From positions 415,994 through 479,993 of the forward strand of contig VXSK01000002.1 of assembly GCA_009838035.1 (NCBI GenBank): a DNA stretch of 64,000 nucleotides, written 5' to 3'. The notes under the pieces were generated by a model. That model searched no databases. It saw nothing but the letters and a program-made list of their open reading frames with translations, and was not told the DNA's origin. How positions within the stretch are numbered: the stretch's first letter is position 1; every line of letters starts with the position of its first letter. Origin of the DNA: Gammaproteobacteria bacterium. Lineage in GTDB: Bacteria; Pseudomonadota; Gammaproteobacteria; Steroidobacterales; Foliamicaceae. Shown one piece after another: positions 1-64,000 of the stretch. A program made the translations under genes and the position numbers.

Positions 1-1
1 C

Positions 2-1957
2 GAAGGCGGCGTCCGCATCGAGGCGCTGCAGGACGTCTCGCTGCAGATCGACGCGGGCGAGTTCGTATGCATCACCGGTCCGTCGGGAGCCGGCAAGTCA
101 ACCTTGATGCACCTTCTGGGGTGTCTGGATCGGCCTACCAGCGGGTCGTACCGGCTGGCTGGACGTGAAATCGGGAATCTGGGGCACGACGGGAGAGCCT
201 GGCTGCGCCGGCGAATGTTCGGGTTCGTATTTCAGGGCTACAACCTGATCGAATCCGGAAGTGCGTTGGAGAACGTAGAGCTTCCCGGCATGTATGGGGG
301 ACTGCCCCGGAAGGCGCGAGGCGAAAGAGCCGGGGGGTTACTCGCCAGGCTCGGCCTTGCCGACCGCGCTGCCCAATCGCCCGCGGAATTCTCCGGCGGC
401 GAGCAGCAGCGCGTGGCAATCGCCCGCGCGCTGATGAACGGCGGCCGAATCATTCTGGCGGACGAGCCGACAGGAGCGCTTGACAAACCGACCGGCGAAG
501 AAGTCCTGCGCACGTTGGAGAACCTTGCTGAGAACGGTCATACGGTCGTGATCGTTTCGCACAACCCGGATATTGCCGCGCGTGCCGACAGACGCATCGA
601 GTTGCGGGACGGACGCCTTGTTCACGACTCCGGCGCCGCGAAGGTGAGCGCGCGCAGTCCAGGCGATGGATTAGCGGCCGCGGAAACCTCAAAGCGAACG
701 ATTTCGCAAATCCGGGAAATGGCTGCGGAGGGATGGAAAACTCTTCGTGCCAGCGTGGTTCGGGGGGCGCGGCTCCGAACCGCGATGTCCCTGTTCGGTA
801 TTTTGCTGGCGGTGTGGTTGGGGGCCATGACGCTTGGCGTATCGGAGGGAGTCTTCCGGGAATATGTCGTACGCGTGAGTTCAATGGGGCTCGACATGAT
901 CTGGGTTCTTCCAGAATTTAATGCAAGACCCAGACAAACCAAGAATTTTGAAGGACTTACGGAGGCTGACGTGCAAGCCATCAAGGAGCAGATTCCGAAC
1001 ATTCGTGCCGTATCACCGCAGTCGTTTGAAGTTGGCAAGATCGTTCGCCGCGGAGAGATGAGCGAAAAGCTGAATGTTTCGGGGTATGTGGACCTGGGTA
1101 AGAAAGAAGGCCGCGGACCCAGCGAGGATCGCATCGATCTGGGCGATTTCGTTACCACGGAGGACGACGAGAACGTGGCGCTGGTGGCGGTTCTGGGCTC
1201 GGTAGCCCGCGAAAGGCTGTTCCTGCCAGACGAGGATCCCATCGGCAAGGAGATTCTTATTGAGAACGTCCCGTTTCGGGTCAAGGGCGTGCTGAAACGT
1301 AACACCGGCTTGCACCAGGAAACACTGTCTGGCGAAACAGCGACGTACGAAGACTTTGCGAACAGTGGCATCAATGTGCCTTACAAGACTGCAATTACAT
1401 TCCTGTTTGAATCGGACAAGCCACGCTACATATTCGTGTATATGCAGGATCCCGATCAGGTTTTCGAGACTGCCGGCGCCATACGGGATCTTGGCATTCG
1501 TCGCCATGGCGAGGATGCCTTCGCGGTGCGCTTTGTTGCCGATGACATTGCGGCCGCCAAGCGGGCACGCGCACAGTTCCGGATTTTTCTCGGGGCAATT
1601 GCCGTCGCTCCACTGCTGGCAGGAGTCATCAGCGTGATGTTCATCATGTTGCTGGCCGTGCGCAGGCGCAGGCGTGAGATCGGAATCCGCATGGCCATAG
1701 GCGCGCGCCGTCGGGACATTTTGCGGCAATTCCTGAGCGAAGGCATGGTCCTTACCGTAGCCGGCGGTTTGCTGGGCGTTGTTGCGGCGCTGGCGACCAT
1801 CCCGCTCGCGCGGGTCGTCGACCTGCCCCTGATCCTGTCGCCCTGGTTTTTCGTCATTCCGTTTGCCGGCTCGCTGCTGGCCGGGCTGGTTTTGGGGACA
1901 ATTCCGGCGCGGCGGGCGGCCAGGCTCGATCCGGTAGAGGCCCTGGCGTCCGACTGA
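2..1957 (+). CDS. MacB-type fused ABC ATPase / FtsX-like permease, paralogue 1 (5' end cut by window edge)
   Basis: The frame is open from base 2 (EGGVRIEALQDVSLQIDAGEFVCITGPSGAGKSTL), so Walker A lies upstream of the listed Met at 104. Signature [15 protein letters not shown], Walker [13 protein letters not shown] and H-loop VSHN are present. These are followed by a TM helix, a large periplasmic domain and a C-terminal FtsX-type 3-TM bundle (RRRREIGIRMAIGARRRDI). Confidence 0.9.
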   Translation, partial: EGGVRIEALQDVSLQIDAGEFVCITGPSGAGKSTLMHLLGCLDRPTSGSYRLAGREIGNLGHDGRAWLRRRMFGFVFQGYNLIESGSALENVELPGMYGGLPRKARGERAGGLLARLGLADRAAQSPAEFSGGEQQRVAIARALMNGGRIILADEPTGALDKPTGEEVLRTLENLAENGHTVVIVSHNPDIAARADRRIELRDGRLVHDSGAAKVSARSPGDGLAAAETSKRTISQIREMAAEGWKTLRASVVRGARLRTAMSLFGILLAVWLGAMTLGVSEGVFREYVVRVSSMGLDMIWVLPEFNARPRQTKNFEGLTEADVQAIKEQIPNIRAVSPQSFEVGKIVRRGEMSEKLNVSGYVDLGKKEGRGPSEDRIDLGDFVTTEDDENVALVAVLGSVARERLFLPDEDPIGKEILIENVPFRVKGVLKRNTGLHQETLSGETATYEDFANSGINVPYKTAITFLFESDKPRYIFVYMQDPDQVFETAGAIRDLGIRRHGEDAFAVRFVADDIAAAKRARAQFRIFLGAIAVAPLLAGVISVMFIMLLAVRRRRREIGIRMAIGARRRDILRQFLSEGMVLTVAGGLLGVVAALATIPLARVVDLPLILSPWFFVIPFAGSLLAGLVLGTIPARRAARLDPVEALASD

Positions 1958-1992
1958 CGAGCGGCGCAGAGATTGGTGATTCCGATGGGTCG

Positions 1993-4044
1993 ATGGCCAT
2001 GCCGTTAATCGAACTGAGCAGCGTAAGCCGGTCCTTCGAAGGGGAAGGCGGCGCCCGTGTCGACGCGTTGCATGAGATTTCGCTGCAGATCAATGCAGGC
2101 GAATTCATCTGCATCACCGGGCCTTCGGGTTCGGGCAAGACCACGCTGTTGAACGTCCTGGGATGCCTCGACAGCCCCACGAGCGGCTCGTATCGCTTCG
2201 CGGGCCGCGAGGTGGGCGCGCTGGGGCCGGATGCACTCGCCTGGATTCGGCGCGAGGCCTTCGGCTTCGTTTTCCAGTCCTACAATCTCCTGGAGGGGTC
2301 CAGCGCCATCGAAAACGTCGCGCTGCCGGGGGTGTATGCGGGGACGCCGCGCCGTGCGCTCCGGGAGCGTGCGGCGGACCTGCTGGCCGGGGCCGGGCTT
2401 GCGGATCGCGCCCTGCATGCGCCGTCCGAGCTGTCGGGCGGCGAGCAGCAGCGCGTGGCGATCGCCCGCGCATTGATGAACGGCGGCCGCGTGATCCTGG
2501 CCGACGAGCCTACCGGCGCTCTGGATCAGGCGAACAGCAAGCGCACTATTGACGAGTTGGAGACGCTCGCGCGCCGCGGCCACACCGTGGTCATTGCTTC
2601 GCACAGCAGGGAAATAGCCGAACTTGCGGACCGCGGGATCGAGTTGCGGGACGGCCGCGTCGTCAATGACTCGGGGCGGGCCGCAGCGCCCGCGCAACGA
2701 AGCGGCGAATCGGAGGATTCCCGAACTTTCCTGCCAACCCGCGAGCGATCGGCGGGTGGACCAGGCGGCGGCAAGCTGATACACGCACTCGCCGATGCGT
2801 TTGGCATGCTGCGAGCCGACTTCCTTCGGCGGAAACGGCTGCAGGCGTCAATGAGCCTTACCGGTGTGGCCGTTGCTGTGTGGTGGCTGCTCACTCTGAG
2901 CTCGGTCATTGACGGCGTCACGCAGGAGGGAATGCGGATGATCGGCACGCAGGACGCCGACAAGATGACGCTCATGGGTCACGACCTGATCGACGGCCCG
3001 CCGCCGCTTCGCCTGACGCTGAACGACGCAAAGACAATCGAGGAGAGCATCGCAAACGTACGTCTCGCGATTCCCTTGATAGCCCAGCCGGGCGCTGTTA
3101 TACGGAACGGCTCGTTCAGCATGCAGGCTACTGTTGCCTCATATAGGCCGCCCGGCGGGGAATATGAAGGCGCCGCCGCCGCTCTTGAAGTCACCCAGGG
3201 CAGCCCGATTACCGAAATGGATAATGAGCGGTCGGAATCGGTGGCCCTGATCGGGCCAGGTGTCCGCAGGCAACTGTTCCCCGCCGAGCAAGACCCGATT
3301 GGCAGGCATGTGACGATCAATGGACTCCCCTTCCGCGTCGAGGGCGTGGCGAGGCCCCAGGGGCTGAGCGTCATTTCGTCGTCTGATGACCCTGAAGTCC
3401 TGGAAAGTTTGCGCGCGTTTTATGAGGATTTCGTCGATGTGCCTGTGCAGACTGCCATAAATCACTTTTTGGAAGGCGACCGCATCAGGATTGTTGAATT
3501 CTGGGTGGACGATCCGGGGATTATTGACGAGACCGCGCAAGCCATTGGCGACCTGCTGATCCGCCGCCACGGTCAGGTCGCATTCCTGCTGGAATACAGC
3601 GCCAAGCAACTGGATGAAATGACGAGGGCGAATCGTCTGATCATGGCATTTGGTTATTCCATCGGCGGGATCGCTCTGCTGGGCAGCGGGCTGGGAGTGA
3701 TGTCCGTGATGCTGATGTCGGTGAGCGGGCGCCGGCGCGAGATCGGCTTGCGCATGGCGGTAGGCGCTCGCCGGTCGGATATCCGCAGGCAGTTCCTGCT
3801 GGAGTCCGCCGCCGTAGTGGCCACCGGGGGACTGCTGGGACTCGCGGCCTCCTGGGCTTGCCTTGCCGCGCTGGCCTGGCTGGGCCCCGCCGAATTCAGC
3901 CAACTGAGCCTGTCCGCAATGCTGGCCGGCTGGCCGGCGCTTGCGGTGCTGGTTGCGGTGGTGGGCTCGGGGCTGCTGTTCGGAGTGCTGCCGGCCCGAC
4001 GCGCCGCCGCCACCGCGCCTGCCGAGGCTCTGGCAGCGGACTGA
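1993..4044 (+). CDS. MacB-type fused ABC ATPase / FtsX-like permease, paralogue 2
   Basis: 683-aa ORF. Walker [11 protein letters not shown], signature [15 protein letters not shown], Walker [13 protein letters not shown] and H-loop ASHS are present. The C-terminal FtsX-type permease carries [19 protein letters not shown]. It starts 35 nt after paralogue 1. Confidence 0.9.
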
Positions 4045-4117
4045 CGATTGCATCTTCGAATTCAGCCTGGCTCGTGCTGTACCGGGCCGAGCCGGTAGTT
4101 TGATAGACTGCGACGCC

Positions 4118-5308
4118 GTGAGTTTCGATGACGAACTGGACCGCGCGCTCAAGGAGAGTGAGTCCGTACGCGCCTGGTGGAAACGCCCGTGGCTGTGGAT
4201 CGGCGTCGCGATCCTGCTGATTGGCGGCGGGCACCTGCTTTTTTCCGACGGAGAAAACGGTTCGTCTTCGGCCGCGGATGGTGCGCCCGTCACCACGACC
4301 GTGGGATTCCGCAGCATCGCGGACGTGGTGGCGGCTTCCGGGCGCCTACGCCCTATCCAGGTCGTGGAAGTGGGCGCGCAGGTATCGGGGCAACTCAAGA
4401 AACTGCATGTGCGGGCGGGCGACACCGTATCGCAGGGCGATGTCGTCGCCGAGATTGATGCCACGATCCAGATGAATGTCGTTACGGCACAGCGTGCCGC
4501 ACTCGAGGCTCTGGAGGCGCGCCTGCCTTCCACCAACTCCTTCATCGAACTGGCCGAAGCTGGGCTGGCGCGACAGGAGCGGCTGATGGAGGCGCAAGCG
4601 ACAAACCAGGTCGCCCTGGATGAGGCGCGAAATTCCCTGATCTCCGCGCGTTCCGGCCTGATTCAACTGGAGTCACAAATCGAATCGCAGAAGGCCGTCG
4701 TCGCCAGCGAAGAGGCGAAACTGAACTACAGCACGATCTACGCGCCGGTTTCGGGGGTGGTGGTTGCGGTGGATATCACGGAAGGACAGACGCTGAACGC
4801 GGCACAGACGACCCCGGTCCTGCTTCAGATCGCCGATCTGTCCAGAATGACGGTCGAGGCGCAGGTCGCGGAGGCCAACGTCGGCAAGCTCTCGGTGGGC
4901 TCCGGCGTTTCGTTCAATACGCTGGGCGGCGGTGCCAGGAGCTGGCGCGGCGTGCTGCAGCGCATCGTTCCCAGGGCCTCGGAGAATTCCAGCGTGGTGA
5001 GCTACACCGCGGTGTTCGAGGTGGACAACGCCGATGGCGCCCTGCTGCCCGGCATGACGGCGCAGGTGTTCTTCGAACTGTCCGAACCGCGCGAGGTGCT
5101 GGCCGTGCCGGTGAGCCTGCTGCGCGAGTTTGGGGACTCGCTGCCCGGCGGCGCCCGGACGGCGCGCGTCCGGTTGCTGTCGGACGGGGGCGGCATTGAG
5201 GTTCGAGAAATCACGGTGGGCGAGATCGGCAGCACGCATGCGGAGGTACTGGAGGGTCTCAAGGAAGGCGATCGAGTCGTCTCGCCGGGTTCGCAGCAGA
5301 GCGAATGA
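4118..5308 (+). CDS. MacA/HlyD-family periplasmic adaptor (membrane fusion protein)
   Basis: N-terminal anchor WLWIGVAILLIGGGHLLF. Lipoyl-like half-motifs VSGQLKKLHVRAGDTVSQGDVVAEID and YSTIYAPVSGVVVAVDITEGQTL flank a helical hairpin. The stop overlaps the next macB-like start (ATGA at 5305). The listed start 3941 overlaps the previous gene; GTG 4118 is the first plausible in-frame start after its stop, so the start is uncertain. Confidence 0.85.
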   Translation: MSFDDELDRALKESESVRAWWKRPWLWIGVAILLIGGGHLLFSDGENGSSSAADGAPVTTTVGFRSIADVVAASGRLRPIQVVEVGAQVSGQLKKLHVRAGDTVSQGDVVAEIDATIQMNVVTAQRAALEALEARLPSTNSFIELAEAGLARQERLMEAQATNQVALDEARNSLISARSGLIQLESQIESQKAVVASEEAKLNYSTIYAPVSGVVVAVDITEGQTLNAAQTTPVLLQIADLSRMTVEAQVAEANVGKLSVGSGVSFNTLGGGARSWRGVLQRIVPRASENSSVVSYTAVFEVDNADGALLPGMTAQVFFELSEPREVLAVPVSLLREFGDSLPGGARTARVRLLSDGGGIEVREITVGEIGSTHAEVLEGLKEGDRVVSPGSQQSE

Positions 5309-7296
5309 ACGCCGAACCGCCGCTGATCGAGCTTGCGGGCATCGGACGGCGTTACAAGGGGAAACGCGGCGCGCCGGTAATTGCGCTGCGGGACGTGTCG
5401 CTCCGGCTGCATGCCGGGGAATTCGTCTGCATCACGGGCCCCTCGGGTTCGGGCAAGACGACCCTGATGAATATCCTGGGCTGCCTGGATCAGCCCAACG
5501 CCGGGATCTATCGATTTCTCGGGCGTGAAGTTCAGCAACTGAGTCCGGACGGCCTGGCGTGGCTGCGCCGCAAGGCGTTCGGGTTCGTATTTCAGAACTA
5601 TAACCTCCTGGGTTCCGCCACGGCCCGCGAGAACGTGGAGATGCCGGGAACTTACGCGGGGCTCGCGCTGGCTCCGCGTCGCAATCGCGCCCTCAAGCTG
5701 TTGTCCGGCCTGGGGTTGGCCAAACGCACCGGACACCGTCCTGCGGCTCTGTCCGGCGGCGAGCAGCAGCGCGTTTCGATCGCGCGCGCGCTGATGAACG
5801 GCGGTCGCGTAATCCTCGCCGACGAGCCCACGGGCGCGCTGGACAGCGTGAACGGCGAGCAGGTGCTGGGCCTGCTGGAGGAACTCGCAACCCGGGGACA
5901 CACCATCGTCCTGGTGACGCACAACCCGGAGATTGCCGCCCGGGCCGGCCGCCGGATTGAATTGCGCGACGGGCAAGTGATAGTGGACACGGGACCGTCA
6001 ATCAATCAGCGGAGCATTCCCCTGGCCGATGAAACACCCGGCGAGCGTCAGCCCGTAATGGGGGTCGCGACCCGACTGCTCCAGGCGCTTCGCTCGGGCT
6101 TGACTTCGCTGCGGGCCAACCTGCTGGGAACCCGAAAAATGCGCGCGATGCTGAGCGTTTTCAGCATTCTCCTTGGCGTGTGGGCCGTGGTGACCATGCT
6201 GAGCATCGCCGAAGGCGTGTTTCGCGATACGCTGGAACAGGTCGGCCGCCTGGGTGCGGACCGTATCGAGGTTTCTCCCGATTGGAGCGAAGGCGAGCCC
6301 TCTGTCGCGCTGACGATAGAGGACGCCCAAGCCATCGCGCAGAGTATCGGCAACGTAAGGCGGGTGGTGCCGTCCCTGACGCAACGGCTCACGATTCGCT
6401 ATGGATCCGAATACCTTGATTCCAACGTGGAGAGTTACGCGGCATTCGTCCCCGGGTCCGGGATTGACGGCGATGCGCCGGCGGTAGAGCGCGGTCTGTT
6501 TCTGTCCCCACGCAACAACGAAAACCGCGACCAGGTTGCGGTCATCGGATGGGGCGTCGCCGACAATCTCTTTGCAGCCGGCGAGGACCCGCTCGGCACG
6601 CACGTAATGATCGGCGACTGGCCGTTCCGGGTCGTCGGCGTACTGGCCGGACGGGAAGCATTCGCCGACGCGCCGGATTGGTTGACTGACCACGAAGGCC
6701 GGCGCACCATCATTCCTTTCGATACCGGCGCCGCACTGCTGCACGGTAACCGCAATCCCAGTTCCCTGAACGTGTTCATGCAGGACCCCCTGCAAGTCAA
6801 CGCAACCGATCGGGCCATACGCGAACTCCTGATCGGACGGCATGGCAATGAAGGATTCCGCATCGCCTTCATGGGTGCCCGGATCGAGCAGGTCGGCGAA
6901 ATGAGAACGATGCTCTGGCTGGGCCTGGGGTCCATTGGCGGCATTGCGCTGCTGGCCGGGGGCATGGGCGTGATGGCCATCATGCTCATGGCGGTCACCG
7001 AACGCACCCGCGAAATCGGCATCCGCATGGCCGTGGGCGCGCGCCGCAGGGACATTACGCAACAATTCGTGATCGAGGCCATCGCATTGGCCTCGTTGGG
7101 CGGCTTGCTGGGGCTCTGCGCGAGCATGGCGACCAGCCCGCTGGTGCAGTCGTTCGAGCTTCCGGTCGCGTTCTCGCCGTGGATCGTGATCGCCGCGTTG
7201 GTCTGCGCTGTCGGAACCGGACTCGTGTTCGGTATCGTGCCGGCCCGCCGCGCCGCCCGCCTCGACCCGGTAACGGCGTTAGCTACGCGAGGGTAA
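5305..7296 (+). CDS. MacB-type fused ABC ATPase / FtsX-like permease, paralogue 3
   Basis: 663-aa ORF translationally coupled to the adaptor. Walker [11 protein letters not shown], signature [15 protein letters not shown], Walker [13 protein letters not shown] and H-loop VTHN are present. The FtsX-type C-terminus carries [19 protein letters not shown]. Confidence 0.9.
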   Translation: MNAEPPLIELAGIGRRYKGKRGAPVIALRDVSLRLHAGEFVCITGPSGSGKTTLMNILGCLDQPNAGIYRFLGREVQQLSPDGLAWLRRKAFGFVFQNYNLLGSATARENVEMPGTYAGLALAPRRNRALKLLSGLGLAKRTGHRPAALSGGEQQRVSIARALMNGGRVILADEPTGALDSVNGEQVLGLLEELATRGHTIVLVTHNPEIAARAGRRIELRDGQVIVDTGPSINQRSIPLADETPGERQPVMGVATRLLQALRSGLTSLRANLLGTRKMRAMLSVFSILLGVWAVVTMLSIAEGVFRDTLEQVGRLGADRIEVSPDWSEGEPSVALTIEDAQAIAQSIGNVRRVVPSLTQRLTIRYGSEYLDSNVESYAAFVPGSGIDGDAPAVERGLFLSPRNNENRDQVAVIGWGVADNLFAAGEDPLGTHVMIGDWPFRVVGVLAGREAFADAPDWLTDHEGRRTIIPFDTGAALLHGNRNPSSLNVFMQDPLQVNATDRAIRELLIGRHGNEGFRIAFMGARIEQVGEMRTMLWLGLGSIGGIALLAGGMGVMAIMLMAVTERTREIGIRMAVGARRRDITQQFVIEAIALASLGGLLGLCASMATSPLVQSFELPVAFSPWIVIAALVCAVGTGLVFGIVPARRAARLDPVTALATRG

Positions 7297-7325
7297 GCCG
7301 TTCAAGGCACTCGAAAGCACTACCG

Positions 7326-9314
7326 CTAATCGGATGCCAGGGCGGCGACAGGGTGCAGTTTCGCTGCGCGGCGTGCCGGTACGATGCCGAACAGTGCGCC
7401 TGCGACCAACGCGCAGACGGTCGGAAGAACGAAGAACGCCAGCGAAGCCTCTATAACCACATCAAGGCGCTCAAGGATCGAAACGCCCGCCAGGGCAAAG
7501 AGCGCGCCGATCACCGCGCCAACCGCGCTCATTACGATGGCCTCGCAGAAGAATTGGCGAAGGATATCGGCGCGGCGCGCACCGACGGCCATCCGGATAC
7601 CGATCTCCCGACGGCGGGTGCGTACGGAAAGCAGCATGATATTCATCACGCTGAGACTGCCGGCCAGCAGCATGCACCCGGCAATCGATCCCACAACGAA
7701 CCACAATTGCGCCCGTGCCTTCCTGGCTATCCGGACCTCCCTTCCCACGTGATTCAGGACCAGTGTGTCACCGCCGCGACGACGAATGCCGAGATCCCGA
7801 ATGGCCTCGGCCGTCTCGAAAAGGCGATCGAAATCCTCAAGATAAACAATGATTTCATCAACGTCATCCCTGCTGGTAAGTAAGGCGGAAGCGGTCCGGA
7901 AGGGAACGACGATTCCATAGTCAACAAGGTCCGTATTCGCGAATACGCGCCGCTCGTATGTTCCCTTTACACGAAAGGGTATTCCTTCAATGAGAACCTG
8001 CTGTCCCAGGGGATTCGTCTCCGCCGCAAACATCCGCTCGCGAATTTGCGATTCCAGGACGGCAACGCGCTCCATATTCTCGTCTTCCCGATCGGTGATG
8101 TGCTCACCTGTCTCCAGACGGTACTCCAGAGGTCCTCGGTCGGACCTTTTCCCCCGGTCGACGTAGCCTGTTACCAGGAGCCGCATGGTGATCTCGCCAT
8201 GTCGAGCCGTAACGGGGAACAGGTAAATTGCCGGGGATACCGCCCGAACGTTGGGCACCTCGTCGTGTATCGCGCGCGCGAGTTCCTGGGTAAGAGGCAT
8301 GTAATCCGCAGATACTCCTGACTCGTCACCGCTGCTGCCTGGCAGGGAGCGGGGCGGACGTTTTGCAAAGACACGGATAGTCTCCAGCCCCATCAGCTTG
8401 ACGCTTGCAATGGTTTCTCGATAGGTACCTTCACCAACACTCAAGACCAATGCGCCTGAAGCTACGGCAATCATAATGGCCGCGACCGTCAACGCCGTTC
8501 GCAGTCGCGCTCCGCGTCCGAGAAACCGCCGCAACGCACTTTGACTGTCGTGAATGAATTGAGACGGGCGCGACATCGCGGCCGTTCCCCGCCCTTCGGT
8601 CATGAATTCGTCATTCGCCACGCCAGCCGCCATGCCGGCTGGCCCCGTATCGGCCACGACGTGGCCATCGCGTAACTCGATATGCCGGTCGGCCCGGGCA
8701 GCGACTTCCGGGTTGTGCGTCACGAGGATTACCGTGTGACCCGCCCTGGCCAGCGCCTCCAGCGATTCGAGCACTTGCTCACCGTTTTGCTTGTCCAGCG
8801 CCCCGGTCGGTTCGTCGGCCAGGATCACACGGCCGCCGTTCATCAGTGCGCGCGCGACGGCGACCCGTTGCTGCTCGCCACCCGAGAGTTCGGAAGGCAG
8901 ATGGCTCGAGCGACCCGCCAACCCAAGCTGCACCAGCAACTGCGTCGCCCTGTTTCGCCGTTGTGCTCGAGGCAGGCGCGCATACACGCCGGGCAACTCC
9001 ACATTCTCGGCTGCGTTGGATCCATCGATCAGGTTGTAGCTCTGGAACACAAAGCCGAAAACCCGCCTGCGCAACATGGCCAGACCGTCAGCGTTCAACG
9101 TTGTGACTTCCTTGCCGACAAGCCGGTACGATCCCTTGCCGGGACGATCGAGACAGCCCAGGATGTTAAGTAGAGTTGATTTGCCCGACCCGGAAGGGCC
9201 GGAAATGGCCACGAACTCTCCGGGAGCAATCGTCAGGGAGATTTCTTTCAGCGCCTCTACGGATAGGCCCGCGTCACCCTTGAACGTTCGGCCTATGCCC
9301 TCAAGTGTGATCAT
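7326..9314 (-). CDS. MacB-type fused ABC ATPase / FtsX-like permease, paralogue 4 (convergent with paralogue 3)
   Basis: 662-aa ORF. Walker A GPSGSGKSTL, signature [15 protein letters not shown], Walker [13 protein letters not shown] and H-loop VTHN are present. The FtsX-type C-terminus carries [20 protein letters not shown]. Its periplasmic domain resembles that of paralogue 1 (GYVDRGKRSDRGP / GYVDLGKKEGRGP; IPFRVKG / VPFRVKG). Confidence 0.9.
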   Translation of the reverse strand: MITLEGIGRTFKGDAGLSVEALKEISLTIAPGEFVAISGPSGSGKSTLLNILGCLDRPGKGSYRLVGKEVTTLNADGLAMLRRRVFGFVFQSYNLIDGSNAAENVELPGVYARLPRAQRRNRATQLLVQLGLAGRSSHLPSELSGGEQQRVAVARALMNGGRVILADEPTGALDKQNGEQVLESLEALARAGHTVILVTHNPEVAARADRHIELRDGHVVADTGPAGMAAGVANDEFMTEGRGTAAMSRPSQFIHDSQSALRRFLGRGARLRTALTVAAIMIAVASGALVLSVGEGTYRETIASVKLMGLETIRVFAKRPPRSLPGSSGDESGVSADYMPLTQELARAIHDEVPNVRAVSPAIYLFPVTARHGEITMRLLVTGYVDRGKRSDRGPLEYRLETGEHITDREDENMERVAVLESQIRERMFAAETNPLGQQVLIEGIPFRVKGTYERRVFANTDLVDYGIVVPFRTASALLTSRDDVDEIIVYLEDFDRLFETAEAIRDLGIRRRGGDTLVLNHVGREVRIARKARAQLWFVVGSIAGCMLLAGSLSVMNIMLLSVRTRRREIGIRMAVGARRADILRQFFCEAIVMSAVGAVIGALFALAGVSILERLDVVIEASLAFFVLPTVCALVAGALFGIVPARRAAKLHPVAALASD

Positions 9315-9351
9315 GGAGGCGATTCAATAAAACAAATACGGCGGTTCCAGA

Positions 9352-10614
9352 TTATTGCAGAAGAAACAGCGACAGGCCGGGCCAGAACGAGACCGTGATG
9401 AGCGCCAGCAGCATCAATGCAAGGAACGGCAGCACCGCCCGGCATATCTCGCCGAACGATTCGTTGAACGCGGTCATGGCCACAATGAGGTTCAGGCCCA
9501 TGGGCGGGGTCAGGTAGCCCATCTCCAGGTTCACGACCATCACCACGCCGAAATGCACGGCGTCCATGCCCTGGGCCACGGCGATGGGCTGCAGCAGCGG
9601 CGACAGGATCAGGATGGCCGAGCCGATGTCCATGAAGCACCCCACCAGCAGCAGGAAGGCGTTCATCAGGAGGATGAAACCGGGAAGCGAGTCAATGCGC
9701 GTCGTGAGCCATTCCACGGCCATGTCCGGAACCTGCTCGTAGGTCAGGAAGACGTTCAGCGCCAGCGCCATCATCAGGACCGGAAACAGCGATCCCATCA
9801 GGCGCGTCGTGGTGGTAAAGACCTCGACGACATCCTTGAAACGCATTTCGCGGTGAATCACGATTTCCACGAAAAAGCCGTAAACCACGGCGATGGATGC
9901 GGACTCCGTCGCGGTAAAAATCCCGCTGTAGATGCCGCCCAGAATGATGACGGGCATCAGCAGCGACCAGATCCCCTCCTTGAGCGCAGCCGCGATTTCG
10001 GCAAGGCGCCATCCGCCCAGCCGGAAGCGCCAGTTGCGGACGATCGCGTAGGCGCTCATGCAGCCGGTCAATAGCAGGGCGGGCCCGATGCCGGCAATGA
10101 AAAGCTCGGAAATCGAAGTCTGCGTCATGACGCCATACAGAATGAGCGGAATGCTGGGTGGCACCACGATCCCCAGGGTCGCGGCGGCGCACAGTGCGCC
10201 CAGCGAGAAGCGCTTGCTGTAGCCGGCCTCCAGCAGGGCGGGATACATCACCGCGCCCACCGCCAGCAGGGTCACGGTGCCGGAACCGGTCACCGCCGCG
10301 AACATCGCGCAGGACAGCACCGTCGCGGTAGCAAGCCCGCCGGGGGTTGGCGCGGAAAGCGCGCGCGCCCGGCGGATAAGGCGGGTTGCGATCGCGCCCC
10401 GGGGCCTGACCGCACCCGCCAACAGGTACATCGGGATCGACAGCAGCACGTCGCGATTGAGACCGTCCCAGCCGTCGTTGATGATGTTCTGGATCTGCCC
10501 GTCGCCCCAGAACCAATAGGCCAACCCGCAGGCGACACCCAGCACTACCAGCAGGTTCTGCCGCAGCGCCAGCAGCACGAGCGCCGCGGCAAGAATGCTC
10601 AAAGCGCCGATCAC
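9352..10614 (-). CDS. dctM: TRAP transporter large permease subunit (DctM family)
   Basis: Polytopic membrane protein with DctM-like segments (IVVPPSIPLILYGVMT; NLEMGYLTPPMGLNLIV). The listed ORF runs to 10746. GTG at 10614 overlaps the dctQ stop (GTGA) and gives a typical ~420-aa product. Confidence 0.85.
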   Translation of the reverse strand: MIGALSILAAALVLLALRQNLLVVLGVACGLAYWFWGDGQIQNIINDGWDGLNRDVLLSIPMYLLAGAVRPRGAIATRLIRRARALSAPTPGGLATATVLSCAMFAAVTGSGTVTLLAVGAVMYPALLEAGYSKRFSLGALCAAATLGIVVPPSIPLILYGVMTQTSISELFIAGIGPALLLTGCMSAYAIVRNWRFRLGGWRLAEIAAALKEGIWSLLMPVIILGGIYSGIFTATESASIAVVYGFFVEIVIHREMRFKDVVEVFTTTTRLMGSLFPVLMMALALNVFLTYEQVPDMAVEWLTTRIDSLPGFILLMNAFLLLVGCFMDIGSAILILSPLLQPIAVAQGMDAVHFGVVMVVNLEMGYLTPPMGLNLIVAMTAFNESFGEICRAVLPFLALMLLALITVSFWPGLSLFLLQ

Positions 10615-11138
10615 GTTTTCAACTCCGTTTGCGAATCGGCCAGCGCGCCCTGCTCCGGCGGCTTGAGGTCGGGCCACAGCGCGAAAAGACTGTGGCGCAG
10701 GGTGGCAAGCACAAAGACCAGCGGAATCACGCCCTGGATCGGCCACACGATGATGCGCAGGACCACGGAACGCACGTCCAGCAGGTAGGTCTCGCGGACA
10801 AGGTCGAACGCGACCACGGCGAAGACGATGCAGAAGAGCGTCATCAGGACTTCGCTGAAATGATCGAGAAACGGCCCCCAGGACTTCGGAAGCCAGCCGT
10901 CGGCAAACCGGGGCCGTAGATGCGAGTTGGCGGCGGAGGCCAGCCCGATGCCGAACATCACCTTGATGATGTTCGCGTACACGCCGATCTGCCGCGCCCA
11001 GTACAAGCCGGATCCGCTGATCTCGCGGATCACCACGTCGCTGAAAATCACCACCACGAGCAGGGCGAAAGCGGCGATCGCAATGGCCCGCTCCACCTGG
11101 TACAGGGCGGCAAGCATGCGCCGCGCCGTCTCCTTCAC
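10611..11138 (-). CDS. dctQ: TRAP transporter small permease subunit (DctQ family)
   Basis: 175 aa with about 4 TM helices. It lies immediately upstream of, and overlaps, the DctM gene. Confidence 0.8.
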   Translation of the reverse strand: MKETARRMLAALYQVERAIAIAAFALLVVVIFSDVVIREISGSGLYWARQIGVYANIIKVMFGIGLASAANSHLRPRFADGWLPKSWGPFLDHFSEVLMTLFCIVFAVVAFDLVRETYLLDVRSVVLRIIVWPIQGVIPLVFVLATLRHSLFALWPDLKPPEQGALADSQTELKT

Positions 11139-11229
11139 CGCAAACCCCTCCCGCTCACTGGCGACGCGCGAACCACTACTTCAGATCAGGCACGCAAATG
11201 AAATTGAGGACGCAAATCCGCGGGTTCCC

Positions 11230-11976
11230 TCAGCGGCCGCGGATGGCGCGCACTTCCTCGGGACCGGGTCCCGATACCCGGCGCATGTGATATTCGTAGG
11301 TGTCCTGCCTGCGGCCTGCAAAATGCGGCACACGGTAAAGGGCCGACATGCCTTCCAGAATGCGCGAGATCCGGATCGGTCCAACGTCCATCGTTTCGAA
11401 GCCGAGGTCCGTTACCAGGTCCATCACCCATTGCTTGGAAGCCTCGTCGTTGCCGGCTACCGGTACGGTAACCGGACCATTGGCTCGCGCCGGATCGAGC
11501 ACGATGTGAAAACCAACGGTGTTGAACGCCTTGACCACGCGCGCGTCGGGCGCCAAGCCCTGCACCGTTTCGCCGTAGGACGTATCACTCAACGGCTGCG
11601 GCAATCCATCCGGCCCCTCCTCGACCGCATTGCCGACGTCGATGACCAGCTTGCCGGCCAGACTCGGGCGCAGCCGCTGCACCACGTCTTCCGCGGCGAA
11701 CCAGGGAACCGCCAGAATGACGATTTCGCCTTCGGCGGCGGCTTCCTCCTGAGTCTTCGCGCTGGCTTCGCCCGGCGTACGGGCGAGCAGCCGCTGAATG
11801 CGTTCGCTGGCCGGGTCGCGCGAACCGTATACGATCGTATGGCCGAGTTCCGCCGCTCGGGGGCCAAGGGACCCGCCCATCATGCCCGTGCCGATCACGG
11901 CGATGGTCTCGGCGGCCGCCGGTGAAGCGGCGGTCAGCAGCGCGATCAGCACCAGCGGCAAAGTTCGTTGCTTCAT
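11230..11976 (-). CDS. NADP oxidoreductase, coenzyme F420-dependent/ProC-like Rossmann protein with N-terminal signal-like segment
   Basis: [22 protein letters not shown] precedes [16 protein letters not shown], a GxGxxG dinucleotide fold. The overall layout resembles the F420-dependent NADP reductase family. I chose the start at Met13 of the listed ORF (MKQR). Confidence 0.65.
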
Positions 11977-12085
11977 CAGAATCCTCCCAATATCTCCAGG
12001 CCCCGGCAACACGCAGTTCCCGTTCGAAAACCGCCCTCGCTCCCCCGGAACACGACCACGGGAAGCGCATCAAGGGGTGAGTACA

Positions 12086-13114
12086 ATGCCCTATTTTGCC
12101 CGCACAGGAGAAGCCCTGATGCCAAACACCATGCGCGCCGTCGTTGCCGAAGCGCCCGGCGGCCCCGAATCCCTGCAAATGAAGGAACTGCCCATTCCCT
12201 CTCCCGGTGAAGGCCAGGTCCGGATACGGGTCGCCTACGCTCCGCTCAACCCACTGGACACGCACGCGCGGGCCGACCGCATCAAGTGGATGCATCCCGG
12301 CTTTCCGTTCGTGCCCGGTTACGAGTACTCGGGAAGAGTGGTGGAAACCGGCGACGGAGTGGACTCCGCGCTCAACGGCAAGCGCGTGGCCGCCAATGGA
12401 CAGTGGAACGGCAACGGCGAATTCGCCATTGCCCGCGCAGCCGGCCTGGTACCCATTCCGGACCGCTTCGACTACCAGTTGGGATCGACCTTTTCGACCT
12501 GCGCACCCACGTCCTGGCACCTCGTGCACTCCGCCGGAAGGGTCCAGCCGGGCCAGACGGTTGTTCTGCACTCCGCGGCCGGCGCGGTCGGCATCATGAC
12601 CACCCAGATCGCCAAGGACGCCGGCGCCATGGTGATCGGACTGGTCGGCGGCGAGAAGAAGGCCGAATGGGCCAGTCAGTTCGGCGCCGACCACATGCTC
12701 GACTACCGCTCCGAGGAATGGCCGGCGCAGGTCAAGGAACTGACCGGCGGACGCGGCGCAGACGTGATCGTCGACGGTGTGCAGGGGCCCAATGCGGCGC
12801 GCAACTACGACGCCTGTGCGCCCCTGGGCAACGTGATCTACATCGGCGCGATGGGCGGCATGGCGCCGCCGGCCGATATTTCCCTGATCATCGGCAAGAG
12901 CATCAGCGTTACCGGCTTTGTGCAGTTCTTCCACCAGGCCCGCACCCGCCAGGCGGAAGACGCCGAGATCGAGGAGAAGCTGGCTACCGGGCAATGGCGG
13001 ATTCCGATCGAGCGGGTCGCCGCGCTGGACGAAACGCCCGCAATGCATGCGGCCTTCGAAAACCGCGAACTGTTCGGGCGGACCCTGATCGAGGTCGGCG
13101 GAGAGGACGTCTGA
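12086..13114 (+). CDS. Medium-chain dehydrogenase/reductase (quinone oxidoreductase-like)
   Basis: MRAVVAEAPGGPESLQMKELPIPSPGEGQVRIRVAYAPLNPLD, followed by the cofactor loop LHSAAGAVGIMTTQIAK. ATG 12086 is in frame; the listed ORF start 11798 overlaps the divergent gene. Confidence 0.8.
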   Translation: MPYFARTGEALMPNTMRAVVAEAPGGPESLQMKELPIPSPGEGQVRIRVAYAPLNPLDTHARADRIKWMHPGFPFVPGYEYSGRVVETGDGVDSALNGKRVAANGQWNGNGEFAIARAAGLVPIPDRFDYQLGSTFSTCAPTSWHLVHSAGRVQPGQTVVLHSAAGAVGIMTTQIAKDAGAMVIGLVGGEKKAEWASQFGADHMLDYRSEEWPAQVKELTGGRGADVIVDGVQGPNAARNYDACAPLGNVIYIGAMGGMAPPADISLIIGKSISVTGFVQFFHQARTRQAEDAEIEEKLATGQWRIPIERVAALDETPAMHAAFENRELFGRTLIEVGGEDV

Positions 13115-14154
13115 CCCTCGCCGGCCGAATCACTGCCCCTTTGCTGGCCGCGCTCCTTGCGGCGGCCTGCGGAGACGATGCCGGCCGGGAGGAGGAGGAC
13201 GGCAGACTTGTCGTCGTGATCGGCGCTTCCGGCGCCATCGACACGCCCTGGCATGACGGCTGGCGGCGTTTTGAGCGCCGCGTCTACGAGGCTGCGTACC
13301 CGGGACTGGAGTTGCAGATGTCCGTCAATGGGCAACTCGGAACGGAGGAGACCATTCTGGCGCAGGCGCGGCGCGGACGAATTCAATATGCGGGAACGTC
13401 GCTGCACGGGATGTCCAGCGTCATTCCCGAACTCAGCGTGATTCTCTCGCCGTACCTCTTCGAGAGCTATGAAGAGGTGGACTTTGTCACGGACAAATAC
13501 CTGACGCCCGTATTCACCGAAATGCTGGCCGAACGCGGGATCACCTTCATTCAGTGGAGCGAGGTGGGATGGAACCACATCTACTGCCGCGAGCCACGGA
13601 TCGAACCGGAGGAATTCCGGGGTGTAAAGATGCGCGCGTCCACGGCCATCGCGCCCCAGGTGTTCACCGGTGCAATCGGCGCCGACAACATCCCCCTGCC
13701 GTTCGACGAGACCTTGCCCGCGCTTCAGACCGGCCTGATCGAATGCGGCCAGAGCGGCGCCGGCCAGTACCTGCTTTCCGGCATCGCCGAAGAGGCGCCG
13801 CATTACACGCGGACCGGGCACGCCTACGACTCCGGCGTGCAGTTCGCCAACTCGCAATGGTGGGAATCGTTGCCGGAGGAGGTGCGCCAGGTGCTGATGA
13901 ACGCGCTGGACGGCCAGCAGGAGAACCGCGACATCGTTCGCGAAGTGATTGCCGGGCAGGAGCGCGAATGGCAGGAGGCAGGCCGGGTTACGTTCTACGA
14001 ACTGAGCGAGGAGCAGGAAGCCCGCTGGCGGGAAGCGGCGGAAGGGTCGCACCAGAGGCTGATCGAGCGCATTGGCGGCCGCGCGCAGGAGATTTACGAC
14101 CTGATTCTGGTCGGCAAGGCGGACTTTGCGGCCCGCGGGGAGGATGCGGCATGA
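13111..14154 (+). CDS. dctP: TRAP transporter substrate-binding protein (DctP family), probable lipoprotein
   Basis: A lipobox-like LLAALLAAAC is followed by a DctP-type periplasmic binding fold (QMSVNGQLGTEETILAQARRGRIQYAGTS; FRGVKMRASTAIAPQVF). There is no ATG or GTG between the upstream stop (13114) and the lipobox. Candidate starts are CTG 13111 and TTG 13141, so the start is uncertain. Confidence 0.7.
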   Translation: MTLAGRITAPLLAALLAAACGDDAGREEEDGRLVVVIGASGAIDTPWHDGWRRFERRVYEAAYPGLELQMSVNGQLGTEETILAQARRGRIQYAGTSLHGMSSVIPELSVILSPYLFESYEEVDFVTDKYLTPVFTEMLAERGITFIQWSEVGWNHIYCREPRIEPEEFRGVKMRASTAIAPQVFTGAIGADNIPLPFDETLPALQTGLIECGQSGAGQYLLSGIAEEAPHYTRTGHAYDSGVQFANSQWWESLPEEVRQVLMNALDGQQENRDIVREVIAGQEREWQEAGRVTFYELSEEQEARWREAAEGSHQRLIERIGGRAQEIYDLILVGKADFAARGEDAA

Positions 14155-14750
14155 GCATTCGTGACGAGGTGATGGCGCTCGACATCCCGCCGCTGCGGCG
14201 GGACGAACTGGCCGGGGACATGCGCGACTATTTCGCGCTGTGCGAGGAAAAGCTGGGCTTCGTGCCCAACGTGCTGACCGCGCATTCCTTCAGCAGCGAA
14301 AAGCTCCGCGTCTTCCGCGAAATCTACGACGAACTGATGCTGGCCGACTCGGGCCTGAGCAAACTGGAGCGCGAAATGATCGCCGTCGTGGTGTCCTCGG
14401 CCAATCATTGCCTGTATTGCCTGGTCGCCCACGGCGCGGCGGTGCGCAAGCTTTCGGGCGACCCGCTGCTGGGCGAGGTGCTGGTGATGAACTACCGCGA
14501 GGCGGAGATCACGCCGCGCCAGCGGGTCATGCTGGACTTCGCCTGGAAGGCCACGGTCAGCCCGAAGGAAACCGGTGCGGAAGACCGCGCGCGGCTGCGC
14601 GACGCGGGCTTCAGCGAGCGGGACATCTGGGACATCGCCAACGTGACCGGCTTCTTCAACTTCAGCAACCGCGTGGCGATGGCCACCGGAATGACCCCCA
14701 ACCCCGAATACCACGATATGGCGCGCGAACCCGCAGAGGACGGGAAGTAG
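14151..14750 (+). CDS. AhpD/carboxymuconolactone-decarboxylase-family peroxidase-related protein
   Basis: CxxC motif in SSANHCLYCLVAHGAAV and AhpD-like helical repeats. ATG 14151 overlaps the dctP stop (ATGA). Confidence 0.75.
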   Translation: MSIRDEVMALDIPPLRRDELAGDMRDYFALCEEKLGFVPNVLTAHSFSSEKLRVFREIYDELMLADSGLSKLEREMIAVVVSSANHCLYCLVAHGAAVRKLSGDPLLGEVLVMNYREAEITPRQRVMLDFAWKATVSPKETGAEDRARLRDAGFSERDIWDIANVTGFFNFSNRVAMATGMTPNPEYHDMAREPAEDGK

Positions 14751-14770
14751 CTGCCGGGAGGATTCCACCA

Positions 14771-15823
14771 ATGAAACTGAGATTGCTGGGCTCGAGCAGC
14801 CTGCGCGTTTCCGAACTGTGCCTGGGCGCGATGACGTTCGGCGGGACGGCCCACCTGTACGCCGGGGAAGAGGATTGCCGCGCCGTCTACGACGCGTACC
14901 TCGCCGCCGGCGGAAACTTCATCGACACGGCCGACATGTACGGCATGGGCGCCAGCGAGAGCATGCTGGGCCGCTTCATGGGCGAGGACCGCGGGCGGAT
15001 CATCCTGGCAAGCAAGTACTCGATGAACACCGATCCGGACGACCCGAACGCCGGCGGCAACCACCGGGCCAACCTGGTCCGCTCGCTGGAGGGCAGCCTC
15101 GAGCGGCTCAAGACCGACTACCTGGACCTCTACTGGGTGCACGCCGCCGACGGACTGACCCCGCCATTAGAGGTCATGCGTGCGCTGGACGACCAAGTTC
15201 GGCTCGGCAAGATCCTGCACATCGGCGTTTCAAACGCGCCGGCCTGGTGGGTCGCGGCGATGAACGCGGCGGCCGCGGAGCGCGGCTGGACGCAATTCAC
15301 CGCCTTCCAGCTCCAGTACAACCTGGCGGAACGCACGATCGAGAACGCGTTCTTCCCGCTGGCGAAGTTCCAGGACATGGCGATTACCGCCTGGAGCCCG
15401 CTGCTGTTCGGCGCGCTCACCGGCAAGTACACGGTCGCGAAAGACGGCTCGGTCGAGGGAGAGGGACGACTGGGCGGACCCATGGGCGGGCGCATGCTCA
15501 CGCCGCACAACCTCAAGGTGGCCCAGGGCCTGCAGAAGGTCGCGGACCGCCTGGGCGCCGCGCCGGCGACCGTCGCGCTGGCCTGGCTGCTGCACCGTCC
15601 GGCGCCGGTCATCCCGATCGTCGGCGCCCGCAACCTCAAGCAGATGGATCAGAACCTGGCCTGCGTGGGCCTGGAGCTGGACGCGGAGACGCTGGCCGAA
15701 CTGGACGCGCTTTCGCCGCCGGCGCCGACCTTCCCGGAGTCGCTGCTGGCGATGCCGCCGCTGCGGACCATGGTCCACGGCTCGGCGCTGGTCGACCGCC
15801 TCGTGCCCTGGGACACGGACTGA
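14771..15823 (+). CDS. Aldo/keto reductase
   Basis: MKLRLLGSSSLRVSELCLGAMTFGG, FIDTADMYG, YLDLYWVH and ILHIGVSN are typical AKR blocks. ATG 14771 is in frame with the listed ORF 14240..15823. Confidence 0.85.
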   Translation: MKLRLLGSSSLRVSELCLGAMTFGGTAHLYAGEEDCRAVYDAYLAAGGNFIDTADMYGMGASESMLGRFMGEDRGRIILASKYSMNTDPDDPNAGGNHRANLVRSLEGSLERLKTDYLDLYWVHAADGLTPPLEVMRALDDQVRLGKILHIGVSNAPAWWVAAMNAAAAERGWTQFTAFQLQYNLAERTIENAFFPLAKFQDMAITAWSPLLFGALTGKYTVAKDGSVEGEGRLGGPMGGRMLTPHNLKVAQGLQKVADRLGAAPATVALAWLLHRPAPVIPIVGARNLKQMDQNLACVGLELDAETLAELDALSPPAPTFPESLLAMPPLRTMVHGSALVDRLVPWDTD

Positions 15824-15860
15824 TCGCTCGCTCTCCCCAAGGCGTTCCCGGCAGGATGCC

Positions 15861-17198
15861 GTGATTTCGCAGCGCATCCGCGTTTGCTGGGGCACCGGCG
15901 CGCTGGGCGTGGCGCTGCTGATGAATGCGGTCAGCGTGCTGGGACTGTTCTACCTGGTCAACGTCTTGGGAATCGATCCGCTTCTTGCCGGTGCGCTGAT
16001 CTTCCTGACCAAACTCCTGGACGTGGTCAGCGACCCCATCGTGGGTGGCTGGAGCGACCGGGTGAAGACGTCGGTCGGCCGGCGGCGGCCGTTTCTCCTG
16101 GCCGGCGCATTCGTGTCCGCGCTGGCGTTCGTGCTGATCTTCACGACTCCGGTCTTCGACTGGAAGTGGCTGACTGCGAGCTACGTTTTCTTGGCCCTGT
16201 TGATGTATACGGTCGGCTATACGCTGTTCAACGTTCCCTACATGGCCATGCCGGCGGAAATGACCGACAGCTACCACGAACGTTCGGCGATTCACGGCTA
16301 TCGCATGGTGTTCATCGCTAGCGGCGTGTTCCTCGCCACTTCGATCGCCCCGCTGGTCCTGGAAAATCTGGGGAGAGAGAACTGGGACGCGTACGCCGTA
16401 ATCGGCGCGGGCGGCGGAGCCGTCATCCTCGCCGCCATGCTGATCACCTGGTTCGGCACGGCCGGCGCGCGCTTCACCGACGCGGGCGTCGAGCGGATCA
16501 ACGTCTTTCGGCAATTCCGCCCCATTCTCGGCAACCCGCATTTTCTGCGGCTGATCGCGGTAAAGGCGGCGCAGCTGATCGGCATCGCATCCTCGCAGGC
16601 GACCGTGGTGTTTTTCGTCAGCTTTTATCTCAAACTCCCGCTGACCGTTCTTTTCTACTACGGCATCGTGGTCACCATCGTGTCCACCTGCAGCACGCCG
16701 CTGCTCGTGGCCATTTCGAAACGCATCGGCAAGCGCGAGACCTACCTGCTGGCCGCATTCTGCTACCTGGCCGGCGTATCGAGCTGGATGCTGGCCGGGC
16801 CGGGCGAACCCTTGCCGCTGATCCTGGCGCGGGGCGCGATCATTGCGGTTGCGGCGAGCGGCAACATCGTCATGGCCATGTCGATGCTTACCGATACGAT
16901 CGAATTCGATTCCAGCCGGACCGGAATCCGGCGCGAAGGCGTGTACACGGCCGTCTACAGCTTTGTCGAGAAAGTCACTTTCGCCACGGGACCGTTGATC
17001 GTGGGCTGGGCCCTGCGGGTGGCCGGTTTCGAACCGGGCCTGCCGGAAATTCAACTGTGGACGCCGGAAGTATCGAGGGCCCTGCTGCTCGGGATGTCCT
17101 ACGTCCCGACGTTCATGGGGTGTGTGGCAATCTTGCTGCTGACCCGCTATCGTCTGACCGACAAGGATCTTGCGAAACTGAGGGCCGCGTCATCATGA
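15861..17198 (+). CDS. MFS-type glycoside-pentoside-hexuronide (GPH) family cation symporter
   Basis: 12-TM profile with a GPH signature region (LLDVVSDPIVGGWSDRVKTSVGRRRPFLLAGA). GTG start. Confidence 0.8.
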   Translation: MISQRIRVCWGTGALGVALLMNAVSVLGLFYLVNVLGIDPLLAGALIFLTKLLDVVSDPIVGGWSDRVKTSVGRRRPFLLAGAFVSALAFVLIFTTPVFDWKWLTASYVFLALLMYTVGYTLFNVPYMAMPAEMTDSYHERSAIHGYRMVFIASGVFLATSIAPLVLENLGRENWDAYAVIGAGGGAVILAAMLITWFGTAGARFTDAGVERINVFRQFRPILGNPHFLRLIAVKAAQLIGIASSQATVVFFVSFYLKLPLTVLFYYGIVVTIVSTCSTPLLVAISKRIGKRETYLLAAFCYLAGVSSWMLAGPGEPLPLILARGAIIAVAASGNIVMAMSMLTDTIEFDSSRTGIRREGVYTAVYSFVEKVTFATGPLIVGWALRVAGFEPGLPEIQLWTPEVSRALLLGMSYVPTFMGCVAILLLTRYRLTDKDLAKLRAASS

Positions 17199-18256
17199 AC
17201 AACACGCTGCAACCGAAACTCCGCCAGCGCGGTCGCGCTTCCGTCGATTTCCTGGCCCACGTATTTCACGGCACGACCGGAGTGCGAAAGGGCGTCCAGG
17301 AGGAACTGAGCACCCGCTTCGGTGACGGGTCGTCCCTGCCGGACGACCTCGACGAGCGCCACCAAGCCGTCACCGGCGTCCTGTCCAGTGAACCGGGCTA
17401 CCGAGTGCAGCAAACGATCGGCGAATGGCATTCGCGCCAGCACGGACTGATCGCGATGAACGCGTTCGAGGAACTCAAGCCGGGCGTGACCGAACTGCTC
17501 GCGCGTTACGACGAAGGACCGTCGCGGCTCGTTGCCGACGAGGACTTCAAGGTTCCTGACTATTTCGATGGCGTGGAGATTCACCGCACCCGCGGCGGAT
17601 GGGACGGGCATCCCTACATGGGTTTCGTTCATGGCGAGATCGTCCACAGGCTGATCGTGGACGCCACCTATCCGGGCGGCATTTTCACACAGCGGCGCAT
17701 GGTGGCCGGGCTGGCGCCCAAGGAAAGCTACGGCCGCATTCTCGAGATGGGCTGCTCCACCGGGCACTTCACACGGGCGCTGGCCGAGACCTATCCGGAC
17801 GCGGAAATCACCGGAGTGGACGTTTCGATCCGCACACTGGAGCACGCGCTGCGCACCGGCAACTCCTGCGGCTACGGCTGGCAACTGTATCTGCGCGCCG
17901 CCGAGGACACCGGCTTCGACGACGAGCACTTCGACCTGGTCACCTCGTACATCCTTCTGCACGAAATGCCCGCCGACGCGATCCGGGACTCCTTTGCCGA
18001 GGCCTACCGGGTGCTGAAGCCCGGCGGCGACCTGCTGATGAGCGACGTCGCGCGCTACGCGCACCTGAACAAGGTCCAGGAATGGCAGGCCGACCAGCTC
18101 GCGCGTTTCGGCGGCGAGCCGTTCTGGCGAGAGTCCGCCAGCCTGGACCTGGTCGCGGCGCTGGAGGACGTCGGTTTCGAGGAGGTTGACGGTCGCGCGA
18201 TAGGCAATCAGGGTTATCCCTACCCCTACGTCGTGACCGCGCGTAAGCCCGGATGA
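17195..18256 (+). CDS. Class I SAM-dependent methyltransferase with ~170-aa N-terminal extension (module copy 1)
   Basis: Motif I ILEMGCSTGHF; further blocks ITGVDVS, DLVTSYILLHEM and LKPGGDLL. The N-terminal extension ends in FKVPDYFDGVEIHRTRGGW. ATG 17195 overlaps the symporter stop (ATGA). Confidence 0.85.
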   Translation: MNNTLQPKLRQRGRASVDFLAHVFHGTTGVRKGVQEELSTRFGDGSSLPDDLDERHQAVTGVLSSEPGYRVQQTIGEWHSRQHGLIAMNAFEELKPGVTELLARYDEGPSRLVADEDFKVPDYFDGVEIHRTRGGWDGHPYMGFVHGEIVHRLIVDATYPGGIFTQRRMVAGLAPKESYGRILEMGCSTGHFTRALAETYPDAEITGVDVSIRTLEHALRTGNSCGYGWQLYLRAAEDTGFDDEHFDLVTSYILLHEMPADAIRDSFAEAYRVLKPGGDLLMSDVARYAHLNKVQEWQADQLARFGGEPFWRESASLDLVAALEDVGFEEVDGRAIGNQGYPYPYVVTARKPG

Positions 18257-18543
18257 ACGACGACCCCAGGTCCTTCAACAATCCCGACCGCCCGACGCTC
18301 ACGGCGGACGACATGCCTGGCGTGGGCCAGGCCGTAATGACGCTTACGCACGAGCTCTACGTCCTGATTGACCGCCTCGCCGCACTGGAAGCGGTGCTCG
18401 AGCGCCATGGCCTCAACGTCGGCACGGAAATCGAAACCTTCAAGCCGGATGCGGAACAGCAGAAGCAACTCAACGAGCGCGGCCGCGCCCTGGTGGCCCG
18501 CGTTACCAACGCCCTGGCCGGAAAATCCGACCCGCTGCCCTGA
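18253..18543 (+). CDS. Small helical partner protein of the methyltransferase (module copy 1), unknown family
   Basis: 96 aa, with its start overlapping the methyltransferase stop (ATGA). The core HELYVLIDRLAALEAVLERHGLNVGTEIETFKPDAE aligns without gaps to two other small ORFs in the window, each next to a paralogous methyltransferase. Confidence 0.7.
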   Translation: MNDDPRSFNNPDRPTLTADDMPGVGQAVMTLTHELYVLIDRLAALEAVLERHGLNVGTEIETFKPDAEQQKQLNERGRALVARVTNALAGKSDPLP

Positions 18544-18555
18544 CCGCCTCCCGTT

Positions 18556-19722
18556 CTAGAGCGGTTCGGTTGCGGGATCGTAGTGGGAAAGGCCTAGGGT
18601 TTCCTCGGTGACTACGGGCCTTCGGGCCAATTCGTCCGGGTCCTGCTGCATCAGGCGCTCGCCCCCGTGAAGGGACTCGCGGTGGATGACGGTCACGCGC
18701 TCCAGGCGGGCGTTCTCGTAGCGACGCAGCGCCTCATCGGCCCCTTTGAACTCGATCAGCGATCGGCATAGGATCACCGCGTCCTCGATCGCCATCGCGG
18801 CGCCCTGGCCCAACCAGGGCAGCATCGGGTGGGCGGCGTCGCCCAGCACGGTAGCCCGGCCCTTGACCCAGCGAGGCAGGGGTGGACGCGAAAAAAGGCC
18901 CCACTTGTGGCAGCGCGTGCCGGAAAAAGCTCCAAGCACAACACGAGCGTCCTCGTGAAAGTCGGAAAAGACGCCACGCACCGAACCGATATCGCCGGTC
19001 TGCGACCAGCCTTCCGCGGTCCAGTTGTCCGCCCGCGAGAATGCCACGAAGTTCTGCAATGCCCCGTGGCGTACGGGGTAGCGAACGAACATCCGGCCCG
19101 GCGCCACGAACACCATGGAACCGGGGCGGGACTGTTCCGCGCCCAACTCGTCCCGGGTCACCAGGCCCCTCCAGGCCACGAAGCCGGAGAACTCGGGCGC
19201 CGGTTCGGAGAAGACCTCGCGGCGCACGGTGGACTTGAGCCCGTCGGCGCCGACCAGCAAATCGGCGGCTGCCTGCGACCCGTCGGCAAAACCCAATACA
19301 TAAGCACTCGCCGAATCGACCGAAACGGCCGTCAGTTCCCTGTCCAGCACCAGCGCATCAGGCTGCAGCGTGGCCAGTCTTTCGCGCAGAAGATCATGCA
19401 GATCGGCGCGATGGGCCTGCAGGTATGGCGCGCCCAGTTGCTCGCGGGTGTTGTGGCGCCGGAAGTTCACCAGCACCTTGCCGTTGGCGTAGTGGCGCGT
19501 GACCTGGGTCGGCGGCTCGTCGGCCAGCGCCTCCAGTCGCTCGCCGATGCCCAGGTAACGAAGTCCCTTGACGGCGTTCGGCGACAGCGAAACGCCGGCG
19601 CCGATCTCCCTGAGCTCGGGCGCCTGCTCATAGACGCGCAGCCGCTGGCCCGCGCGGGCCAGCCCCAGCGCCAGAGCCAGGCCGCCGATGCCGGCGCCGA
19701 CAATCGCAATTTCTTCCGCCAC
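18556..19722 (-). CDS. FAD-dependent aromatic-ring (group A flavoprotein) monooxygenase, salicylate/3-hydroxybenzoate hydroxylase-like
   Basis: N-terminal GxGxxG (IAIVGAGIGGLALALGL), DG motif (LVGADGLKSTVR) and C-terminal GDAAHPMLPWLGQGAAMAIEDA. Confidence 0.85.
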   Translation of the reverse strand: MAEEIAIVGAGIGGLALALGLARAGQRLRVYEQAPELREIGAGVSLSPNAVKGLRYLGIGERLEALADEPPTQVTRHYANGKVLVNFRRHNTREQLGAPYLQAHRADLHDLLRERLATLQPDALVLDRELTAVSVDSASAYVLGFADGSQAAADLLVGADGLKSTVRREVFSEPAPEFSGFVAWRGLVTRDELGAEQSRPGSMVFVAPGRMFVRYPVRHGALQNFVAFSRADNWTAEGWSQTGDIGSVRGVFSDFHEDARVVLGAFSGTRCHKWGLFSRPPLPRWVKGRATVLGDAAHPMLPWLGQGAAMAIEDAVILCRSLIEFKGADEALRRYENARLERVTVIHRESLHGGERLMQQDPDELARRPVVTEETLGLSHYDPATEPL

Positions 19723-19728
19723 GGGTTG

Positions 19729-21312
19729 CTAGATGCCGAGGGCGCCGGGATTGATCAGCCCCGAGGGATCCACCTGCCGCTTGACGGAGCGCAGCAACTC
19801 CAGGGCCCCGGGGTCGCGGTCTCTCGCATACGGGTAGGCGCGGCCGATCTGAAGGTGCACCGCGCCATGGCGGTACATGAGCTCGATCAGATCCACGCGC
19901 ATCCGCTCCACAAGCTCCCGGCCCTCGGGGTTCGCCCGGCCCTCGCTCGCGACGCCTTTCATTTCTTCCGGAAGATACCGGCGATGGTAGGAAAGCCACT
20001 CGTCATCCCAGTAAATCACCACCTCCCAGAGGAACCCGGCCCTGGCACTGGTGCTGTACACGACGAATGCCTGCACGCTCTTCTCTTCGCACTCTCCCCG
20101 AATACCCTCTACGTATTGCAGGTACTCTTCATGCAGGCCCACGGCACCCGAAAACGGAACGATCGCATGCAGGGGCAACAGCCGGCGGCCAGTGGGGCTC
20201 ACGATCATCGGGGCCGGAAACGGGGCCGCGCGCGCATACTCGGCCATGGTATTGGCCACTTCAATGCCCCGATCACCGACCGCCCTGCGTATCCGTCGCA
20301 GATTCATGCGCAGTTCCGCCGCGTCCGCCCCTTCGGTCAGGAAGTTCAGCAGGTACTTGGAGGCGTTCAGGAACCGGCGCCCGCCCATGACCACCCGCAG
20401 TCCCTTGCGCAGGGCCTGTACGGGCCCTGAAGCGGCGCGCATGATGGTGAATAAGTTTCGTGCGTCCTGCTTCAGCTCGGCCCGGCCCGCGGCCTGCCGA
20501 ATCAGTTCGGTCTCAGCGCCGAACACCTCGGTGGCGAGGCCGCTGCGGGACACGCGCCGAGTCGCCTCCACGAGTTGGGAAAAATCATCGAACGAGAAAC
20601 TCAGGCCCTCGCCGGCAGCGGGACGCGGCTCCAGCTTGAGCGTCACCGCCGTCTTCACTCCCAGGGCGCCCGCGTCGCCGCAGAAGAGCCCGGTGAGGTC
20701 CGGGCCGTATTCCCGGAAAAAGGAACTGTGCTCCGGCTGCCCTCCGGAACCGGTCACCAGCACGCTGCCGTCACCCAGCACGACTTCCAGCCCCAATGCA
20801 GCCGAAACCGATGGCCCGTGCCTTCCCGAGCCGAAAGTGACCGCCCCCTGCGACATGGCGCCGCCGACGGTCGAAAGCCGGCCGGACATCGGCCCCCAGA
20901 ACACCGACCTCAGCCCGTGTTCGGCTAGTTCCGCATCCACGGCGGACCAGGTGCATCCGGCCTCCACCGTGGCGTACAGATCGTGCGCATTGATCTCGCG
21001 CACCGCGTTGAGGCGGCCGGTGTCCAGGACGATGGATCGCTCGCGATCAGGCAGAAAGGCGTCCGTGTACGACATGCCGCCGCCCCGCACAAACGTCGCC
21101 GTTGCGTGCGCATGGCAGGCCCGCAGCACGGCCTGCACTTCCTGCGTGGAACCGGGGCTGACCACGGCCAGCGGCATCTCGACGCTGCGGTAAACGTCCT
21201 GCGAAGCGAGTTCCCTCGCTTCCTCCGACGTGGCCGCGTGTTCCGGCCCGACCGCCTCGATCAGCGCATCGATCAGCGCCGCGCCGTCGGCGCCCGGGCT
21301 ATCGCGGCGCAT
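19729..21312 (-). CDS. FAD-linked oxidase (PCMH/VAO-type FAD-binding domain)
   Basis: FAD_binding_4-like N-terminal half (VVSPGSTQEVQAVLRACHAH...FVRGGGMSY; ATVEAGCTW; STVGGAMSQG) with a long C-terminal substrate/cap domain. It starts 3 nt after the upstream methyltransferase stop. Confidence 0.8.
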   Translation of the reverse strand: MRRDSPGADGAALIDALIEAVGPEHAATSEEARELASQDVYRSVEMPLAVVSPGSTQEVQAVLRACHAHATATFVRGGGMSYTDAFLPDRERSIVLDTGRLNAVREINAHDLYATVEAGCTWSAVDAELAEHGLRSVFWGPMSGRLSTVGGAMSQGAVTFGSGRHGPSVSAALGLEVVLGDGSVLVTGSGGQPEHSSFFREYGPDLTGLFCGDAGALGVKTAVTLKLEPRPAAGEGLSFSFDDFSQLVEATRRVSRSGLATEVFGAETELIRQAAGRAELKQDARNLFTIMRAASGPVQALRKGLRVVMGGRRFLNASKYLLNFLTEGADAAELRMNLRRIRRAVGDRGIEVANTMAEYARAAPFPAPMIVSPTGRRLLPLHAIVPFSGAVGLHEEYLQYVEGIRGECEEKSVQAFVVYSTSARAGFLWEVVIYWDDEWLSYHRRYLPEEMKGVASEGRANPEGRELVERMRVDLIELMYRHGAVHLQIGRAYPYARDRDPGALELLRSVKRQVDPSGLINPGALGI

Positions 21313-21315
21313 TGC

Positions 21316-22380
21316 TCAGCCGGGCTTGGTGGCCAGCGTATTGAGAAGAAACGTGTTGGTGGTTTCCTTACTGACGTCCTCGAATCCGACCTTATCAAGC
21401 AGGGCCGCGAAATCGAACGCACCGAATGCCTGGGAATACGGCTCGCAGTTGTAGCGCGCGTCGAACACCTTCCACATCCAGTTCGGGGTGGGAAACACAG
21501 TGGAATTGGGCGTATCGATCACCGTGAGTGTGCCGCCCGGGCGCAGCACTCTCAGCATTTCGCGGACGATCGGTTCGAAGGTGTGCTCGGGGACCTCGTG
21601 AAACAGTATGTAGGCAAGCACCGCGTCGAAAGAATCGTCGTCATGTTGCATGTTCTCCGCCAGGGCCTGCTGAAAATGCACGTCCAAGCCCATATCGGTA
21701 GCGCGCATGTGCGCATAGCGAAGCATGGGCAGGGCCACGTCCAGTCCCCAGACCTCCGCCTCGGGGTGCCGCTCCTTCAGCACCGTCGTGCATTGCCCGA
21801 TCGAACAGCCGAGGTCCAGGATTCGCCGGACCTGCCCGTCCGCCGGCAGCCGCATGTCGTCCACGCAGGCTTCGTGAATTTCATCCTTGTCGTTGTCGCC
21901 CTGGTAGAAGACGCGGGTGCCGTGATAGAAGACAAAGCCCGCCAGGTTGTCGCCGCAATAACCGCCAGGCTGCAGGTGGATGTCCTCGCAGGCCGACTCC
22001 GGCACGTGGAAGTCCGGATCGCAGTGCAGGCGACCGGGGTTGCGTTCTTCGGCCTCCGTCAGTCGGCCTTCCCAGAATTCGCGATCGGCCGCGTACGAGT
22101 CCTGCAGCTTCTGCCAGGCAAGCTGCTGTTGGCTGCGCATGACCCGCTTCCAACCGGCAACCGCCGGGCTCCGATCGATTTCCGGCGCAAGCTGTGCGTA
22201 CTGGTCCGAGTCAATCACCGCGGGCATGCCGGCTTGCGCGGCGATGCCGCCAACCTCGCCGGCGATTTCGGGAAACCACGACCGTATCGCGAAGTTGCGG
22301 ACCTCGGTCATGTACTCCATGTGGCTCGCGTCCTCCCTCCTCGGGGGCTGGGGATGCTTGCCGGGGTTTCTTTGTTCCAT
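21316..22380 (-). CDS. Class I SAM-dependent methyltransferase with N-terminal extension (module copy 2)
   Basis: Motif I ILDLGCSIGQC; further blocks VWGLDVALPMLRYAH, DAVLAYILFHEV and LRPGGTL. The extension block is FHVPESACEDIHLQPGGY. ATG 22380 (MEQRNPG) has AGGAAAG upstream. The listed start 22416 is also possible. Confidence 0.85.
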   Translation of the reverse strand: MEQRNPGKHPQPPRREDASHMEYMTEVRNFAIRSWFPEIAGEVGGIAAQAGMPAVIDSDQYAQLAPEIDRSPAVAGWKRVMRSQQQLAWQKLQDSYAADREFWEGRLTEAEERNPGRLHCDPDFHVPESACEDIHLQPGGYCGDNLAGFVFYHGTRVFYQGDNDKDEIHEACVDDMRLPADGQVRRILDLGCSIGQCTTVLKERHPEAEVWGLDVALPMLRYAHMRATDMGLDVHFQQALAENMQHDDDSFDAVLAYILFHEVPEHTFEPIVREMLRVLRPGGTLTVIDTPNSTVFPTPNWMWKVFDARYNCEPYSQAFGAFDFAALLDKVGFEDVSKETTNTFLLNTLATKPG

Positions 22381-22449
22381 ATCAGCTTTCCTGTATTTCA
22401 GTGGCGCCGAATGCACTCAGAGATTAACGCACGTCGGCTGGGGGCGGCG

Positions 22450-22767
22450 CTAGCCGTCGGCGCGCATGGTGCGAAGCGGGTCGAGCAAACGACTCACCAG
22501 GGCAGCCAACTCCTCCTGCCGGCCCTGCGTATCGGACTCGGAATGGGCTTCGATTTCCTCGGGCGCAACCAGGCCCTTGGAATGCAGCAGCGACTCCAGC
22601 GCACGGCGCCGGTCCCGCTCGATCCAGAGCTCGCCGCCCAGGACGATCACCGCTTCCAGCAGGCGGTCCATCACCGGATGAGGAAGAAAGTGCGGCTCCT
22701 CGCCGGGGCCCGGCAGACCGGCGCGCTCCACCTGCGCCCGGGACAGTTCGTCGTGTTTCGAATTCAT
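22450..22767 (-). CDS. Small helical partner protein (module copy 2), unknown family
   Basis: 105 aa counted from Met50 of the listed ORF, preceded by GGGGAGG. The core GELWIERDRRRALESLLHSKGLVAPEEIEAHSESDT aligns with copies 1 and 3. In this copy it lies upstream of the methyltransferase. Confidence 0.65.
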   Translation of the reverse strand: MNSKHDELSRAQVERAGLPGPGEEPHFLPHPVMDRLLEAVIVLGGELWIERDRRRALESLLHSKGLVAPEEIEAHSESDTQGRQEELAALVSRLLDPLRTMRADG

Positions 22768-22804
22768 TGTCGACCTCCCCTGCCTCACCTGCCAAAGGGT
22801 GAGG

Positions 22805-23734
22805 TCAGCCCGCCTTCTGCGCCGCCATCGCGCGCTTGAACGCTTCGTACTCGTTGATGTCGGTGCGCCGATCACGGCTCCAGGCGGTCGCAAAACCCGT
22901 GGGGAAATCGCCATCGCCGTCCCGGTAGCCGTCTTCCGACCACAAGACGGGAAACAGCGGTCCCCCGGGCGGCTCCCCTTCGATCATCTCGTCGAAACTG
23001 ACACCTGCCAGGTTCACGCAGTCCGGCCTTGGATGCCAGCGAATATCGTCGCCGAAGACTCGAATGGACAACGCGATCCGCCAGTCGTCCGCGTTGTTGC
23101 CGTGCGAGTAGTGCAGCGTCCACGGATGCACGATCAGGATATCGCCGGGTTCCATCGCCCATTTCAGAAAGTGGTTGGCGGGATCGGCGCGGAGTTTTTC
23201 TCCATCCGGATGCGGCACGCGGTCGTCCGGCCTCTCCATCTGGCGCGCATTGGGCGAGAACAGCCAGTAGCGCACGTCCTGGCTCTGCGAACCGGCAATG
23301 CACTCCAGCGAATTCTCTTCGGCGATCCGCGTCAGAGGCACCCATATCGAAGGCACCATCTTGCCGACCGTGGGCCAGCCCATCCGGTCACAGTGCCATA
23401 TCGTGGTCTTGCTGGAGCGCGGAGGCTTGACGAAAAACTCGTCAAAGAAAAAGCGCACCATGCTCGACCTCATGACCCGGGCCGCCGCTTCGGCCACCGG
23501 CGATTCGAACACGAACTTGCGGAATTCCGGCACCTTGCGCGACATGTAGCGACCGGGATACGTCGGCAGCAGTCCGACATCCTCGTTGTCTACGGCGATC
23601 CGCCTGGCAGCCGGAATCAGCGAATCGATCCAGCGCCGATCCAGTATGCCCCGCAGACATACGACTCCGTCGCGTTCGTAGATTTCTATTTCTTCACGGG
23701 TAATGGGCCGGCACGGTTCGGGCAGTGTGGTCAT
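22805..23734 (-). CDS. Phytanoyl-CoA dioxygenase (PhyH) family Fe(II)/2-oxoglutarate dioxygenase
   Basis: ITREEIEIYERDGVVCLRG at the N-terminus, an H-x-D in TTIWHCDRMGW and a distal His in ILIVHPWTLHYSHGN. Confidence 0.8.
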   Translation of the reverse strand: MTTLPEPCRPITREEIEIYERDGVVCLRGILDRRWIDSLIPAARRIAVDNEDVGLLPTYPGRYMSRKVPEFRKFVFESPVAEAAARVMRSSMVRFFFDEFFVKPPRSSKTTIWHCDRMGWPTVGKMVPSIWVPLTRIAEENSLECIAGSQSQDVRYWLFSPNARQMERPDDRVPHPDGEKLRADPANHFLKWAMEPGDILIVHPWTLHYSHGNNADDWRIALSIRVFGDDIRWHPRPDCVNLAGVSFDEMIEGEPPGGPLFPVLWSEDGYRDGDGDFPTGFATAWSRDRRTDINEYEAFKRAMAAQKAG

Positions 23735-23897
23735 GGTCGGTCAGGCCGTCGCAGGGTACCCGGCAAATGTACACGAGACCGGCCCCATACCGCCAATAGA
23801 AAACGCGTTGCCCTGCCATAAACGCGGTGAATGGCGACTTTACGGTGTCAGCCGCGCTGCATAGAATCAACGTTCCTTTGCATCGGGGGATGCCGCC

Positions 23898-25379
23898 ATG
23901 GGAATCTCGACCAATCCGGCCGAGCGGCTGAGCCGCCCGCAACCGCACTTCATCAACGGCGAACGCGTCGCGAGCGGGAGCTTGCGGGACGTTCTGGATC
24001 CAGCCACCGGAAGCCCGATCTCGCAATTGCATCTGGGCGGACAGAGTGAAGTCGATGCGGCGGTAGCGGCAGCCCGGGCGGCGCTGCCGGCCTGGGCCGC
24101 GGTAGCGCCGGACCAGCGTGCAAGACTCATTCTCAGGTTCGCGGAGCTGATGGAGGCCAATGCGAAGGACATTACTGAGTTGTCGATCCTGGACGGTGGA
24201 CTGCCGCGCATGATCGCCGAGGGATCGGCGCCGTTCGCGTCCCTGTTCCTGCGCTACTACGCGGGGTGGACGAACAAGATCACCGGCAAGACCATGCCGT
24301 CTTCGGCCATGGGCAAGTCCCCGACCGACCTGCTTGCCTATACCCTGCGGGAACCGATCGGCGTTGTGGGCGCGATCACGCCCTGGAACTATCCGTACGG
24401 CATGGAAATGCTCAAGATCGCGCCGGTGCTGGCGGCCGGCTGCACGCTGGTGCTCAAGCCCGCGGAAGACGCTCCCATCGCGGGCTTGCTGATGGCGGAG
24501 ATTGCGCAGGAAGCCGGCTTCCCGGACGGTGTTTTCAACGTCGTGAACGGACTCGGTGAAGAGGCCGGCGCCGCGCTGACCGCGCACGACGACGTGGACA
24601 AGATCGCCTTCACCGGTTCGACCGAGGTCGGACGGATCATCGTCAAGGCCGCGGCGGGCAATCTGAAGAAAGTTTCGCTGGAGCTGGGCGGCAAGTCCCC
24701 GGTGTTCGTATTTCCGGATGCGGACCTGGCGACCACGGTGCCCGGCGTGGCCATGGCCGGTTTTCTGCTGTCCGGCCAGAACTGCGTGTGCGGCAGCCGC
24801 CTGTTCGTGCACGAAAAGATCGCAGACGACCTGGCGGCGGGAATCGCCGGATTCGCCGGCAGCATGCAGATCGGACCCGGCTCGGACCCGGCCAACATGA
24901 TCGGTCCGTTGATAACCGAGCGGCAGTGCGAGCGGGTCGAGGGAATGATTGCCCGTGCGGAAAAGGAAGGCGCGCGGCGCGTCACCGGCGGCAATCGCGT
25001 GGACCGCGACGGCTGGTTCATCGAGCCGACGCTGTTTACGGACTGCGAACCGGGTATGCAAATCGTTCGCGAAGAGGTGTTCGGCCCGGTGATTTCGATG
25101 CAGACCTTCTCGGACGACGAGGACTTCGAGTCGCTGGCGGCGCGCGGCAATGACACGACCTACGGGCTGTCCGGCAGCGTCTGGACGCGCGACCTTGAAA
25201 CGGCGATGCGCATGACCCGGCTGATCGACGCCGGACAGGTCGGTGTGAATTGCCACGCGGCGATGGATCCCACGATGCCGTTTGGAGGCAACAAGCAGTC
25301 CGGCTGGGGGCGCGAGTTCGGCGAAGCGGCCCTGGACCTCTACACCAAGACCAAGGCGGTCACGCTGTCCTGGTCATAG
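23898..25379 (+). CDS. NAD(P)-dependent aldehyde dehydrogenase
   Basis: 493 aa with ALDH blocks: GVVGAITPWNYP, FTGSTEVGRII, catalytic-Glu block LELGGKSP, catalytic-Cys region GQNCVCGSR, and EEVFGPV. Confidence 0.9.
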   Translation: MGISTNPAERLSRPQPHFINGERVASGSLRDVLDPATGSPISQLHLGGQSEVDAAVAAARAALPAWAAVAPDQRARLILRFAELMEANAKDITELSILDGGLPRMIAEGSAPFASLFLRYYAGWTNKITGKTMPSSAMGKSPTDLLAYTLREPIGVVGAITPWNYPYGMEMLKIAPVLAAGCTLVLKPAEDAPIAGLLMAEIAQEAGFPDGVFNVVNGLGEEAGAALTAHDDVDKIAFTGSTEVGRIIVKAAAGNLKKVSLELGGKSPVFVFPDADLATTVPGVAMAGFLLSGQNCVCGSRLFVHEKIADDLAAGIAGFAGSMQIGPGSDPANMIGPLITERQCERVEGMIARAEKEGARRVTGGNRVDRDGWFIEPTLFTDCEPGMQIVREEVFGPVISMQTFSDDEDFESLAARGNDTTYGLSGSVWTRDLETAMRMTRLIDAGQVGVNCHAAMDPTMPFGGNKQSGWGREFGEAALDLYTKTKAVTLSWS

Positions 25380-25422
25380 ACCGCTACCCCGGGAGCGAGG
25401 GCGTGCCGCCCTCGTAGTATTC

Positions 25423-26220
25423 GTGCCCCTGATTTCCGCAGGCGACGCTGAGCTTTTCGTCGAGGAGCATGGCGAGGGGGAGGTCCTGCTGCTGGTCGCT
25501 GGGCTGGGCGGATCGGGAGTGTTCTGGCGCAAGCAGGTCGAGTATTTCTCGCCGTGCTACCGCGTCGTGACCTACGACCATCGCGGCGTGGGGCGCAGCC
25601 CGGAGGCGCCGCTGCACAGCAGCGTCAGCGAGATGGCGGATGACGCACTGGCGCTGATGGACGCGCTTGGAATCGAAGCGGCGCATATCGTCGGTCACTC
25701 GACCGGAGGCGCCATCGGACAGCACCTTGCGCTGAGAGCGCCGGCCCGGGTCCGATCGCTCGTCCTCAGCTCAAGCTGGGCCGGGCCTACGCCGCTGTTC
25801 GTCGAACTGTTCCAGCTCCGGCGCAAGATCCTGCTGGACGCCGGCGCCGAGAGTTACCTTTTCTCGGGGACCCTGCTGGTCACTCCGGCGTGGGCGATCG
25901 AGGACTCCTATCCGGGCAGGGACAGGATCGTCGCGGACCGCCTCAAGGTGTTTCCGGGGGTCGAGGCGGAACTGGGGCGGCTGAATGCCGTCATGACGCA
26001 TGACCTGAGAGAGGAAATCCACGGAATCCGCGTCCCGACCGGTGTCATATCGGCGAAAGACGATGTGCTCACGCCCCCCGGCATGGCGCGGGAACTGGCC
26101 GAGCGGATTCCCGGCGCGCGCCGGGTAATGCTGCCGGAGGGCGGGCACTTCTGCACGGTGACCGTCGCCGACCGCTATAACGGCGAATTGTCCCGCCTGC
26201 TGCGGGAAATCAACTCCTGA
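25423..26220 (+). CDS. Alpha/beta-fold hydrolase (RutD-like)
   Basis: LLLVAGLGGSGVFWRKQVEYFSPCYRVVTYDHRGVGRS and the nucleophile elbow VGHSTGG. GTG 25423 is in frame; the listed start 25282 overlaps the ALDH gene. Confidence 0.8.
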   Translation: MPLISAGDAELFVEEHGEGEVLLLVAGLGGSGVFWRKQVEYFSPCYRVVTYDHRGVGRSPEAPLHSSVSEMADDALALMDALGIEAAHIVGHSTGGAIGQHLALRAPARVRSLVLSSSWAGPTPLFVELFQLRRKILLDAGAESYLFSGTLLVTPAWAIEDSYPGRDRIVADRLKVFPGVEAELGRLNAVMTHDLREEIHGIRVPTGVISAKDDVLTPPGMARELAERIPGARRVMLPEGGHFCTVTVADRYNGELSRLLREINS

Positions 26221-26236
26221 GACCGCGGACGGAACT

Positions 26237-27526
26237 CTAATCCAATACCGCTCCGTACAAGGATGTGCGCAGGGCCATCTCCAGGTCGTCCTGGCCAGGG
26301 CCAAGGTACTGGGTAAGCGCCACCGCAACGATGGCGTTTTCCGGATCGACAAGATACGTGGTGTTGGCGAGACCGTCCCATTTGAATTCGCCCTGACCGC
26401 CGGCGATGGCGTGACCGCCCCCTTCGGCGCGCACGCCGATGCTCAGGCCCCAGCCATAGCCGTTGAGCCGGGTCCACGGATCGTTGTCGGCAAAGCGTCC
26501 CTGGGCGTACCAGTTGAGCGGGCCCTGGTCCGGGGTGAGGTGGTTGCGGGTCATCAACGCGACGGAGTCGGTCTTGAGCAGGCGCTTGCCGTCGAGCTTG
26601 CCCCCGTTCAGCAGCATTTGCGCCACGCGGAGGTAGTCCATGGCCGTCCCGGCGAGACCGCCGCCGCCCGAGAACATGGTTTCACCGTCGCGGAAGGAAT
26701 TGATGTTGGGCACGCGTGCCGTGGCGTTGACCAATCCGCCGTCTTCGCCGGGAGCGTAAACCTCGGCCATGCGGTGCCAATCGTCGTCGGGCACCGTGAA
26801 ACCCATGTCCTTAAGATCGAGGGGATCGAACACCCGTTCCTGCAGAAATTCGTCATAGGGCCGGCCCGACCAGATCTCCACCAATCGCCCGAGCACGTCG
26901 CTGGAAAAACCGTAGTACCAGCGGGCGCCCGGCTGAAAAAGCAGCGGACGGGTGGCGAGATAATCCACGCCCTCCTTAATGGTCAAACCGGGCCACAACG
27001 TTTTCTCGAACGTCACCTCGAGAGAGGGATCGTAATCGAAGGGATAACCGAGACCGGACGTATAGGTCAGCAGGTGATAAATGGTCAGCGGCGTGGCCTG
27101 AGGTTCGGTCTCCGTGCCTTTGCGGTCTTTCAGCACCGGCGTGTCGGCGAAGGCCGGGATGTACTTCGAAACCGGATCGTCGAGCTTGAACCGGCCCTCT
27201 TCGTAGTTGATCATCACGGCGACCGTAGTGATGGTGCGCGTCATGGAGTAATAGCGAAACAGGGAGTCCGTCTCCATGGGCAGGCCTTCTTCCCTGTTGC
27301 GGAACCCTGCCGCCTTGAGGGCGACCAGTTTGCCGTCCTTGGCCACTGCCCACACCACGCCGGCACGCCGGTCAGTCTCCACCAGCGCGGTCATGGCCTT
27401 CTCAAGGTGCTCCAGGGCCAGGGGAGACAGACCCACGTCCTGCGGGTCCGCCGGCTCCATCGCCACGGAAACGCCTGTCGCAGCAAGAGCGCAGACAAGC
27501 GTGAGAAGTGTCAGCAGGCGTTTCAT
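26237..27526 (-). CDS. Secreted serine-hydrolase/beta-lactamase-fold (PF00144-like) protein, paralogue A
   Basis: Signal peptide MKRLLTLLTLVCALAATGVSVA, then EstB/AmpC-like blocks (FRYYSMTRTIT, LLTYTSGLGYP, FKWDGLANTTYLVDP). Note S-x-x-R where S-x-x-K is expected. Confidence 0.75.
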   Translation of the reverse strand: MKRLLTLLTLVCALAATGVSVAMEPADPQDVGLSPLALEHLEKAMTALVETDRRAGVVWAVAKDGKLVALKAAGFRNREEGLPMETDSLFRYYSMTRTITTVAVMINYEEGRFKLDDPVSKYIPAFADTPVLKDRKGTETEPQATPLTIYHLLTYTSGLGYPFDYDPSLEVTFEKTLWPGLTIKEGVDYLATRPLLFQPGARWYYGFSSDVLGRLVEIWSGRPYDEFLQERVFDPLDLKDMGFTVPDDDWHRMAEVYAPGEDGGLVNATARVPNINSFRDGETMFSGGGGLAGTAMDYLRVAQMLLNGGKLDGKRLLKTDSVALMTRNHLTPDQGPLNWYAQGRFADNDPWTRLNGYGWGLSIGVRAEGGGHAIAGGQGEFKWDGLANTTYLVDPENAIVAVALTQYLGPGQDDLEMALRTSLYGAVLD

Positions 27527-27545
27527 GATCCGCTCCGTAACGAAC

Positions 27546-28829
27546 TTAATCCGCGAGCGCACCGTAAACCCCTTCGCGCAGGCGGAAGACCAGCTCGGCG
27601 GAGTCGGGCCCCAGATATTGCGTCATGGCCACGGCGACGATGTTCTCGACCGGATCGAAGAAAAAGGTGGTGTTGGCCAAACCGCCCCAGACCAGGTCCC
27701 CCGGCGAGCCGGGCACTGTGTGTACGCCGTCGGCCAGACGCACGCCGATGGCCAGGCCCCAACCGTATCCGGCAAAGGGTTTGGGCGGGACAAAACCGTC
27801 GCCAAAGGACACCGTCCCCTGGGTCGGTCCCAGGGCATTGGCGCCCATTTCCGCCACGGTCCCGGCCTTGAGAATGCGTGCCCCGTCCAGTTCGCCGCCG
27901 TTCAGGATCATCTGACCGAAACGGAGATAGTCGGGCACCGTCGAAACGAGGCCGCCGCCGGCGGAGAAAAAGATGCCCGGTTCCGTATAGGAACCGGAGG
28001 GCGGGGCGTCGCGGCGCACCAGGGCGCCGGAGTCGTCGGGCCCGTACACGATGGCCAGTCGGTCGTTGGACCCGCGGCGAACCCAGTACCCCGTGTCCTT
28101 CAGGCCCAGGGGTGTGAACAAACGGCGGTCAAGGAAATCGCTGAGGTCTGTTCCCGACACCTCTTCCGCCAGGGCCCCGAGCACATCGGAATGAAAGCCG
28201 TAAATCCATTTCTCGCCCGGCTGGGCCAGCAGCGGATAAGTGGACAACTTGTCGACCATGTCCTCCAGCGTGTGCTCGAGCGACAGAATCTCCCGCTGTT
28301 CAATGCCGACGCCGGCGGGCCAGCTGACGGCATAGCCAAGGCCGGCGGTGTAATTGAACAGGTGCCGGATGGTCATGGGCGGGTCCTGCGGCACGGTGCG
28401 CACGACCTGGTCGCGGCGCAGTTCCGCAATCACCGGCATGGCGGCGATCTCCGGCAGGTAATTGGCAACGGGGTCGTCCAGACCCATCGACCCGTCGTCC
28501 ACCAGCGTGAGGATGGCGGCGCCCGTGACCGCCCGGCTTTGGGAATAGATCCGGAACACGGTGTCCGCCTCCATCGGAAGGCCTGCTTCGCGGTCGCGGT
28601 GTCCGTACGCTTCCAGTTGCACGAGCTTGCCGTGCCTGGCCACGCCCCACACGACGCCGGCACGGCGACCTTCGTCCACCAGAGCGCGCATGGACGCCGC
28701 CAGCGCGTCCATGCCCGATTCCTTCATCCCCACATCGGCGGGTTGGGCGCGCGGCAGAGGGTCCTGCGCAAAGGCGGTCGCCGCTCCAAGCACGCTGGCC
28801 AGGGCGGCGCAGAAGATCACGCGTTTCAT
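27546..28829 (-). CDS. Secreted serine-hydrolase/beta-lactamase-fold (PF00144-like) protein, paralogue B
   Basis: Signal peptide MKRVIFCAALASVLGAATAFA, then blocks FRIYSQSRAVT, LFNYTAGLGYA and LVWGGLANTTFFFDP. It is a tandem paralogue of the downstream gene. Confidence 0.75.
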   Translation of the reverse strand: MKRVIFCAALASVLGAATAFAQDPLPRAQPADVGMKESGMDALAASMRALVDEGRRAGVVWGVARHGKLVQLEAYGHRDREAGLPMEADTVFRIYSQSRAVTGAAILTLVDDGSMGLDDPVANYLPEIAAMPVIAELRRDQVVRTVPQDPPMTIRHLFNYTAGLGYAVSWPAGVGIEQREILSLEHTLEDMVDKLSTYPLLAQPGEKWIYGFHSDVLGALAEEVSGTDLSDFLDRRLFTPLGLKDTGYWVRRGSNDRLAIVYGPDDSGALVRRDAPPSGSYTEPGIFFSAGGGLVSTVPDYLRFGQMILNGGELDGARILKAGTVAEMGANALGPTQGTVSFGDGFVPPKPFAGYGWGLAIGVRLADGVHTVPGSPGDLVWGGLANTTFFFDPVENIVAVAMTQYLGPDSAELVFRLREGVYGALAD

Positions 28830-28871
28830 GGTTTTGATCCTTGAGGTTTCTTTCTCGTGCAATATCCGGCG

Positions 28872-30206
28872 CTAGGCCGATGCATCGGCCAATTGCGCGC
28901 GCAACGGCCGCCATCCGGACAGCGTGAGCAGGCTGCCGATCGCCAGGAGCAGCGGCACCGAGATCATCAGCGACCATCCCACGGCTGCGTCATCGGCAAA
29001 TACCCGGTCGGTGAACTGCGCGACCAGCCAGGGCCCGCCCGCCTGACCCAGAATGTTCGCAACCAGCAGGTAAAACGCGACGAGCTGGGCGCGGAACTGA
29101 GGGGGCGAGACCATCGGAAGCGCCGCGACGCCGCCGCCGAACGGTATGGCGCCGAACATCACGGCCGGGGCGAGCAACGCGACGGCAACCATCGGATCGG
29201 ATGCAAGGGGGATCGCCACGGCAAATGGCATTGCCAGCAGCCCGCCGAACGTGGAGGTCTTGAGATTGGCGTCGCGATGGCCGCGCGCCTGCATGGCGTC
29301 GGTAAGCCAACCGCCCCCCACGACGCCTATCGTGGCGCATACGAGGAAAACGAAGCCCTGGGCGTAGCCGATGTCTCCCGCCGACCAGCCATGGATGCGA
29401 ATGAAGTACGCCGGAATCCAGGCGCCCAGCGCGAACTGGGCCGCGGCCAGGAACGAAATGCCCGCGTAGATCGCCAGGAACAGGCGGCGGTTGTTGCCGA
29501 CATAGCGCATGGCCTCCAGAAAGCCGCGCCGGTATTCCAGGGAACTTTGCAGGCTGGAAGGCGCGCTTCGCCGGGGCGGCTCACGAACCGACAGGAAAAA
29601 CCAGATGGCGGCCGGAATGCCGGGCAATGCGCCAATGATGAACACGGCCTGCCACAGGCGCAACGGTCCGAAGAACGGCAGCGAGATTCCGTCGGCGGCC
29701 TGGATCGCATTGACGATGTATCCGCCCACCATCAGCGCGATGCCCGAACCGAAGAAGCTGGACGCGGTAAAGACGCTGACGGGCCGCGCCAGCCGCCTGG
29801 GCCTGAAGAAGTCGGCCAGCAGGGAGAAGCCGGCAGGCGTCAGCACCGCCTCGCCCACACCCACCATCATCCGGGCAAAGAAAAGCTGGGCGTAGGTCTG
29901 CGCCAGACCGCAGCAAATGGCGGCCATCGTCCAGGCGCAGATGCCGACGGTAATCAGCAGGCGCCGGTTGGTGCTGTCGGCGATTCGCCCCAACGGAATC
30001 GCCACGAGCGCGTAGAAGACCGCGAAGGCAAAGCCCTGCAGGAGGCTGATCTGGGTGTCGCTGACCGCCAAATCGGCCTTGATGTACTCCACCAGCAGGT
30101 TGATGATCTGCCGGTCGATGAAAGCCACCACGCCGCACACGCACAGCACGAAAACCACGTACCAGCCGTAGCCTTCCCCGGAAAGCCTGCCCTCGCGGGT
30201 GTTCAT
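28872..30206 (-). CDS. MFS transporter
   Basis: 444 aa with about 12 TM helices. MFS loop motif between TM2 and TM3 (GRIADSTNRRLL). Its start overlaps the ligase stop. Confidence 0.8.
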   Translation of the reverse strand: MNTREGRLSGEGYGWYVVFVLCVCGVVAFIDRQIINLLVEYIKADLAVSDTQISLLQGFAFAVFYALVAIPLGRIADSTNRRLLITVGICAWTMAAICCGLAQTYAQLFFARMMVGVGEAVLTPAGFSLLADFFRPRRLARPVSVFTASSFFGSGIALMVGGYIVNAIQAADGISLPFFGPLRLWQAVFIIGALPGIPAAIWFFLSVREPPRRSAPSSLQSSLEYRRGFLEAMRYVGNNRRLFLAIYAGISFLAAAQFALGAWIPAYFIRIHGWSAGDIGYAQGFVFLVCATIGVVGGGWLTDAMQARGHRDANLKTSTFGGLLAMPFAVAIPLASDPMVAVALLAPAVMFGAIPFGGGVAALPMVSPPQFRAQLVAFYLLVANILGQAGGPWLVAQFTDRVFADDAAVGWSLMISVPLLLAIGSLLTLSGWRPLRAQLADASA

Positions 30207-32092
30207 TCGGCGCGGATTCCGGCGCTCTGCAGGCTGGATTCGATTTCTCCCAGGATGGCGGGGTCATCGATGGTGGCCGGAAACGCATACTCCGCGCCGT
30301 CGGCGATCTTCGCCAGCACCCCGCGCAGGACCTTGCCCGAGCGCGTCTTCGGCAATCGGTCCACGACCAGGGCCTTGCGGAACGCGGCGACGGGTCCGAT
30401 GTGCTCGCGGACCAGTGAGACGCACTCACTCACGATCTCGCTTTCCGCCCGTTCGATCCCGGACTTCAGGCACAAAAATCCCAGCGGAACCTGCCCTTTC
30501 AAGGCATCGGCAATACCGGTCACGGCGCATTCGGCCACGTCCGGGTGCATCGCCAGCACTTCCTCGAGCGCGCCGGTCGAAAGGCGGTGGCCGGCCACGT
30601 TGATGACGTCGTCGGTCCGGGTCATGACGTAGAGATAGCCCTCGGCATCCATATAGCCGGCGTCGCCGGTGGTATAGCAGCCGTCGAAATCGCTCAGGTA
30701 TGTTTCCCGAAAGCGGTCGTCGGCCTGCCACAGTGTCGGCAATGCGCCCGGCGGCAACGGCAGGCGGCAAACGATGGATCCCGTTTCTCCGGCCGGCACT
30801 TCGGCGCCGTTCTCGTCCAGCACCCGCACGTCCCAACCCGGAAGCGCCCTGCCGGCGGATCCGGCCTTCACCTCGAACAGTCCCTCACCCAGCAGGTTGC
30901 CGGCAACCGCCCAGCCGGTCTCGGTCTGCCACCAGTGGTCGATGACTGGAATTCCGAGCACCTTGCCGGACCACTCCAGGGTATCCGGGTCGCATCTTTC
31001 TCCCGCCAGGAACAGCGCCCGAAGCGAGCCAAGGTCGTGCTGCCCGGCGTGGGCAAGTTCGGGATCTTCCCGCTTGATCGCGCGGATCGCGGTCGGCGCC
31101 GTAAACAACGCGTTGACTCCATGCTGGCTGACGACCCGCCAGAACGCGCCCGCATCCGGCGTGCCGACCGGCTTGCCTTCGTACAGCACGGAAGTGGCGC
31201 CGGCCAGCAGCGGCCCGTAGACGATGTACGAGTGACCGACCACCCAGCCTATGTCGGAGGCCGCCCAGAACACGTCGCCGGCCGATATGCCGTACAGCGC
31301 CCTCATCGACCAGTGCAGCGCCACGGCATGCCCGCCGTTGTCGCGCACGATGCCCTTCGGTTGCCCGGTAGTGCCCGAGGTATAGAGGATGTATAGGGGA
31401 TCGGTCGCGTTGACGGGAACACAATCGGCGGCCCCGGCATCCCGCACGAAGTCCGTCCATTCCACTTCGCCTTTGCCTTTCAGCTCCGCTTCGAGTTCCG
31501 GCCGTTGCAGGAGAACGACAAGCTCCGGACGATGCGCGGACTGGGCCAGGGCGCCATCCAGCAGAGGTTTGTACTCGACGATGCGATTGGGCTCCAGGCC
31601 GCAACTGGCCGTGAGGATCAGTTTCGGGCGCGCCTGTGTAATCCGGGTCGCCAGTTCCCGGGCGGCGAATCCTCCGAAGACTACCGAGTGAACGACCCCA
31701 AGCCGGGCGCAGGCCAGCATGGCCATGACCGCTTCGGGAATCATCGGCATATAGATCAGCGCGCGGTCGCCGCGGGAAAGTCCGGCCTCCTGGATCGCAC
31801 CGGCCAGTTGCGCCACGCGGTCGCGAAGTTCGGCATACGTAAACCTGCGGATCGCGCCGGTCATGGCGCTGTCGTAAATGAGCGCCGTGCTGTGCGCCGC
31901 CGGGGAATCCGCATGCCGGTCCAGCGCGTTGTAACAGGTGTTCAGTTCAGCGCCGGGAAACCATCGCCCGGACGGCGAACCGCGGTCGAGGACCTCCCCC
32001 CACCTGACGGTCCAGTCAATGCCTTCCGCCGCCTCGGCCCAGAATTCCTCCGGGCCGGCCAGCCATTGCTGCCGAACGCTGTCATAGGACAT
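30203..32092 (-). CDS. Propionate-CoA ligase-like acyl-CoA synthetase (PrpE/Acs family)
   Basis: 629 aa, collinear by eye with E. coli PrpE. Matching blocks: FWAEAAEGIDW, IYMPMIPEAVMAMLACARLGVVHSVVFGGFA, ILYTSGTTGQPKG, ASDIGWVVGHSYIVYGPLLAG, RTDDVINVAGHRL, PKTRSGKVLR. Confidence 0.85.
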   Translation of the reverse strand: MSYDSVRQQWLAGPEEFWAEAAEGIDWTVRWGEVLDRGSPSGRWFPGAELNTCYNALDRHADSPAAHSTALIYDSAMTGAIRRFTYAELRDRVAQLAGAIQEAGLSRGDRALIYMPMIPEAVMAMLACARLGVVHSVVFGGFAARELATRITQARPKLILTASCGLEPNRIVEYKPLLDGALAQSAHRPELVVLLQRPELEAELKGKGEVEWTDFVRDAGAADCVPVNATDPLYILYTSGTTGQPKGIVRDNGGHAVALHWSMRALYGISAGDVFWAASDIGWVVGHSYIVYGPLLAGATSVLYEGKPVGTPDAGAFWRVVSQHGVNALFTAPTAIRAIKREDPELAHAGQHDLGSLRALFLAGERCDPDTLEWSGKVLGIPVIDHWWQTETGWAVAGNLLGEGLFEVKAGSAGRALPGWDVRVLDENGAEVPAGETGSIVCRLPLPPGALPTLWQADDRFRETYLSDFDGCYTTGDAGYMDAEGYLYVMTRTDDVINVAGHRLSTGALEEVLAMHPDVAECAVTGIADALKGQVPLGFLCLKSGIERAESEIVSECVSLVREHIGPVAAFRKALVVDRLPKTRSGKVLRGVLAKIADGAEYAFPATIDDPAILGEIESSLQSAGIRAE

Positions 32093-32124
32093 ACGCGTTT
32101 ACGCTCCCTGCGACGCGATAGGCG

Positions 32125-33000
32125 TCAATTAGTCCCTGAGACTGGCGCCCTGGTCCGCCCCATGGCGCCCAAGAGTCTCCATTCGCCGGACTCGAACGCC
32201 CAGATGTGCGTGATCTCGAAATGCTGGTCCACCGGCTCCCCGCCCGGCATGCGGGTCCGATGGGTGCGGTAGTAAATCACTGCCGTATTTCCGGAGAACG
32301 CAATGTTGCCGAACTCCAGGGTGAGTTCTTCCTGATCGATTCCACGCATCTGCTCGACCCCGGCCCGCAACTGGTCAATCCCCGACGGCTTTTGCCAGCC
32401 CGGAGGCCAACCCAAATAATGCTCCGAAGCGTTATCGACGTAATACTGAAGGTCACCCTGTCCGCGGGCTGCGTAGATGGCCTGCTCCTTTTCCCAGATC
32501 TCCGCCTTGGCTTGCTCCCGGTCGTAGCCCGGTGACGTGTAGCGTCCCAGGGCGCCGAGCAGTTTCCATTCGCCTGCCTCCCGGACCCAGACATGGGCAA
32601 TGTCCGCCGTCTGGTCTACCGTTTCTCCATCGGGCAGGCGTGTCTTGTGCGTGCTGTAGTAGATCACCGCGGTGTTGCCGGAAAAAGTGATGTCGCCGAA
32701 CTCCATGGCGATCTCCTCCTGGTCCTTGCCGCGCATCTGCTCGGCGCCCTCACGCAACTGCTCGACCCCGAGCGGGTCCGGCGAGCCCGGTGGCCAGCCC
32801 ATGTAATCGCCAGCCGTTAAGCCCACGTAGACCCCCAGGTCGCCGCGGCTCCTGCCCTCGAAAATCGCCTGCTCCTTCGTCCAGATCTCATCCCTGGCGG
32901 CCGCCCGGTCGTATACCGCGTTACTCGAAGGCGGTCCGGCGCAGGCCGCGACGAGCATTGTCAGCAGCGGGATGGCCGCGCTACCTCCGAAATACTTCAT
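32125..33000 (-). CDS. Lipoprotein with two tandem NTF2/SnoaL-like (DUF4440-like) domains
   Basis: Lipobox LVAAC. Two ~135-aa repeats share EIW(T/E)KEQAI, GWPPG, EF G(D/N)I(T/A)FSGNTAVIYY and GEW(K/R)LLGA(L/M)GR. I chose the start at MKYFGG (33000). Confidence 0.6.
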   Translation of the reverse strand: MKYFGGSAAIPLLTMLVAACAGPPSSNAVYDRAAARDEIWTKEQAIFEGRSRGDLGVYVGLTAGDYMGWPPGSPDPLGVEQLREGAEQMRGKDQEEIAMEFGDITFSGNTAVIYYSTHKTRLPDGETVDQTADIAHVWVREAGEWKLLGALGRYTSPGYDREQAKAEIWEKEQAIYAARGQGDLQYYVDNASEHYLGWPPGWQKPSGIDQLRAGVEQMRGIDQEELTLEFGNIAFSGNTAVIYYRTHRTRMPGGEPVDQHFEITHIWAFESGEWRLLGAMGRTRAPVSGTN

Positions 33001-33002
33001 CA

Positions 33003-33521
33003 CTATTGTTTCTCCCCGTCTGTGTTGCGGTTGGCGGGCGGCACGAACCGCATCCATTCCATCAATTCCTCCACGCCCTCGGGGCGTGGGAACGCTTCGG
33101 GCATCGGTTCGCCCGGCCGGCGCTTGCGGCCGATTCCGCGAAACCAGTGCTCCAGGCCGGGCGGCAGAAACACCCAGAACAACTCCATATCTATGTCGCC
33201 GGTATTCTCAAGTATGTGGCGCGCATACCTGCCGAACAGCACGGTCGATCCTTCCGTGATCGGATACTCGTTTCCCTCGATCTCCACCCGCCCCTTGCCC
33301 TTGTGGACGAAGATCAGCTCGTGGTTGCGCCGGTGGCCGTGCTCGCGGATATGACAGCCCGGAGGCAGCAACTGCGTGCCCGACGTAAAGCCGTCGTAGG
33401 GCGTGTTCTCGGGCGTTAGCTTGAGGTCCACATAGCCCCGTGAAGGCAGCGGCTGCCAAAGGGACTCGCCCTCCTCGGGTCCGATCACCGCCCACCAGGG
33501 CTCATTGTGCCGTTCGTTCAT
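33003..33521 (-). CDS. Cupin-domain protein
   Basis: 172 aa with cupin motifs (GCHIREHGHRRNHELIFVHKGKG ... GSTVLFGRYARHILEN). Confidence 0.7.
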   Translation of the reverse strand: MNERHNEPWWAVIGPEEGESLWQPLPSRGYVDLKLTPENTPYDGFTSGTQLLPPGCHIREHGHRRNHELIFVHKGKGRVEIEGNEYPITEGSTVLFGRYARHILENTGDIDMELFWVFLPPGLEHWFRGIGRKRRPGEPMPEAFPRPEGVEELMEWMRFVPPANRNTDGEKQ

Positions 33522-33611
33522 CCCTCACCCCGTTCCCGCGACCGAAAGTGCATCATACTGCGGCTGGCGATGAGCCGAAGATCTCCGCTGCTCCGCCGGT
33601 ACGACAGGCCT

Positions 33612-34529
33612 TTAGCGCGGATCGGTTTCCTGCTTGAGACCGGCGAGCCATTCTTCATCCTGTTCATAGCGTTTCAGGTCCGCGAAGTGAAAGCGCAATA
33701 GAGCTACAAGGAACAGAATGGCCGCAAAGTTCAGCGTATAAAGGATCCGAAAAAATACACCAACCCCATCGGTGTACGCAGCAATATTGCTCAATTGACT
33801 CACATCGAACAAACCCGAATCGGGCAACACGAAATGCAGGTAGTAGAACGGGTTGCTTTCACCGAGAGACTCCCTGAACAGCTCTCCATCCGCAATAAGC
33901 GCCAGTAACCCGGCAAGAAAAGGCGGCATGTACAGGGAAAGCATGAAGGCCATGGAACCGGAAAGCAGACCCAGGCTAAGCAGATAGACGATTTCAAAAT
34001 GCCAATGAGCAGGTGTGCCTTCCTCCTGGAGCAAACTCATAAACAAGGCCAATTCGGTGCCCAGGATCAGCCAGAAGCCTGTTATCACGGTCATTGCGGC
34101 CAGGTATTTCCCAAGAAGGTACTCCCCCCGCGTCACGGATCCGGAGACTGCTTGCCTGGCCGTCCCCGAACCCATATCGCGGCGGACCCCGGTGGCGCCG
34201 AGGTAGAGAGTCGCGAGAATGCCGAGGAACACCGATACGCCGACGTACCAGACGATGACATTCGCACCAAAGCGCGCGAGTGACCTGTTGTAGCCGGCTT
34301 GCTCGTAGACGTCGACTTCGCCGGCCTCCTCTGTCTGCTGCGACTCGTCCTGCTGCGACTCGTACTGGGCAACCGCGTCCAACGCGTCCTCGACGTAAAT
34401 GCGTGCTGCGGCGGCGGCCAGGCCGAGCACCATGGTCAGAATCGTGCAGAACAGCATGAAGCCCCTCAACCCCCGCCGCTGCAAAAGGCTCACAAGGCTT
34501 TCCCGGGCTATCTCGAAGACCGCGCTCAT
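33612..34529 (-). CDS. Polytopic membrane protein, ABC-2-type permease-like (no adjacent ATPase)
   Basis: 305 aa. An N-terminal TM helix is followed by an acidic Q/E-rich loop and then about 5 TM helices. Its start overlaps the stop of the thioredoxin-like gene. Confidence 0.45.
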   Translation of the reverse strand: MSAVFEIARESLVSLLQRRGLRGFMLFCTILTMVLGLAAAAARIYVEDALDAVAQYESQQDESQQTEEAGEVDVYEQAGYNRSLARFGANVIVWYVGVSVFLGILATLYLGATGVRRDMGSGTARQAVSGSVTRGEYLLGKYLAAMTVITGFWLILGTELALFMSLLQEEGTPAHWHFEIVYLLSLGLLSGSMAFMLSLYMPPFLAGLLALIADGELFRESLGESNPFYYLHFVLPDSGLFDVSQLSNIAAYTDGVGVFFRILYTLNFAAILFLVALLRFHFADLKRYEQDEEWLAGLKQETDPR

Positions 34530-35185
34530 GGATTCCGCCTGCCGCCGGGATCTTCCGCCGGCGTGGTCAAGCTCTTCAGTTTGTCGGACACGCGCTCAAG
34601 ACGATTGGAACGGTTCCGCCACCGGAGTCGGCCTCGGGGCGGGTAGCCGGATTCAATATGCTCGATTCGGCCATCCATTCCGACTATCGCCAGCACCGGC
34701 ACCCCGGGCAAACGGAAACGTGTCCTGACTTCGGCGGCCGGATCGGTCAGCACACCGAAACTGAACGGGACCCACGGCACCGGCTCCTTAAACCTGCGTT
34801 CGGTCTTTTCTGACAGATCATCAATCTTCTCTCGAACCGTTTGCGGGTTCTCGCCCACGTTGACGGCCAGGAATTCAATGCCGCGATCGCTGAGCCAGTG
34901 GTTCAGACTTTGAAATTGTTCGAGACTCTCATCGCAGGTTGAGCACCAACTCGTCCAGAACTGGAGCACGACCACTTTCCGGTCGCGGAACTGCGACAAC
35001 TCGACGCGCCTTCCATTAATGTCGAGCAAGGAAAAGTCGGACGCCGGTTCGCCCACTGCGATATTGCCCATACGCGCGACCGACCCAACCGTTAGTGCGT
35101 AGCTGGATTTCACGTATGAATGAAGCGCGACGGTAGCCACCCCAAAAACCAGGAGCCCCAGGATCCAGATTTCTCTGCGGCGCAT
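34526..35185 (-). CDS. Membrane-anchored thioredoxin-fold thiol:disulfide oxidoreductase (TlpA/ResA-like)
   Basis: N-terminal anchor IWILGLLVFGVATVALH and a redox motif in VVVLQFWTSWCSTCDESLEQF. I chose the start at Met67 of the listed ORF (MRRREIW). Confidence 0.75.
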   Translation of the reverse strand: MRRREIWILGLLVFGVATVALHSYVKSSYALTVGSVARMGNIAVGEPASDFSLLDINGRRVELSQFRDRKVVVLQFWTSWCSTCDESLEQFQSLNHWLSDRGIEFLAVNVGENPQTVREKIDDLSEKTERRFKEPVPWVPFSFGVLTDPAAEVRTRFRLPGVPVLAIVGMDGRIEHIESGYPPRGRLRWRNRSNRLERVSDKLKSLTTPAEDPGGRRNP

Positions 35186-35284
35186 AATCAGGAGTTTAAG
35201 CGTACTGTGCAAAGACTGCAGGTGTGTATCCTGGGGCGCCGATAGCAGCCTTTGCTGATGGCAGAATGGCGCAGGTGGCGCGCA

Positions 35285-36052
35285 ATGGAATCTCCAATGA
35301 ACAGCAACGTAGCAAGGCGGCAAATCCTGTCGATGGCCCTTGGCCTGATTCTGGCGACTCCGGTGTTGGCGCAGGAAAGCCATAAGGTGCTCGTGGTTGG
35401 CGCCTCGGGCGGCACCGGCCGCTTCATCATCGCCATGCTCGAAGAGCAGGGGTACGAGGTTGTGCCCACTAGCCGCAGTCCCGAAAGGGCGGCGGAACCG
35501 GTGGGAGGCGACTTCGCCTGGCGGCAGATGGACCTGACCTCAAGGGAAAGCGTGGACGCGGTCGTGAGGGACGTGGACTTCATTGTGACGGCGCATGGGG
35601 CAACCCAGGCGCAAGGACCGAACGATCCGGAGCAGGTCGATTGGATCGGCACCCGTTATCTCATTGACGTCGCCGGGAAAATCGGCGTGAAGCACTACGT
35701 GATGATCTCGGCGGCCAGCGCGGGGAACCCGGACTCGCCGCTGAACGAGAGATTCGGCAATGTCCTGGTATGGAAAGGACGCGCCGAGGACTACCTCCGC
35801 GAATCCGGCCTTCCCTATACGATCGTGCGCGGTCCGGGCCTCCGCGACAATCCCGGAGGGGAAAAGCCCATCGTCCTCGAACAGGGCGGTTCAGGCCGGC
35901 GCTTGATGGAACGCGAAGACCTGGCTACCGTCACGGTCGCCGTATTGAACAACGAAGCCGCCATGGGAAAAACCTTCGTCGCCCGTAACGCCGACGAAGG
36001 CGGCGCAGCGATAGATTTGAACCGGCAACTCGAAAGCCTGCAGCCGGATTAA
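35285..36052 (+). CDS. NAD(P)H-binding atypical SDR (NmrA-like) with twin-arginine-type signal
   Basis: NVARRQILSMALGLILATPVLAQE is followed by VLVVGASGGTGRFII, a TGxxGxxG-like Rossmann motif. The start could be MESP (35285) or MNSN (35297). Confidence 0.7.
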   Translation: MESPMNSNVARRQILSMALGLILATPVLAQESHKVLVVGASGGTGRFIIAMLEEQGYEVVPTSRSPERAAEPVGGDFAWRQMDLTSRESVDAVVRDVDFIVTAHGATQAQGPNDPEQVDWIGTRYLIDVAGKIGVKHYVMISAASAGNPDSPLNERFGNVLVWKGRAEDYLRESGLPYTIVRGPGLRDNPGGEKPIVLEQGGSGRRLMEREDLATVTVAVLNNEAAMGKTFVARNADEGGAAIDLNRQLESLQPD

Positions 36053-36065
36053 CGGCAGCAGGCTT

Positions 36066-36084
36066 CGAGGGCGGGACGCCCTCG
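36066..36084. terminator. Short GC hairpin between convergent genes (weak bidirectional terminator candidate)
   Basis: CGAGGGCG-gga-CGCCCTCG gives an 8-bp stem. There is no U-tract on either strand. Confidence 0.25.
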
Positions 36085-36108
36085 CCAAGTGGATGTACTC
36101 GGCTTTGC

Positions 36109-37989
36109 TTACGCGGCGGAACCGAACCAGTTCTGGAATTCGGGCGCGGCGGGGGCCGGCAGACCGGTCTCCTCTTCGCAGCGGGCCTTCAGTTCCTCCG
36201 TGGTTCCGCCGAAATCGAACAGCAGAGTGTCGCCACGCTCGGTGGCCATGTCCGAACGCAGTTTCTCAGTCGCGCCGTCGTCCACCTCGCCGTCCTCATT
36301 GCAGACCACACCGTAGCGGCGCGCGCCATCCACACTAACCAGGCCGGCAGCGACATCGAAGCCCACCTGCTCGGCGGGACGCTTGAGCGGGTCGCCCCAG
36401 CCGCCGCCCCCCCAGGTGTCGAAGTACAGCAGGTCGCCCGGCTCCACCTTGATCCGGTCGCATTTCGACTGCAGCAATTCCTCGCTGCCGTCCGTGCGGT
36501 GCAGGATCTTGCGGCTGCGCTGTCCGGGCAGGCCGCCATTCACTCCCCAGGGATAGGTGAGCCAGCGGTCGTCATGGATCGAGATCTCGCCCGGTTCCAG
36601 GAACCGGTAACCCACCCGCAATGCGTTGCCGCCGCGGTGCAGGCCGGGACCGCCGCTGTCCGCCAGGGTCTCGTAGACGTCGATGCGCAATGGGAAGTAG
36701 CTCTCCAGGAATTCGTTCGGCACGTTGGTGAAGCTCGGCCACAGCGAATGGCCGTCGGGGCCGTCGCCGAAGGGCTTGCCGGGAATCCCGCCGAAGCCGA
36801 TCTGGTAGAGCTGGTACCACTCGCCGTCGGCGCGCCGGTAGCCGGAATACATGAAGTGCGGGCTGTCGGAAAAGCCGGCCGCACACAAGAAATCCGGGTT
36901 GCCCTGCCCCAGCAGCCCGCCCAGGATGTCGAAAATGCGTCCCAGGGCGTGGGTGCGGCATGACAGCGCCGCCGGGAACCTGGGCTTGAGCAAGGTCCCC
37001 TCGGGAATGCGCACCTCCATCAGATCATAGAACCCGTCGTTGAACATGATCTGTGGATCGAAAACCATGATCATGTACACGCCGGCGAACATCTTGAACA
37101 TTTCCTCGTTCAGGTAGAAGTTCACCGAGCTGATGGATTGGGGATCGGTGCCCTCGAAGTCGAAGATCACCTTCTCGCCCTCACGCCACATCGCGCACTT
37201 GATCTTGTACGGCCCCATGCCCAGCCCGTCGTCGCAGATGAAGTCCTCGAAATACTGCTTCGTCTCCGGCACCGTCATGTTGATGAGCGTGCCCATGGCA
37301 CGCTTGTTACGGTCAAGCAGTTCTTCCAGCGCGGAGTAGTAGACGTCGTCGCCGAATCGCTCCGCCATCTCCAGCACGCGCTTCTCCGCGGTGCGGATGG
37401 CGGCCACGATGGCGTTGAAGTCGCTGCGGTTCCAGTGCGGCAGCCGGCAATTGTGAAGTATCAGGCGCAGGACATCTTCCTGCAGTTCGTCATTCTTGTA
37501 GATCTTGACCGGAGGCACACGAATGCCCTCCTCGAAGATCTGCCGGGCGTCGGTGGGCAGGCTGCCGGGCACCTTGCCGCCGATGTCGGTCATGTGTCCG
37601 AACATCGACGCGTAGGCGATCAGGCGCCCGTCCTTGTAGATCGGCCGCAGCAGCAGCCAGTCGTTGGCGTGGCTCACGGCCCCGTTACAGGCATAGGGGT
37701 CCGTGGTGAGGAACATGTCGCCTTCCTCGATCGTCCCGTCGTAGGCCTCCTTGAAGCCGTGAATGAAACTGCCGAACTGCCCCACGACCATCTTGCCTTC
37801 CAGGTTGGCGATCATGGGGAACTCGTCGTGCTGCTCGCGGATGCCGGGCGACATGGCGGTGCGGAACAGCACCGCGTCCATCTCCCAGCGGGCGTTGAGC
37901 ATCGCGTTTTCGATGATGTCCAGCGTAATGGGATCCAGCTCCACGCGGTTATAGGGGCGTGGGCGGCTTTCTATGATTTGTGCAGGCAT
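36109..37989 (-). CDS. hyuB: Hydantoinase B/oxoprolinase-family subunit
   Basis: 626 aa starting DPITLDIIENAMLNARWEMDAVLFRTAMSPGIRE, typical of HyuB. It lies directly downstream of a HyuA-type gene. Confidence 0.85.
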   Translation of the reverse strand: MPAQIIESRPRPYNRVELDPITLDIIENAMLNARWEMDAVLFRTAMSPGIREQHDEFPMIANLEGKMVVGQFGSFIHGFKEAYDGTIEEGDMFLTTDPYACNGAVSHANDWLLLRPIYKDGRLIAYASMFGHMTDIGGKVPGSLPTDARQIFEEGIRVPPVKIYKNDELQEDVLRLILHNCRLPHWNRSDFNAIVAAIRTAEKRVLEMAERFGDDVYYSALEELLDRNKRAMGTLINMTVPETKQYFEDFICDDGLGMGPYKIKCAMWREGEKVIFDFEGTDPQSISSVNFYLNEEMFKMFAGVYMIMVFDPQIMFNDGFYDLMEVRIPEGTLLKPRFPAALSCRTHALGRIFDILGGLLGQGNPDFLCAAGFSDSPHFMYSGYRRADGEWYQLYQIGFGGIPGKPFGDGPDGHSLWPSFTNVPNEFLESYFPLRIDVYETLADSGGPGLHRGGNALRVGYRFLEPGEISIHDDRWLTYPWGVNGGLPGQRSRKILHRTDGSEELLQSKCDRIKVEPGDLLYFDTWGGGGWGDPLKRPAEQVGFDVAAGLVSVDGARRYGVVCNEDGEVDDGATEKLRSDMATERGDTLLFDFGGTTEELKARCEEETGLPAPAAPEFQNWFGSAA

Positions 37990-38003
37990 TGTCTAACTCC
38001 CGT

Positions 38004-40061
38004 TCAGGAATCTGAAGGCGTAATCAGGATGTTGCCGTATTCGTCCACCTGCCCCTCGTGAGCAGGGAGAATCAGCGTGGTCGAGTCCATCTCCAGAACG
38101 ATGGCCGGGCCGTTTATCACGTTGCCGGCCTTCAGTTTGGAGCGGTCATACAGCATGGCTTCCTGCATGCCGCCATCGACGTAGATTTCGTGCGTGACCA
38201 TTTCGGCGGCTGCAGGGCTGGCGTCGCCCTGGGCAACCCGTAATGCGCGCACCACCGTGGGCTTGCCCTCGGATACGGCACGCAGATTGACGAGCTCCTT
38301 GTCTTCGGGAAGTGCGAAGGTGAAAAGTTGCTCATGCATCTGATCGAATCTGTCTCCGATCACATCCAGGCCCTGCTGCCGCAAGTCGTCCAGTTCGAAA
38401 TCGACGGTCAGCAGCAAACCCTGTCCGTGGTAGCGGATGTCCGCCTGGTAGCTCAGGGTCTGGTCACTGCGCGGAATGCCCTCCTCGTCCAGTGCCTGTG
38501 AAGCCTGCTCGGCAAGGTCCGCGAAAATATCCGCCGCTTCTTCGGCCTTGGTGCGCCCGAATCGCCGGATGAAGGTTCGCGAGGCTTCGTTGCGCACCCG
38601 CGTGGTGGCGTCGCCGTAGGCGCACAGCACGCCAGGCCCCGGAGGAATGATGACCGGCCAGGAACTCATGAGCCTGCCCAGCGCGTTGGCGTGCAAGGGG
38701 CCGGCTCCGCCGAAGGCGATCAGCGCGAATTCGCGCGGGTCGTGGCCCTGCTCCACCGATACCAGCCTCAGGGCGCCGTACATGTTCTCGTTCACCAGGC
38801 TTACGATGCCCGAGGCCGCCTCCATCAGCGAAAGCCCCAGGGCGTCGGCGATCTTCTGCACGGCGGCTTCGGCCGCGCCGCGGTCCAGCTTCATGTCGCC
38901 GCCAAGTCGCACCTCCGCCGGCAGGTAGCCGAGCACCACGTTGGCGTCGGTAACCGTCGGCTCCTCGCCACCCTTGGCGTAGGCCGCCGGTCCCGGATCG
39001 GCGCCGGCGCTCTGCGGTCCGACGCGCAGCGCGCCGGTGAGCTCCGGAACGTGGGCGATGGAACCGCCCCCGGCGCCCACGGTGCGCACGTCCACCGATG
39101 AAGCGCGCACGGTCACGTCCCCCACGGTGGTCTCGCGCCTCAATTGCGCCTGACCGTCCTGCACGAGCGCCACGTCGGTGGACGTGCCGCCCATGTCGAA
39201 GGTCAGCAGGTTGTTGTGATCGGCCTGCGAGGCAATCCAGATGGCGCCGGAAACGCCGCCGGCCGGGCCGCTCATCAGCAGGTTGACCGGGACGGCCTCG
39301 GCCGCGTCCGCGGAGGCCAGACCGCCGTCGGAGCGCAGCACGTGCAGTTGCACACCGCTCATCGTGTCGTTGAGCTGCTGCTCGAGGTTGCGTACGTAGG
39401 TCGCCACCTTCGGGCGCACATAGGAGTTGGCGACCGTGGTGATCGTGCGCTCGTATTCCTGCATCTCCGGAACGACTTCCGATGACAGCGACACCGGAAC
39501 GCCGGGGAGAACGCGTTCGGCGACCTCACGGACCTGCTGCTCGTGCGCCGGGTTGGCGAAGGAGTTGATCAGCGACACGGTCAGCGCTTCCACGCCCTTC
39601 CCGGCCAGCTTCTGCAGTTCCGCCTCCAGGGACCCGACGTTGAGTTCGTGCACCACCGATCCGTCGGCGCCCACGCGCTCGTCCGCTTCGATGGTCAGCG
39701 CCAGCGGCGCGATCGGCAGGCTCTTGTTGTAGATCACCCATCCGCCCAAGCCGCCCGGCACGAAGGAACGGGCAATCTGCAGTACCTGCCGGTAGCCTTT
39801 GGTCGTAACCAGCCCTACCTTCGCGCCCGTCCCCGTGAGGATGGTATTGGTAGCGACCGTGGTCCCATGCATGACATGAGTGATGTCCCCGGGATCCACG
39901 TCCGCGTCGCCGCAAACCCGGTCGATGCCGTTGGACACGCCGATCGACGAATCCTCCGGCGTGCTGGGGACTTTTGCGGTGTACATCTCCCCCGACTGCT
40001 CGTTAACCAGGAGCAGGTCGGTAAAAGTACCGCCCACATCCACGCCCAAGCGAAAGCTCAT
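38004..40061 (-). CDS. hyuA: Hydantoinase A/oxoprolinase-family subunit
   Basis: 685 aa starting FRLGVDVGGTFTDLLLV, an ASKHA-fold N-terminus. LLTFDMGGTSTDVALV is a second HyuA-typical block. Confidence 0.85.
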   Translation of the reverse strand: MSFRLGVDVGGTFTDLLLVNEQSGEMYTAKVPSTPEDSSIGVSNGIDRVCGDADVDPGDITHVMHGTTVATNTILTGTGAKVGLVTTKGYRQVLQIARSFVPGGLGGWVIYNKSLPIAPLALTIEADERVGADGSVVHELNVGSLEAELQKLAGKGVEALTVSLINSFANPAHEQQVREVAERVLPGVPVSLSSEVVPEMQEYERTITTVANSYVRPKVATYVRNLEQQLNDTMSGVQLHVLRSDGGLASADAAEAVPVNLLMSGPAGGVSGAIWIASQADHNNLLTFDMGGTSTDVALVQDGQAQLRRETTVGDVTVRASSVDVRTVGAGGGSIAHVPELTGALRVGPQSAGADPGPAAYAKGGEEPTVTDANVVLGYLPAEVRLGGDMKLDRGAAEAAVQKIADALGLSLMEAASGIVSLVNENMYGALRLVSVEQGHDPREFALIAFGGAGPLHANALGRLMSSWPVIIPPGPGVLCAYGDATTRVRNEASRTFIRRFGRTKAEEAADIFADLAEQASQALDEEGIPRSDQTLSYQADIRYHGQGLLLTVDFELDDLRQQGLDVIGDRFDQMHEQLFTFALPEDKELVNLRAVSEGKPTVVRALRVAQGDASPAAAEMVTHEIYVDGGMQEAMLYDRSKLKAGNVINGPAIVLEMDSTTLILPAHEGQVDEYGNILITPSDS

Positions 40062-40087
40062 GCTGTTTCTCCCGTGTGTATTTCAGT

Positions 40088-41014
40088 TCAGGCCTGCGCG
40101 CCCATGGCCACGTCCGGGAATATTCCCGCGCGTGGCAGCATCGCAGGCAAATCGCCGTGGCCGAGCTGCTCGCGCAGCCAGCCACTGGTTTCGATGATCT
40201 TCTTCAACGACACGCCGGTCTCCACTCCCGACCTCGACAGAAGGTAAAGCAGGTCGTCGGTCGGAATGTTGCCGGTCGCCAGCGGCGCAAAGGGGCAACC
40301 GCCTATCCCGCCGATGCTGGCGTCGATGGACGCCACGCCGGCATCCAGCGCCGCCTGGGCGTTGGCCAGCCCGGTGTTGCGCGTATTGTGCAGGTGCACC
40401 CGGATCGGCAGGCCGGGCAGACGTTCGGAAATACGCCCGAGAACGTCCGTGATCTGCGCCGGCACGGCCACGCCGATGGAATCGGCGATCCCCAGTTCCA
40501 CCGGGTCGCCCTCGGCCACTCGTTCGGCGTACTCCACCACACGTTCCGGGGGAACCTCACCTTCGAAGGGGCAACCGAAGGCCGACGAAACCATGCAATT
40601 GGCCCGTATCCCTTCCTTCTTCGCTTCCTTCGCAATCTTGAGCCAGGCGTCGATGGATTCGAGGCTGGAGACACCCTGGTTGCGCCGGTTATAGGTGTCG
40701 CTGGACACCACGACCATGCCCACCTCGTCGATGCCGCAATCCCGGGCGCGTTCGAAGCCGCGCTGGTTCAGGATCAGGCCGATGAGAATCAGATCGTCGC
40801 GCTTCGGCACGCCGCGAACCACGTCTTCGGCATCGGCCATCTGCGGAACCCGCTTCGGGTGGACGAAACTGACTGCCTCCACCTTGCGTATCCCCGCGTC
40901 CACCGCGCGGCGAATGAAATCCAGCTTGACCTCGGTCGGCAACACTTCCTCGGATTGCAGGCCGTCCCGCGGACCCACTTCCACAATCGAAACACGACGC
41001 GCGCTGGCAGTCAT
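40088..41014 (-). CDS. HMG-CoA lyase-like (HMGL family) enzyme
   Basis: VSIVEVGPRDGLQSE, VRVHLHNTRNTGLANAQAAL and GGIGGCPFAP are HMGL-family blocks. Confidence 0.85.
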   Translation of the reverse strand: MTASARRVSIVEVGPRDGLQSEEVLPTEVKLDFIRRAVDAGIRKVEAVSFVHPKRVPQMADAEDVVRGVPKRDDLILIGLILNQRGFERARDCGIDEVGMVVVSSDTYNRRNQGVSSLESIDAWLKIAKEAKKEGIRANCMVSSAFGCPFEGEVPPERVVEYAERVAEGDPVELGIADSIGVAVPAQITDVLGRISERLPGLPIRVHLHNTRNTGLANAQAALDAGVASIDASIGGIGGCPFAPLATGNIPTDDLLYLLSRSGVETGVSLKKIIETSGWLREQLGHGDLPAMLPRAGIFPDVAMGAQA

Positions 41015-41051
41015 CGAAATGCCGTCCCCCTCAAACCAAGGCAGCGTATTC

Positions 41052-41062
41052 TATACAATGTA
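41052..41062. promoter_or_regulatory. Perfect 11-nt palindrome ATACAaTGTAT in divergent promoter region (operator candidate)
   Basis: Seen in the AT-richer stretch between the HMGL-like gene (minus strand) and the CoA-transferase gene (plus strand). No cognate regulator gene is present in the window. Confidence 0.3.
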
Positions 41063-41079
41063 TGTTCAAACTTCATCAT

Positions 41080-41113
41080 GGCCCGGCCCCGGAAACAAGC
41101 GGGGCCGGGCTTT
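41080..41113 (+). promoter_or_regulatory. Terminator-like hairpin plus T4 in the 5' leader of the CoA-transferase operon
   Basis: GCCCGGCCCCG-gaaacaag-CGGGGCCGGGC gives an 11-bp GC stem, followed by TTTT. It ends 25 nt before ATG 41139. Confidence 0.4.
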
Positions 41114-41138
41114 TCGCACGATAAGGGGAACCACGAAC

Positions 41139-42341
41139 ATGACGGACAAGACCGGCCCGCTGGCCGATCTGAGGCTGATTGAACTCGGGGCGCTGCTGGC
41201 GGGCCCGTTCTGCGGGCAACTGATGGCGGATTTCGGCGCCGAGGTGATCAAGGTGGAAGCGCCGGACCGGCCGGATCCGATGCGTGACTGGGGCCAGGAG
41301 AAAGCCCACGGAATGTCGCTGTGGTGGCCGGTGATTTCCCGGAACAAAAAGGCGATCACGCTGAATCTTCGCGAGAAAGAGGGCCAGGATATCCTCAAGG
41401 AACTGGTCGCCCAGGCCGACTTCCTGCTGGAGAACTTCCGGCCGGGAACGCTGGAGCGCTGGAACCTGTCCTGGGAGGAACTGCACGACATCAATCCCGC
41501 GCTGATCCTGATACGCGTGTCCGGCTATGGGCAGACCGGCCCCTATTCCTCGCGGGCCGGCTACGGCGCGATCGGCGAGGCCATGGGCGGATTGCGCTAC
41601 GTAGCCGGCGATCCCTCCACTCCGCCAAGCCGCGTGGGCATCAGCATAGGCGACCAGCTCGCGGCCACCTTCGCCTGCATCGGGGCCCTATCCGCCCTGC
41701 ATCACCGCGAGCGCACGGGCGAAGGGCAGATCGTGGATTCCGCGATCTACGAGGCGGTGCTCAACATGATGGAATCGCTCGTCACCGAATACCAGCAGGC
41801 CGGCTATGTCCGCGAGCGCACCGGGTCCATTCTGCCGCGTGTGGCGCCGTCGAACGTCTATCCCACCAGGGACGGTACCTACATCCTGATCGCGGCCAAC
41901 CAGGACAGCGTTTTCCGGCGCTTGAGCGCGGCCATGGGGCGGCCGGAACTGGCCGACGATCCCCGCTACTCCAGCCATGCCGCGCGTGGCGAGACGCAGA
42001 CGGAACTCGATGAGCTTATCGCGGAATGGACCGCGACCAAGGACGCCGCCGAGCTGGAGGCGCTGATGGACGAGAGCGGCGTCCCGTCCGGCAAGATCTA
42101 CCGGGCGCCGGAAATGCTCGAGGACGCGCACTTCAAGGCACGCGATGCGATCGTTTCGGTCATGCACCCGAAGTTCGGCGATCTGAAGATGCAGAACGTG
42201 GCGCCCAAGCTGTCGCTGACGCCCGGGCGGATACGGAACCCGGCGCCGGAGATCGGACAGCACAACGACGAAATCTACCGGGGCCTGCTCGACTACGACG
42301 ATGACAGGCTCGCCGGACTGAAGGAACGGGGGATTATCTGA
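41139..42341 (+). CDS. Family III CoA-transferase (CaiB/BaiF family)
   Basis: LADLRLIELGALLAGPFCGQLMADFGAEVIKVE at the N-terminus, then ENFRPGTLERW. ATG 41139 is in frame with the listed ORF 40695..42341. Confidence 0.85.
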   Translation: MTDKTGPLADLRLIELGALLAGPFCGQLMADFGAEVIKVEAPDRPDPMRDWGQEKAHGMSLWWPVISRNKKAITLNLREKEGQDILKELVAQADFLLENFRPGTLERWNLSWEELHDINPALILIRVSGYGQTGPYSSRAGYGAIGEAMGGLRYVAGDPSTPPSRVGISIGDQLAATFACIGALSALHHRERTGEGQIVDSAIYEAVLNMMESLVTEYQQAGYVRERTGSILPRVAPSNVYPTRDGTYILIAANQDSVFRRLSAAMGRPELADDPRYSSHAARGETQTELDELIAEWTATKDAAELEALMDESGVPSGKIYRAPEMLEDAHFKARDAIVSVMHPKFGDLKMQNVAPKLSLTPGRIRNPAPEIGQHNDEIYRGLLDYDDDRLAGLKERGII

Positions 42342-42345
42342 AATC

Positions 42346-42969
42346 ATGGTGGAACTCGACCAGGACTACAGCCAGGCCGGTTTCGGCGGCTCGATCCAGC
42401 CCGGGGCCAGGCCCGCGCTGCTGATCATCGACTTCGTTCAGGCCTACCTGGACCCCGAATGCTCGCTCTACGCGGGCGTGGAGGAAGAACTGGCCCAGGC
42501 GGTGAACCTGCTGGGCGAATGCCGCAAGGCCGGCATACCCGTTTTTCACACCTGCGTGGAATATGACGCCGCCGGGGTGGAGGGCGGCGTGTTCTACCGC
42601 AAGGTGCCGGCGCTGGCCAACCTTGTGAAGGGGTCGCCCTATTGCGCTTTCGGCGACGGGCTGGAGCCGGCCGAGGGCGAGGTGGTGATCGTCAAGAAAT
42701 ACCCCAGTGCGTTCTTCGGCACGCACCTGGCGGCCACGCTGTCTTCGCTGGGAGTCGATACGCTGCTGATTTGCGGATTGACCACCAGCGGCTGCGTACG
42801 CGCCTCGGCAGTGGACGCGCTGCAGTACGGCTACATTCCGATCGTCGTTCGCGAGGCCACCGGCGACCGTGACGAGCGGCCGCACGAGGCCAACCTGTTC
42901 GACATCAGCAAGAAATTCGGCGAGGTCATCGGCATCGATGACGCCCGCCGATACCTGGCATCGTTATGA
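42346..42969 (+). CDS. Isochorismatase-family cysteine hydrolase (N-carbamoylsarcosine amidase/RutB-like)
   Basis: Catalytic-triad context: LLIIDFVQAY (Asp), IVKKYPSAF (Lys), GLTTSGCVRAS (Cys). Confidence 0.8.
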   Translation: MVELDQDYSQAGFGGSIQPGARPALLIIDFVQAYLDPECSLYAGVEEELAQAVNLLGECRKAGIPVFHTCVEYDAAGVEGGVFYRKVPALANLVKGSPYCAFGDGLEPAEGEVVIVKKYPSAFFGTHLAATLSSLGVDTLLICGLTTSGCVRASAVDALQYGYIPIVVREATGDRDERPHEANLFDISKKFGEVIGIDDARRYLASL

Positions 42970-43829
42970 TCGGCCCGATCAGTTGCGTGACGATCGCCGC
43001 GCCCGACCTGGGCGCGATGGAAGAGGCCTACGAGCTTCTGGGCTACCAGTCGACCGGCGGCGGACGGGTTTCGGGGGAGCTGGCGAAATTCTGGGGCGCC
43101 GAGGCGGTGGAAGGCGCGCAGTTCCTGCTCATGGCGCCGGCAACCACCACCGGATTTCATTTCCGGTTCGTGGAGCAGCCGGAAACGGAAGGCTACGCGG
43201 CCTATCGATGCTGGGGCTGGAACGCGGCCGAACTGATGGTGCAGGACACCGATGCGCTGGAGAAACAACTCCTCGGCACGCCCTTCCACATCCTGGGGCC
43301 TCCCGCGGACCTGTCCATCACGGACGCCATCCGCGCCATGCAGGTCCAGGGACCGGCCAAGGAATTCCTGTACCTCACCATGTTCAAGCGGAGGACGGAA
43401 TTCGACGTGCCCGAGGCCGTGGATTTCGTCGACCGCACCTTCATCGTGATCCTCGGAGGGCCTTCGGTCGAGATGATCGGCGACGCCTGGGGCGAGCGCT
43501 TCGAACTCAGCTACGGCGAACCGCGTCCGGTGCGAATCACGGTCATGGGACAGGTCTACGGCCTGCCGTACGATCACCGCTTCATGCTGAGCACGATGTC
43601 CCTTTCCGGAAGCAACCTGATCGAACTCGACAGCATGCCGGAAACCGCCGAGCCGCGACCGCAGCGGGACGGCTGGCTGCCGCCGTCGATCAGCATGGTC
43701 AGCTTCGTTTCCGATTCGCTCGGAGAACACACGCTGAAGGACCAGCCGGGCGCACCTTATTACGGCCGCGAGGCCGGCATCTGGCGCGGTCCGGTAGGCG
43801 AGTGGGTGGAGCTCATCGCGCCCGTCTGA
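42966..43829 (+). CDS. Hypothetical two-domain protein, VOC (glyoxalase/dioxygenase)-like
   Basis: MIGPISCVTIAAPDLGAMEEAYELLGY resembles a VOC beta-alpha-beta start, and the length fits two modules. The start overlaps the upstream stop (ATGA). The family call is tentative. Confidence 0.45.
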   Translation: MIGPISCVTIAAPDLGAMEEAYELLGYQSTGGGRVSGELAKFWGAEAVEGAQFLLMAPATTTGFHFRFVEQPETEGYAAYRCWGWNAAELMVQDTDALEKQLLGTPFHILGPPADLSITDAIRAMQVQGPAKEFLYLTMFKRRTEFDVPEAVDFVDRTFIVILGGPSVEMIGDAWGERFELSYGEPRPVRITVMGQVYGLPYDHRFMLSTMSLSGSNLIELDSMPETAEPRPQRDGWLPPSISMVSFVSDSLGEHTLKDQPGAPYYGREAGIWRGPVGEWVELIAPV

Positions 43830-43875
43830 GCCGTGCTATTCTCCATTCAGGCTCCTTGAGAGGGAGGAATTCCAA

Positions 43876-45006
43876 ATGTTTCGAAACGTTCACGCCCTGA
43901 CGCCCGACGCCAATCACGACGAAGCTTCCCGCATGGACTTCGTCCGTGCTTTCCGGGCCCATCTCTCCGGCACGATCATGCCCGGCAACTTCTCCCTCTA
44001 CGAAGAGAAGATCAAGCCGGCCATCGAAAAGGAAACCGGACGTCCGCCGCAGCATCGCGACGAAATTCGCAAGAAGATGATGTCGGAACCGTATTACCAG
44101 CTGTGGAGCGCGATGACCCGCCGCAGTCAGGAAATGATGTGGGACGCCACGGTGGACACGGTCGAGCGGCAACTTCCCGACATGATCGAACGCTTCCGGG
44201 CCACGCACGGGAACGCCGGCGGCAGCCTCGAGCTGAACCCGGACCTCGAAATTCCGCGCTACCACACGGTGCACGACATTCACATCCAGCCGGGCGGCTA
44301 CCACACCGACCAGGTTGCCGACGACATCACGGCCGGCGCCCTGTACGAGACCGGCCTGCAGATGTACATGGCCGGAGCCTGGGGGCCGGAAGGGGATTTC
44401 CTGGGTCACATGCTGTGCAACGGCATGCGCGGAATCTGGCCGGATTTCCAGCCGAAACGCATCCTGGACATGGGCTGCGGCGCCGGCAACAGCACCCTGC
44501 CCTGGGGCAAGGTATTCCCCGATGCGGAGATCCATGCCATCGATGTCGGCGCACCCATGCTGCGCTACGCCCACACCCGGGCGGAGTCGCTGGGCGTTGC
44601 GGTGCACTTCAGCCAGCAGAACGCCGAATGCACCGACTACGAGGACGGCAGCTTCGACCTGGTCGTATCGCACATCATGCTGCACGAGACTTCCAAGAAG
44701 GCCCTGCCGCGCATCTTCGCCGAGACCCGCCGGCTGCTTGGCAGCGGCGGCCGGATGTTGCACTTCGACATCCCGCGCGGCGACACGCTGTTCGACCAGT
44801 TCATGCACGACTGGGAGAGCTACAACAACAACGAGTCCTTCGCCCGCTGCATGACCGACATCGACCTGGTCGCCGAAGCGGTCAAGGGCGGCTGGCCGGC
44901 GGACGAGGTGGGACTGGAACTCATGAAGTCCAACCTGGACGTCACCCAGCGCAACTACTCCCGGGACGAAATGAGCTTCAAGTCGCTGGCGGGAATTCGC
45001 GCATGA
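43876..45006 (+). CDS. Class I SAM-dependent methyltransferase with N-terminal extension (module copy 3)
   Basis: Motif I ILDMGCGAGNS; further blocks IHAIDVGAPMLRYAH, DLVVSHIMLHET and LGSGGRML. The extension block is LEIPRYHTVHDIHIQPGGY. A strong RBS (GAGGGAGGA) lies upstream. Confidence 0.85.
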   Translation: MFRNVHALTPDANHDEASRMDFVRAFRAHLSGTIMPGNFSLYEEKIKPAIEKETGRPPQHRDEIRKKMMSEPYYQLWSAMTRRSQEMMWDATVDTVERQLPDMIERFRATHGNAGGSLELNPDLEIPRYHTVHDIHIQPGGYHTDQVADDITAGALYETGLQMYMAGAWGPEGDFLGHMLCNGMRGIWPDFQPKRILDMGCGAGNSTLPWGKVFPDAEIHAIDVGAPMLRYAHTRAESLGVAVHFSQQNAECTDYEDGSFDLVVSHIMLHETSKKALPRIFAETRRLLGSGGRMLHFDIPRGDTLFDQFMHDWESYNNNESFARCMTDIDLVAEAVKGGWPADEVGLELMKSNLDVTQRNYSRDEMSFKSLAGIRA

Positions 45007-45371
45007 GCGCAGGCGAGGAAGCGCCCCGCCTGCGCCGCACCGCCAGGGGGAAACGGCCGCGCTACTTTTCCGACCCGGCAACCGACCGGCTCCTGGGGAT
45101 CCTGATGTCGCTGATCGGCGAGGTGTCGGTGCTGCGCGACCGTCTGGACAGCGTCGAGCGCCTCATCGAGAAGGGCGGCCTGTTCAAGCGCGAGGACATC
45201 GACAACTTCCTGCCCGATGCGGAGGCCGAAGCCCAGCGCGAAGACACGCGCCGGCGCTACGTCGCGCGCGTGATGCGGGTCGTGCAGAACGAGATGGAAG
45301 AAAAGACGCCGGTGGCCGCCATGCCGCCGGTGGCCGAAGTCCACAGCCAGTTCGAGAAAGGCAAACTCTAG
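45003..45371 (+). CDS. Small helical partner protein (module copy 3), unknown family
   Basis: 122 aa, with its start overlapping the methyltransferase stop (ATGA). The core GEVSVLRDRLDSVERLIEKGGLFKREDIDNFLPDAE aligns with copies 1 and 2. Confidence 0.7.
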   Translation: MSAGEEAPRLRRTARGKRPRYFSDPATDRLLGILMSLIGEVSVLRDRLDSVERLIEKGGLFKREDIDNFLPDAEAEAQREDTRRRYVARVMRVVQNEMEEKTPVAAMPPVAEVHSQFEKGKL

Positions 45372-45688
45372 GCTTCGTTATCGGCGGCGCGTAGCTTCAG
45401 GCCGGCCAGTTCGGCCGTCATCTGGATCTGGCATGTCAGCCGGCTGTTGGGCTTGCGCTCGAGCGCGCAATCGAGCATGGCGTCTTCCATGTCGTCGATC
45501 GGAGGCAGCTTGTCGACCCACTCCTCGTCGATATAGCTGTGGCATGTCGCGCAGGCGCAGCAGCCGCCGCATTCCGCCACGATCCCTTCGACGTCGTTTT
45601 CCAGCGCAATCTCCATGAGAGTGCAGCCTTCGGGAACCTCGATATCACGCGGGTTCCCCTTGCAATCGACGAAATGCACCGTGGGCAC
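45368..45688 (-). CDS. Adrenodoxin/putidaredoxin-type [2Fe-2S] ferredoxin
   Basis: 106 aa. Cys ligand pattern C-x5-C-x2-C in AECGGCCACATCH, with the fourth Cys in RLTCQ. Confidence 0.9.
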   Translation of the reverse strand: MPTVHFVDCKGNPRDIEVPEGCTLMEIALENDVEGIVAECGGCCACATCHSYIDEEWVDKLPPIDDMEDAMLDCALERKPNSRLTCQIQMTAELAGLKLRAADNEA

Positions 45689-45721
45689 TGAAATACCCCT
45701 TCCTAATACGCTTTTGGCGGA

Positions 45722-47053
45722 TCAGCCGCCGTACTGGGCCAGCCGGGCCTCGAGGTCGCTGCGCCGCTTGACCTCTCTCCTCAGGTAGTTCTGCCACTGC
45801 GTGGCGGTTCTGCGCGTATCGCTGTCGCGCGCCGCGCGGGTGAAGGCGTCGCCCGCATCGTCGAATTCTTCCTTTTCGAACAGGCACTGCCCGAGCAGCA
45901 TATAGGCCCTGCCCTCGCTCTTCAATTCGCCTTCCCGAAGGGCCTGACGGGCCGACGAAGCACAGTCGTCATACTCGCTCAAAGCGTTATAGGTTTCCGC
46001 CAGCCGCATGTAGAGCTCTCCCTTGTCCTCCACGTCCTCCTCGCTCTCGGCGGCCTTGCGCATAGGATCCAGGGCCTTGCGGTCCTCCCGCGCCATCTGC
46101 CAGGCCTGCGCGAGGTAGCGGTAATTCACGGCGGTCGCTTCGATTTCGCCGCTGTCCAAGCCCTCCTGCAGCACGACAGCCGCCTTGTAGGGGACTTCCC
46201 GCAGCATGAAGAGTTGGGCCATCGTCACGAGTTCGTTGCTTCGGTCCAGAAGTCCCTGGTCGTAAGCGCTCCAGAATGTCCAGAATTGCCGGGCCTCATC
46301 TTCCACCGTGGCGTAAAGACCCTGAACCTGAATCCAGTAATCCTTCTTTGGCCAGGTAGTCAGTAGGATCTTGCTTACTTCAAGGGCCTCGGGATACTGC
46401 TCCAATTCCCAATGCGCGGCAAGCTGGTATTTCAGCCAGTTCTCGTCGATTTCCATTCCGGCGTTCCGGGCGGCCTCGATCCCCAGAAGGATATAGTCCA
46501 GGGCGTTCTGCCAATCGTCCATCGCGAAATACACCTGCGTCAGGAAGATGTAGTCGTTTGGCTGCGGACTTTCCTGGGATTCGATCCACTGGAGACCGAA
46601 CCTGATGGCCTCGGAATAATTCTCGACCTGTGCGTAGAGTCGCGACAGTGTTTGTATGGTCCCATAGTACAGGCCTTCGGGTATCACGTCCGGGCCACCG
46701 ATCGCGATGACGCCGCGGAAGGACTGAATCGCACTGGGATAATCTTCCCTCTCGATGTGAATGAAGCCGTAGAAGTTGTTGGTCTGGGCGCGTTCGTAGG
46801 GCGTCAGGCCCCGCAGTTCGGTGATCTCCCGCAGCAATGCCTCGGCAGTGGCAAAGTCCTCTGCTTCCATGGCGTCCTGCGCCCTGGAAAAACGCCTGTG
46901 CACCCTCTCGCTCATGGCCTCGCTGCGCTTCGTCTTCTGCTCGTCCTGCTCTCCTTCCTGGGCCGGCGCGAAACCAGCCGGAACAAGCAGGGCAAGGCCC
47001 ACAAGCCCCGCGAAGATTACGTTGAACCTGGCCTTCACTGCGTCAGTCTTCAA
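45722..47053 (-). CDS. TPR-repeat protein of TonB2-type cluster (TtpD-like), secreted
   Basis: Signal-like N-terminus (IFAGLVGLALLVPAGFAPA) and multiple TPR-like A/Y-rich repeats. It occupies the last position of an ExbB-ExbD-TonB cluster. Confidence 0.7.
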   Translation of the reverse strand: MKTDAVKARFNVIFAGLVGLALLVPAGFAPAQEGEQDEQKTKRSEAMSERVHRRFSRAQDAMEAEDFATAEALLREITELRGLTPYERAQTNNFYGFIHIEREDYPSAIQSFRGVIAIGGPDVIPEGLYYGTIQTLSRLYAQVENYSEAIRFGLQWIESQESPQPNDYIFLTQVYFAMDDWQNALDYILLGIEAARNAGMEIDENWLKYQLAAHWELEQYPEALEVSKILLTTWPKKDYWIQVQGLYATVEDEARQFWTFWSAYDQGLLDRSNELVTMAQLFMLREVPYKAAVVLQEGLDSGEIEATAVNYRYLAQAWQMAREDRKALDPMRKAAESEEDVEDKGELYMRLAETYNALSEYDDCASSARQALREGELKSEGRAYMLLGQCLFEKEEFDDAGDAFTRAARDSDTRRTATQWQNYLRREVKRRSDLEARLAQYGG

Positions 47054-47675
47054 TCTGGAACGTAATCCTGTGCCGCAGCCCGGGGACGGCGATGGCGGTG
47101 CCGTTCACGACGCGTGGTTTGTACTTGAACTTGAGCAGCGCCTGCACCGACGCCCGCTCGAACAGGGAGCTGGTGCACTCGATGACGCTTACGTCCGCCG
47201 TAGTACCCAGCGGCGTAACGGTGAACTGCAGGTCGCAGTGGCCTTCCAGCCCTCTCGACTGCGCGCGGCGCGGATACATCGGCGCCACCTTCACGATCGG
47301 CAGGTAGTCGCCCTCGGCCAGGCTGAAATCGCCCAACTCACCGTCCAGGCCCACATTCATGTCCGGGCTCGGGACCGACACTGCAACGGCCGAATCGAAG
47401 TCCGAACTGTCCATGTCCTGCTGTGGAAGCTCGGGGGGCTGTTCATCCACTTCGGGCGGGCGCTCGGGCTTCTCCTGCTTGCGCTCGACCGTCTCCTCGC
47501 GCTTGACCCGCACAAAGTCAACGAAACGCGCATCGAGCGCTTCGGTGATCGCCGCCTGACCGGTGGCGATCAGGAACTGCATAACCCAAAGCAGCGAGAG
47601 CGCGGCGAAACCGCCTATGGCCAAGGCCACGAAATAGCGCCCTACCCGGCGCTTGACCTTCTGTTGATCTGCCAT
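47043..47675 (-). CDS. tonB: TonB-family energy transducer, copy 2
   Basis: N-terminal anchor, a Pro/Glu-rich spacer (KPERPPEVDEQPPELP) and a TonB C-terminal domain (YPRRAQSRGLEGHCDLQFTVTPLGTTADVSV...KYKPR). Confidence 0.85.
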   Translation of the reverse strand: MADQQKVKRRVGRYFVALAIGGFAALSLLWVMQFLIATGQAAITEALDARFVDFVRVKREETVERKQEKPERPPEVDEQPPELPQQDMDSSDFDSAVAVSVPSPDMNVGLDGELGDFSLAEGDYLPIVKVAPMYPRRAQSRGLEGHCDLQFTVTPLGTTADVSVIECTSSLFERASVQALLKFKYKPRVVNGTAIAVPGLRHRITFQIED

Positions 47676-47690
47676 GTCTTCCTCCTTCCC

Positions 47691-48314
47691 CTATTTTTCA
47701 ATCTCGAAGGACAATCTCTGGCTCCTTCCGTATACCGCTATCGGAACGCCGTCGTTCACGCGCGGCTTGTATTTTGCTTTCTGCATGGCCCTTATGGAAG
47801 CCCGCTCAAACAGCGAACTGGTGCAATAGATTACCCGCACATCGGTTGTGGTTCCGAGTTCAGTTATGGAAAACTCCAGGTCGCAATATCCCTCCAGCCC
47901 CCTTCTCAACGCCGATTGCGGATAGATGGGATTGGGAGGCACCAGCGGCACGAGGTCACCATCGAAAACGAGAGTGCCCAGCGTCGACCCGGTACCCGTA
48001 TCGACCACGGTAGGTGGCGGCGTTACGAAAACCGCCGGGCCCGTCACTTCGCCACCTGTAACTGTCGTGATAGGTGGCGGAGGCTCCTGTAATTCCGGCG
48101 GCCTGTCCGGCGGCTTTGGCGGCGGTGGGAGTTCCTCAGGAATTACACGCACAAAATCGACAAAACCTGTCGAGCGGTCCTCGGTGAGCGCCGCTTCGCC
48201 GGTGGTTATGAGGAATTGCATGAACCAGAGAAGCGCCAGCGCAGCTACGCCACCTACCGCCAATGCCAGCCCGTAGCGCTTTGACCAATGGAATCGTGGC
48301 TGTTGCTTGTCCAT
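47691..48314 (-). CDS. tonB: TonB-family energy transducer, copy 1
   Basis: N-terminal anchor, a Pro-rich spacer (ELPPPPKPPDRPPELQEPPPP) and a TonB C-terminal domain (YPQSALRRGLEGYCDLEFSITELGTTTDVRV...KYKPR). AGGAGG RBS upstream. Confidence 0.85.
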   Translation of the reverse strand: MDKQQPRFHWSKRYGLALAVGGVAALALLWFMQFLITTGEAALTEDRSTGFVDFVRVIPEELPPPPKPPDRPPELQEPPPPITTVTGGEVTGPAVFVTPPPTVVDTGTGSTLGTLVFDGDLVPLVPPNPIYPQSALRRGLEGYCDLEFSITELGTTTDVRVIYCTSSLFERASIRAMQKAKYKPRVNDGVPIAVYGRSQRLSFEIEK

Positions 48315-48401
48315 TTCTAGTCCTCCTACGCCATTCCGCGCAAGCTGACGCGAGTCGTCTTACGCGAACCGACTGACGCGAGTCGTCTGACGCGAATCGC
48401 G

Positions 48402-48812
48402 TCAATCATCTCTGGCCGCGATCGAAACGTCAAAAACGCCGGCCTGACGAGCGGAATCCATGACGCCGACCAGCGTTTCCGTATACGCCCGCTTGTCTGT
48501 CTGAATAATAACCGTACGCTTGGGATCCTCCGCGTGCAGGCGCTGTATGTTGGCCCGCACCGCTCTTGGATCGACGCGTCGCCGGTCGATCCAGATCTCG
48601 TTCCCCGCGCTGATGGCCACCAGGATGTTGGCCTTCTCCTGAATCCGTGCGGTTGGAGCGTCGGGCCGGTTCACGTCGATGCCCGCCTCCTTGATGAAGG
48701 AGGCTGTAACGATGAAGAAGATCAGCATGATGAACACCACGTCCAGCATGGGCGTGAGGTTGATCTCGGCCTTGCCGTCTTCACCTGCCGCTTGAATGAT
48801 GGATTTGCGCAT
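48402..48812 (-). CDS. exbD: ExbD/TolR-family biopolymer transport protein, copy 2
   Basis: 136 aa. EINLTPMLDVVFIMLIFFIV is the TM segment, followed by an ExbD periplasmic domain. Confidence 0.9.
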   Translation of the reverse strand: MRKSIIQAAGEDGKAEINLTPMLDVVFIMLIFFIVTASFIKEAGIDVNRPDAPTARIQEKANILVAISAGNEIWIDRRRVDPRAVRANIQRLHAEDPKRTVIIQTDKRAYTETLVGVMDSARQAGVFDVSIAARDD

Positions 48813-48872
48813 TTATGCTATAGCCGCCTTCGACGCGGGTCATCTGACGCGGACCGTCTGACGCAAACTGCG

Positions 48873-49283
48873 TCAGTCATCGCTGGCCGCAATCGATACG
48901 TTGAAGACGCCGGCCTGACGAGCGGAATCCATGACGCCGACCAGCGTTTCCGTATACGCCCGCTTGTCTGTCTGAATAATAACCGTACGCTTGGGATCCT
49001 CCGCGTGCAGGCGCTGTATGTTGGCCCGCACCGCTCTTGGATCGACGCGTCGCCGGTCGATCCAGATCTCGTTCCCCGCGCTGATGGCCACCAGGATGTT
49101 GGCCTTCTCCTGAATCCGTGCGGTTGGAGCGTCGGGCCGGTTCACGTCGATGCCCGCCTCCTTGATGAAGGAGGCTGTAACGATGAAGAAGATCAGCATG
49201 ATGAACACCACGTCCAGCATGGGCGTGAGGTTGATCTCGGCCTTGGCTTCCTCGCCTGCGGCTTGAATGATGGATCTGCGCAT
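48873..49283 (-). CDS. exbD: ExbD/TolR-family biopolymer transport protein, copy 1
   Basis: 136 aa. It differs from the downstream copy only in a few residues at the N- and C-termini. Confidence 0.9.
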   Translation of the reverse strand: MRRSIIQAAGEEAKAEINLTPMLDVVFIMLIFFIVTASFIKEAGIDVNRPDAPTARIQEKANILVAISAGNEIWIDRRRVDPRAVRANIQRLHAEDPKRTVIIQTDKRAYTETLVGVMDSARQAGVFNVSIAASDD

Positions 49284-49324
49284 TAGTGCTTTCTCCAGTT
49301 GATTTCGTGCGTCCGGACCAGGGT

Positions 49325-49861
49325 TCAGTGATCCATCGTCAGGTGCTCTTCCAGCTCCTCCACCTCACGATCGGCGCGCCGGGTGAGGTAGGTCGTCCAG
49401 AAAACGCCCGACAGTGCGCCCACCATGCCCGCCATGGTGGGGATGGTGGCCTTGGACACGCCTGAGGCCATGGACCGCGGATTGCCGCTGCCGGCAACGG
49501 CCATGACGTCGAACACTTCGATCATTCCCGTAACTGTGCCCAACAGTCCCAGGAGCGGACAGAGCGCCACCAGCGTCTGTACGATCGGCAGCGAGCGACG
49601 CACGGCCATATTGAACTCCGAGATCATCCGGTCGCGGATCTGGTGGGCCTCCCAGGACTGGCGTTCGTGGCGTGCTTCCCAGTCCTCGTAGATGGCGTCG
49701 CGCCGCTTGCCGAGCTCGACCCGGTAAAACACCAGCCGCTCGAAGACCAGCATCCACATAAGGAAGATGGTCAGCGCAATCAGGAACAGGACGTCTCCGC
49801 CGAGTTCCATGAAGTCACGGATCGCCTCGAAGGCGTCGTAGAACCAGCTAAACATGGTCAA
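49325..49861 (-). CDS. exbB: ExbB (MotA/TolQ/ExbB proton-channel family, short form)
   Basis: 178 aa with 3 TM helices. Conserved channel block CPLLGLLGTVTGMIEVF. Confidence 0.85.
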   Translation of the reverse strand: MTMFSWFYDAFEAIRDFMELGGDVLFLIALTIFLMWMLVFERLVFYRVELGKRRDAIYEDWEARHERQSWEAHQIRDRMISEFNMAVRRSLPIVQTLVALCPLLGLLGTVTGMIEVFDVMAVAGSGNPRSMASGVSKATIPTMAGMVGALSGVFWTTYLTRRADREVEELEEHLTMDH

Positions 49862-49896
49862 CGAAACCGATCAGTCGCTCCTCCGTTCCGGCCCGG

Positions 49897-51273
49897 CTAT
49901 TCCGGAGCCTTGTTCTGGGCTTCGGAATGCTCCGCCACGATGCCGGTGCTCTGCTCCTGCAGGATCTGCACGATGCGGCGGCTGCGTCCGCTCACCACGG
50001 TATGCAGCAACACCATCGGTATCGCGACGCTCAGGCCCAGTACGGTGGTGACCAGCGCCTGCGAGATGCCGCCCGCCATCAGCTTGGGATCGCCGGTGCC
50101 GAACAGCGTGATCGCCTGGAAGGTCTTGATCATGCCGGTAACGGTTCCCAGCAGACCCATCAGCGGCGCCACCACCGAGATGATCTGTATGAACAGCAAC
50201 GAGCGGTTCAGCTTGGGCGTTTCCTTGAAGATGGCCTCGCCCAGCTTGAGTTCCAGCGTCTCCGTGTCCACGTCCTTGTTCTCGTGGTAAACCGCGAGCA
50301 CGCGGCCCAGCGCATTGTCGTCGGATGGCGTGGAACTGCGCAGCTGCGCCGTTACCTTGCGGCTGGCCAGCGATAGAGTCACGAGGCGTTCCAGCGAAAT
50401 CAGAAGGCCAATGACGCCCAGGGCGAGGATGAGATAGCCCACCAATGCGCCCTGCTGTATGCGCTCCACCAGGTTTGGTTGGCCGACCAGCGAATTGAGC
50501 ACGCCGCCCAGCGTCGGATCCAGTCCGAAGCGCACCACGTCACCGGAATCGGCGCCGAGCAGGTCTTCCGTGCTGCCCGTGTAGCGGCCGGCCTCCGGCT
50601 GGCGGCCGAGCTCGGTCAGGTTGCCGGTTTCCGGCCGATAGGCCAGGTACTTGCCGTCGGACACGATATTGAACAGGCCGACCCGCACCACGTCTGTCGG
50701 CTCGCGTTGGCCGTCCAGAGAGATCACGTCCGTACTGAACCGCACGATCTTCGCCGATTCGGTCATTTCGCGCTGCAGTTCCCACCACAACCGTTCCATC
50801 TCCTCTATGGAAGGCAGTTCGATTCCGGACCCCAGCTTCTCTGCCAGCGAGGTGAGAAAGGCCGATCTTTCCGGGTATTGCACATTCGTGAGCGAGTTCT
50901 CGAAATTGGAACGCGCATCACCCGCGACCTGCTGGGTGACGCCGAACAGTTCCTTGAGCGCGCCCAGCCGCTCGTCGCGGGTCTGCATCAGCGCCGCGAT
51001 GCGGCGCTCGTTCTCGCCGTACTCGTTCTCCAGGCGCTGGCTGCGGCGTTCCTCGGCCGACTTCTCGGCGTTCGCCTCGTTCAGCAGTCTTTGCTGCTCC
51101 CCGCGAGCCTGGCGGAACTGCTCCTCGCGGGCGCGCATTTCCTCGTTGTCGCGAACGGCGCCCTGCTCGACCAGGTCCAGCAGTTCATCCAGTGTCAGCG
51201 CTTCCTGCGCCTGCAGGGGCAAAGCCAGCAGCAGGCCCAGCACGGAGCCGGCAATCGTTCTTGTCATCGTCAT
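49897..51273 (-). CDS. Large MotA/TolQ/ExbB-family protein (TtpC-like) with long periplasmic coiled-coil N-domain
   Basis: 458 aa. A signal peptide is followed by a coiled-coil region and a C-terminal MotA/ExbB channel block (APLMGLLGTVTGMIKTF). Confidence 0.8.
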   Translation of the reverse strand: MTMTRTIAGSVLGLLLALPLQAQEALTLDELLDLVEQGAVRDNEEMRAREEQFRQARGEQQRLLNEANAEKSAEERRSQRLENEYGENERRIAALMQTRDERLGALKELFGVTQQVAGDARSNFENSLTNVQYPERSAFLTSLAEKLGSGIELPSIEEMERLWWELQREMTESAKIVRFSTDVISLDGQREPTDVVRVGLFNIVSDGKYLAYRPETGNLTELGRQPEAGRYTGSTEDLLGADSGDVVRFGLDPTLGGVLNSLVGQPNLVERIQQGALVGYLILALGVIGLLISLERLVTLSLASRKVTAQLRSSTPSDDNALGRVLAVYHENKDVDTETLELKLGEAIFKETPKLNRSLLFIQIISVVAPLMGLLGTVTGMIKTFQAITLFGTGDPKLMAGGISQALVTTVLGLSVAIPMVLLHTVVSGRSRRIVQILQEQSTGIVAEHSEAQNKAPE

Positions 51274-52038
51274 TTATCCGGCCTCCGGCGCCGCAACCGG
51301 CAGCATCAACAAATCCGGCGCCACCAGCTCTTGCGCCACCCGCAGTCCCATGCGCACCTGGTTGCGGTAACTGCCTTCCAGGTCAACCCAGGCCTTGGCA
51401 TCGTGGTCCCATCTGCGCGTCGCACTCTGGTCCGCGGTCTGGTAAACAAGCGCTACTCGGCCGACCCGCAGCACGTCCACTTCCAACTCCGCGCCCTCAT
51501 GCTCCACCGCAGCCTTGTAGGCTTCGATCGTGCGGCCGTAGTCGTTCTCGATCTGGTAGGCCTCAAGCACCTTGCGGAATTTTTCGGCCACCGTAACGTC
51601 CTCGCGCTCCATCAGGCCGTAGAGTTCGCCGACCCGGAGCCGGCGCTCATCCAGCAGGAACGGCGCGTCCGCCTCCACGAACAATTCCAGCGACTCGATC
51701 ATGCGCACCATCAGCGGCAGCATCTGGCGGCCGGTCGCCTCGACTTCGTCGATGGCCTCGTTCAGCTTGCCGATATCGCTTTCCTGCCGGTCAATCTGGC
51801 GCTGCATCAGAGTATTGAAGACCTTGAGGCCTTCGAGTTCCTTCAGCACCCGCTTGTATTCGGTCTCCAGCGAGTCGGTCTCCTTGACGATGTCGTCGAT
51901 CCGATTCTGCGACTGCCTGCCGGCTTCCGCACGATCGGCCTGGACGGCCTCGACCTCCTCCAGCGTGGTCGCTCCCGCCAGCGCGGCTGCAGCCAGCAGC
52001 GCCCCTGCGCACAACGACCCCCTAAGAAATGGCTTCAT
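51274..52038 (-). CDS. DUF3450-like periplasmic coiled-coil protein (TtpB-like)
   Basis: Signal peptide MKPFLRGSLCAGALLAAAALAGA and a coiled-coil body. It is the first gene of the TonB2-type cluster. I chose the start at Met12 of the listed ORF. Confidence 0.65.
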   Translation of the reverse strand: MKPFLRGSLCAGALLAAAALAGATTLEEVEAVQADRAEAGRQSQNRIDDIVKETDSLETEYKRVLKELEGLKVFNTLMQRQIDRQESDIGKLNEAIDEVEATGRQMLPLMVRMIESLELFVEADAPFLLDERRLRVGELYGLMEREDVTVAEKFRKVLEAYQIENDYGRTIEAYKAAVEHEGAELEVDVLRVGRVALVYQTADQSATRRWDHDAKAWVDLEGSYRNQVRMGLRVAQELVAPDLLMLPVAAPEAG

Positions 52039-52236
52039 CAACAGCTCCCCCTGTACATCTAAAGCGGGCACATGAACAGCAGGCGGGTTCCAAGAGACCG
52101 GCCTGATTCAAGGCACGGGATATTAGCACAGCTTGGGGTACAGCCATGTTTCGGGAGTGTGACAGTTTGAGGCAAGGGAGCCCCGATCTGAAGGGCCGAG
52201 CGCGGGCGGGCAGGCTCTGCGTCCGAGTGCGCCGGC

Positions 52237-52265
52237 CTTGACATGCGGGCCGCTTGGCGCATAAT
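52237..52265 (+). promoter_or_regulatory. Sigma70-like promoter candidate upstream of leuA
   Basis: TTGACA (52237-52242), a 17-nt spacer, then AATAAT (52260-52265). Confidence 0.35.
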
Positions 52266-52273
52266 CCGCGCAC

Positions 52274-52378
52274 ATGGACGCCCGGCGCTCTATCCTTAGC
52301 CTTCACGCAGCCGCCATCGGCCTGCGTCCGGCTGCGCTCGCACTGCTTGCGGGGCACCGAAAGCGGGGTAAGGAATAA
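52274..52378 (+). promoter_or_regulatory. Candidate leu leader peptide ORF (34 codons)
   Basis: MDARRSILSLHAAAIGLRPAALALLAGHRKRGKE has 6 Leu codons, including ALALL. It ends inside a GCGGGG segment that can pair with the terminator's CCCCGC arm. The evidence is weak: there is no Leu run and the ATG lies only ~8 nt after the -10 element. Confidence 0.3.
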
Positions 52379-52406
52379 GCCCGGACAACTCCAGAAGCCT
52401 TATTTC

Positions 52407-52444
52407 AAACCCCGCTAACCGAACACCGGATGCGGGGTTTTTTC
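52407..52444 (+). terminator. Intrinsic terminator/attenuator hairpin 35 nt upstream of leuA
   Basis: AAACCCCGC, a 16-nt loop and GCGGGGTTT, followed by TTTT. Two further upstream GCGGGG copies (52349-52354 and 52363-52368) could form alternative antiterminator pairings. Confidence 0.6.
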
Positions 52445-52479
52445 TATGGGCATAACCGCCACCCGACGAGAACCTCAAC

Positions 52480-54063
52480 ATGAACCAGCAAGCCAAACAG
52501 GATCGCGTTCGAATCTTCGACACCACCTTGCGCGACGGCGAACAGGCGCCCGGCTGCAGCATGACGCTGCGCGAGAAGCTCAAGGTGGCGCGCGCGCTCC
52601 GAGACATGCGGGTGGACATCATCGAGGCGGGCTTTGCGGCGGCCTCGCCCGGCGATTTCGAGTCGGTGCGGGAAGTGGCCAACTCGATCAAGGGCGTCAC
52701 CATCTGTTCGCTGGCGCGCTGCCACGAGGGCGACATCGAGAAGTCCGCCCGAGCCCTGGAGCCGGCAGCCCGCAAGCGCATCCACGTGTTCGTCGCGACC
52801 AGCGAGATTCACCGCAAGTTCAAGCTGGAAATGGCCCGCGACGAAATCGTGCGCCGGGCGGTCGAGGCGGTGCGCCTGGCCAGGCAGGCCTGCGACGACG
52901 TGGAGTTCTCGCCGGAGGACGCGTCGCGCACCGAGCCCGAATTCCTGACCGAAATCGTCACCGCGGTGGTGGAGGCCGGCGCCACCACGGTCAACATTCC
53001 GGACACCGTCGGTTACGCGATGCCGGAGCAGTTTCAGGCGGTGTTCGAGCATCTTCGCGAGACCGTTCCCGGCATCGAAAACGTCGTCCTGAGCGCCCAC
53101 TGCCATGACGACCTCGGGCTTTCGGTGGCCAACAGCCTGGCGGCCGTCGTGGGCGGCGCCCGGCAGATCGAGTGCACAGTCAACGGCATCGGAGAACGCG
53201 CCGGAAACTGCTCGCTGGAAGAGGTGGTGATGGCGCTCAAGGTGCGCGCCGATTACTTTGGCGTGGACACCGGCATCGAAACCACCGGGCTATATCCGGC
53301 CAGCCGCCTGGTCTCCAGCGTCACCGGCATGCACACGCCGCGCAACAAGGCCATCGTGGGCCAGAACGCCTTCGCGCACGAGGCCGGCATTCACCAGCAC
53401 GGCATGCTCAAGCACGCGGAGACCTATGAAATCATGCGTCCCGAGTCCGTTGGCATGCACCGCTCCAACCTGGTGCTGGGCAAGCACTCCGGACGGCACG
53501 CCTTCCGCGACCGGACCCGCCAGCTCGGCTTCGAACTGAGCGAGGATCAGCTCAACCGTGCGTTCATCGAGTTCAAGAAGCTGGCCGACCGCAAGAAGGA
53601 GCTGTTCGACGCCGACATCGAGGCGCTGATCGTGCACAAGGACACGGCCGCGATGGGTCCCTGGCGCCTGCGCGAACTGCGCATCAACACCGGGGGCAGC
53701 ACGCTCGCGGTGGCGGCGGTGCGCCTGGAGCACGACAGTGGCGAACAGCGCGACGAGGCGGCCGTGGGCGATGGCCCGATCGACGCGACCTTCAAGGCGC
53801 TGGAGCGCGCCACCGAAATGAGCGTCGAGCTGATCCACTTCGACGTGCGCAGCGTCACCACGGGTGAGGACGCGCAGGGCGAGGCCACGGTCACGGCGCG
53901 CTGGGGCGACTCCTCGTACCGCGGACGCGCGGTCAGTACCGACATCGTGGAAGCCGGCGCCGAGGCCCTGCTGGAAGTGCTGAACCGGGCGCTGCGGGCC
54001 AAGGCGCGCCTGGATTCCGGAAAAGCGGCGAAAAGAGGCCCGCGCAGGCGCCTTGGGCCGTAA
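52480..54063 (+). CDS. leuA: 2-isopropylmalate synthase
   Basis: VRIFDTTLRDGEQAPGCSM, HCHDDLGLSVANSLAAV and a C-terminal LeuA regulatory domain. 527 aa. Confidence 0.95.
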   Translation: MNQQAKQDRVRIFDTTLRDGEQAPGCSMTLREKLKVARALRDMRVDIIEAGFAAASPGDFESVREVANSIKGVTICSLARCHEGDIEKSARALEPAARKRIHVFVATSEIHRKFKLEMARDEIVRRAVEAVRLARQACDDVEFSPEDASRTEPEFLTEIVTAVVEAGATTVNIPDTVGYAMPEQFQAVFEHLRETVPGIENVVLSAHCHDDLGLSVANSLAAVVGGARQIECTVNGIGERAGNCSLEEVVMALKVRADYFGVDTGIETTGLYPASRLVSSVTGMHTPRNKAIVGQNAFAHEAGIHQHGMLKHAETYEIMRPESVGMHRSNLVLGKHSGRHAFRDRTRQLGFELSEDQLNRAFIEFKKLADRKKELFDADIEALIVHKDTAAMGPWRLRELRINTGGSTLAVAAVRLEHDSGEQRDEAAVGDGPIDATFKALERATEMSVELIHFDVRSVTTGEDAQGEATVTARWGDSSYRGRAVSTDIVEAGAEALLEVLNRALRAKARLDSGKAAKRGPRRRLGP

Positions 54064-54120
54064 AATCGCGGCGAGCCGCAGTTTTCGGCTGTCCCTGAAG
54101 GTACTGGAGACCCTCACGCC

Positions 54121-55059
54121 ATGACCGCACAAGACGAATGGATCTGGCACGACGGCGAGATCAAGCCGTACATGGAGGCCCAGACTCATGTAATGACGCA
54201 CGCGCTGCACTACGGCACTTCGGTGTTCGAGGGCATTCGCTGCTACGCAAGTCACCTGGGGCCCGTAATCTTCCGGCTTCGCGCGCACACGCGACGCATG
54301 TACAACTCGGCCAAGATTTACCGGCTGAAGATTCCGTACACGCCGGAGGAAGTGAACGGCGCCTGCCACGCGGTCATCGCCCGCAACCGGCTGTTCGACG
54401 GCGCATATATCCGCCCGATCGCATTCCGCGGCGCCGGCGACCTGAGGATCCTGCCGTCGGAAAACGTACCGGTTCACGTGGCCGTTGCCGCGTGGACATG
54501 GGGATCGTACCTCGGCGGAACCGACGAGGGCGTGGACATCTGCTGCACGTCCTGGCAAAGGGTGGCGCCGAACACGGTGCCCGCACTCGCCAAGGCAGGC
54601 GGCAACTACCTGTCCAGCGTTCTGGTCACGCTCGAGGCCCAGGAGAACGGCTACGTCGAGGGGCTTGCCATGACCCACGACGGACTGGTCAGCGAAGGGG
54701 CCGGCGAAAACGTCTTCGTGGCGGTAGCGGGCAAGCTCTACACGCCGCCCTACTCCGCTTCGATTCTTCCCGGGATCACCCGCGACACGGTGATCAAGCT
54801 CGCCACGCGGCTGGGCATTCCGGTCATACAGGAGGCGCTGCCGCGCGAGGTGCTGTACATCGCCGACGAAGTCTTCCTGGCGGGCACCGCCGCGGAAATA
54901 ACGCCGGTCCGCAGCCTGGACCGGCTGACGATCGGCAACGGCAAGCCCGGCGAGCTGACCCGGGCGCTGCAGGACGCCTTTTTCGGGCTCTTCGACGGGC
55001 GCACGGAGGATCCGCGCGGCTGGCTGGAGCCGGTGGAAGGAATCGACAAGGAGGGCTGA
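54121..55059 (+). CDS. ilvE: Branched-chain-amino-acid aminotransferase
   Basis: WHDGEIKPYMEAQTHVMTHALHYGTSVFEGIRCY, AKAGGNYLSS and GITRDTVI. 312 aa, class IV aminotransferase. Confidence 0.9.
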   Translation: MTAQDEWIWHDGEIKPYMEAQTHVMTHALHYGTSVFEGIRCYASHLGPVIFRLRAHTRRMYNSAKIYRLKIPYTPEEVNGACHAVIARNRLFDGAYIRPIAFRGAGDLRILPSENVPVHVAVAAWTWGSYLGGTDEGVDICCTSWQRVAPNTVPALAKAGGNYLSSVLVTLEAQENGYVEGLAMTHDGLVSEGAGENVFVAVAGKLYTPPYSASILPGITRDTVIKLATRLGIPVIQEALPREVLYIADEVFLAGTAAEITPVRSLDRLTIGNGKPGELTRALQDAFFGLFDGRTEDPRGWLEPVEGIDKEG

Positions 55060-55065
55060 ACGCCG

Positions 55066-56472
55066 ATGCACGGACAGACCCTGCTCGCAAAGATCTGGGA
55101 CGCGCACGAAGTCGTTCCCGAAACGCCGGAAACGCCGGCGGTGCTCTACATCGACCTGCACCTGGTGCATGAGGTGACCACGCCGCAGGCCTTCGACGTG
55201 CTGCGCGCGAACGGCCTGCCGGTGCGCCGGCCGGACCGCACGCTGGCGACGATGGACCACTCGACGCCGACCGAGCCGGCTTCCACTCTGGAGGAGCTGG
55301 ACAGGGTCGCGCTGCCCGCGGCCGCGGCCCAGGTTCGAGCGATGATCGAAAACTGTGCGGAATTCGGCGTGGAGCTTCGCGGCCTGGACAGTCCGGAGCG
55401 CGGAATCGTGCATGTAGTCGGTCCGGAGCAGGGCGCCACGTGGCCGGGCCACACGGTAGTCTGCGGAGACAGCCACACCAGCACCCACGGCGCGTTCGGC
55501 GCGCTGGCCTTCGGCATCGGCACCACGGAGGTGGGCCACGTGCTGGCGACGCAGTGCCTGCTGCAGCGCCGCCCGGGAGCGCTGGCGGTCAACGTGAGCG
55601 GCCACCTGGGACCTGGCGTGACCTCGAAGGACCTGATCCTGGCGATCATCCGCAAACTGGGCGTGGGCGGCGGAACCGGTCGAGTGCTGCAATACCGCGG
55701 CGAGACCATCCGGTCGCTGACGATGGAACAGCGGATGACCATGTGCAACATGAGCATCGAGGCCGGCGCCCGCGCCGGCATGATCGCGCCCGACGACACC
55801 ACCTACGAATGGCTGCATGGCCGCCCGATGGCGCCGGCGGGCGCCGAGTGGGACGCCGCGCTCGAGCGCTGGCGCGAACTCGAGGACAGCGGCGACGCGC
55901 GGTTCGAACGGGAAGTGAGCCTGGATGCGGGGCGGCTTCGCCCGATGGTGACCTACGGCACCAATCCCGGTATGTCGGCGCAGATCGACGAACCGGTGCC
56001 CGGCAGCGGCGATCCCGCCATCGACAAGGCCCTGGCCTACATGGGCGTGGAGCCGGGCAGGCCGCTGCAGGGGCGCGAGGTAGACATCGTTTTCCTCGGC
56101 AGCTGCACCAATTCCCGGCTGAGCGACCTGCGCTCCGCCGCCGAGTTGATGCGCGGAAACCGGGTCGCGGACAAGGTTCGTATGCTGGTCGTGCCGGGCT
56201 CGCAGATCGTGAAGCGCGAGGCCGAAGCCGAGGGGCTGCATGAAATCTTCCTTTCGGCGGGCGCCGAATGGCGCGAAGCGGGCTGCTCGATGTGCATCGG
56301 CATGAACGGCGACACGGTCGGCGCCGGCAAGCTCTGCGTCAGCACCAGCAACCGCAATTTCGAGGGCCGCCAGGGACCGGGAGCGCGCACCGTCCTGGCC
56401 AGCCCGCTGACCGCCGCGGCCAGCGCGATACGGGGCCGCGTGGCGGACCCGCGCGAGCTGATGGACCGCTGA
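55066..56472 (+). CDS. leuC: 3-isopropylmalate dehydratase large subunit
   Basis: [45 protein letters not shown] and NRNFEGRQG. Confidence 0.95.
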
Positions 56473-56486
56473 AACGGGGCGCCGTC

Positions 56487-57065
56487 ATGGAGAAGATCAT
56501 CCGCATCGAATCGCGCACCATGGTGCTGGACATCGACAACGTCGATACCGACCAGATCATTCCGGCGCGCTTCCTCACCACCACCGTGCGCAAGGGCCTG
56601 GGCGACGCGGCCTTCCACGACTGGCGCTACGCCGGCGACGGCGAGCTCGACCCCGATTTCGTGCTCAACCGCCCCGAGAACCGGGACCGCACCATCCTGG
56701 TCGCGGGCGACAACTTCGGTTGCGGTTCCTCCCGCGAACACGCGCCCTGGGCCCTGCTGGAAGCCGGCCTGCGCGCCGTGATCAGCACCAGCATCGCCGA
56801 CATATTCCGCAACAACTCGCTCAAGAACGGCTTCGTCCCGGTAGTGATCGACGAGCAGCCGCACCGCTGGCTCAAGGCCAATCCGGGAGCGGAAATCGCG
56901 ATCGACCTCGAGAAGACGCAGGTCGAACTGCCCCAGGGGCCGCCCGCGCCATTCGAACTGGACCGGTTTGCGCGTTACTGCCTCATGAACGGCGTGGATC
57001 AACTCGGTTACCTGCTCCAGCAGCGCGACCGGATCAGCGCCTGGGAACAGCGCGCGGGAGGCTAG
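56487..57065 (+). CDS. leuD: 3-isopropylmalate dehydratase small subunit
   Basis: [14 protein letters not shown] and [20 protein letters not shown] 56487 is in frame with the listed ORF 56268..57065. Confidence 0.95.
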
Positions 57066-57068
57066 CCA

Positions 57069-58145
57069 TTGACGTCCCTCATTGCCGTTCTGCCCGGCGA
57101 CGGAATAGGGCCGGAGGTCATGCGCGCGGGCCTGCGCGTGCTGCGGGCCGCGGCTGCCCGGCACTCGCTGGATATTGAGACGCGCGAGGCGCCGTTCGGG
57201 GGCCGCGCGCTCGCCGAACTGGGCGCCCCCTTCCCCTCCTCCACGCGCGACCTCTGCCTTGAGGCCGACGCGGTATTGCTGGGCGCGGTGGGCCTGCCGG
57301 GCCCGCCGCCGGCCGATCCGGCTTTGCGGCCGGAGCAGGGCCTGCTGAACCTGCGAGCGCTGCTCGGCGTTTACGCCAACCTTCGCCCGATCCGGCCCTT
57401 GCCGGGCGCCTCGGACGCCTCGCCGCTGCGAGCGGACAAGTTGGCGGGCGTGGACCTGATCGTCGTGCGCGAACTCACCGGCGGCGTCTATTTCGGCGAC
57501 AAGCAGGAAGGCGACGATGCCGCCAGCGACCTGTGCACGTACAGCAGCGAAGAAGTCGAACGTGTCGTGCGCTACGCGGCGGGACTCGCGCGTAGCCGCC
57601 GCGGCCGCCTGACCTCCATCGACAAAGCCAACGTCCTGGCCACCTCGCGCCTTTGGCGGACGGTGACCGCGCGCGTCGTCGCCGAAGAGTTCCCGGAAAT
57701 CGAGCTGGATCACCTCCTGGTGGACGCCGCAGCGATGCGTCTGCTCACCCACGCCGCGCAGTTCGATGTCCTCGTGACCGAAAACATGTTCGGCGACATC
57801 CTCACCGACGAGGCATCGGTGCTGACCGGTTCGCTGGGAATGGCGCCCTCGGCCTCCGTTGGAGAGGGCCGGCGCGCACTCTACGAACCCATACACGGAA
57901 CCGCGCCGGACATCGAGGGCCGCAACCTGGCGAACCCCTGCGGCATGATCCTGTCGGTCGCGATGATGCTGGAATTGAGCCTGAACAGCCCCGAAGCCGC
58001 CCGCGAGGTCGAAGCGGCAGTCGCAGCCGCCGTTGCCGGCGGCATCCGCACGGCCGACATCGCGGGGAGCGCGTCGCCCGCAACGACCGAGCAGTTGACC
58101 GAGGCCGTCCTCGCCCGCCTCGCCACCGACCGCGAGGAACTGTAA
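57069..58145 (+). CDS. leuB: 3-isopropylmalate dehydrogenase
   Basis: IAVLPGDGIGPEV, VRELTGGVYFG, NMFGDILTDEASVLTGSLGM and EPIHGTAPDI. Apparent TTG start. Confidence 0.95.
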   Translation: MTSLIAVLPGDGIGPEVMRAGLRVLRAAAARHSLDIETREAPFGGRALAELGAPFPSSTRDLCLEADAVLLGAVGLPGPPPADPALRPEQGLLNLRALLGVYANLRPIRPLPGASDASPLRADKLAGVDLIVVRELTGGVYFGDKQEGDDAASDLCTYSSEEVERVVRYAAGLARSRRGRLTSIDKANVLATSRLWRTVTARVVAEEFPEIELDHLLVDAAAMRLLTHAAQFDVLVTENMFGDILTDEASVLTGSLGMAPSASVGEGRRALYEPIHGTAPDIEGRNLANPCGMILSVAMMLELSLNSPEAAREVEAAVAAAVAGGIRTADIAGSASPATTEQLTEAVLARLATDREEL

Positions 58146-59050
58146 TGACATCGAAATGGAAGCGCAGCGAACGCGTACAGATCGCAGTACAGAAGTCCGG
58201 CCGTCTCACCGACCACTCGCTGGCTCTCCTCAAGCGCTGCGGCCTGCGCCTCACGCAGGGCGCCGACGAACTGCTGGCCGTGGCCGAAAACATGCCCGTT
58301 GACGTGCTGCTGGTGCGCGACGACGAAATCCCGGGCCTGGTGCGCGAAGGCGCCTGCGACCTGGGCATCGTCGGCCTGAACGTTGCCGAGGAGCAGCGCC
58401 TGGGACTCGAGACCGGCCAGCCCGCCCCCGGCAGCATCCGAAACCTGGCATTCGGCGATTGCCGCCTGGCAATGGCCTACCCCAGGGACGGCGAAGCGCG
58501 CAAGGTCGCCGACCTCGAGGGACTTCGCATAGCGACCAGCTATCCGCGACTGACCGGACGGTTTCTGACCGAATCGGGCGTGAACGCCGAGGTCGTTCCG
58601 TTCTCGGGCGCGGTGGAGCTTGCGCCGCGGCTGGGCCGCGCCGAGGCCATCTGCGACCTGGTCTCCAGCGGCAAGACCCTGGCGGCCAACCAGCTCAGGG
58701 AAGGCGAAACGGTGCTGGAAAGCCGGGCCACGCTGCTCCTGAGTCCGGCCGAATTGCCGGCCGCGAGAAAAGACTGGGTTGACCTGCTCAGGCGCCGCAT
58801 GGACGGCGTGATGCAGGCCCGCGAAACCAAGTACATCATGCTGCACGCCCCGCGCGCCGCCCTGCCCGTCATTGCGGAACTGCTGCCCGGCTCCGAGGCC
58901 CCCACCATCATGCCGCTGGAGGGACGCGAGGATCGCGTGGCCGTGCACGCGGTGTGCCGGGAGAGCGTTTTCTGGGAGACGCTGGAGGCCCTCAAGGATG
59001 CGGGCGCCAGTTCGGTGCTGGTGCTGCCGGTGGAGAAGATGCTGGAATGA
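58145..59050 (+). CDS. hisG: ATP phosphoribosyltransferase, long form
   Basis: VQIAVQKSGRLTDHSLALLKRCGL and DLVSSGKTLAANQL, with a C-terminal regulatory domain. The ATG overlaps the leuB stop (TAATG). Confidence 0.9.
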   Translation: MTSKWKRSERVQIAVQKSGRLTDHSLALLKRCGLRLTQGADELLAVAENMPVDVLLVRDDEIPGLVREGACDLGIVGLNVAEEQRLGLETGQPAPGSIRNLAFGDCRLAMAYPRDGEARKVADLEGLRIATSYPRLTGRFLTESGVNAEVVPFSGAVELAPRLGRAEAICDLVSSGKTLAANQLREGETVLESRATLLLSPAELPAARKDWVDLLRRRMDGVMQARETKYIMLHAPRAALPVIAELLPGSEAPTIMPLEGREDRVAVHAVCRESVFWETLEALKDAGASSVLVLPVEKMLE

Positions 59051-60357
59051 CTGCCATCCCGCCTCTCTACAGCTGGAACGCGCTGGACGACAGGCAGCGC
59101 GCGTCGGTCCTCGAACGGCTTGCCGCTCCGGCCGACCCTGCGCTGGAGGCGCGCGTGAAGGACATCATGGAACGGGTGCGCAACGGCGGGGACAGGGCGC
59201 TCAGAGAGCTGGAAGCCGAGCTGGACGGCGTGGAACTCGACGAAATCGAAGCCGGCGAGAGCGAGATCGCGGCGGCCGGCGATCGGCTGAGCGCGCAACA
59301 GCGCGAGGCGATTGGCGCGGCGCTGGACAACATACGCACCTGCCACGCGGCGCAGAGGCCCGCGGACTCCCGCACCGAGCCGGTCCCCGGCGTGGTTTGC
59401 GAGCAGCGATTCCGTCCGTTGCAGGCGGTCGGGCTGTACGTGCCGGCCGGCGCTGCCCCCCTGCCCTCCACGGCGATGATGCTGGCGGCTCCGGCGCAAC
59501 TGGCCGGCTGCCCGCAGCGCATCCTCTGCGCACCGCCGGCGAGCGACGGCAGCATCAATCCGGCGATTCTCTACGTGGCGGGCCTGTGCGAGGTGCACCG
59601 CGTGTTCAAGCTGGGCGGGGCCCAGGCGATCGCCGCGATGGCCTACGGCACCGAAAGCGTGCCGCGTGTCGACAAGATTTTCGGACCCGGCAGCCGCTGG
59701 GTCGCCGCCGCCAAGCAGCGGGCGGCGATGGAGCCGGGCGGACCGGCGCAGGACCTCCCCGCGGGGCCGACCGAGGCCATGGTGATCGCCGACGACACGG
59801 CAAACGCGGAATTCGTCGCCCTGGACCTGCTCAGCCAGGCCGAACACGGCGAGGACGCGCATGTGCTGCTGCTTTGCCTGGACGAACGGCTGGCGACGGC
59901 CGTCCAGGAAGCGATCGCGAACCAGTTGCGAACGCTGCCCCGCACGGACGTGCTGGAGAAATCGCTGTCGGCCGGCGCCTTGCTGGTCGTGGACTCGCTG
60001 GAGAACGCCGTCGAGGTGGCCAATCGCTACGCTCCAGAACACCTGCTGCTGCAGGTCGCGGACCCCCGATCGCTGGCGGCGCAAATCCGCAACGCGGGCG
60101 CCGTGTTCCTCGGGCCGTGGGCGCCGGAATCCAGCGGCGATTACTGCAACGGCGCCAATCACGTGTTGCCCACCTACGGCAGCGCGCGCTGGGCCAGCGG
60201 ACTTGGGCTGGTCGATTTCTACAAGCGGATCAGCGTGCAGGAACTTACGCGGGAAGGCCTGGAAAGTATTGCGAGCTCTATTGCCACGCTGGCCCGCACC
60301 GAGGGGCTGGAAGCCCACGCGCGCGCCGCCGAAGTGCGCCGGAGGCCCGATCGATGA
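59047..60357 (+). CDS. hisD: Histidinol dehydrogenase
   Basis: GLYVPAGAAPLPSTAMMLAAPAQLAGC, DLLSQAEHGEDA and APEHLLLQV. The ATG overlaps the hisG stop (ATGA). Confidence 0.95.
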   Translation: MTAIPPLYSWNALDDRQRASVLERLAAPADPALEARVKDIMERVRNGGDRALRELEAELDGVELDEIEAGESEIAAAGDRLSAQQREAIGAALDNIRTCHAAQRPADSRTEPVPGVVCEQRFRPLQAVGLYVPAGAAPLPSTAMMLAAPAQLAGCPQRILCAPPASDGSINPAILYVAGLCEVHRVFKLGGAQAIAAMAYGTESVPRVDKIFGPGSRWVAAAKQRAAMEPGGPAQDLPAGPTEAMVIADDTANAEFVALDLLSQAEHGEDAHVLLLCLDERLATAVQEAIANQLRTLPRTDVLEKSLSAGALLVVDSLENAVEVANRYAPEHLLLQVADPRSLAAQIRNAGAVFLGPWAPESSGDYCNGANHVLPTYGSARWASGLGLVDFYKRISVQELTREGLESIASSIATLARTEGLEAHARAAEVRRRPDR

Positions 60358-61649
60358 AAACCAAAGACTTCCCTGGCGGCGACGACAGCCTGATGCGCCG
60401 ATTGCCGATTGCCTTGCTGCTTGGTTTGCTCGCCGTCAATGCGACGGCCGACTCCACGGTGCTGCGCTGCGGGGCGGTGGTGGATGTCGAGCGCGAACAA
60501 CTCGTGCAGAGACAGGACATCCTCGTCTCCGACGGCGTCATAGCAGCCGTCGGGTCCGAGATTGCCGCGCCGGACGGCGCCTCCATCATCGACCTGAGCG
60601 GGCATTACTGCCTGCCCGGCCTGATCGACGCGCACACCCACCTGATGGTCGGCGGGCCGGGCCTGAACTCCTCCAGCGCGGAGAAGACGCTGGTCGCCCT
60701 CCGGAACGCGCAGACGATGCTGCAGCACGGTTATACGACCCTGCGAATACCGGGCGACGGCGACGTCGGTTTCGGGTCCATCGCGTTGCGCGACGCGATC
60801 GCCAATGGTTTGTTCACCGGCCCTCGAATGCAGGTGGCGCCGCACTATCTTTGCCCGCTCGGGGGGCATTGCGACAGAAACGCCCTGGCTCCCGACAGCG
60901 GCGTGCCGACGGCGCCGCATGTCATCGCAGCGGGCGAGGATGCGGCCCGCGAGGCGGTACGCCGCGAACTCAAGTACGGAGCGGACTGGATCAAGGTACA
61001 TGCCACAGGCGGCATCATGTCCGTGGGCGACGACCCTTGGGTACAGTCGTTTACCGACGCGGAGCTCGCCGCCTTCTCCGACGAAACCCATCGTCACGGC
61101 AAGAGGATCACCGCGCACATACATGGCGCGAGCGCCGTCAAGTCCGCGGTTCGGGCCGGCTTCGACAGCATCGAGCACGGCACGCTGATGGATGACGAGG
61201 CCATCGATATGATGGTGGAGTCGGAAACCTGGCTGGTGCCGACCGTATACGTCCTCGATTACATCGTGGGGAGCACGCAATCCCGCCGGATGACGCCGGA
61301 AATCATGGCCAAGGCCCGCGAAGTCGCGAAGATCAGGGACGGCAGTTTCAGAAAAGCCTACAAGGCGGGGGTGAGAATGGCGGTGGGCTCCGACCAGATT
61401 TTCCCTCACCGCCACTCCGCCAGGGAGTTCGCCGCGCTGGTCAGACTGGGCGTAACGCCGATGGACGCCATCGTCATGGGAACGCTCAACGGCGCCACGC
61501 TAATGGGCCTCGAGGACGAAATCGGCAGCGTGGAGGCCGGCAAGCAGGCCGACGTCATCGCCGTGCCCGGCAACCCCCTGGATGACATTTCAATACTGGA
61601 GTCCGTCGAGTTCGTGATGCTCGGCGGCAAGATCATCCGCAACGACTGA
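60354..61649 (+). CDS. Secreted metal-dependent amidohydrolase (imidazolonepropionase/Xaa-Pro dipeptidase-like superfamily)
   Basis: Signal-like MRRLPIALLLGLLAVNATA, metal motif PGLIDAHTHL, then KVHATGG, AHIHGA and a C-terminal GSVEAGKQADVIAV. ATG 60354 overlaps the hisD stop; an alternative start is Met14 (60393). Confidence 0.8.
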   Translation: MKTKDFPGGDDSLMRRLPIALLLGLLAVNATADSTVLRCGAVVDVEREQLVQRQDILVSDGVIAAVGSEIAAPDGASIIDLSGHYCLPGLIDAHTHLMVGGPGLNSSSAEKTLVALRNAQTMLQHGYTTLRIPGDGDVGFGSIALRDAIANGLFTGPRMQVAPHYLCPLGGHCDRNALAPDSGVPTAPHVIAAGEDAAREAVRRELKYGADWIKVHATGGIMSVGDDPWVQSFTDAELAAFSDETHRHGKRITAHIHGASAVKSAVRAGFDSIEHGTLMDDEAIDMMVESETWLVPTVYVLDYIVGSTQSRRMTPEIMAKAREVAKIRDGSFRKAYKAGVRMAVGSDQIFPHRHSAREFAALVRLGVTPMDAIVMGTLNGATLMGLEDEIGSVEAGKQADVIAVPGNPLDDISILESVEFVMLGGKIIRND

Positions 61650-61652
61650 ACC

Positions 61653-62714
61653 ATGAGCTGGATTACATCATTGGCGAGAGAAGCCGTGCAGAAAGGCCGG
61701 GCCTACAAGGCGCCCACAACGACGAACCTGGCCCGGCTGCACGCCAATGAGCTTCCCTGGCCGCCCGACTACGACCCTGCCCCGGGCAGCCTCAACTGGT
61801 ACCCGCTGCTGTATCCGGCCGCGCTTACCGAACGCATGGCCGAGCACTACGGGGTACGGCCGGAGGAAGTTTCCGTAACGCGCGGCAGCAGCGAGGGCAT
61901 CGACTGCCTGTACCGGGCTTTCTGCGAATCGAAGCGGGACAGCGCAATCTTCTGTCCCCCGTCGTTCGAGATGTTTCGCTGGTACGGCCGTTTGCAGGGC
62001 GCGCGGGTCGTCGAAGTTCCGTTGCGGGCCAAAGACGGCTTCTCGCTCGACGTGGCGGCGATCAAGGCTGCCTGGTCCGATGACGTCAAGCTCCTGATCC
62101 TGTGTTCCCCGAACAATCCCACGGGCAACCTGATGGACCCGGACGATGTCCTGGAACTGGTGGAATACGCGCGCGAAAGAGCCATTGTGGTGCTGGATGC
62201 CGCGTACGCCGAGTTCGCGGACCAGAATCCGGGCGCCGACTGGATTACCGCGCACCCGCATGTCGTGGTCCTGCGCACGGTATCGAAGGCCCTGGGGCTG
62301 GCGGGCGTGCGCTGCGGCGCCCTGCTTGCCTGCGAGGAAATCGTCGGACTGATGCGCCGCGTACAATCGCCGTACAGCTTTTCCGCACTGTGCGAACACA
62401 CCGTGCTCAAGGCCATGAAACCGGAAAACCTGGCCAGGATGCAGGGCCGCATAGCACTGGTCATCGAGGAGCGCGAGCGCGTCAGCGCGCTTCTGGCGGA
62501 ACTCCCGCAGGTGACGACCGTGTATCCCAGCCGCACCAACTTCGTGTTGCTGCAAGTCGCCGACGCCGACGGCTTCAATGCCACGGCCCGGGACGGCGGC
62601 TACCTGCTGCGCAGAATCCCCGACGAACCGGGGCTTGAGTCCTGCGTGCGCATAACGCTGGGCACGCCGGAGCAGAACGACGGCCTGCTGGCGACGCTGA
62701 GGGCGGCGGCATGA
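61653..62714 (+). CDS. hisC: Histidinol-phosphate aminotransferase
   Basis: 353 aa class II aminotransferase (LHANELPW, CSPNNPTG, TVSKALGLAGVRCG with the PLP Lys). Positioned within the his cluster. Confidence 0.9.
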   Translation: MSWITSLAREAVQKGRAYKAPTTTNLARLHANELPWPPDYDPAPGSLNWYPLLYPAALTERMAEHYGVRPEEVSVTRGSSEGIDCLYRAFCESKRDSAIFCPPSFEMFRWYGRLQGARVVEVPLRAKDGFSLDVAAIKAAWSDDVKLLILCSPNNPTGNLMDPDDVLELVEYARERAIVVLDAAYAEFADQNPGADWITAHPHVVVLRTVSKALGLAGVRCGALLACEEIVGLMRRVQSPYSFSALCEHTVLKAMKPENLARMQGRIALVIEERERVSALLAELPQVTTVYPSRTNFVLLQVADADGFNATARDGGYLLRRIPDEPGLESCVRITLGTPEQNDGLLATLRAAA

Positions 62715-63778
62715 GCGCGCGGGTGGCATTCGTTGATCGTGACGGCACCCTGATCGAGGAGCCGTCGGACTTCCAGGTTGACAGCCTTGCAAAGCTCAAG
62801 CTGGCGCAGGGCGTGGTGCCGGCGCTGCGTCGATTGCAGGACGCAGGCTTCGACCTGGTGATGGTCAGCAACCAGGATGGGCTTGGCACCGACAGCTTCC
62901 CGCAGAAGGACTTCGATGAACCGCACGAATTCCTGATGTCGCTGCTGGCGTCGCAGGGTATCGGGTTCGCCGAGGTGTTCGTGTGTCCGCACCGGTCCGG
63001 GGACGGCTGCGATTGCCGCAAGCCCCTCACGGGCCTGGTGAACGCATTCATGCGCGAGCGGCCAGTGGACCGAGCCGCCAGCGTCATGATCGGCGACCGC
63101 GAGACCGACCTCAAGTTCGCCGAGAACCTGGGCGTGCGCGGTTTCCGTGTCGATGCCGGACAGCCGGGAAGCTGGGAACAGCTCGTTCGCGAGATCGTCG
63201 ATGCGCCGCGGATCGGCCGCGTGCGCCGCAAGACCCGCGAGACCGACCTGAGCGTGGAAGTCGATCTCGACGCGCCGCCCGGCGCCGAAGTGGCCACCGG
63301 AATCGGCTTTTTCGACCACATGCTGGAGCAGCTCGCCAAGCACGGCGGGTTCGGGCTCAAGCTCAGTTGCGAAGGCGACCTGGAGGTGGATGAGCATCAC
63401 ACCGTTGAGGACAGCGCGCTGGCGCTGGGCGCGGCGCTGAAGGAGGCGCTCGGCGACCGCCGCGGGATCGGCCGCTTCGCCTTCGAGCTGCCCATGGACG
63501 AGGCCGACGTCAAGGTGCTGCTGGACCTGTCCGGACGCCCGTGGCTCAAGTTCAAGGGCAAATTCGAGCGCGAACGGGTCGGCGGACTGCCTACGGAGCT
63601 GGTCGAGCATTTTTTCCGTTCGCTGGCGGAAGCCAGCGGCGCCACGCTGCATATCCGGGTACGCGGCGAGAACACCCACCACATGATCGAGTCGTGCTTC
63701 AAGGGCGTCGGCAGGGCACTGCGCCAGGCCATCGCGCGCGAGGGAGGCGACATTCCCAGCACCAAGGGCGTCCTGTGA
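62711..63778 (+). CDS. hisB: Bifunctional histidinol-phosphatase / imidazoleglycerol-phosphate dehydratase
   Basis: The N-terminal HAD domain starts FVDRDGTLIEEP with a CxHxxxxxCxC-like Zn site (VCPHRSGDGCDCRKP). The C-terminal IGPD domain carries GIGFFDHMLEQLAKHG and HHTVEDSALALG. Confidence 0.95.
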   Translation: MSARVAFVDRDGTLIEEPSDFQVDSLAKLKLAQGVVPALRRLQDAGFDLVMVSNQDGLGTDSFPQKDFDEPHEFLMSLLASQGIGFAEVFVCPHRSGDGCDCRKPLTGLVNAFMRERPVDRAASVMIGDRETDLKFAENLGVRGFRVDAGQPGSWEQLVREIVDAPRIGRVRRKTRETDLSVEVDLDAPPGAEVATGIGFFDHMLEQLAKHGGFGLKLSCEGDLEVDEHHTVEDSALALGAALKEALGDRRGIGRFAFELPMDEADVKVLLDLSGRPWLKFKGKFERERVGGLPTELVEHFFRSLAEASGATLHIRVRGENTHHMIESCFKGVGRALRQAIAREGGDIPSTKGVL

Positions 63779-64000
63779 AGCGGGACGTGGCCCTGGTGGA
63801 TTGCGGCGGGGCCAACATTGCATCGCTGCGATTCGCCCTGGAGCGACTGGACGTGGAAGGGCACTTCACGCGCAACGCCGGCCGGATCGAAGCCGCGGAA
63901 CGCGTCCTCCTGCCGGGCGTCGGCGCCGCGGGGGCCGGCATGGAAAGGCTGGCCGATGCGGACCTTCTGGAGCTCATACCCCGACTGGCGCAACCCGTGC
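63775..64000 (+). CDS. hisH: Imidazole glycerol phosphate synthase, glutamine amidotransferase subunit (3' end cut by window edge)
   Basis: The GTG overlaps the hisB stop (GTGA). VALVDCGGANIASLRFALERL ... LLPGVGA is a typical HisH N-terminus. Confidence 0.85.
   Translation, partial: MKRDVALVDCGGANIASLRFALERLDVEGHFTRNAGRIEAAERVLLPGVGAAGAGMERLADADLLELIPRLAQPV

Follow-up and report, generated by a model that had tools for sequence, protein, structure and literature searches.

A methyltransferase and a small helical protein that travel as a pair, probably an undescribed two-subunit enzyme, in a sponge-associated gammaproteobacterium

The 64-kb stretch of DNA analyzed here (the window), from a sponge-associated gammaproteobacterium near Candidatus Foliamicus, contains, in three diverged copies, a gene pair that encodes a class I SAM-dependent methyltransferase (MT) and a partner protein of ~100 residues (SM). 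Judging from the sequences, there is a somewhat better than even chance that the pair is a two-subunit, SAM-dependent small-molecule methyltransferase, in which the helical partner would bind the MT and complete or activate it. No published description of an MT-SM pair was found, and the pairing is probably an undescribed two-subunit enzyme. An earlier note on this DNA had read these genes as paralogous pairs that behave as a portable unit and belong to no named family, and this core interpretation is supported by the present analysis.

HMMs of both families searched against the window recovered exactly three MTs and three SMs, and no others. All six open reading frames lie where the earlier note had placed them and were recovered by independent gene calls on matching public contigs. 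Copy 1 consists of MT1 (17195-18256, plus strand), a 353-residue type-1 methyltransferase with a family-specific N-terminal helical extension, which the family HMM matched over its full length at 407 bits, and S1 (18253-18543, plus strand), its 96-residue helical partner of type 1 (SM family HMM, 108 bits). Copy 3 has the same order, with the 376-residue MT3 of type 3, the most widespread MT subtype (43876-45006, plus strand; 586 bits), ahead of its 122-residue partner S3 of the same type (45003-45371, plus strand; 142 bits). In these two copies the genes are coupled by an ATGA overlap, as had been noted, and the sequences of both overlaps were verified (ccggATGAacg at the MT1/S1 junction and cgcATGAgcg at MT3/S3). 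Copy 2 is indeed inverted: the 105-residue type-2 partner S2 (22450-22767, minus strand; 141 bits) lies upstream of the 354-residue type-2 MT2 (21316-22380, minus strand; 347 bits) across a 69-nt spacer, and a Shine-Dalgarno-like site precedes each of the two genes. The paralogy of the three pairs is borne out by pairwise BLASTP, both for the MTs (1e-29 for MT1/MT2 and 1e-23 for MT1/MT3) and for the SMs (4e-13 for S1/S3 and 4e-8 for S1/S2), and the alignments display the previously quoted MT motifs as well as an SM core free of gaps. The MT alignments already begin ~100 residues before the Rossmann core, so the homology includes the N-terminal extension, as had been proposed.

The MT family comprises more than 2,300 proteins, with a dN/dS of 0.08. 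All three window MTs have an intact SAM-binding fold and motifs; they score 63-78 bits against Pfam Methyltransf_25/11, above the gathering cut-offs, and retain motif I and the acidic β2 residue in the alignment. In MT1 the match to Methyltransf_25 (1.5e-20) is confined to residues 182-278. The Rossmann core is preceded by ~190 family-specific residues, which form a four-helix region followed by the conserved loop D-I-H-x-Q-P-G-G-Y; P58, P127, H136, G140 and G154 of this segment are invariant across the family. The single-chain AF2 model of MT3 has a pLDDT of 90.6 and a pTM of 0.90. A Foldseek search matched its Rossmann core to solved methyltransferases with a probability of 1.0, and gave no PDB structural match for the N-terminal extension (TMq of about 0.4, core only). 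By analogy with other methyltransferases of small molecules, this extension probably caps the active site. The nearest sequence and structure neighbors of the MT are phosphoethanolamine N-methyltransferase, RebM, NovO/CouO, MitM and CysG/BelI.

Profile and structure searches placed neither protein in a characterized family, in line with the earlier note: the MTs matched only generic class I models and no specific named family, and the SM had no match in Pfam, NCBIfam, PADLOC or PDB (for S1, nothing rose above threshold in Pfam or NCBIfam). Assignment of the MTs as UbiE, UbiG or MenG was rejected at NCBIfam scores of 24-51 bits against cut-offs of 103-420, and assignment as BioC, which is among their best NCBIfam matches, at 40-58 bits against a cut-off of 185. 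Public pipelines label the module MTs “UbiE/UbiG”. The module shares with the “protecting group” logic of BioC/BioH a Methyltransf_11/25 methyltransferase near α/β-hydrolase or esterase genes; BioC, however, has neither the N-terminal extension nor a small partner, and no biotin genes lie nearby.

The SM is a real protein family under selection. The small open reading frames have conserved homologs in 1,643 clusters at 50% identity (E<=1e-3), and the dN/dS for S3 across 20 orthologs is 0.15. In this cytosolic protein, an extended and conserved N-terminal segment (G-K-R-P-x-F/Y-F-x-D-P-x-x-D) is followed by a long amphipathic helix bearing E39, R46 and E51 (S3 numbering), which are 97-99% invariant among 150 representatives, and then by a short turn helix and another long helix with R78 and R88. 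The single-chain AF2 model of the SM, made for S1, is a helical hairpin with a pTM of 0.44, in which the conserved N-terminus is disordered and is followed by helices at residues 18-51, 57-62 (short) and 67-88. A low pTM combined with a disordered yet conserved N-terminus is what one typically sees in proteins that fold upon a partner.

The linkage between the two genes is found across phyla. In a survey from the SM side, a full-length MT adjoins the SM in 79 of 79 testable loci from about ten phyla or classes, among them Gamma- and Alphaproteobacteria, Acidobacteriota, Binatia, Thermodesulfobacteriota, Cyanobacteria and Anaerolineae, and from the MT side an SM lies within 450 nt of 161 of 174 full-length MTs. 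This adjacency to homologous MTs in other genomes upholds the view of the pair as a portable functional unit. Both gene orders exist; the two genes share a strand in 171 of 172 pairs, with a median gap of 5 nt, and the -4 ATGA overlap is present in 45 of the 134 pairs with MT-then-SM order. The subtypes co-diverge, MT and SM changing together. In L176, from another organism, the type-2 pair has the inverted SM-then-MT order seen in the window, a type-1 MT (58% identity) is paired with a type-1 SM (54%) in a Henriciella MAG (an alphaproteobacterium), and in tandem SM-MT-MT-SM arrays each MT keeps its own SM. No MT-SM fusion occurs among the 172 pairs or among the best 120 matches of a concatenated MT+SM profile search; a candidate fusion, P0394, was rejected as a frameshift artefact.

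It is very improbable that this adjacency is functional but indirect, with the SM filling a role of its own in the same pathway, metabolite-binding or chaperone-like, and never touching the MT. The lack of fusions would suit such a role, as would the catabolic operon contexts, which co-transcribe many unrelated genes. Against it, the SM is the sole gene that always accompanies the MT, whereas all other neighbors vary between loci; no SM without an MT exists in the 79 testable loci; and co-duplication together with the SM-MT-MT-SM arrays is hard to explain without one-to-one specificity.

In the two-subunit reading that we favor, the large subunit is the intact class I (Rossmann-fold) methyltransferase, and the SM would be made in step with it through operon linkage, often with start/stop overlap. 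The SM may bind the MT, with the N-terminal helical cap as the likeliest site of contact, and may stabilize or activate it or contribute to its substrate pocket. Similarly, Trm112, the partner of Bud23, Trm9, Trm11, Mtq2/HemK2 and METTL5, is a small (~15 kDa) non-catalytic protein that stabilizes and activates class I Rossmann-fold methyltransferases, with one partner fold serving several paralogous MTs, and Bud23-Trm112 is among the Foldseek neighbors of the MT core. However, Trm112 is a β-rich zinc-knuckle protein that extends the β-sheet of its methyltransferase, whereas the SM consists of helices only and does not match the Pfam family of Trm112. Trm112 is also a shared hub whose partners act on RNA or translation factors, whereas the module sits in catabolic operons and each MT paralog has its own co-diverged partner. 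MbtH-like proteins are small proteins of unknown chemistry from the same cluster that bind NRPS adenylation domains and are required for their solubility or activity, and their paralogs can be cognate-specific. Their likeness to the SM is one of logic only; they differ in fold, act on an unrelated enzyme and show no similarity in sequence.

Among the observations that run against the two-subunit reading are the absence of natural fusions and the 13 of 174 MTs that keep the N-terminal extension with no SM nearby. Either, then, not every MT requires a partner encoded in cis, or a single SM is shared by two MTs, an arrangement suggested by the MT-MT-SM order in L062 and L075.

The near-invariant Glu and Arg residues on the exposed SM helix would also suit a methyl-acceptor. 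The MT might methylate one of them on the long predicted helix of the hairpin, and the methylated SM might act as a switch or regulator of the operon by a CheR-like logic, which we regard as unlikely. CheR likewise has an N-terminal helical domain before its Rossmann core and acts on chemoreceptor helical hairpins that contain conserved Glu; however, the MT matches neither CheR, CheR_N nor any protein-methyltransferase family, the SM has no MCP signal-domain match, and there are no chemotaxis genes near the modules in the window. The nearest neighbors of the MT are small-molecule methyltransferases. As is common for regulators, every paralogous operon carries a pair of its own, but conventional regulators (IclR, sigma-54 activator, GntR) are already present in many of the operons. 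The lack of fusions fits an enzyme-substrate relation, although stoichiometric translational coupling of an enzyme with its substrate is unusual. The basic tails of some homologs could bind DNA, yet the SM has no recognizable DNA-binding fold.

These histone-H1-like tails, rich in Lys/Arg, Ala and Pro, occur at either end of ~9% of SM representatives (about 13 of 150). They point to polyanion or surface binding, which a purely catalytic-subunit model would leave unexplained. Together with the long amphipathic hairpin architecture and the MTs lacking an adjacent SM, they lend some weight to a possible though doubtful role of the SM as a scaffold or localization factor outside the active site. 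In that role the SM would tether the MT to a surface (membrane, nucleoid, polyphosphate or storage granule) or to the next enzyme of the pathway, or oligomerize it as a coiled coil, comparable to UbiK/UbiJ, the accessory factors that organize the hydroxylases and methyltransferases of ubiquinone biosynthesis. In this Ubi metabolon (UbiE/UbiG, UbiH/F/I and UbiK/UbiJ), Methyltransf_11/25-type class I methyltransferases beside FAD_binding_3 hydroxylases need a small (~95 residues) helical coiled-coil accessory protein, and FAD_binding_3 flavin hydroxylases recur with module types 1 and 2. Nevertheless, S1, S2 and S3 lack basic tails in their alignment, and the SM has no match to the BMFP/UbiK, SCP2 or phasin families and no evident membrane segment, hydrophobic or amphipathic. 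The near invariance of its charged residues is more in keeping with a specific conserved contact than with generic tethering. Moreover, UbiE and UbiG lack the N-terminal extension, and the module genes lie beside transporters, esterases and lactamase-like enzymes rather than quinone biosynthesis genes.

The earlier note had assigned each copy to a different operon; this needs refining, since the two operons that hold copies 1 and 2 are neighbors and convergent. MT1 is preceded by a GPH/MFS_2-family symporter (15861-17198, plus strand), whose stop overlaps the MT1 start by 4 nt, so that the two are translationally coupled. Type-1 modules in L005 and L176 likewise come with an MFS_2 transporter, which is absent in the sister strain L002. 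The S2-MT2 operon begins with a PhyH-family Fe/2-oxoglutarate dioxygenase (22805-23734, minus strand), which adjoins the type-2 pair in L176 as well, and continues downstream of the pair with an FAD_binding_4 oxidase (19729-21312, minus strand) and a group-A flavin aromatic hydroxylase (18556-19722, minus strand). L176 combines a type-1 and a type-2 pair with FAD_binding_3, PhyH, β-lactamase-type esterases, aldehyde dehydrogenase and the MFS_2 transporter. Because the operons of copies 1 and 2 are adjacent and the same gene set recurs in L176, the window counts as two contexts, not as three independent examples, and these two copies probably serve a single pathway.

Upstream of MT3, the same operon encodes a family III CoA-transferase (41139-42341, plus strand), an isochorismatase-family hydrolase (42346-42969, plus strand) and a conserved 287-residue protein without a family match (42966-43829, plus strand); the recurrent neighbor clusters c3 and c11 are among these upstream neighbors. 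Genes for caprolactamase-like hydantoinase B (36109-37989, minus strand) and hydantoinase A (38004-40061, minus strand), both below the model cut-off, lie nearby, and hydantoinase A/B recurs with type-3 modules in L006, L174, L175 and plasmid pJE1.

Types 1 and 2 travel with the flavin aromatic hydroxylase, PhyH dioxygenase, esterases, aldehyde dehydrogenase and GPH/MFS_2 transporter, and type 3 with ATP-dependent hydantoinase/caprolactamase-like enzymes and the isochorismatase-family hydrolase. As to the chemistry, hydroxylation followed by O-methylation, or a carboxyl methyl ester undone by the neighboring esterases, are only plausible guesses. The pair duplicates and diverges as a unit, with at least three subtypes here, and appears to have been recruited as a cassette into different catabolic operons.

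The six open reading frames grouped by the earlier note into three gene pairs are all present, namely the SAM-dependent methyltransferases MT1 (17195-18256, plus strand), MT2 (22380-21316, minus strand) and MT3 (43876-45006, plus strand), with their small partners S1 (18253-18543, plus strand), S2 (22767-22450, minus strand) and S3 (45003-45371, plus strand). The same six were called independently on public contigs with identical proteins, which are sponge-metagenome scaffolds; related MAGs bear the label Gammaproteobacteria or Candidatus Foliamicus. As first noticed by eye, the methyltransferases (MT) are paralogous, with BLASTP E-values of 1e-29 for MT1/MT2 and 1e-23 for MT1/MT3, and they share 26-27% identity in a three-way alignment. 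Since the BLASTP alignments start near residue 63-70, well before the Rossmann core, the N-terminal extension is homologous too. The small proteins, whose family is termed SM here, are also paralogous (35-36% identical; BLASTP 4e-13 and 4e-8). The family HMMs found exactly three MT and three SM genes over the 64 kb, and MT1-3 match the family MT profile with 347-586 bits over HMM positions 4-6 to 352-378, including the N-terminal extension with its H-x-Q-P-G-G-Y motif.

In all three copies of this module, an SM gene adjoins the MT gene on the same strand. The translational coupling of copies 1 and 3 via an ATGA overlap and the inverted order of copy 2 were both verified; in copy 2 a 69-nt spacer lies between S2 and MT2, each gene having its own ribosome-binding site. 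Upstream, the coupling extends to an MFS_2 symporter gene, which is chained to MT1 and S1 (15861-18543) via two successive 4-nt ATGA overlaps. At the other end of the region, the stop codon of S3 shares 4 nt (45368-45371) with that of a 2Fe-2S ferredoxin gene, which runs convergently on the minus strand (45368-45688).

Comparative genomics from both the SM side and the MT side backs the proposal that the pair is a portable two-gene unit. The SM-side scan, with one genome per species, yielded 80 loci, 79 of which have a full-length family MT directly beside the SM gene; the remaining locus is cut by a contig end, leaving 79/79 among testable loci. This sample is biased towards type 3 (the type of copy 3), because the scan was run with the type-3 subset A6 of the SM alignment. 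It covers Gamma- and Alphaproteobacteria (Steroidobacteraceae, Woeseiaceae, Rhodospirillaceae, Sphingomonadaceae), Acidobacteriota, Binatia, Thermodesulfobacteriota, Anaerolineae and Cyanobacteria, the last including the cultured Nostoc sp. ATCC 43529. The MT-side test used an independent metagenome collection; when all full-length MTs having enough flank were pooled (n = 174), an SM gene was located within 450 nt in 161 of them. The 172 pairs, about 110 of them non-redundant, are co-directional with a single exception (171), in the order MT-SM in 134 and SM-MT in 37, with a median gap of 5 nt when the start codon nearest the stop is chosen. A 4-nt overlap was seen in 45 pairs, 20 of which are closely related Foliamicus-type loci.

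Duplication and divergence also affect both genes together. Steroidobacteraceae and other Gammaproteobacteria commonly carry tandem SM-MT-MT-SM arrays on one strand, with a separate SM for each MT (loci L029, L030, L033, L036, L038, L042, L046, L051, L061 and L073). Two further loci, L062 and L075, have the order MT-MT-SM, with one MT having no partner of its own. MTs from three distant taxa (a Henriciella MAG, a 4.7-Mb contig and a Binatia MAG) are immediately followed by an unannotated ORF of 93-111 aa that is alignable with S1-3. In the Henriciella MAG, MT shares 58% identity with MT1, and the partner shares 54% with S1 along with the type-1-specific insertion; the type-2-like pair of locus L176 retains the SM-then-MT order. 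Altogether, these comparisons show that the linkage of MT and SM is near-obligatory, co-directional and often translationally coupled, that it occurs in both orders, and that the pair co-duplicates and co-diverges. Besides SM, MT has no constant neighbour across the loci, and we regard a separate function of SM within the same pathway as very improbable.

All three MTs match Pfam Methyltransf_25 (74-78 bits against a cut-off of 27) and Methyltransf_11 (63-69 bits against 21.2), and their matches are confined to generic class I models (Methyltransf_25/11/12/31/23) within residues ~180-300. Motif I (E/D-x-G-x-G-x-G) reads ILEMGCSTG, ILDLGCSIG and ILDMGCGAG in MT1, MT2 and MT3, respectively, and the acidic residue ending strand β2 lies in GVDV, GLDV and AIDV. 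Among 40 MT homologues, residues G200, G204 and D223 vary little or not at all. The AlphaFold2 model of MT3, computed with 40 homologues as input (pLDDT 90.6, pTM 0.90), begins with four helices (residues 14-34, 36-54, 61-68 and 72-109), followed by a conserved loop region, two more helices, and the Rossmann core from residue 195. The loop region holds the D-I-H-x-Q-P-G-G-Y block with its invariant residues H136 and G140. Structural similarity search with Foldseek against the PDB gave a probability of 1.00 to Rv2258c, PMT, NovO, CouO, RebM and MitM, over the core only and with a query-normalised TM-score of ~0.4. The structural neighbours of the core are small-molecule methyltransferases, including Rv2258c, plant phosphoethanolamine N-methyltransferases, NovO/CouO, RebM, MitM and CysG/BelI. 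The same search found no solved counterpart of the N-terminal domain in the PDB, and a PDB sequence search with the MT profile gave matches from profile position ~150 onward only. Sequence and model thus show a class I Rossmann-fold methyltransferase with the seven-stranded alpha/beta architecture of solved enzymes, in which the SAM-dependent fold is predicted to be intact and the N-terminal region to form a family-specific cap. The family is large, with more than 1,100-2,300 full-length members of 350-400 aa in word-limited database searches.

None of the specific NCBIfam models, including CpaM, BioC, UbiE/MenG, UbiG, RquA and ArsM, came near its cut-off for MT1-3. The best of them, the corrinoid-protein-associated methyltransferase CpaM, scored 58-60 bits against a cut-off of 180, and the module neighbourhoods examined contain no corrinoid protein gene. 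UbiE/UbiG/MenG, the label given by some pipelines, was rejected at 37-51 bits against 158 for TIGR01934, 24-30 against 103 for UbiG, and 25-45 against 216-378 for the PRK00216 variants; the malonyl-ACP O-methyltransferase BioC was likewise rejected (40-58 bits against 185). A pair of CheR and a methyl-accepting protein is not indicated, as the Pfam matches include no CheR, CheR_N or MCP signalling domain. Similarly, an anti-phage defence system was dismissed after a PADLOC search, in which the generic MT core alone matches mad2 (profile positions 277-447 of 492) and the SM proteins have no match.

The SM profile, built from 32 sequences, retrieved 1,643 clusters at 50% identity with E ≤ 1e-3, including 779 with E ≤ 1e-10. 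In the best 150 of the ~1,640 clusters, the near-invariant positions (S3 numbering) are G15, P18, F/Y20, F21, D23, P24, D27, V42 and R88, in addition to the charged residues E39 (99%), R46 (99%), E51 (97%) and R78 (91%). For 20 Foliamicus-like orthologues, S3 has a dN/dS of 0.15, the measurement that had been proposed for the small ORFs, and MT3 one of 0.08; the small helical SM protein is shown to be strongly selected. The S1 model (pLDDT 75.6, pTM 0.44) has a disordered N-terminus of ~17 residues followed by three helices, a long one at residues 18-51, a short one at 57-62 and another long one at 67-88.

Profile and structure searches took MT no further than class I and placed SM in no named family. 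For SM, nothing exceeded the thresholds of Pfam, NCBIfam and PADLOC, and nothing usable came from the PDB, where the best E-value was 0.038 for the sequence profile and 5 for Foldseek with the SM model. Sub-threshold Pfam matches among the 32 SM members at E ≤ 5 (DUF2018, DUF6206, nitrile hydratase and others) are scattered and were taken as noise. DUF2018, the sole Pfam match of S1, scored 21.1 bits against 25, with any match in only 4 of the 32 members, all of type 1. A Trm112-type methyltransferase activator was rejected, as the 32 members gave no Trm112 match at E ≤ 5 and the SM model is all-helical; the BMFP family, tried as a UbiK-like accessory factor, is also absent from the matches at that threshold.

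We lean, by a little, towards SM being a stoichiometric subunit of the methyltransferase. SM would bind MT, probably at the N-terminal cap, and the bound SM would stabilise or activate the enzyme, or complete its substrate site. Candidate contact or functional elements are the three almost invariant charged residues of SM helix 1 and the conserved extended N-terminus. A stronger version is possible, though we put it forward tentatively: MT might be catalytically incomplete alone, with the SM helix bearing E39, R46 and E51 and the N-terminal R-P-x-F-F-x-D-P segment inserted in the cap to form the substrate site, and the family would then represent a new and widespread class of small-molecule methyltransferases that are obligate heterodimers with cognate-specific partners. 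Neither the 172 pairs nor the best 120 matches of a concatenated MT+SM profile include an MT-SM fusion, which withholds the easiest support for a complex without refuting one. One apparent fusion, the 429-aa protein P0394, was rejected: it is an MT that is read out of frame over its last ~90 residues and continues into the N-terminus of SM, and thus represents an assembly or frameshift artefact.

Two observations favour a different role for SM, as a scaffold or localiser, which we judge unlikely. Firstly, about 13 of the 150 SM representatives (~9%), including P0364, P0358, P0308, P0297, P0244, P0251 and P0320, carry histone-H1-like tails of 30-120 residues rich in Lys, Arg, Ala and Pro at the N or C terminus; S1-3 of the window have no such tails. 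These suggest binding to a polyanion or surface in some SM lineages. Secondly, 13 of the 174 full-length MT homologues (L141-L143, L149, L150, L102, L169 and others) keep the N-terminal extension and have no SM-family ORF within 450 nt; for several of them, as shown for L141 and L143, the downstream gene encodes a predicted membrane protein instead.

Copies 1 and 2 lie in two convergent operons. The copy 1 operon encodes an ADH, DctP, CMD, an aldo-keto reductase, the GPH/MFS_2 symporter, MT1 and S1, and the copy 2 operon encodes PhyH, S2, MT2, a FAD_binding_4 oxidase and a group-A flavin aromatic hydroxylase; these are followed by an aldehyde dehydrogenase, an alpha/beta hydrolase and two beta-lactamase-family esterases. 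L176 has essentially the same gene set around a type-1 plus type-2 pair, and the Henriciella locus has part of it, so that types 1 and 2 probably act in one pathway. The two esterase-type beta-lactamase-family genes are adjacent paralogues (26237-28862, minus strand) beside the alpha/beta hydrolase and aldehyde dehydrogenase genes, and the same families occur near type-1/type-2 modules in L005 and L176. In L002, a sister strain from another sponge metagenome, the symporter gene (15861-17198 in the window) is missing between the aldo-keto reductase and MT1 in an otherwise collinear region, a strain-level presence/absence difference.

Copy 3 is preceded by genes for a family III CoA-transferase, an isochorismatase-family hydrolase and a conserved 287-aa protein; an HMG-CoA-lyase-like gene and a hydantoinase A/B pair (36109-40061, minus strand) lie divergently to it. 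The best match of this pair is caprolactamase CapA/CapB (546 and 207 bits against cut-offs of 1000), and its likely function is that of an ATP-dependent hydrolase of lactams or hydantoins, or of a carboxylase. Hydantoinase A/B also adjoins type-3 modules in L006, L174, L175 and the catabolic plasmid pJE1 of Sphingomonas sp. JE1, and module homologues reside on Novosphingobium megaplasmids. The 287-aa ORF (42966-43829, plus strand), which has no Pfam or NCBIfam match, directly precedes MT3 and has a 4-nt overlap with the stop of the isochorismatase-family gene; as at least 11 of 66 loci have a homologue of it upstream of a type-3 module, it is a second unnamed conserved protein near the cassette. 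Downstream of module 3, the minus-strand genes from 45722 to ~52000 encode a TPR protein, two TonB_C, two ExbD and two ExbB/MotA proteins and a DUF3450 protein, and form a TonB-ExbBD energy-transduction cluster; a homologous TPR protein (cluster c7) adjoins the module in 13 other loci.

Clustering of the neighbours in 66 loci gave 15 with a PEP-mutase/ICL-like protein, 14 with an isochorismatase, 14 with a 4HBT thioesterase, 13 with MmgE/PrpD, 13 with hydantoinase A and 10 with hydantoinase B. As the neighbours vary and belong to catabolic operons for small organic compounds, the module behaves as an inserted cassette, and they are too diverse for a substrate call. Degradation of creatinine or N-methylhydantoin, prompted by the hydantoinase A/B pair and the isochorismatase-family amidase, was rejected, since the hydantoinase is best matched as caprolactamase-like and below cut-off, the isochorismatase matches are weak and MT has no place in that pathway. 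From the context we would guess at O-methylation after flavin-dependent hydroxylation, or alternatively at a carboxyl methyl-esterification that the neighbouring esterases would undo. Stranger still than the obligately heterodimeric enzyme, SM itself may be reversibly methylated and act as a metabolite-responsive switch for catabolic operons; a role of SM as methyl acceptor or regulatory switch seems to us quite improbable.

With SM as a small accessory subunit, the module would be a heteromeric methyltransferase that combines an uncharacterised MT subfamily with an unnamed partner family. Its logic resembles that of the Trm112-activated methyltransferases, the UbiK/UbiJ-assisted UbiE/UbiG system and the MbtH-like partners of adenylation domains, whereas the module fell outside every specific family compared (UbiE/UbiG/MenG, CpaM, BioC, Trm112, BMFP/UbiK, CheR/MCP, DUF2018 and the PADLOC models). 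A full-text literature search covering two-component or accessory-protein methyltransferases, Foliamicus, the pJE1 pair and clusters of hydantoinase and methyltransferase found no description of the MT-SM pair.

If the module is read in this way, a defined two-subunit architecture would apply to thousands of genes labelled "class I SAM-dependent methyltransferase", "UbiE/UbiG" or "hypothetical protein", with a small subunit whose family is nameless in Pfam and NCBIfam. For enzymology, these methyltransferases should be co-expressed with the neighbouring SM, which may explain why they have escaped characterisation. For annotation, the pair is a precise marker for a set of catabolic clusters, of the lactamase/hydantoinase type and the hydroxylase/esterase type, in sponge symbionts, Steroidobacteraceae, marine Rhodospirillaceae, Binatia, Acidobacteriota and sphingomonad catabolic megaplasmids. 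The module holds no conceptual surprise, and represents clean, widespread and directly testable enzymatic "dark matter". That this sponge symbiont has three copies in a 28-kb stretch of its genome suggests that methylation is a recurring step in its processing of host- or seawater-derived compounds.
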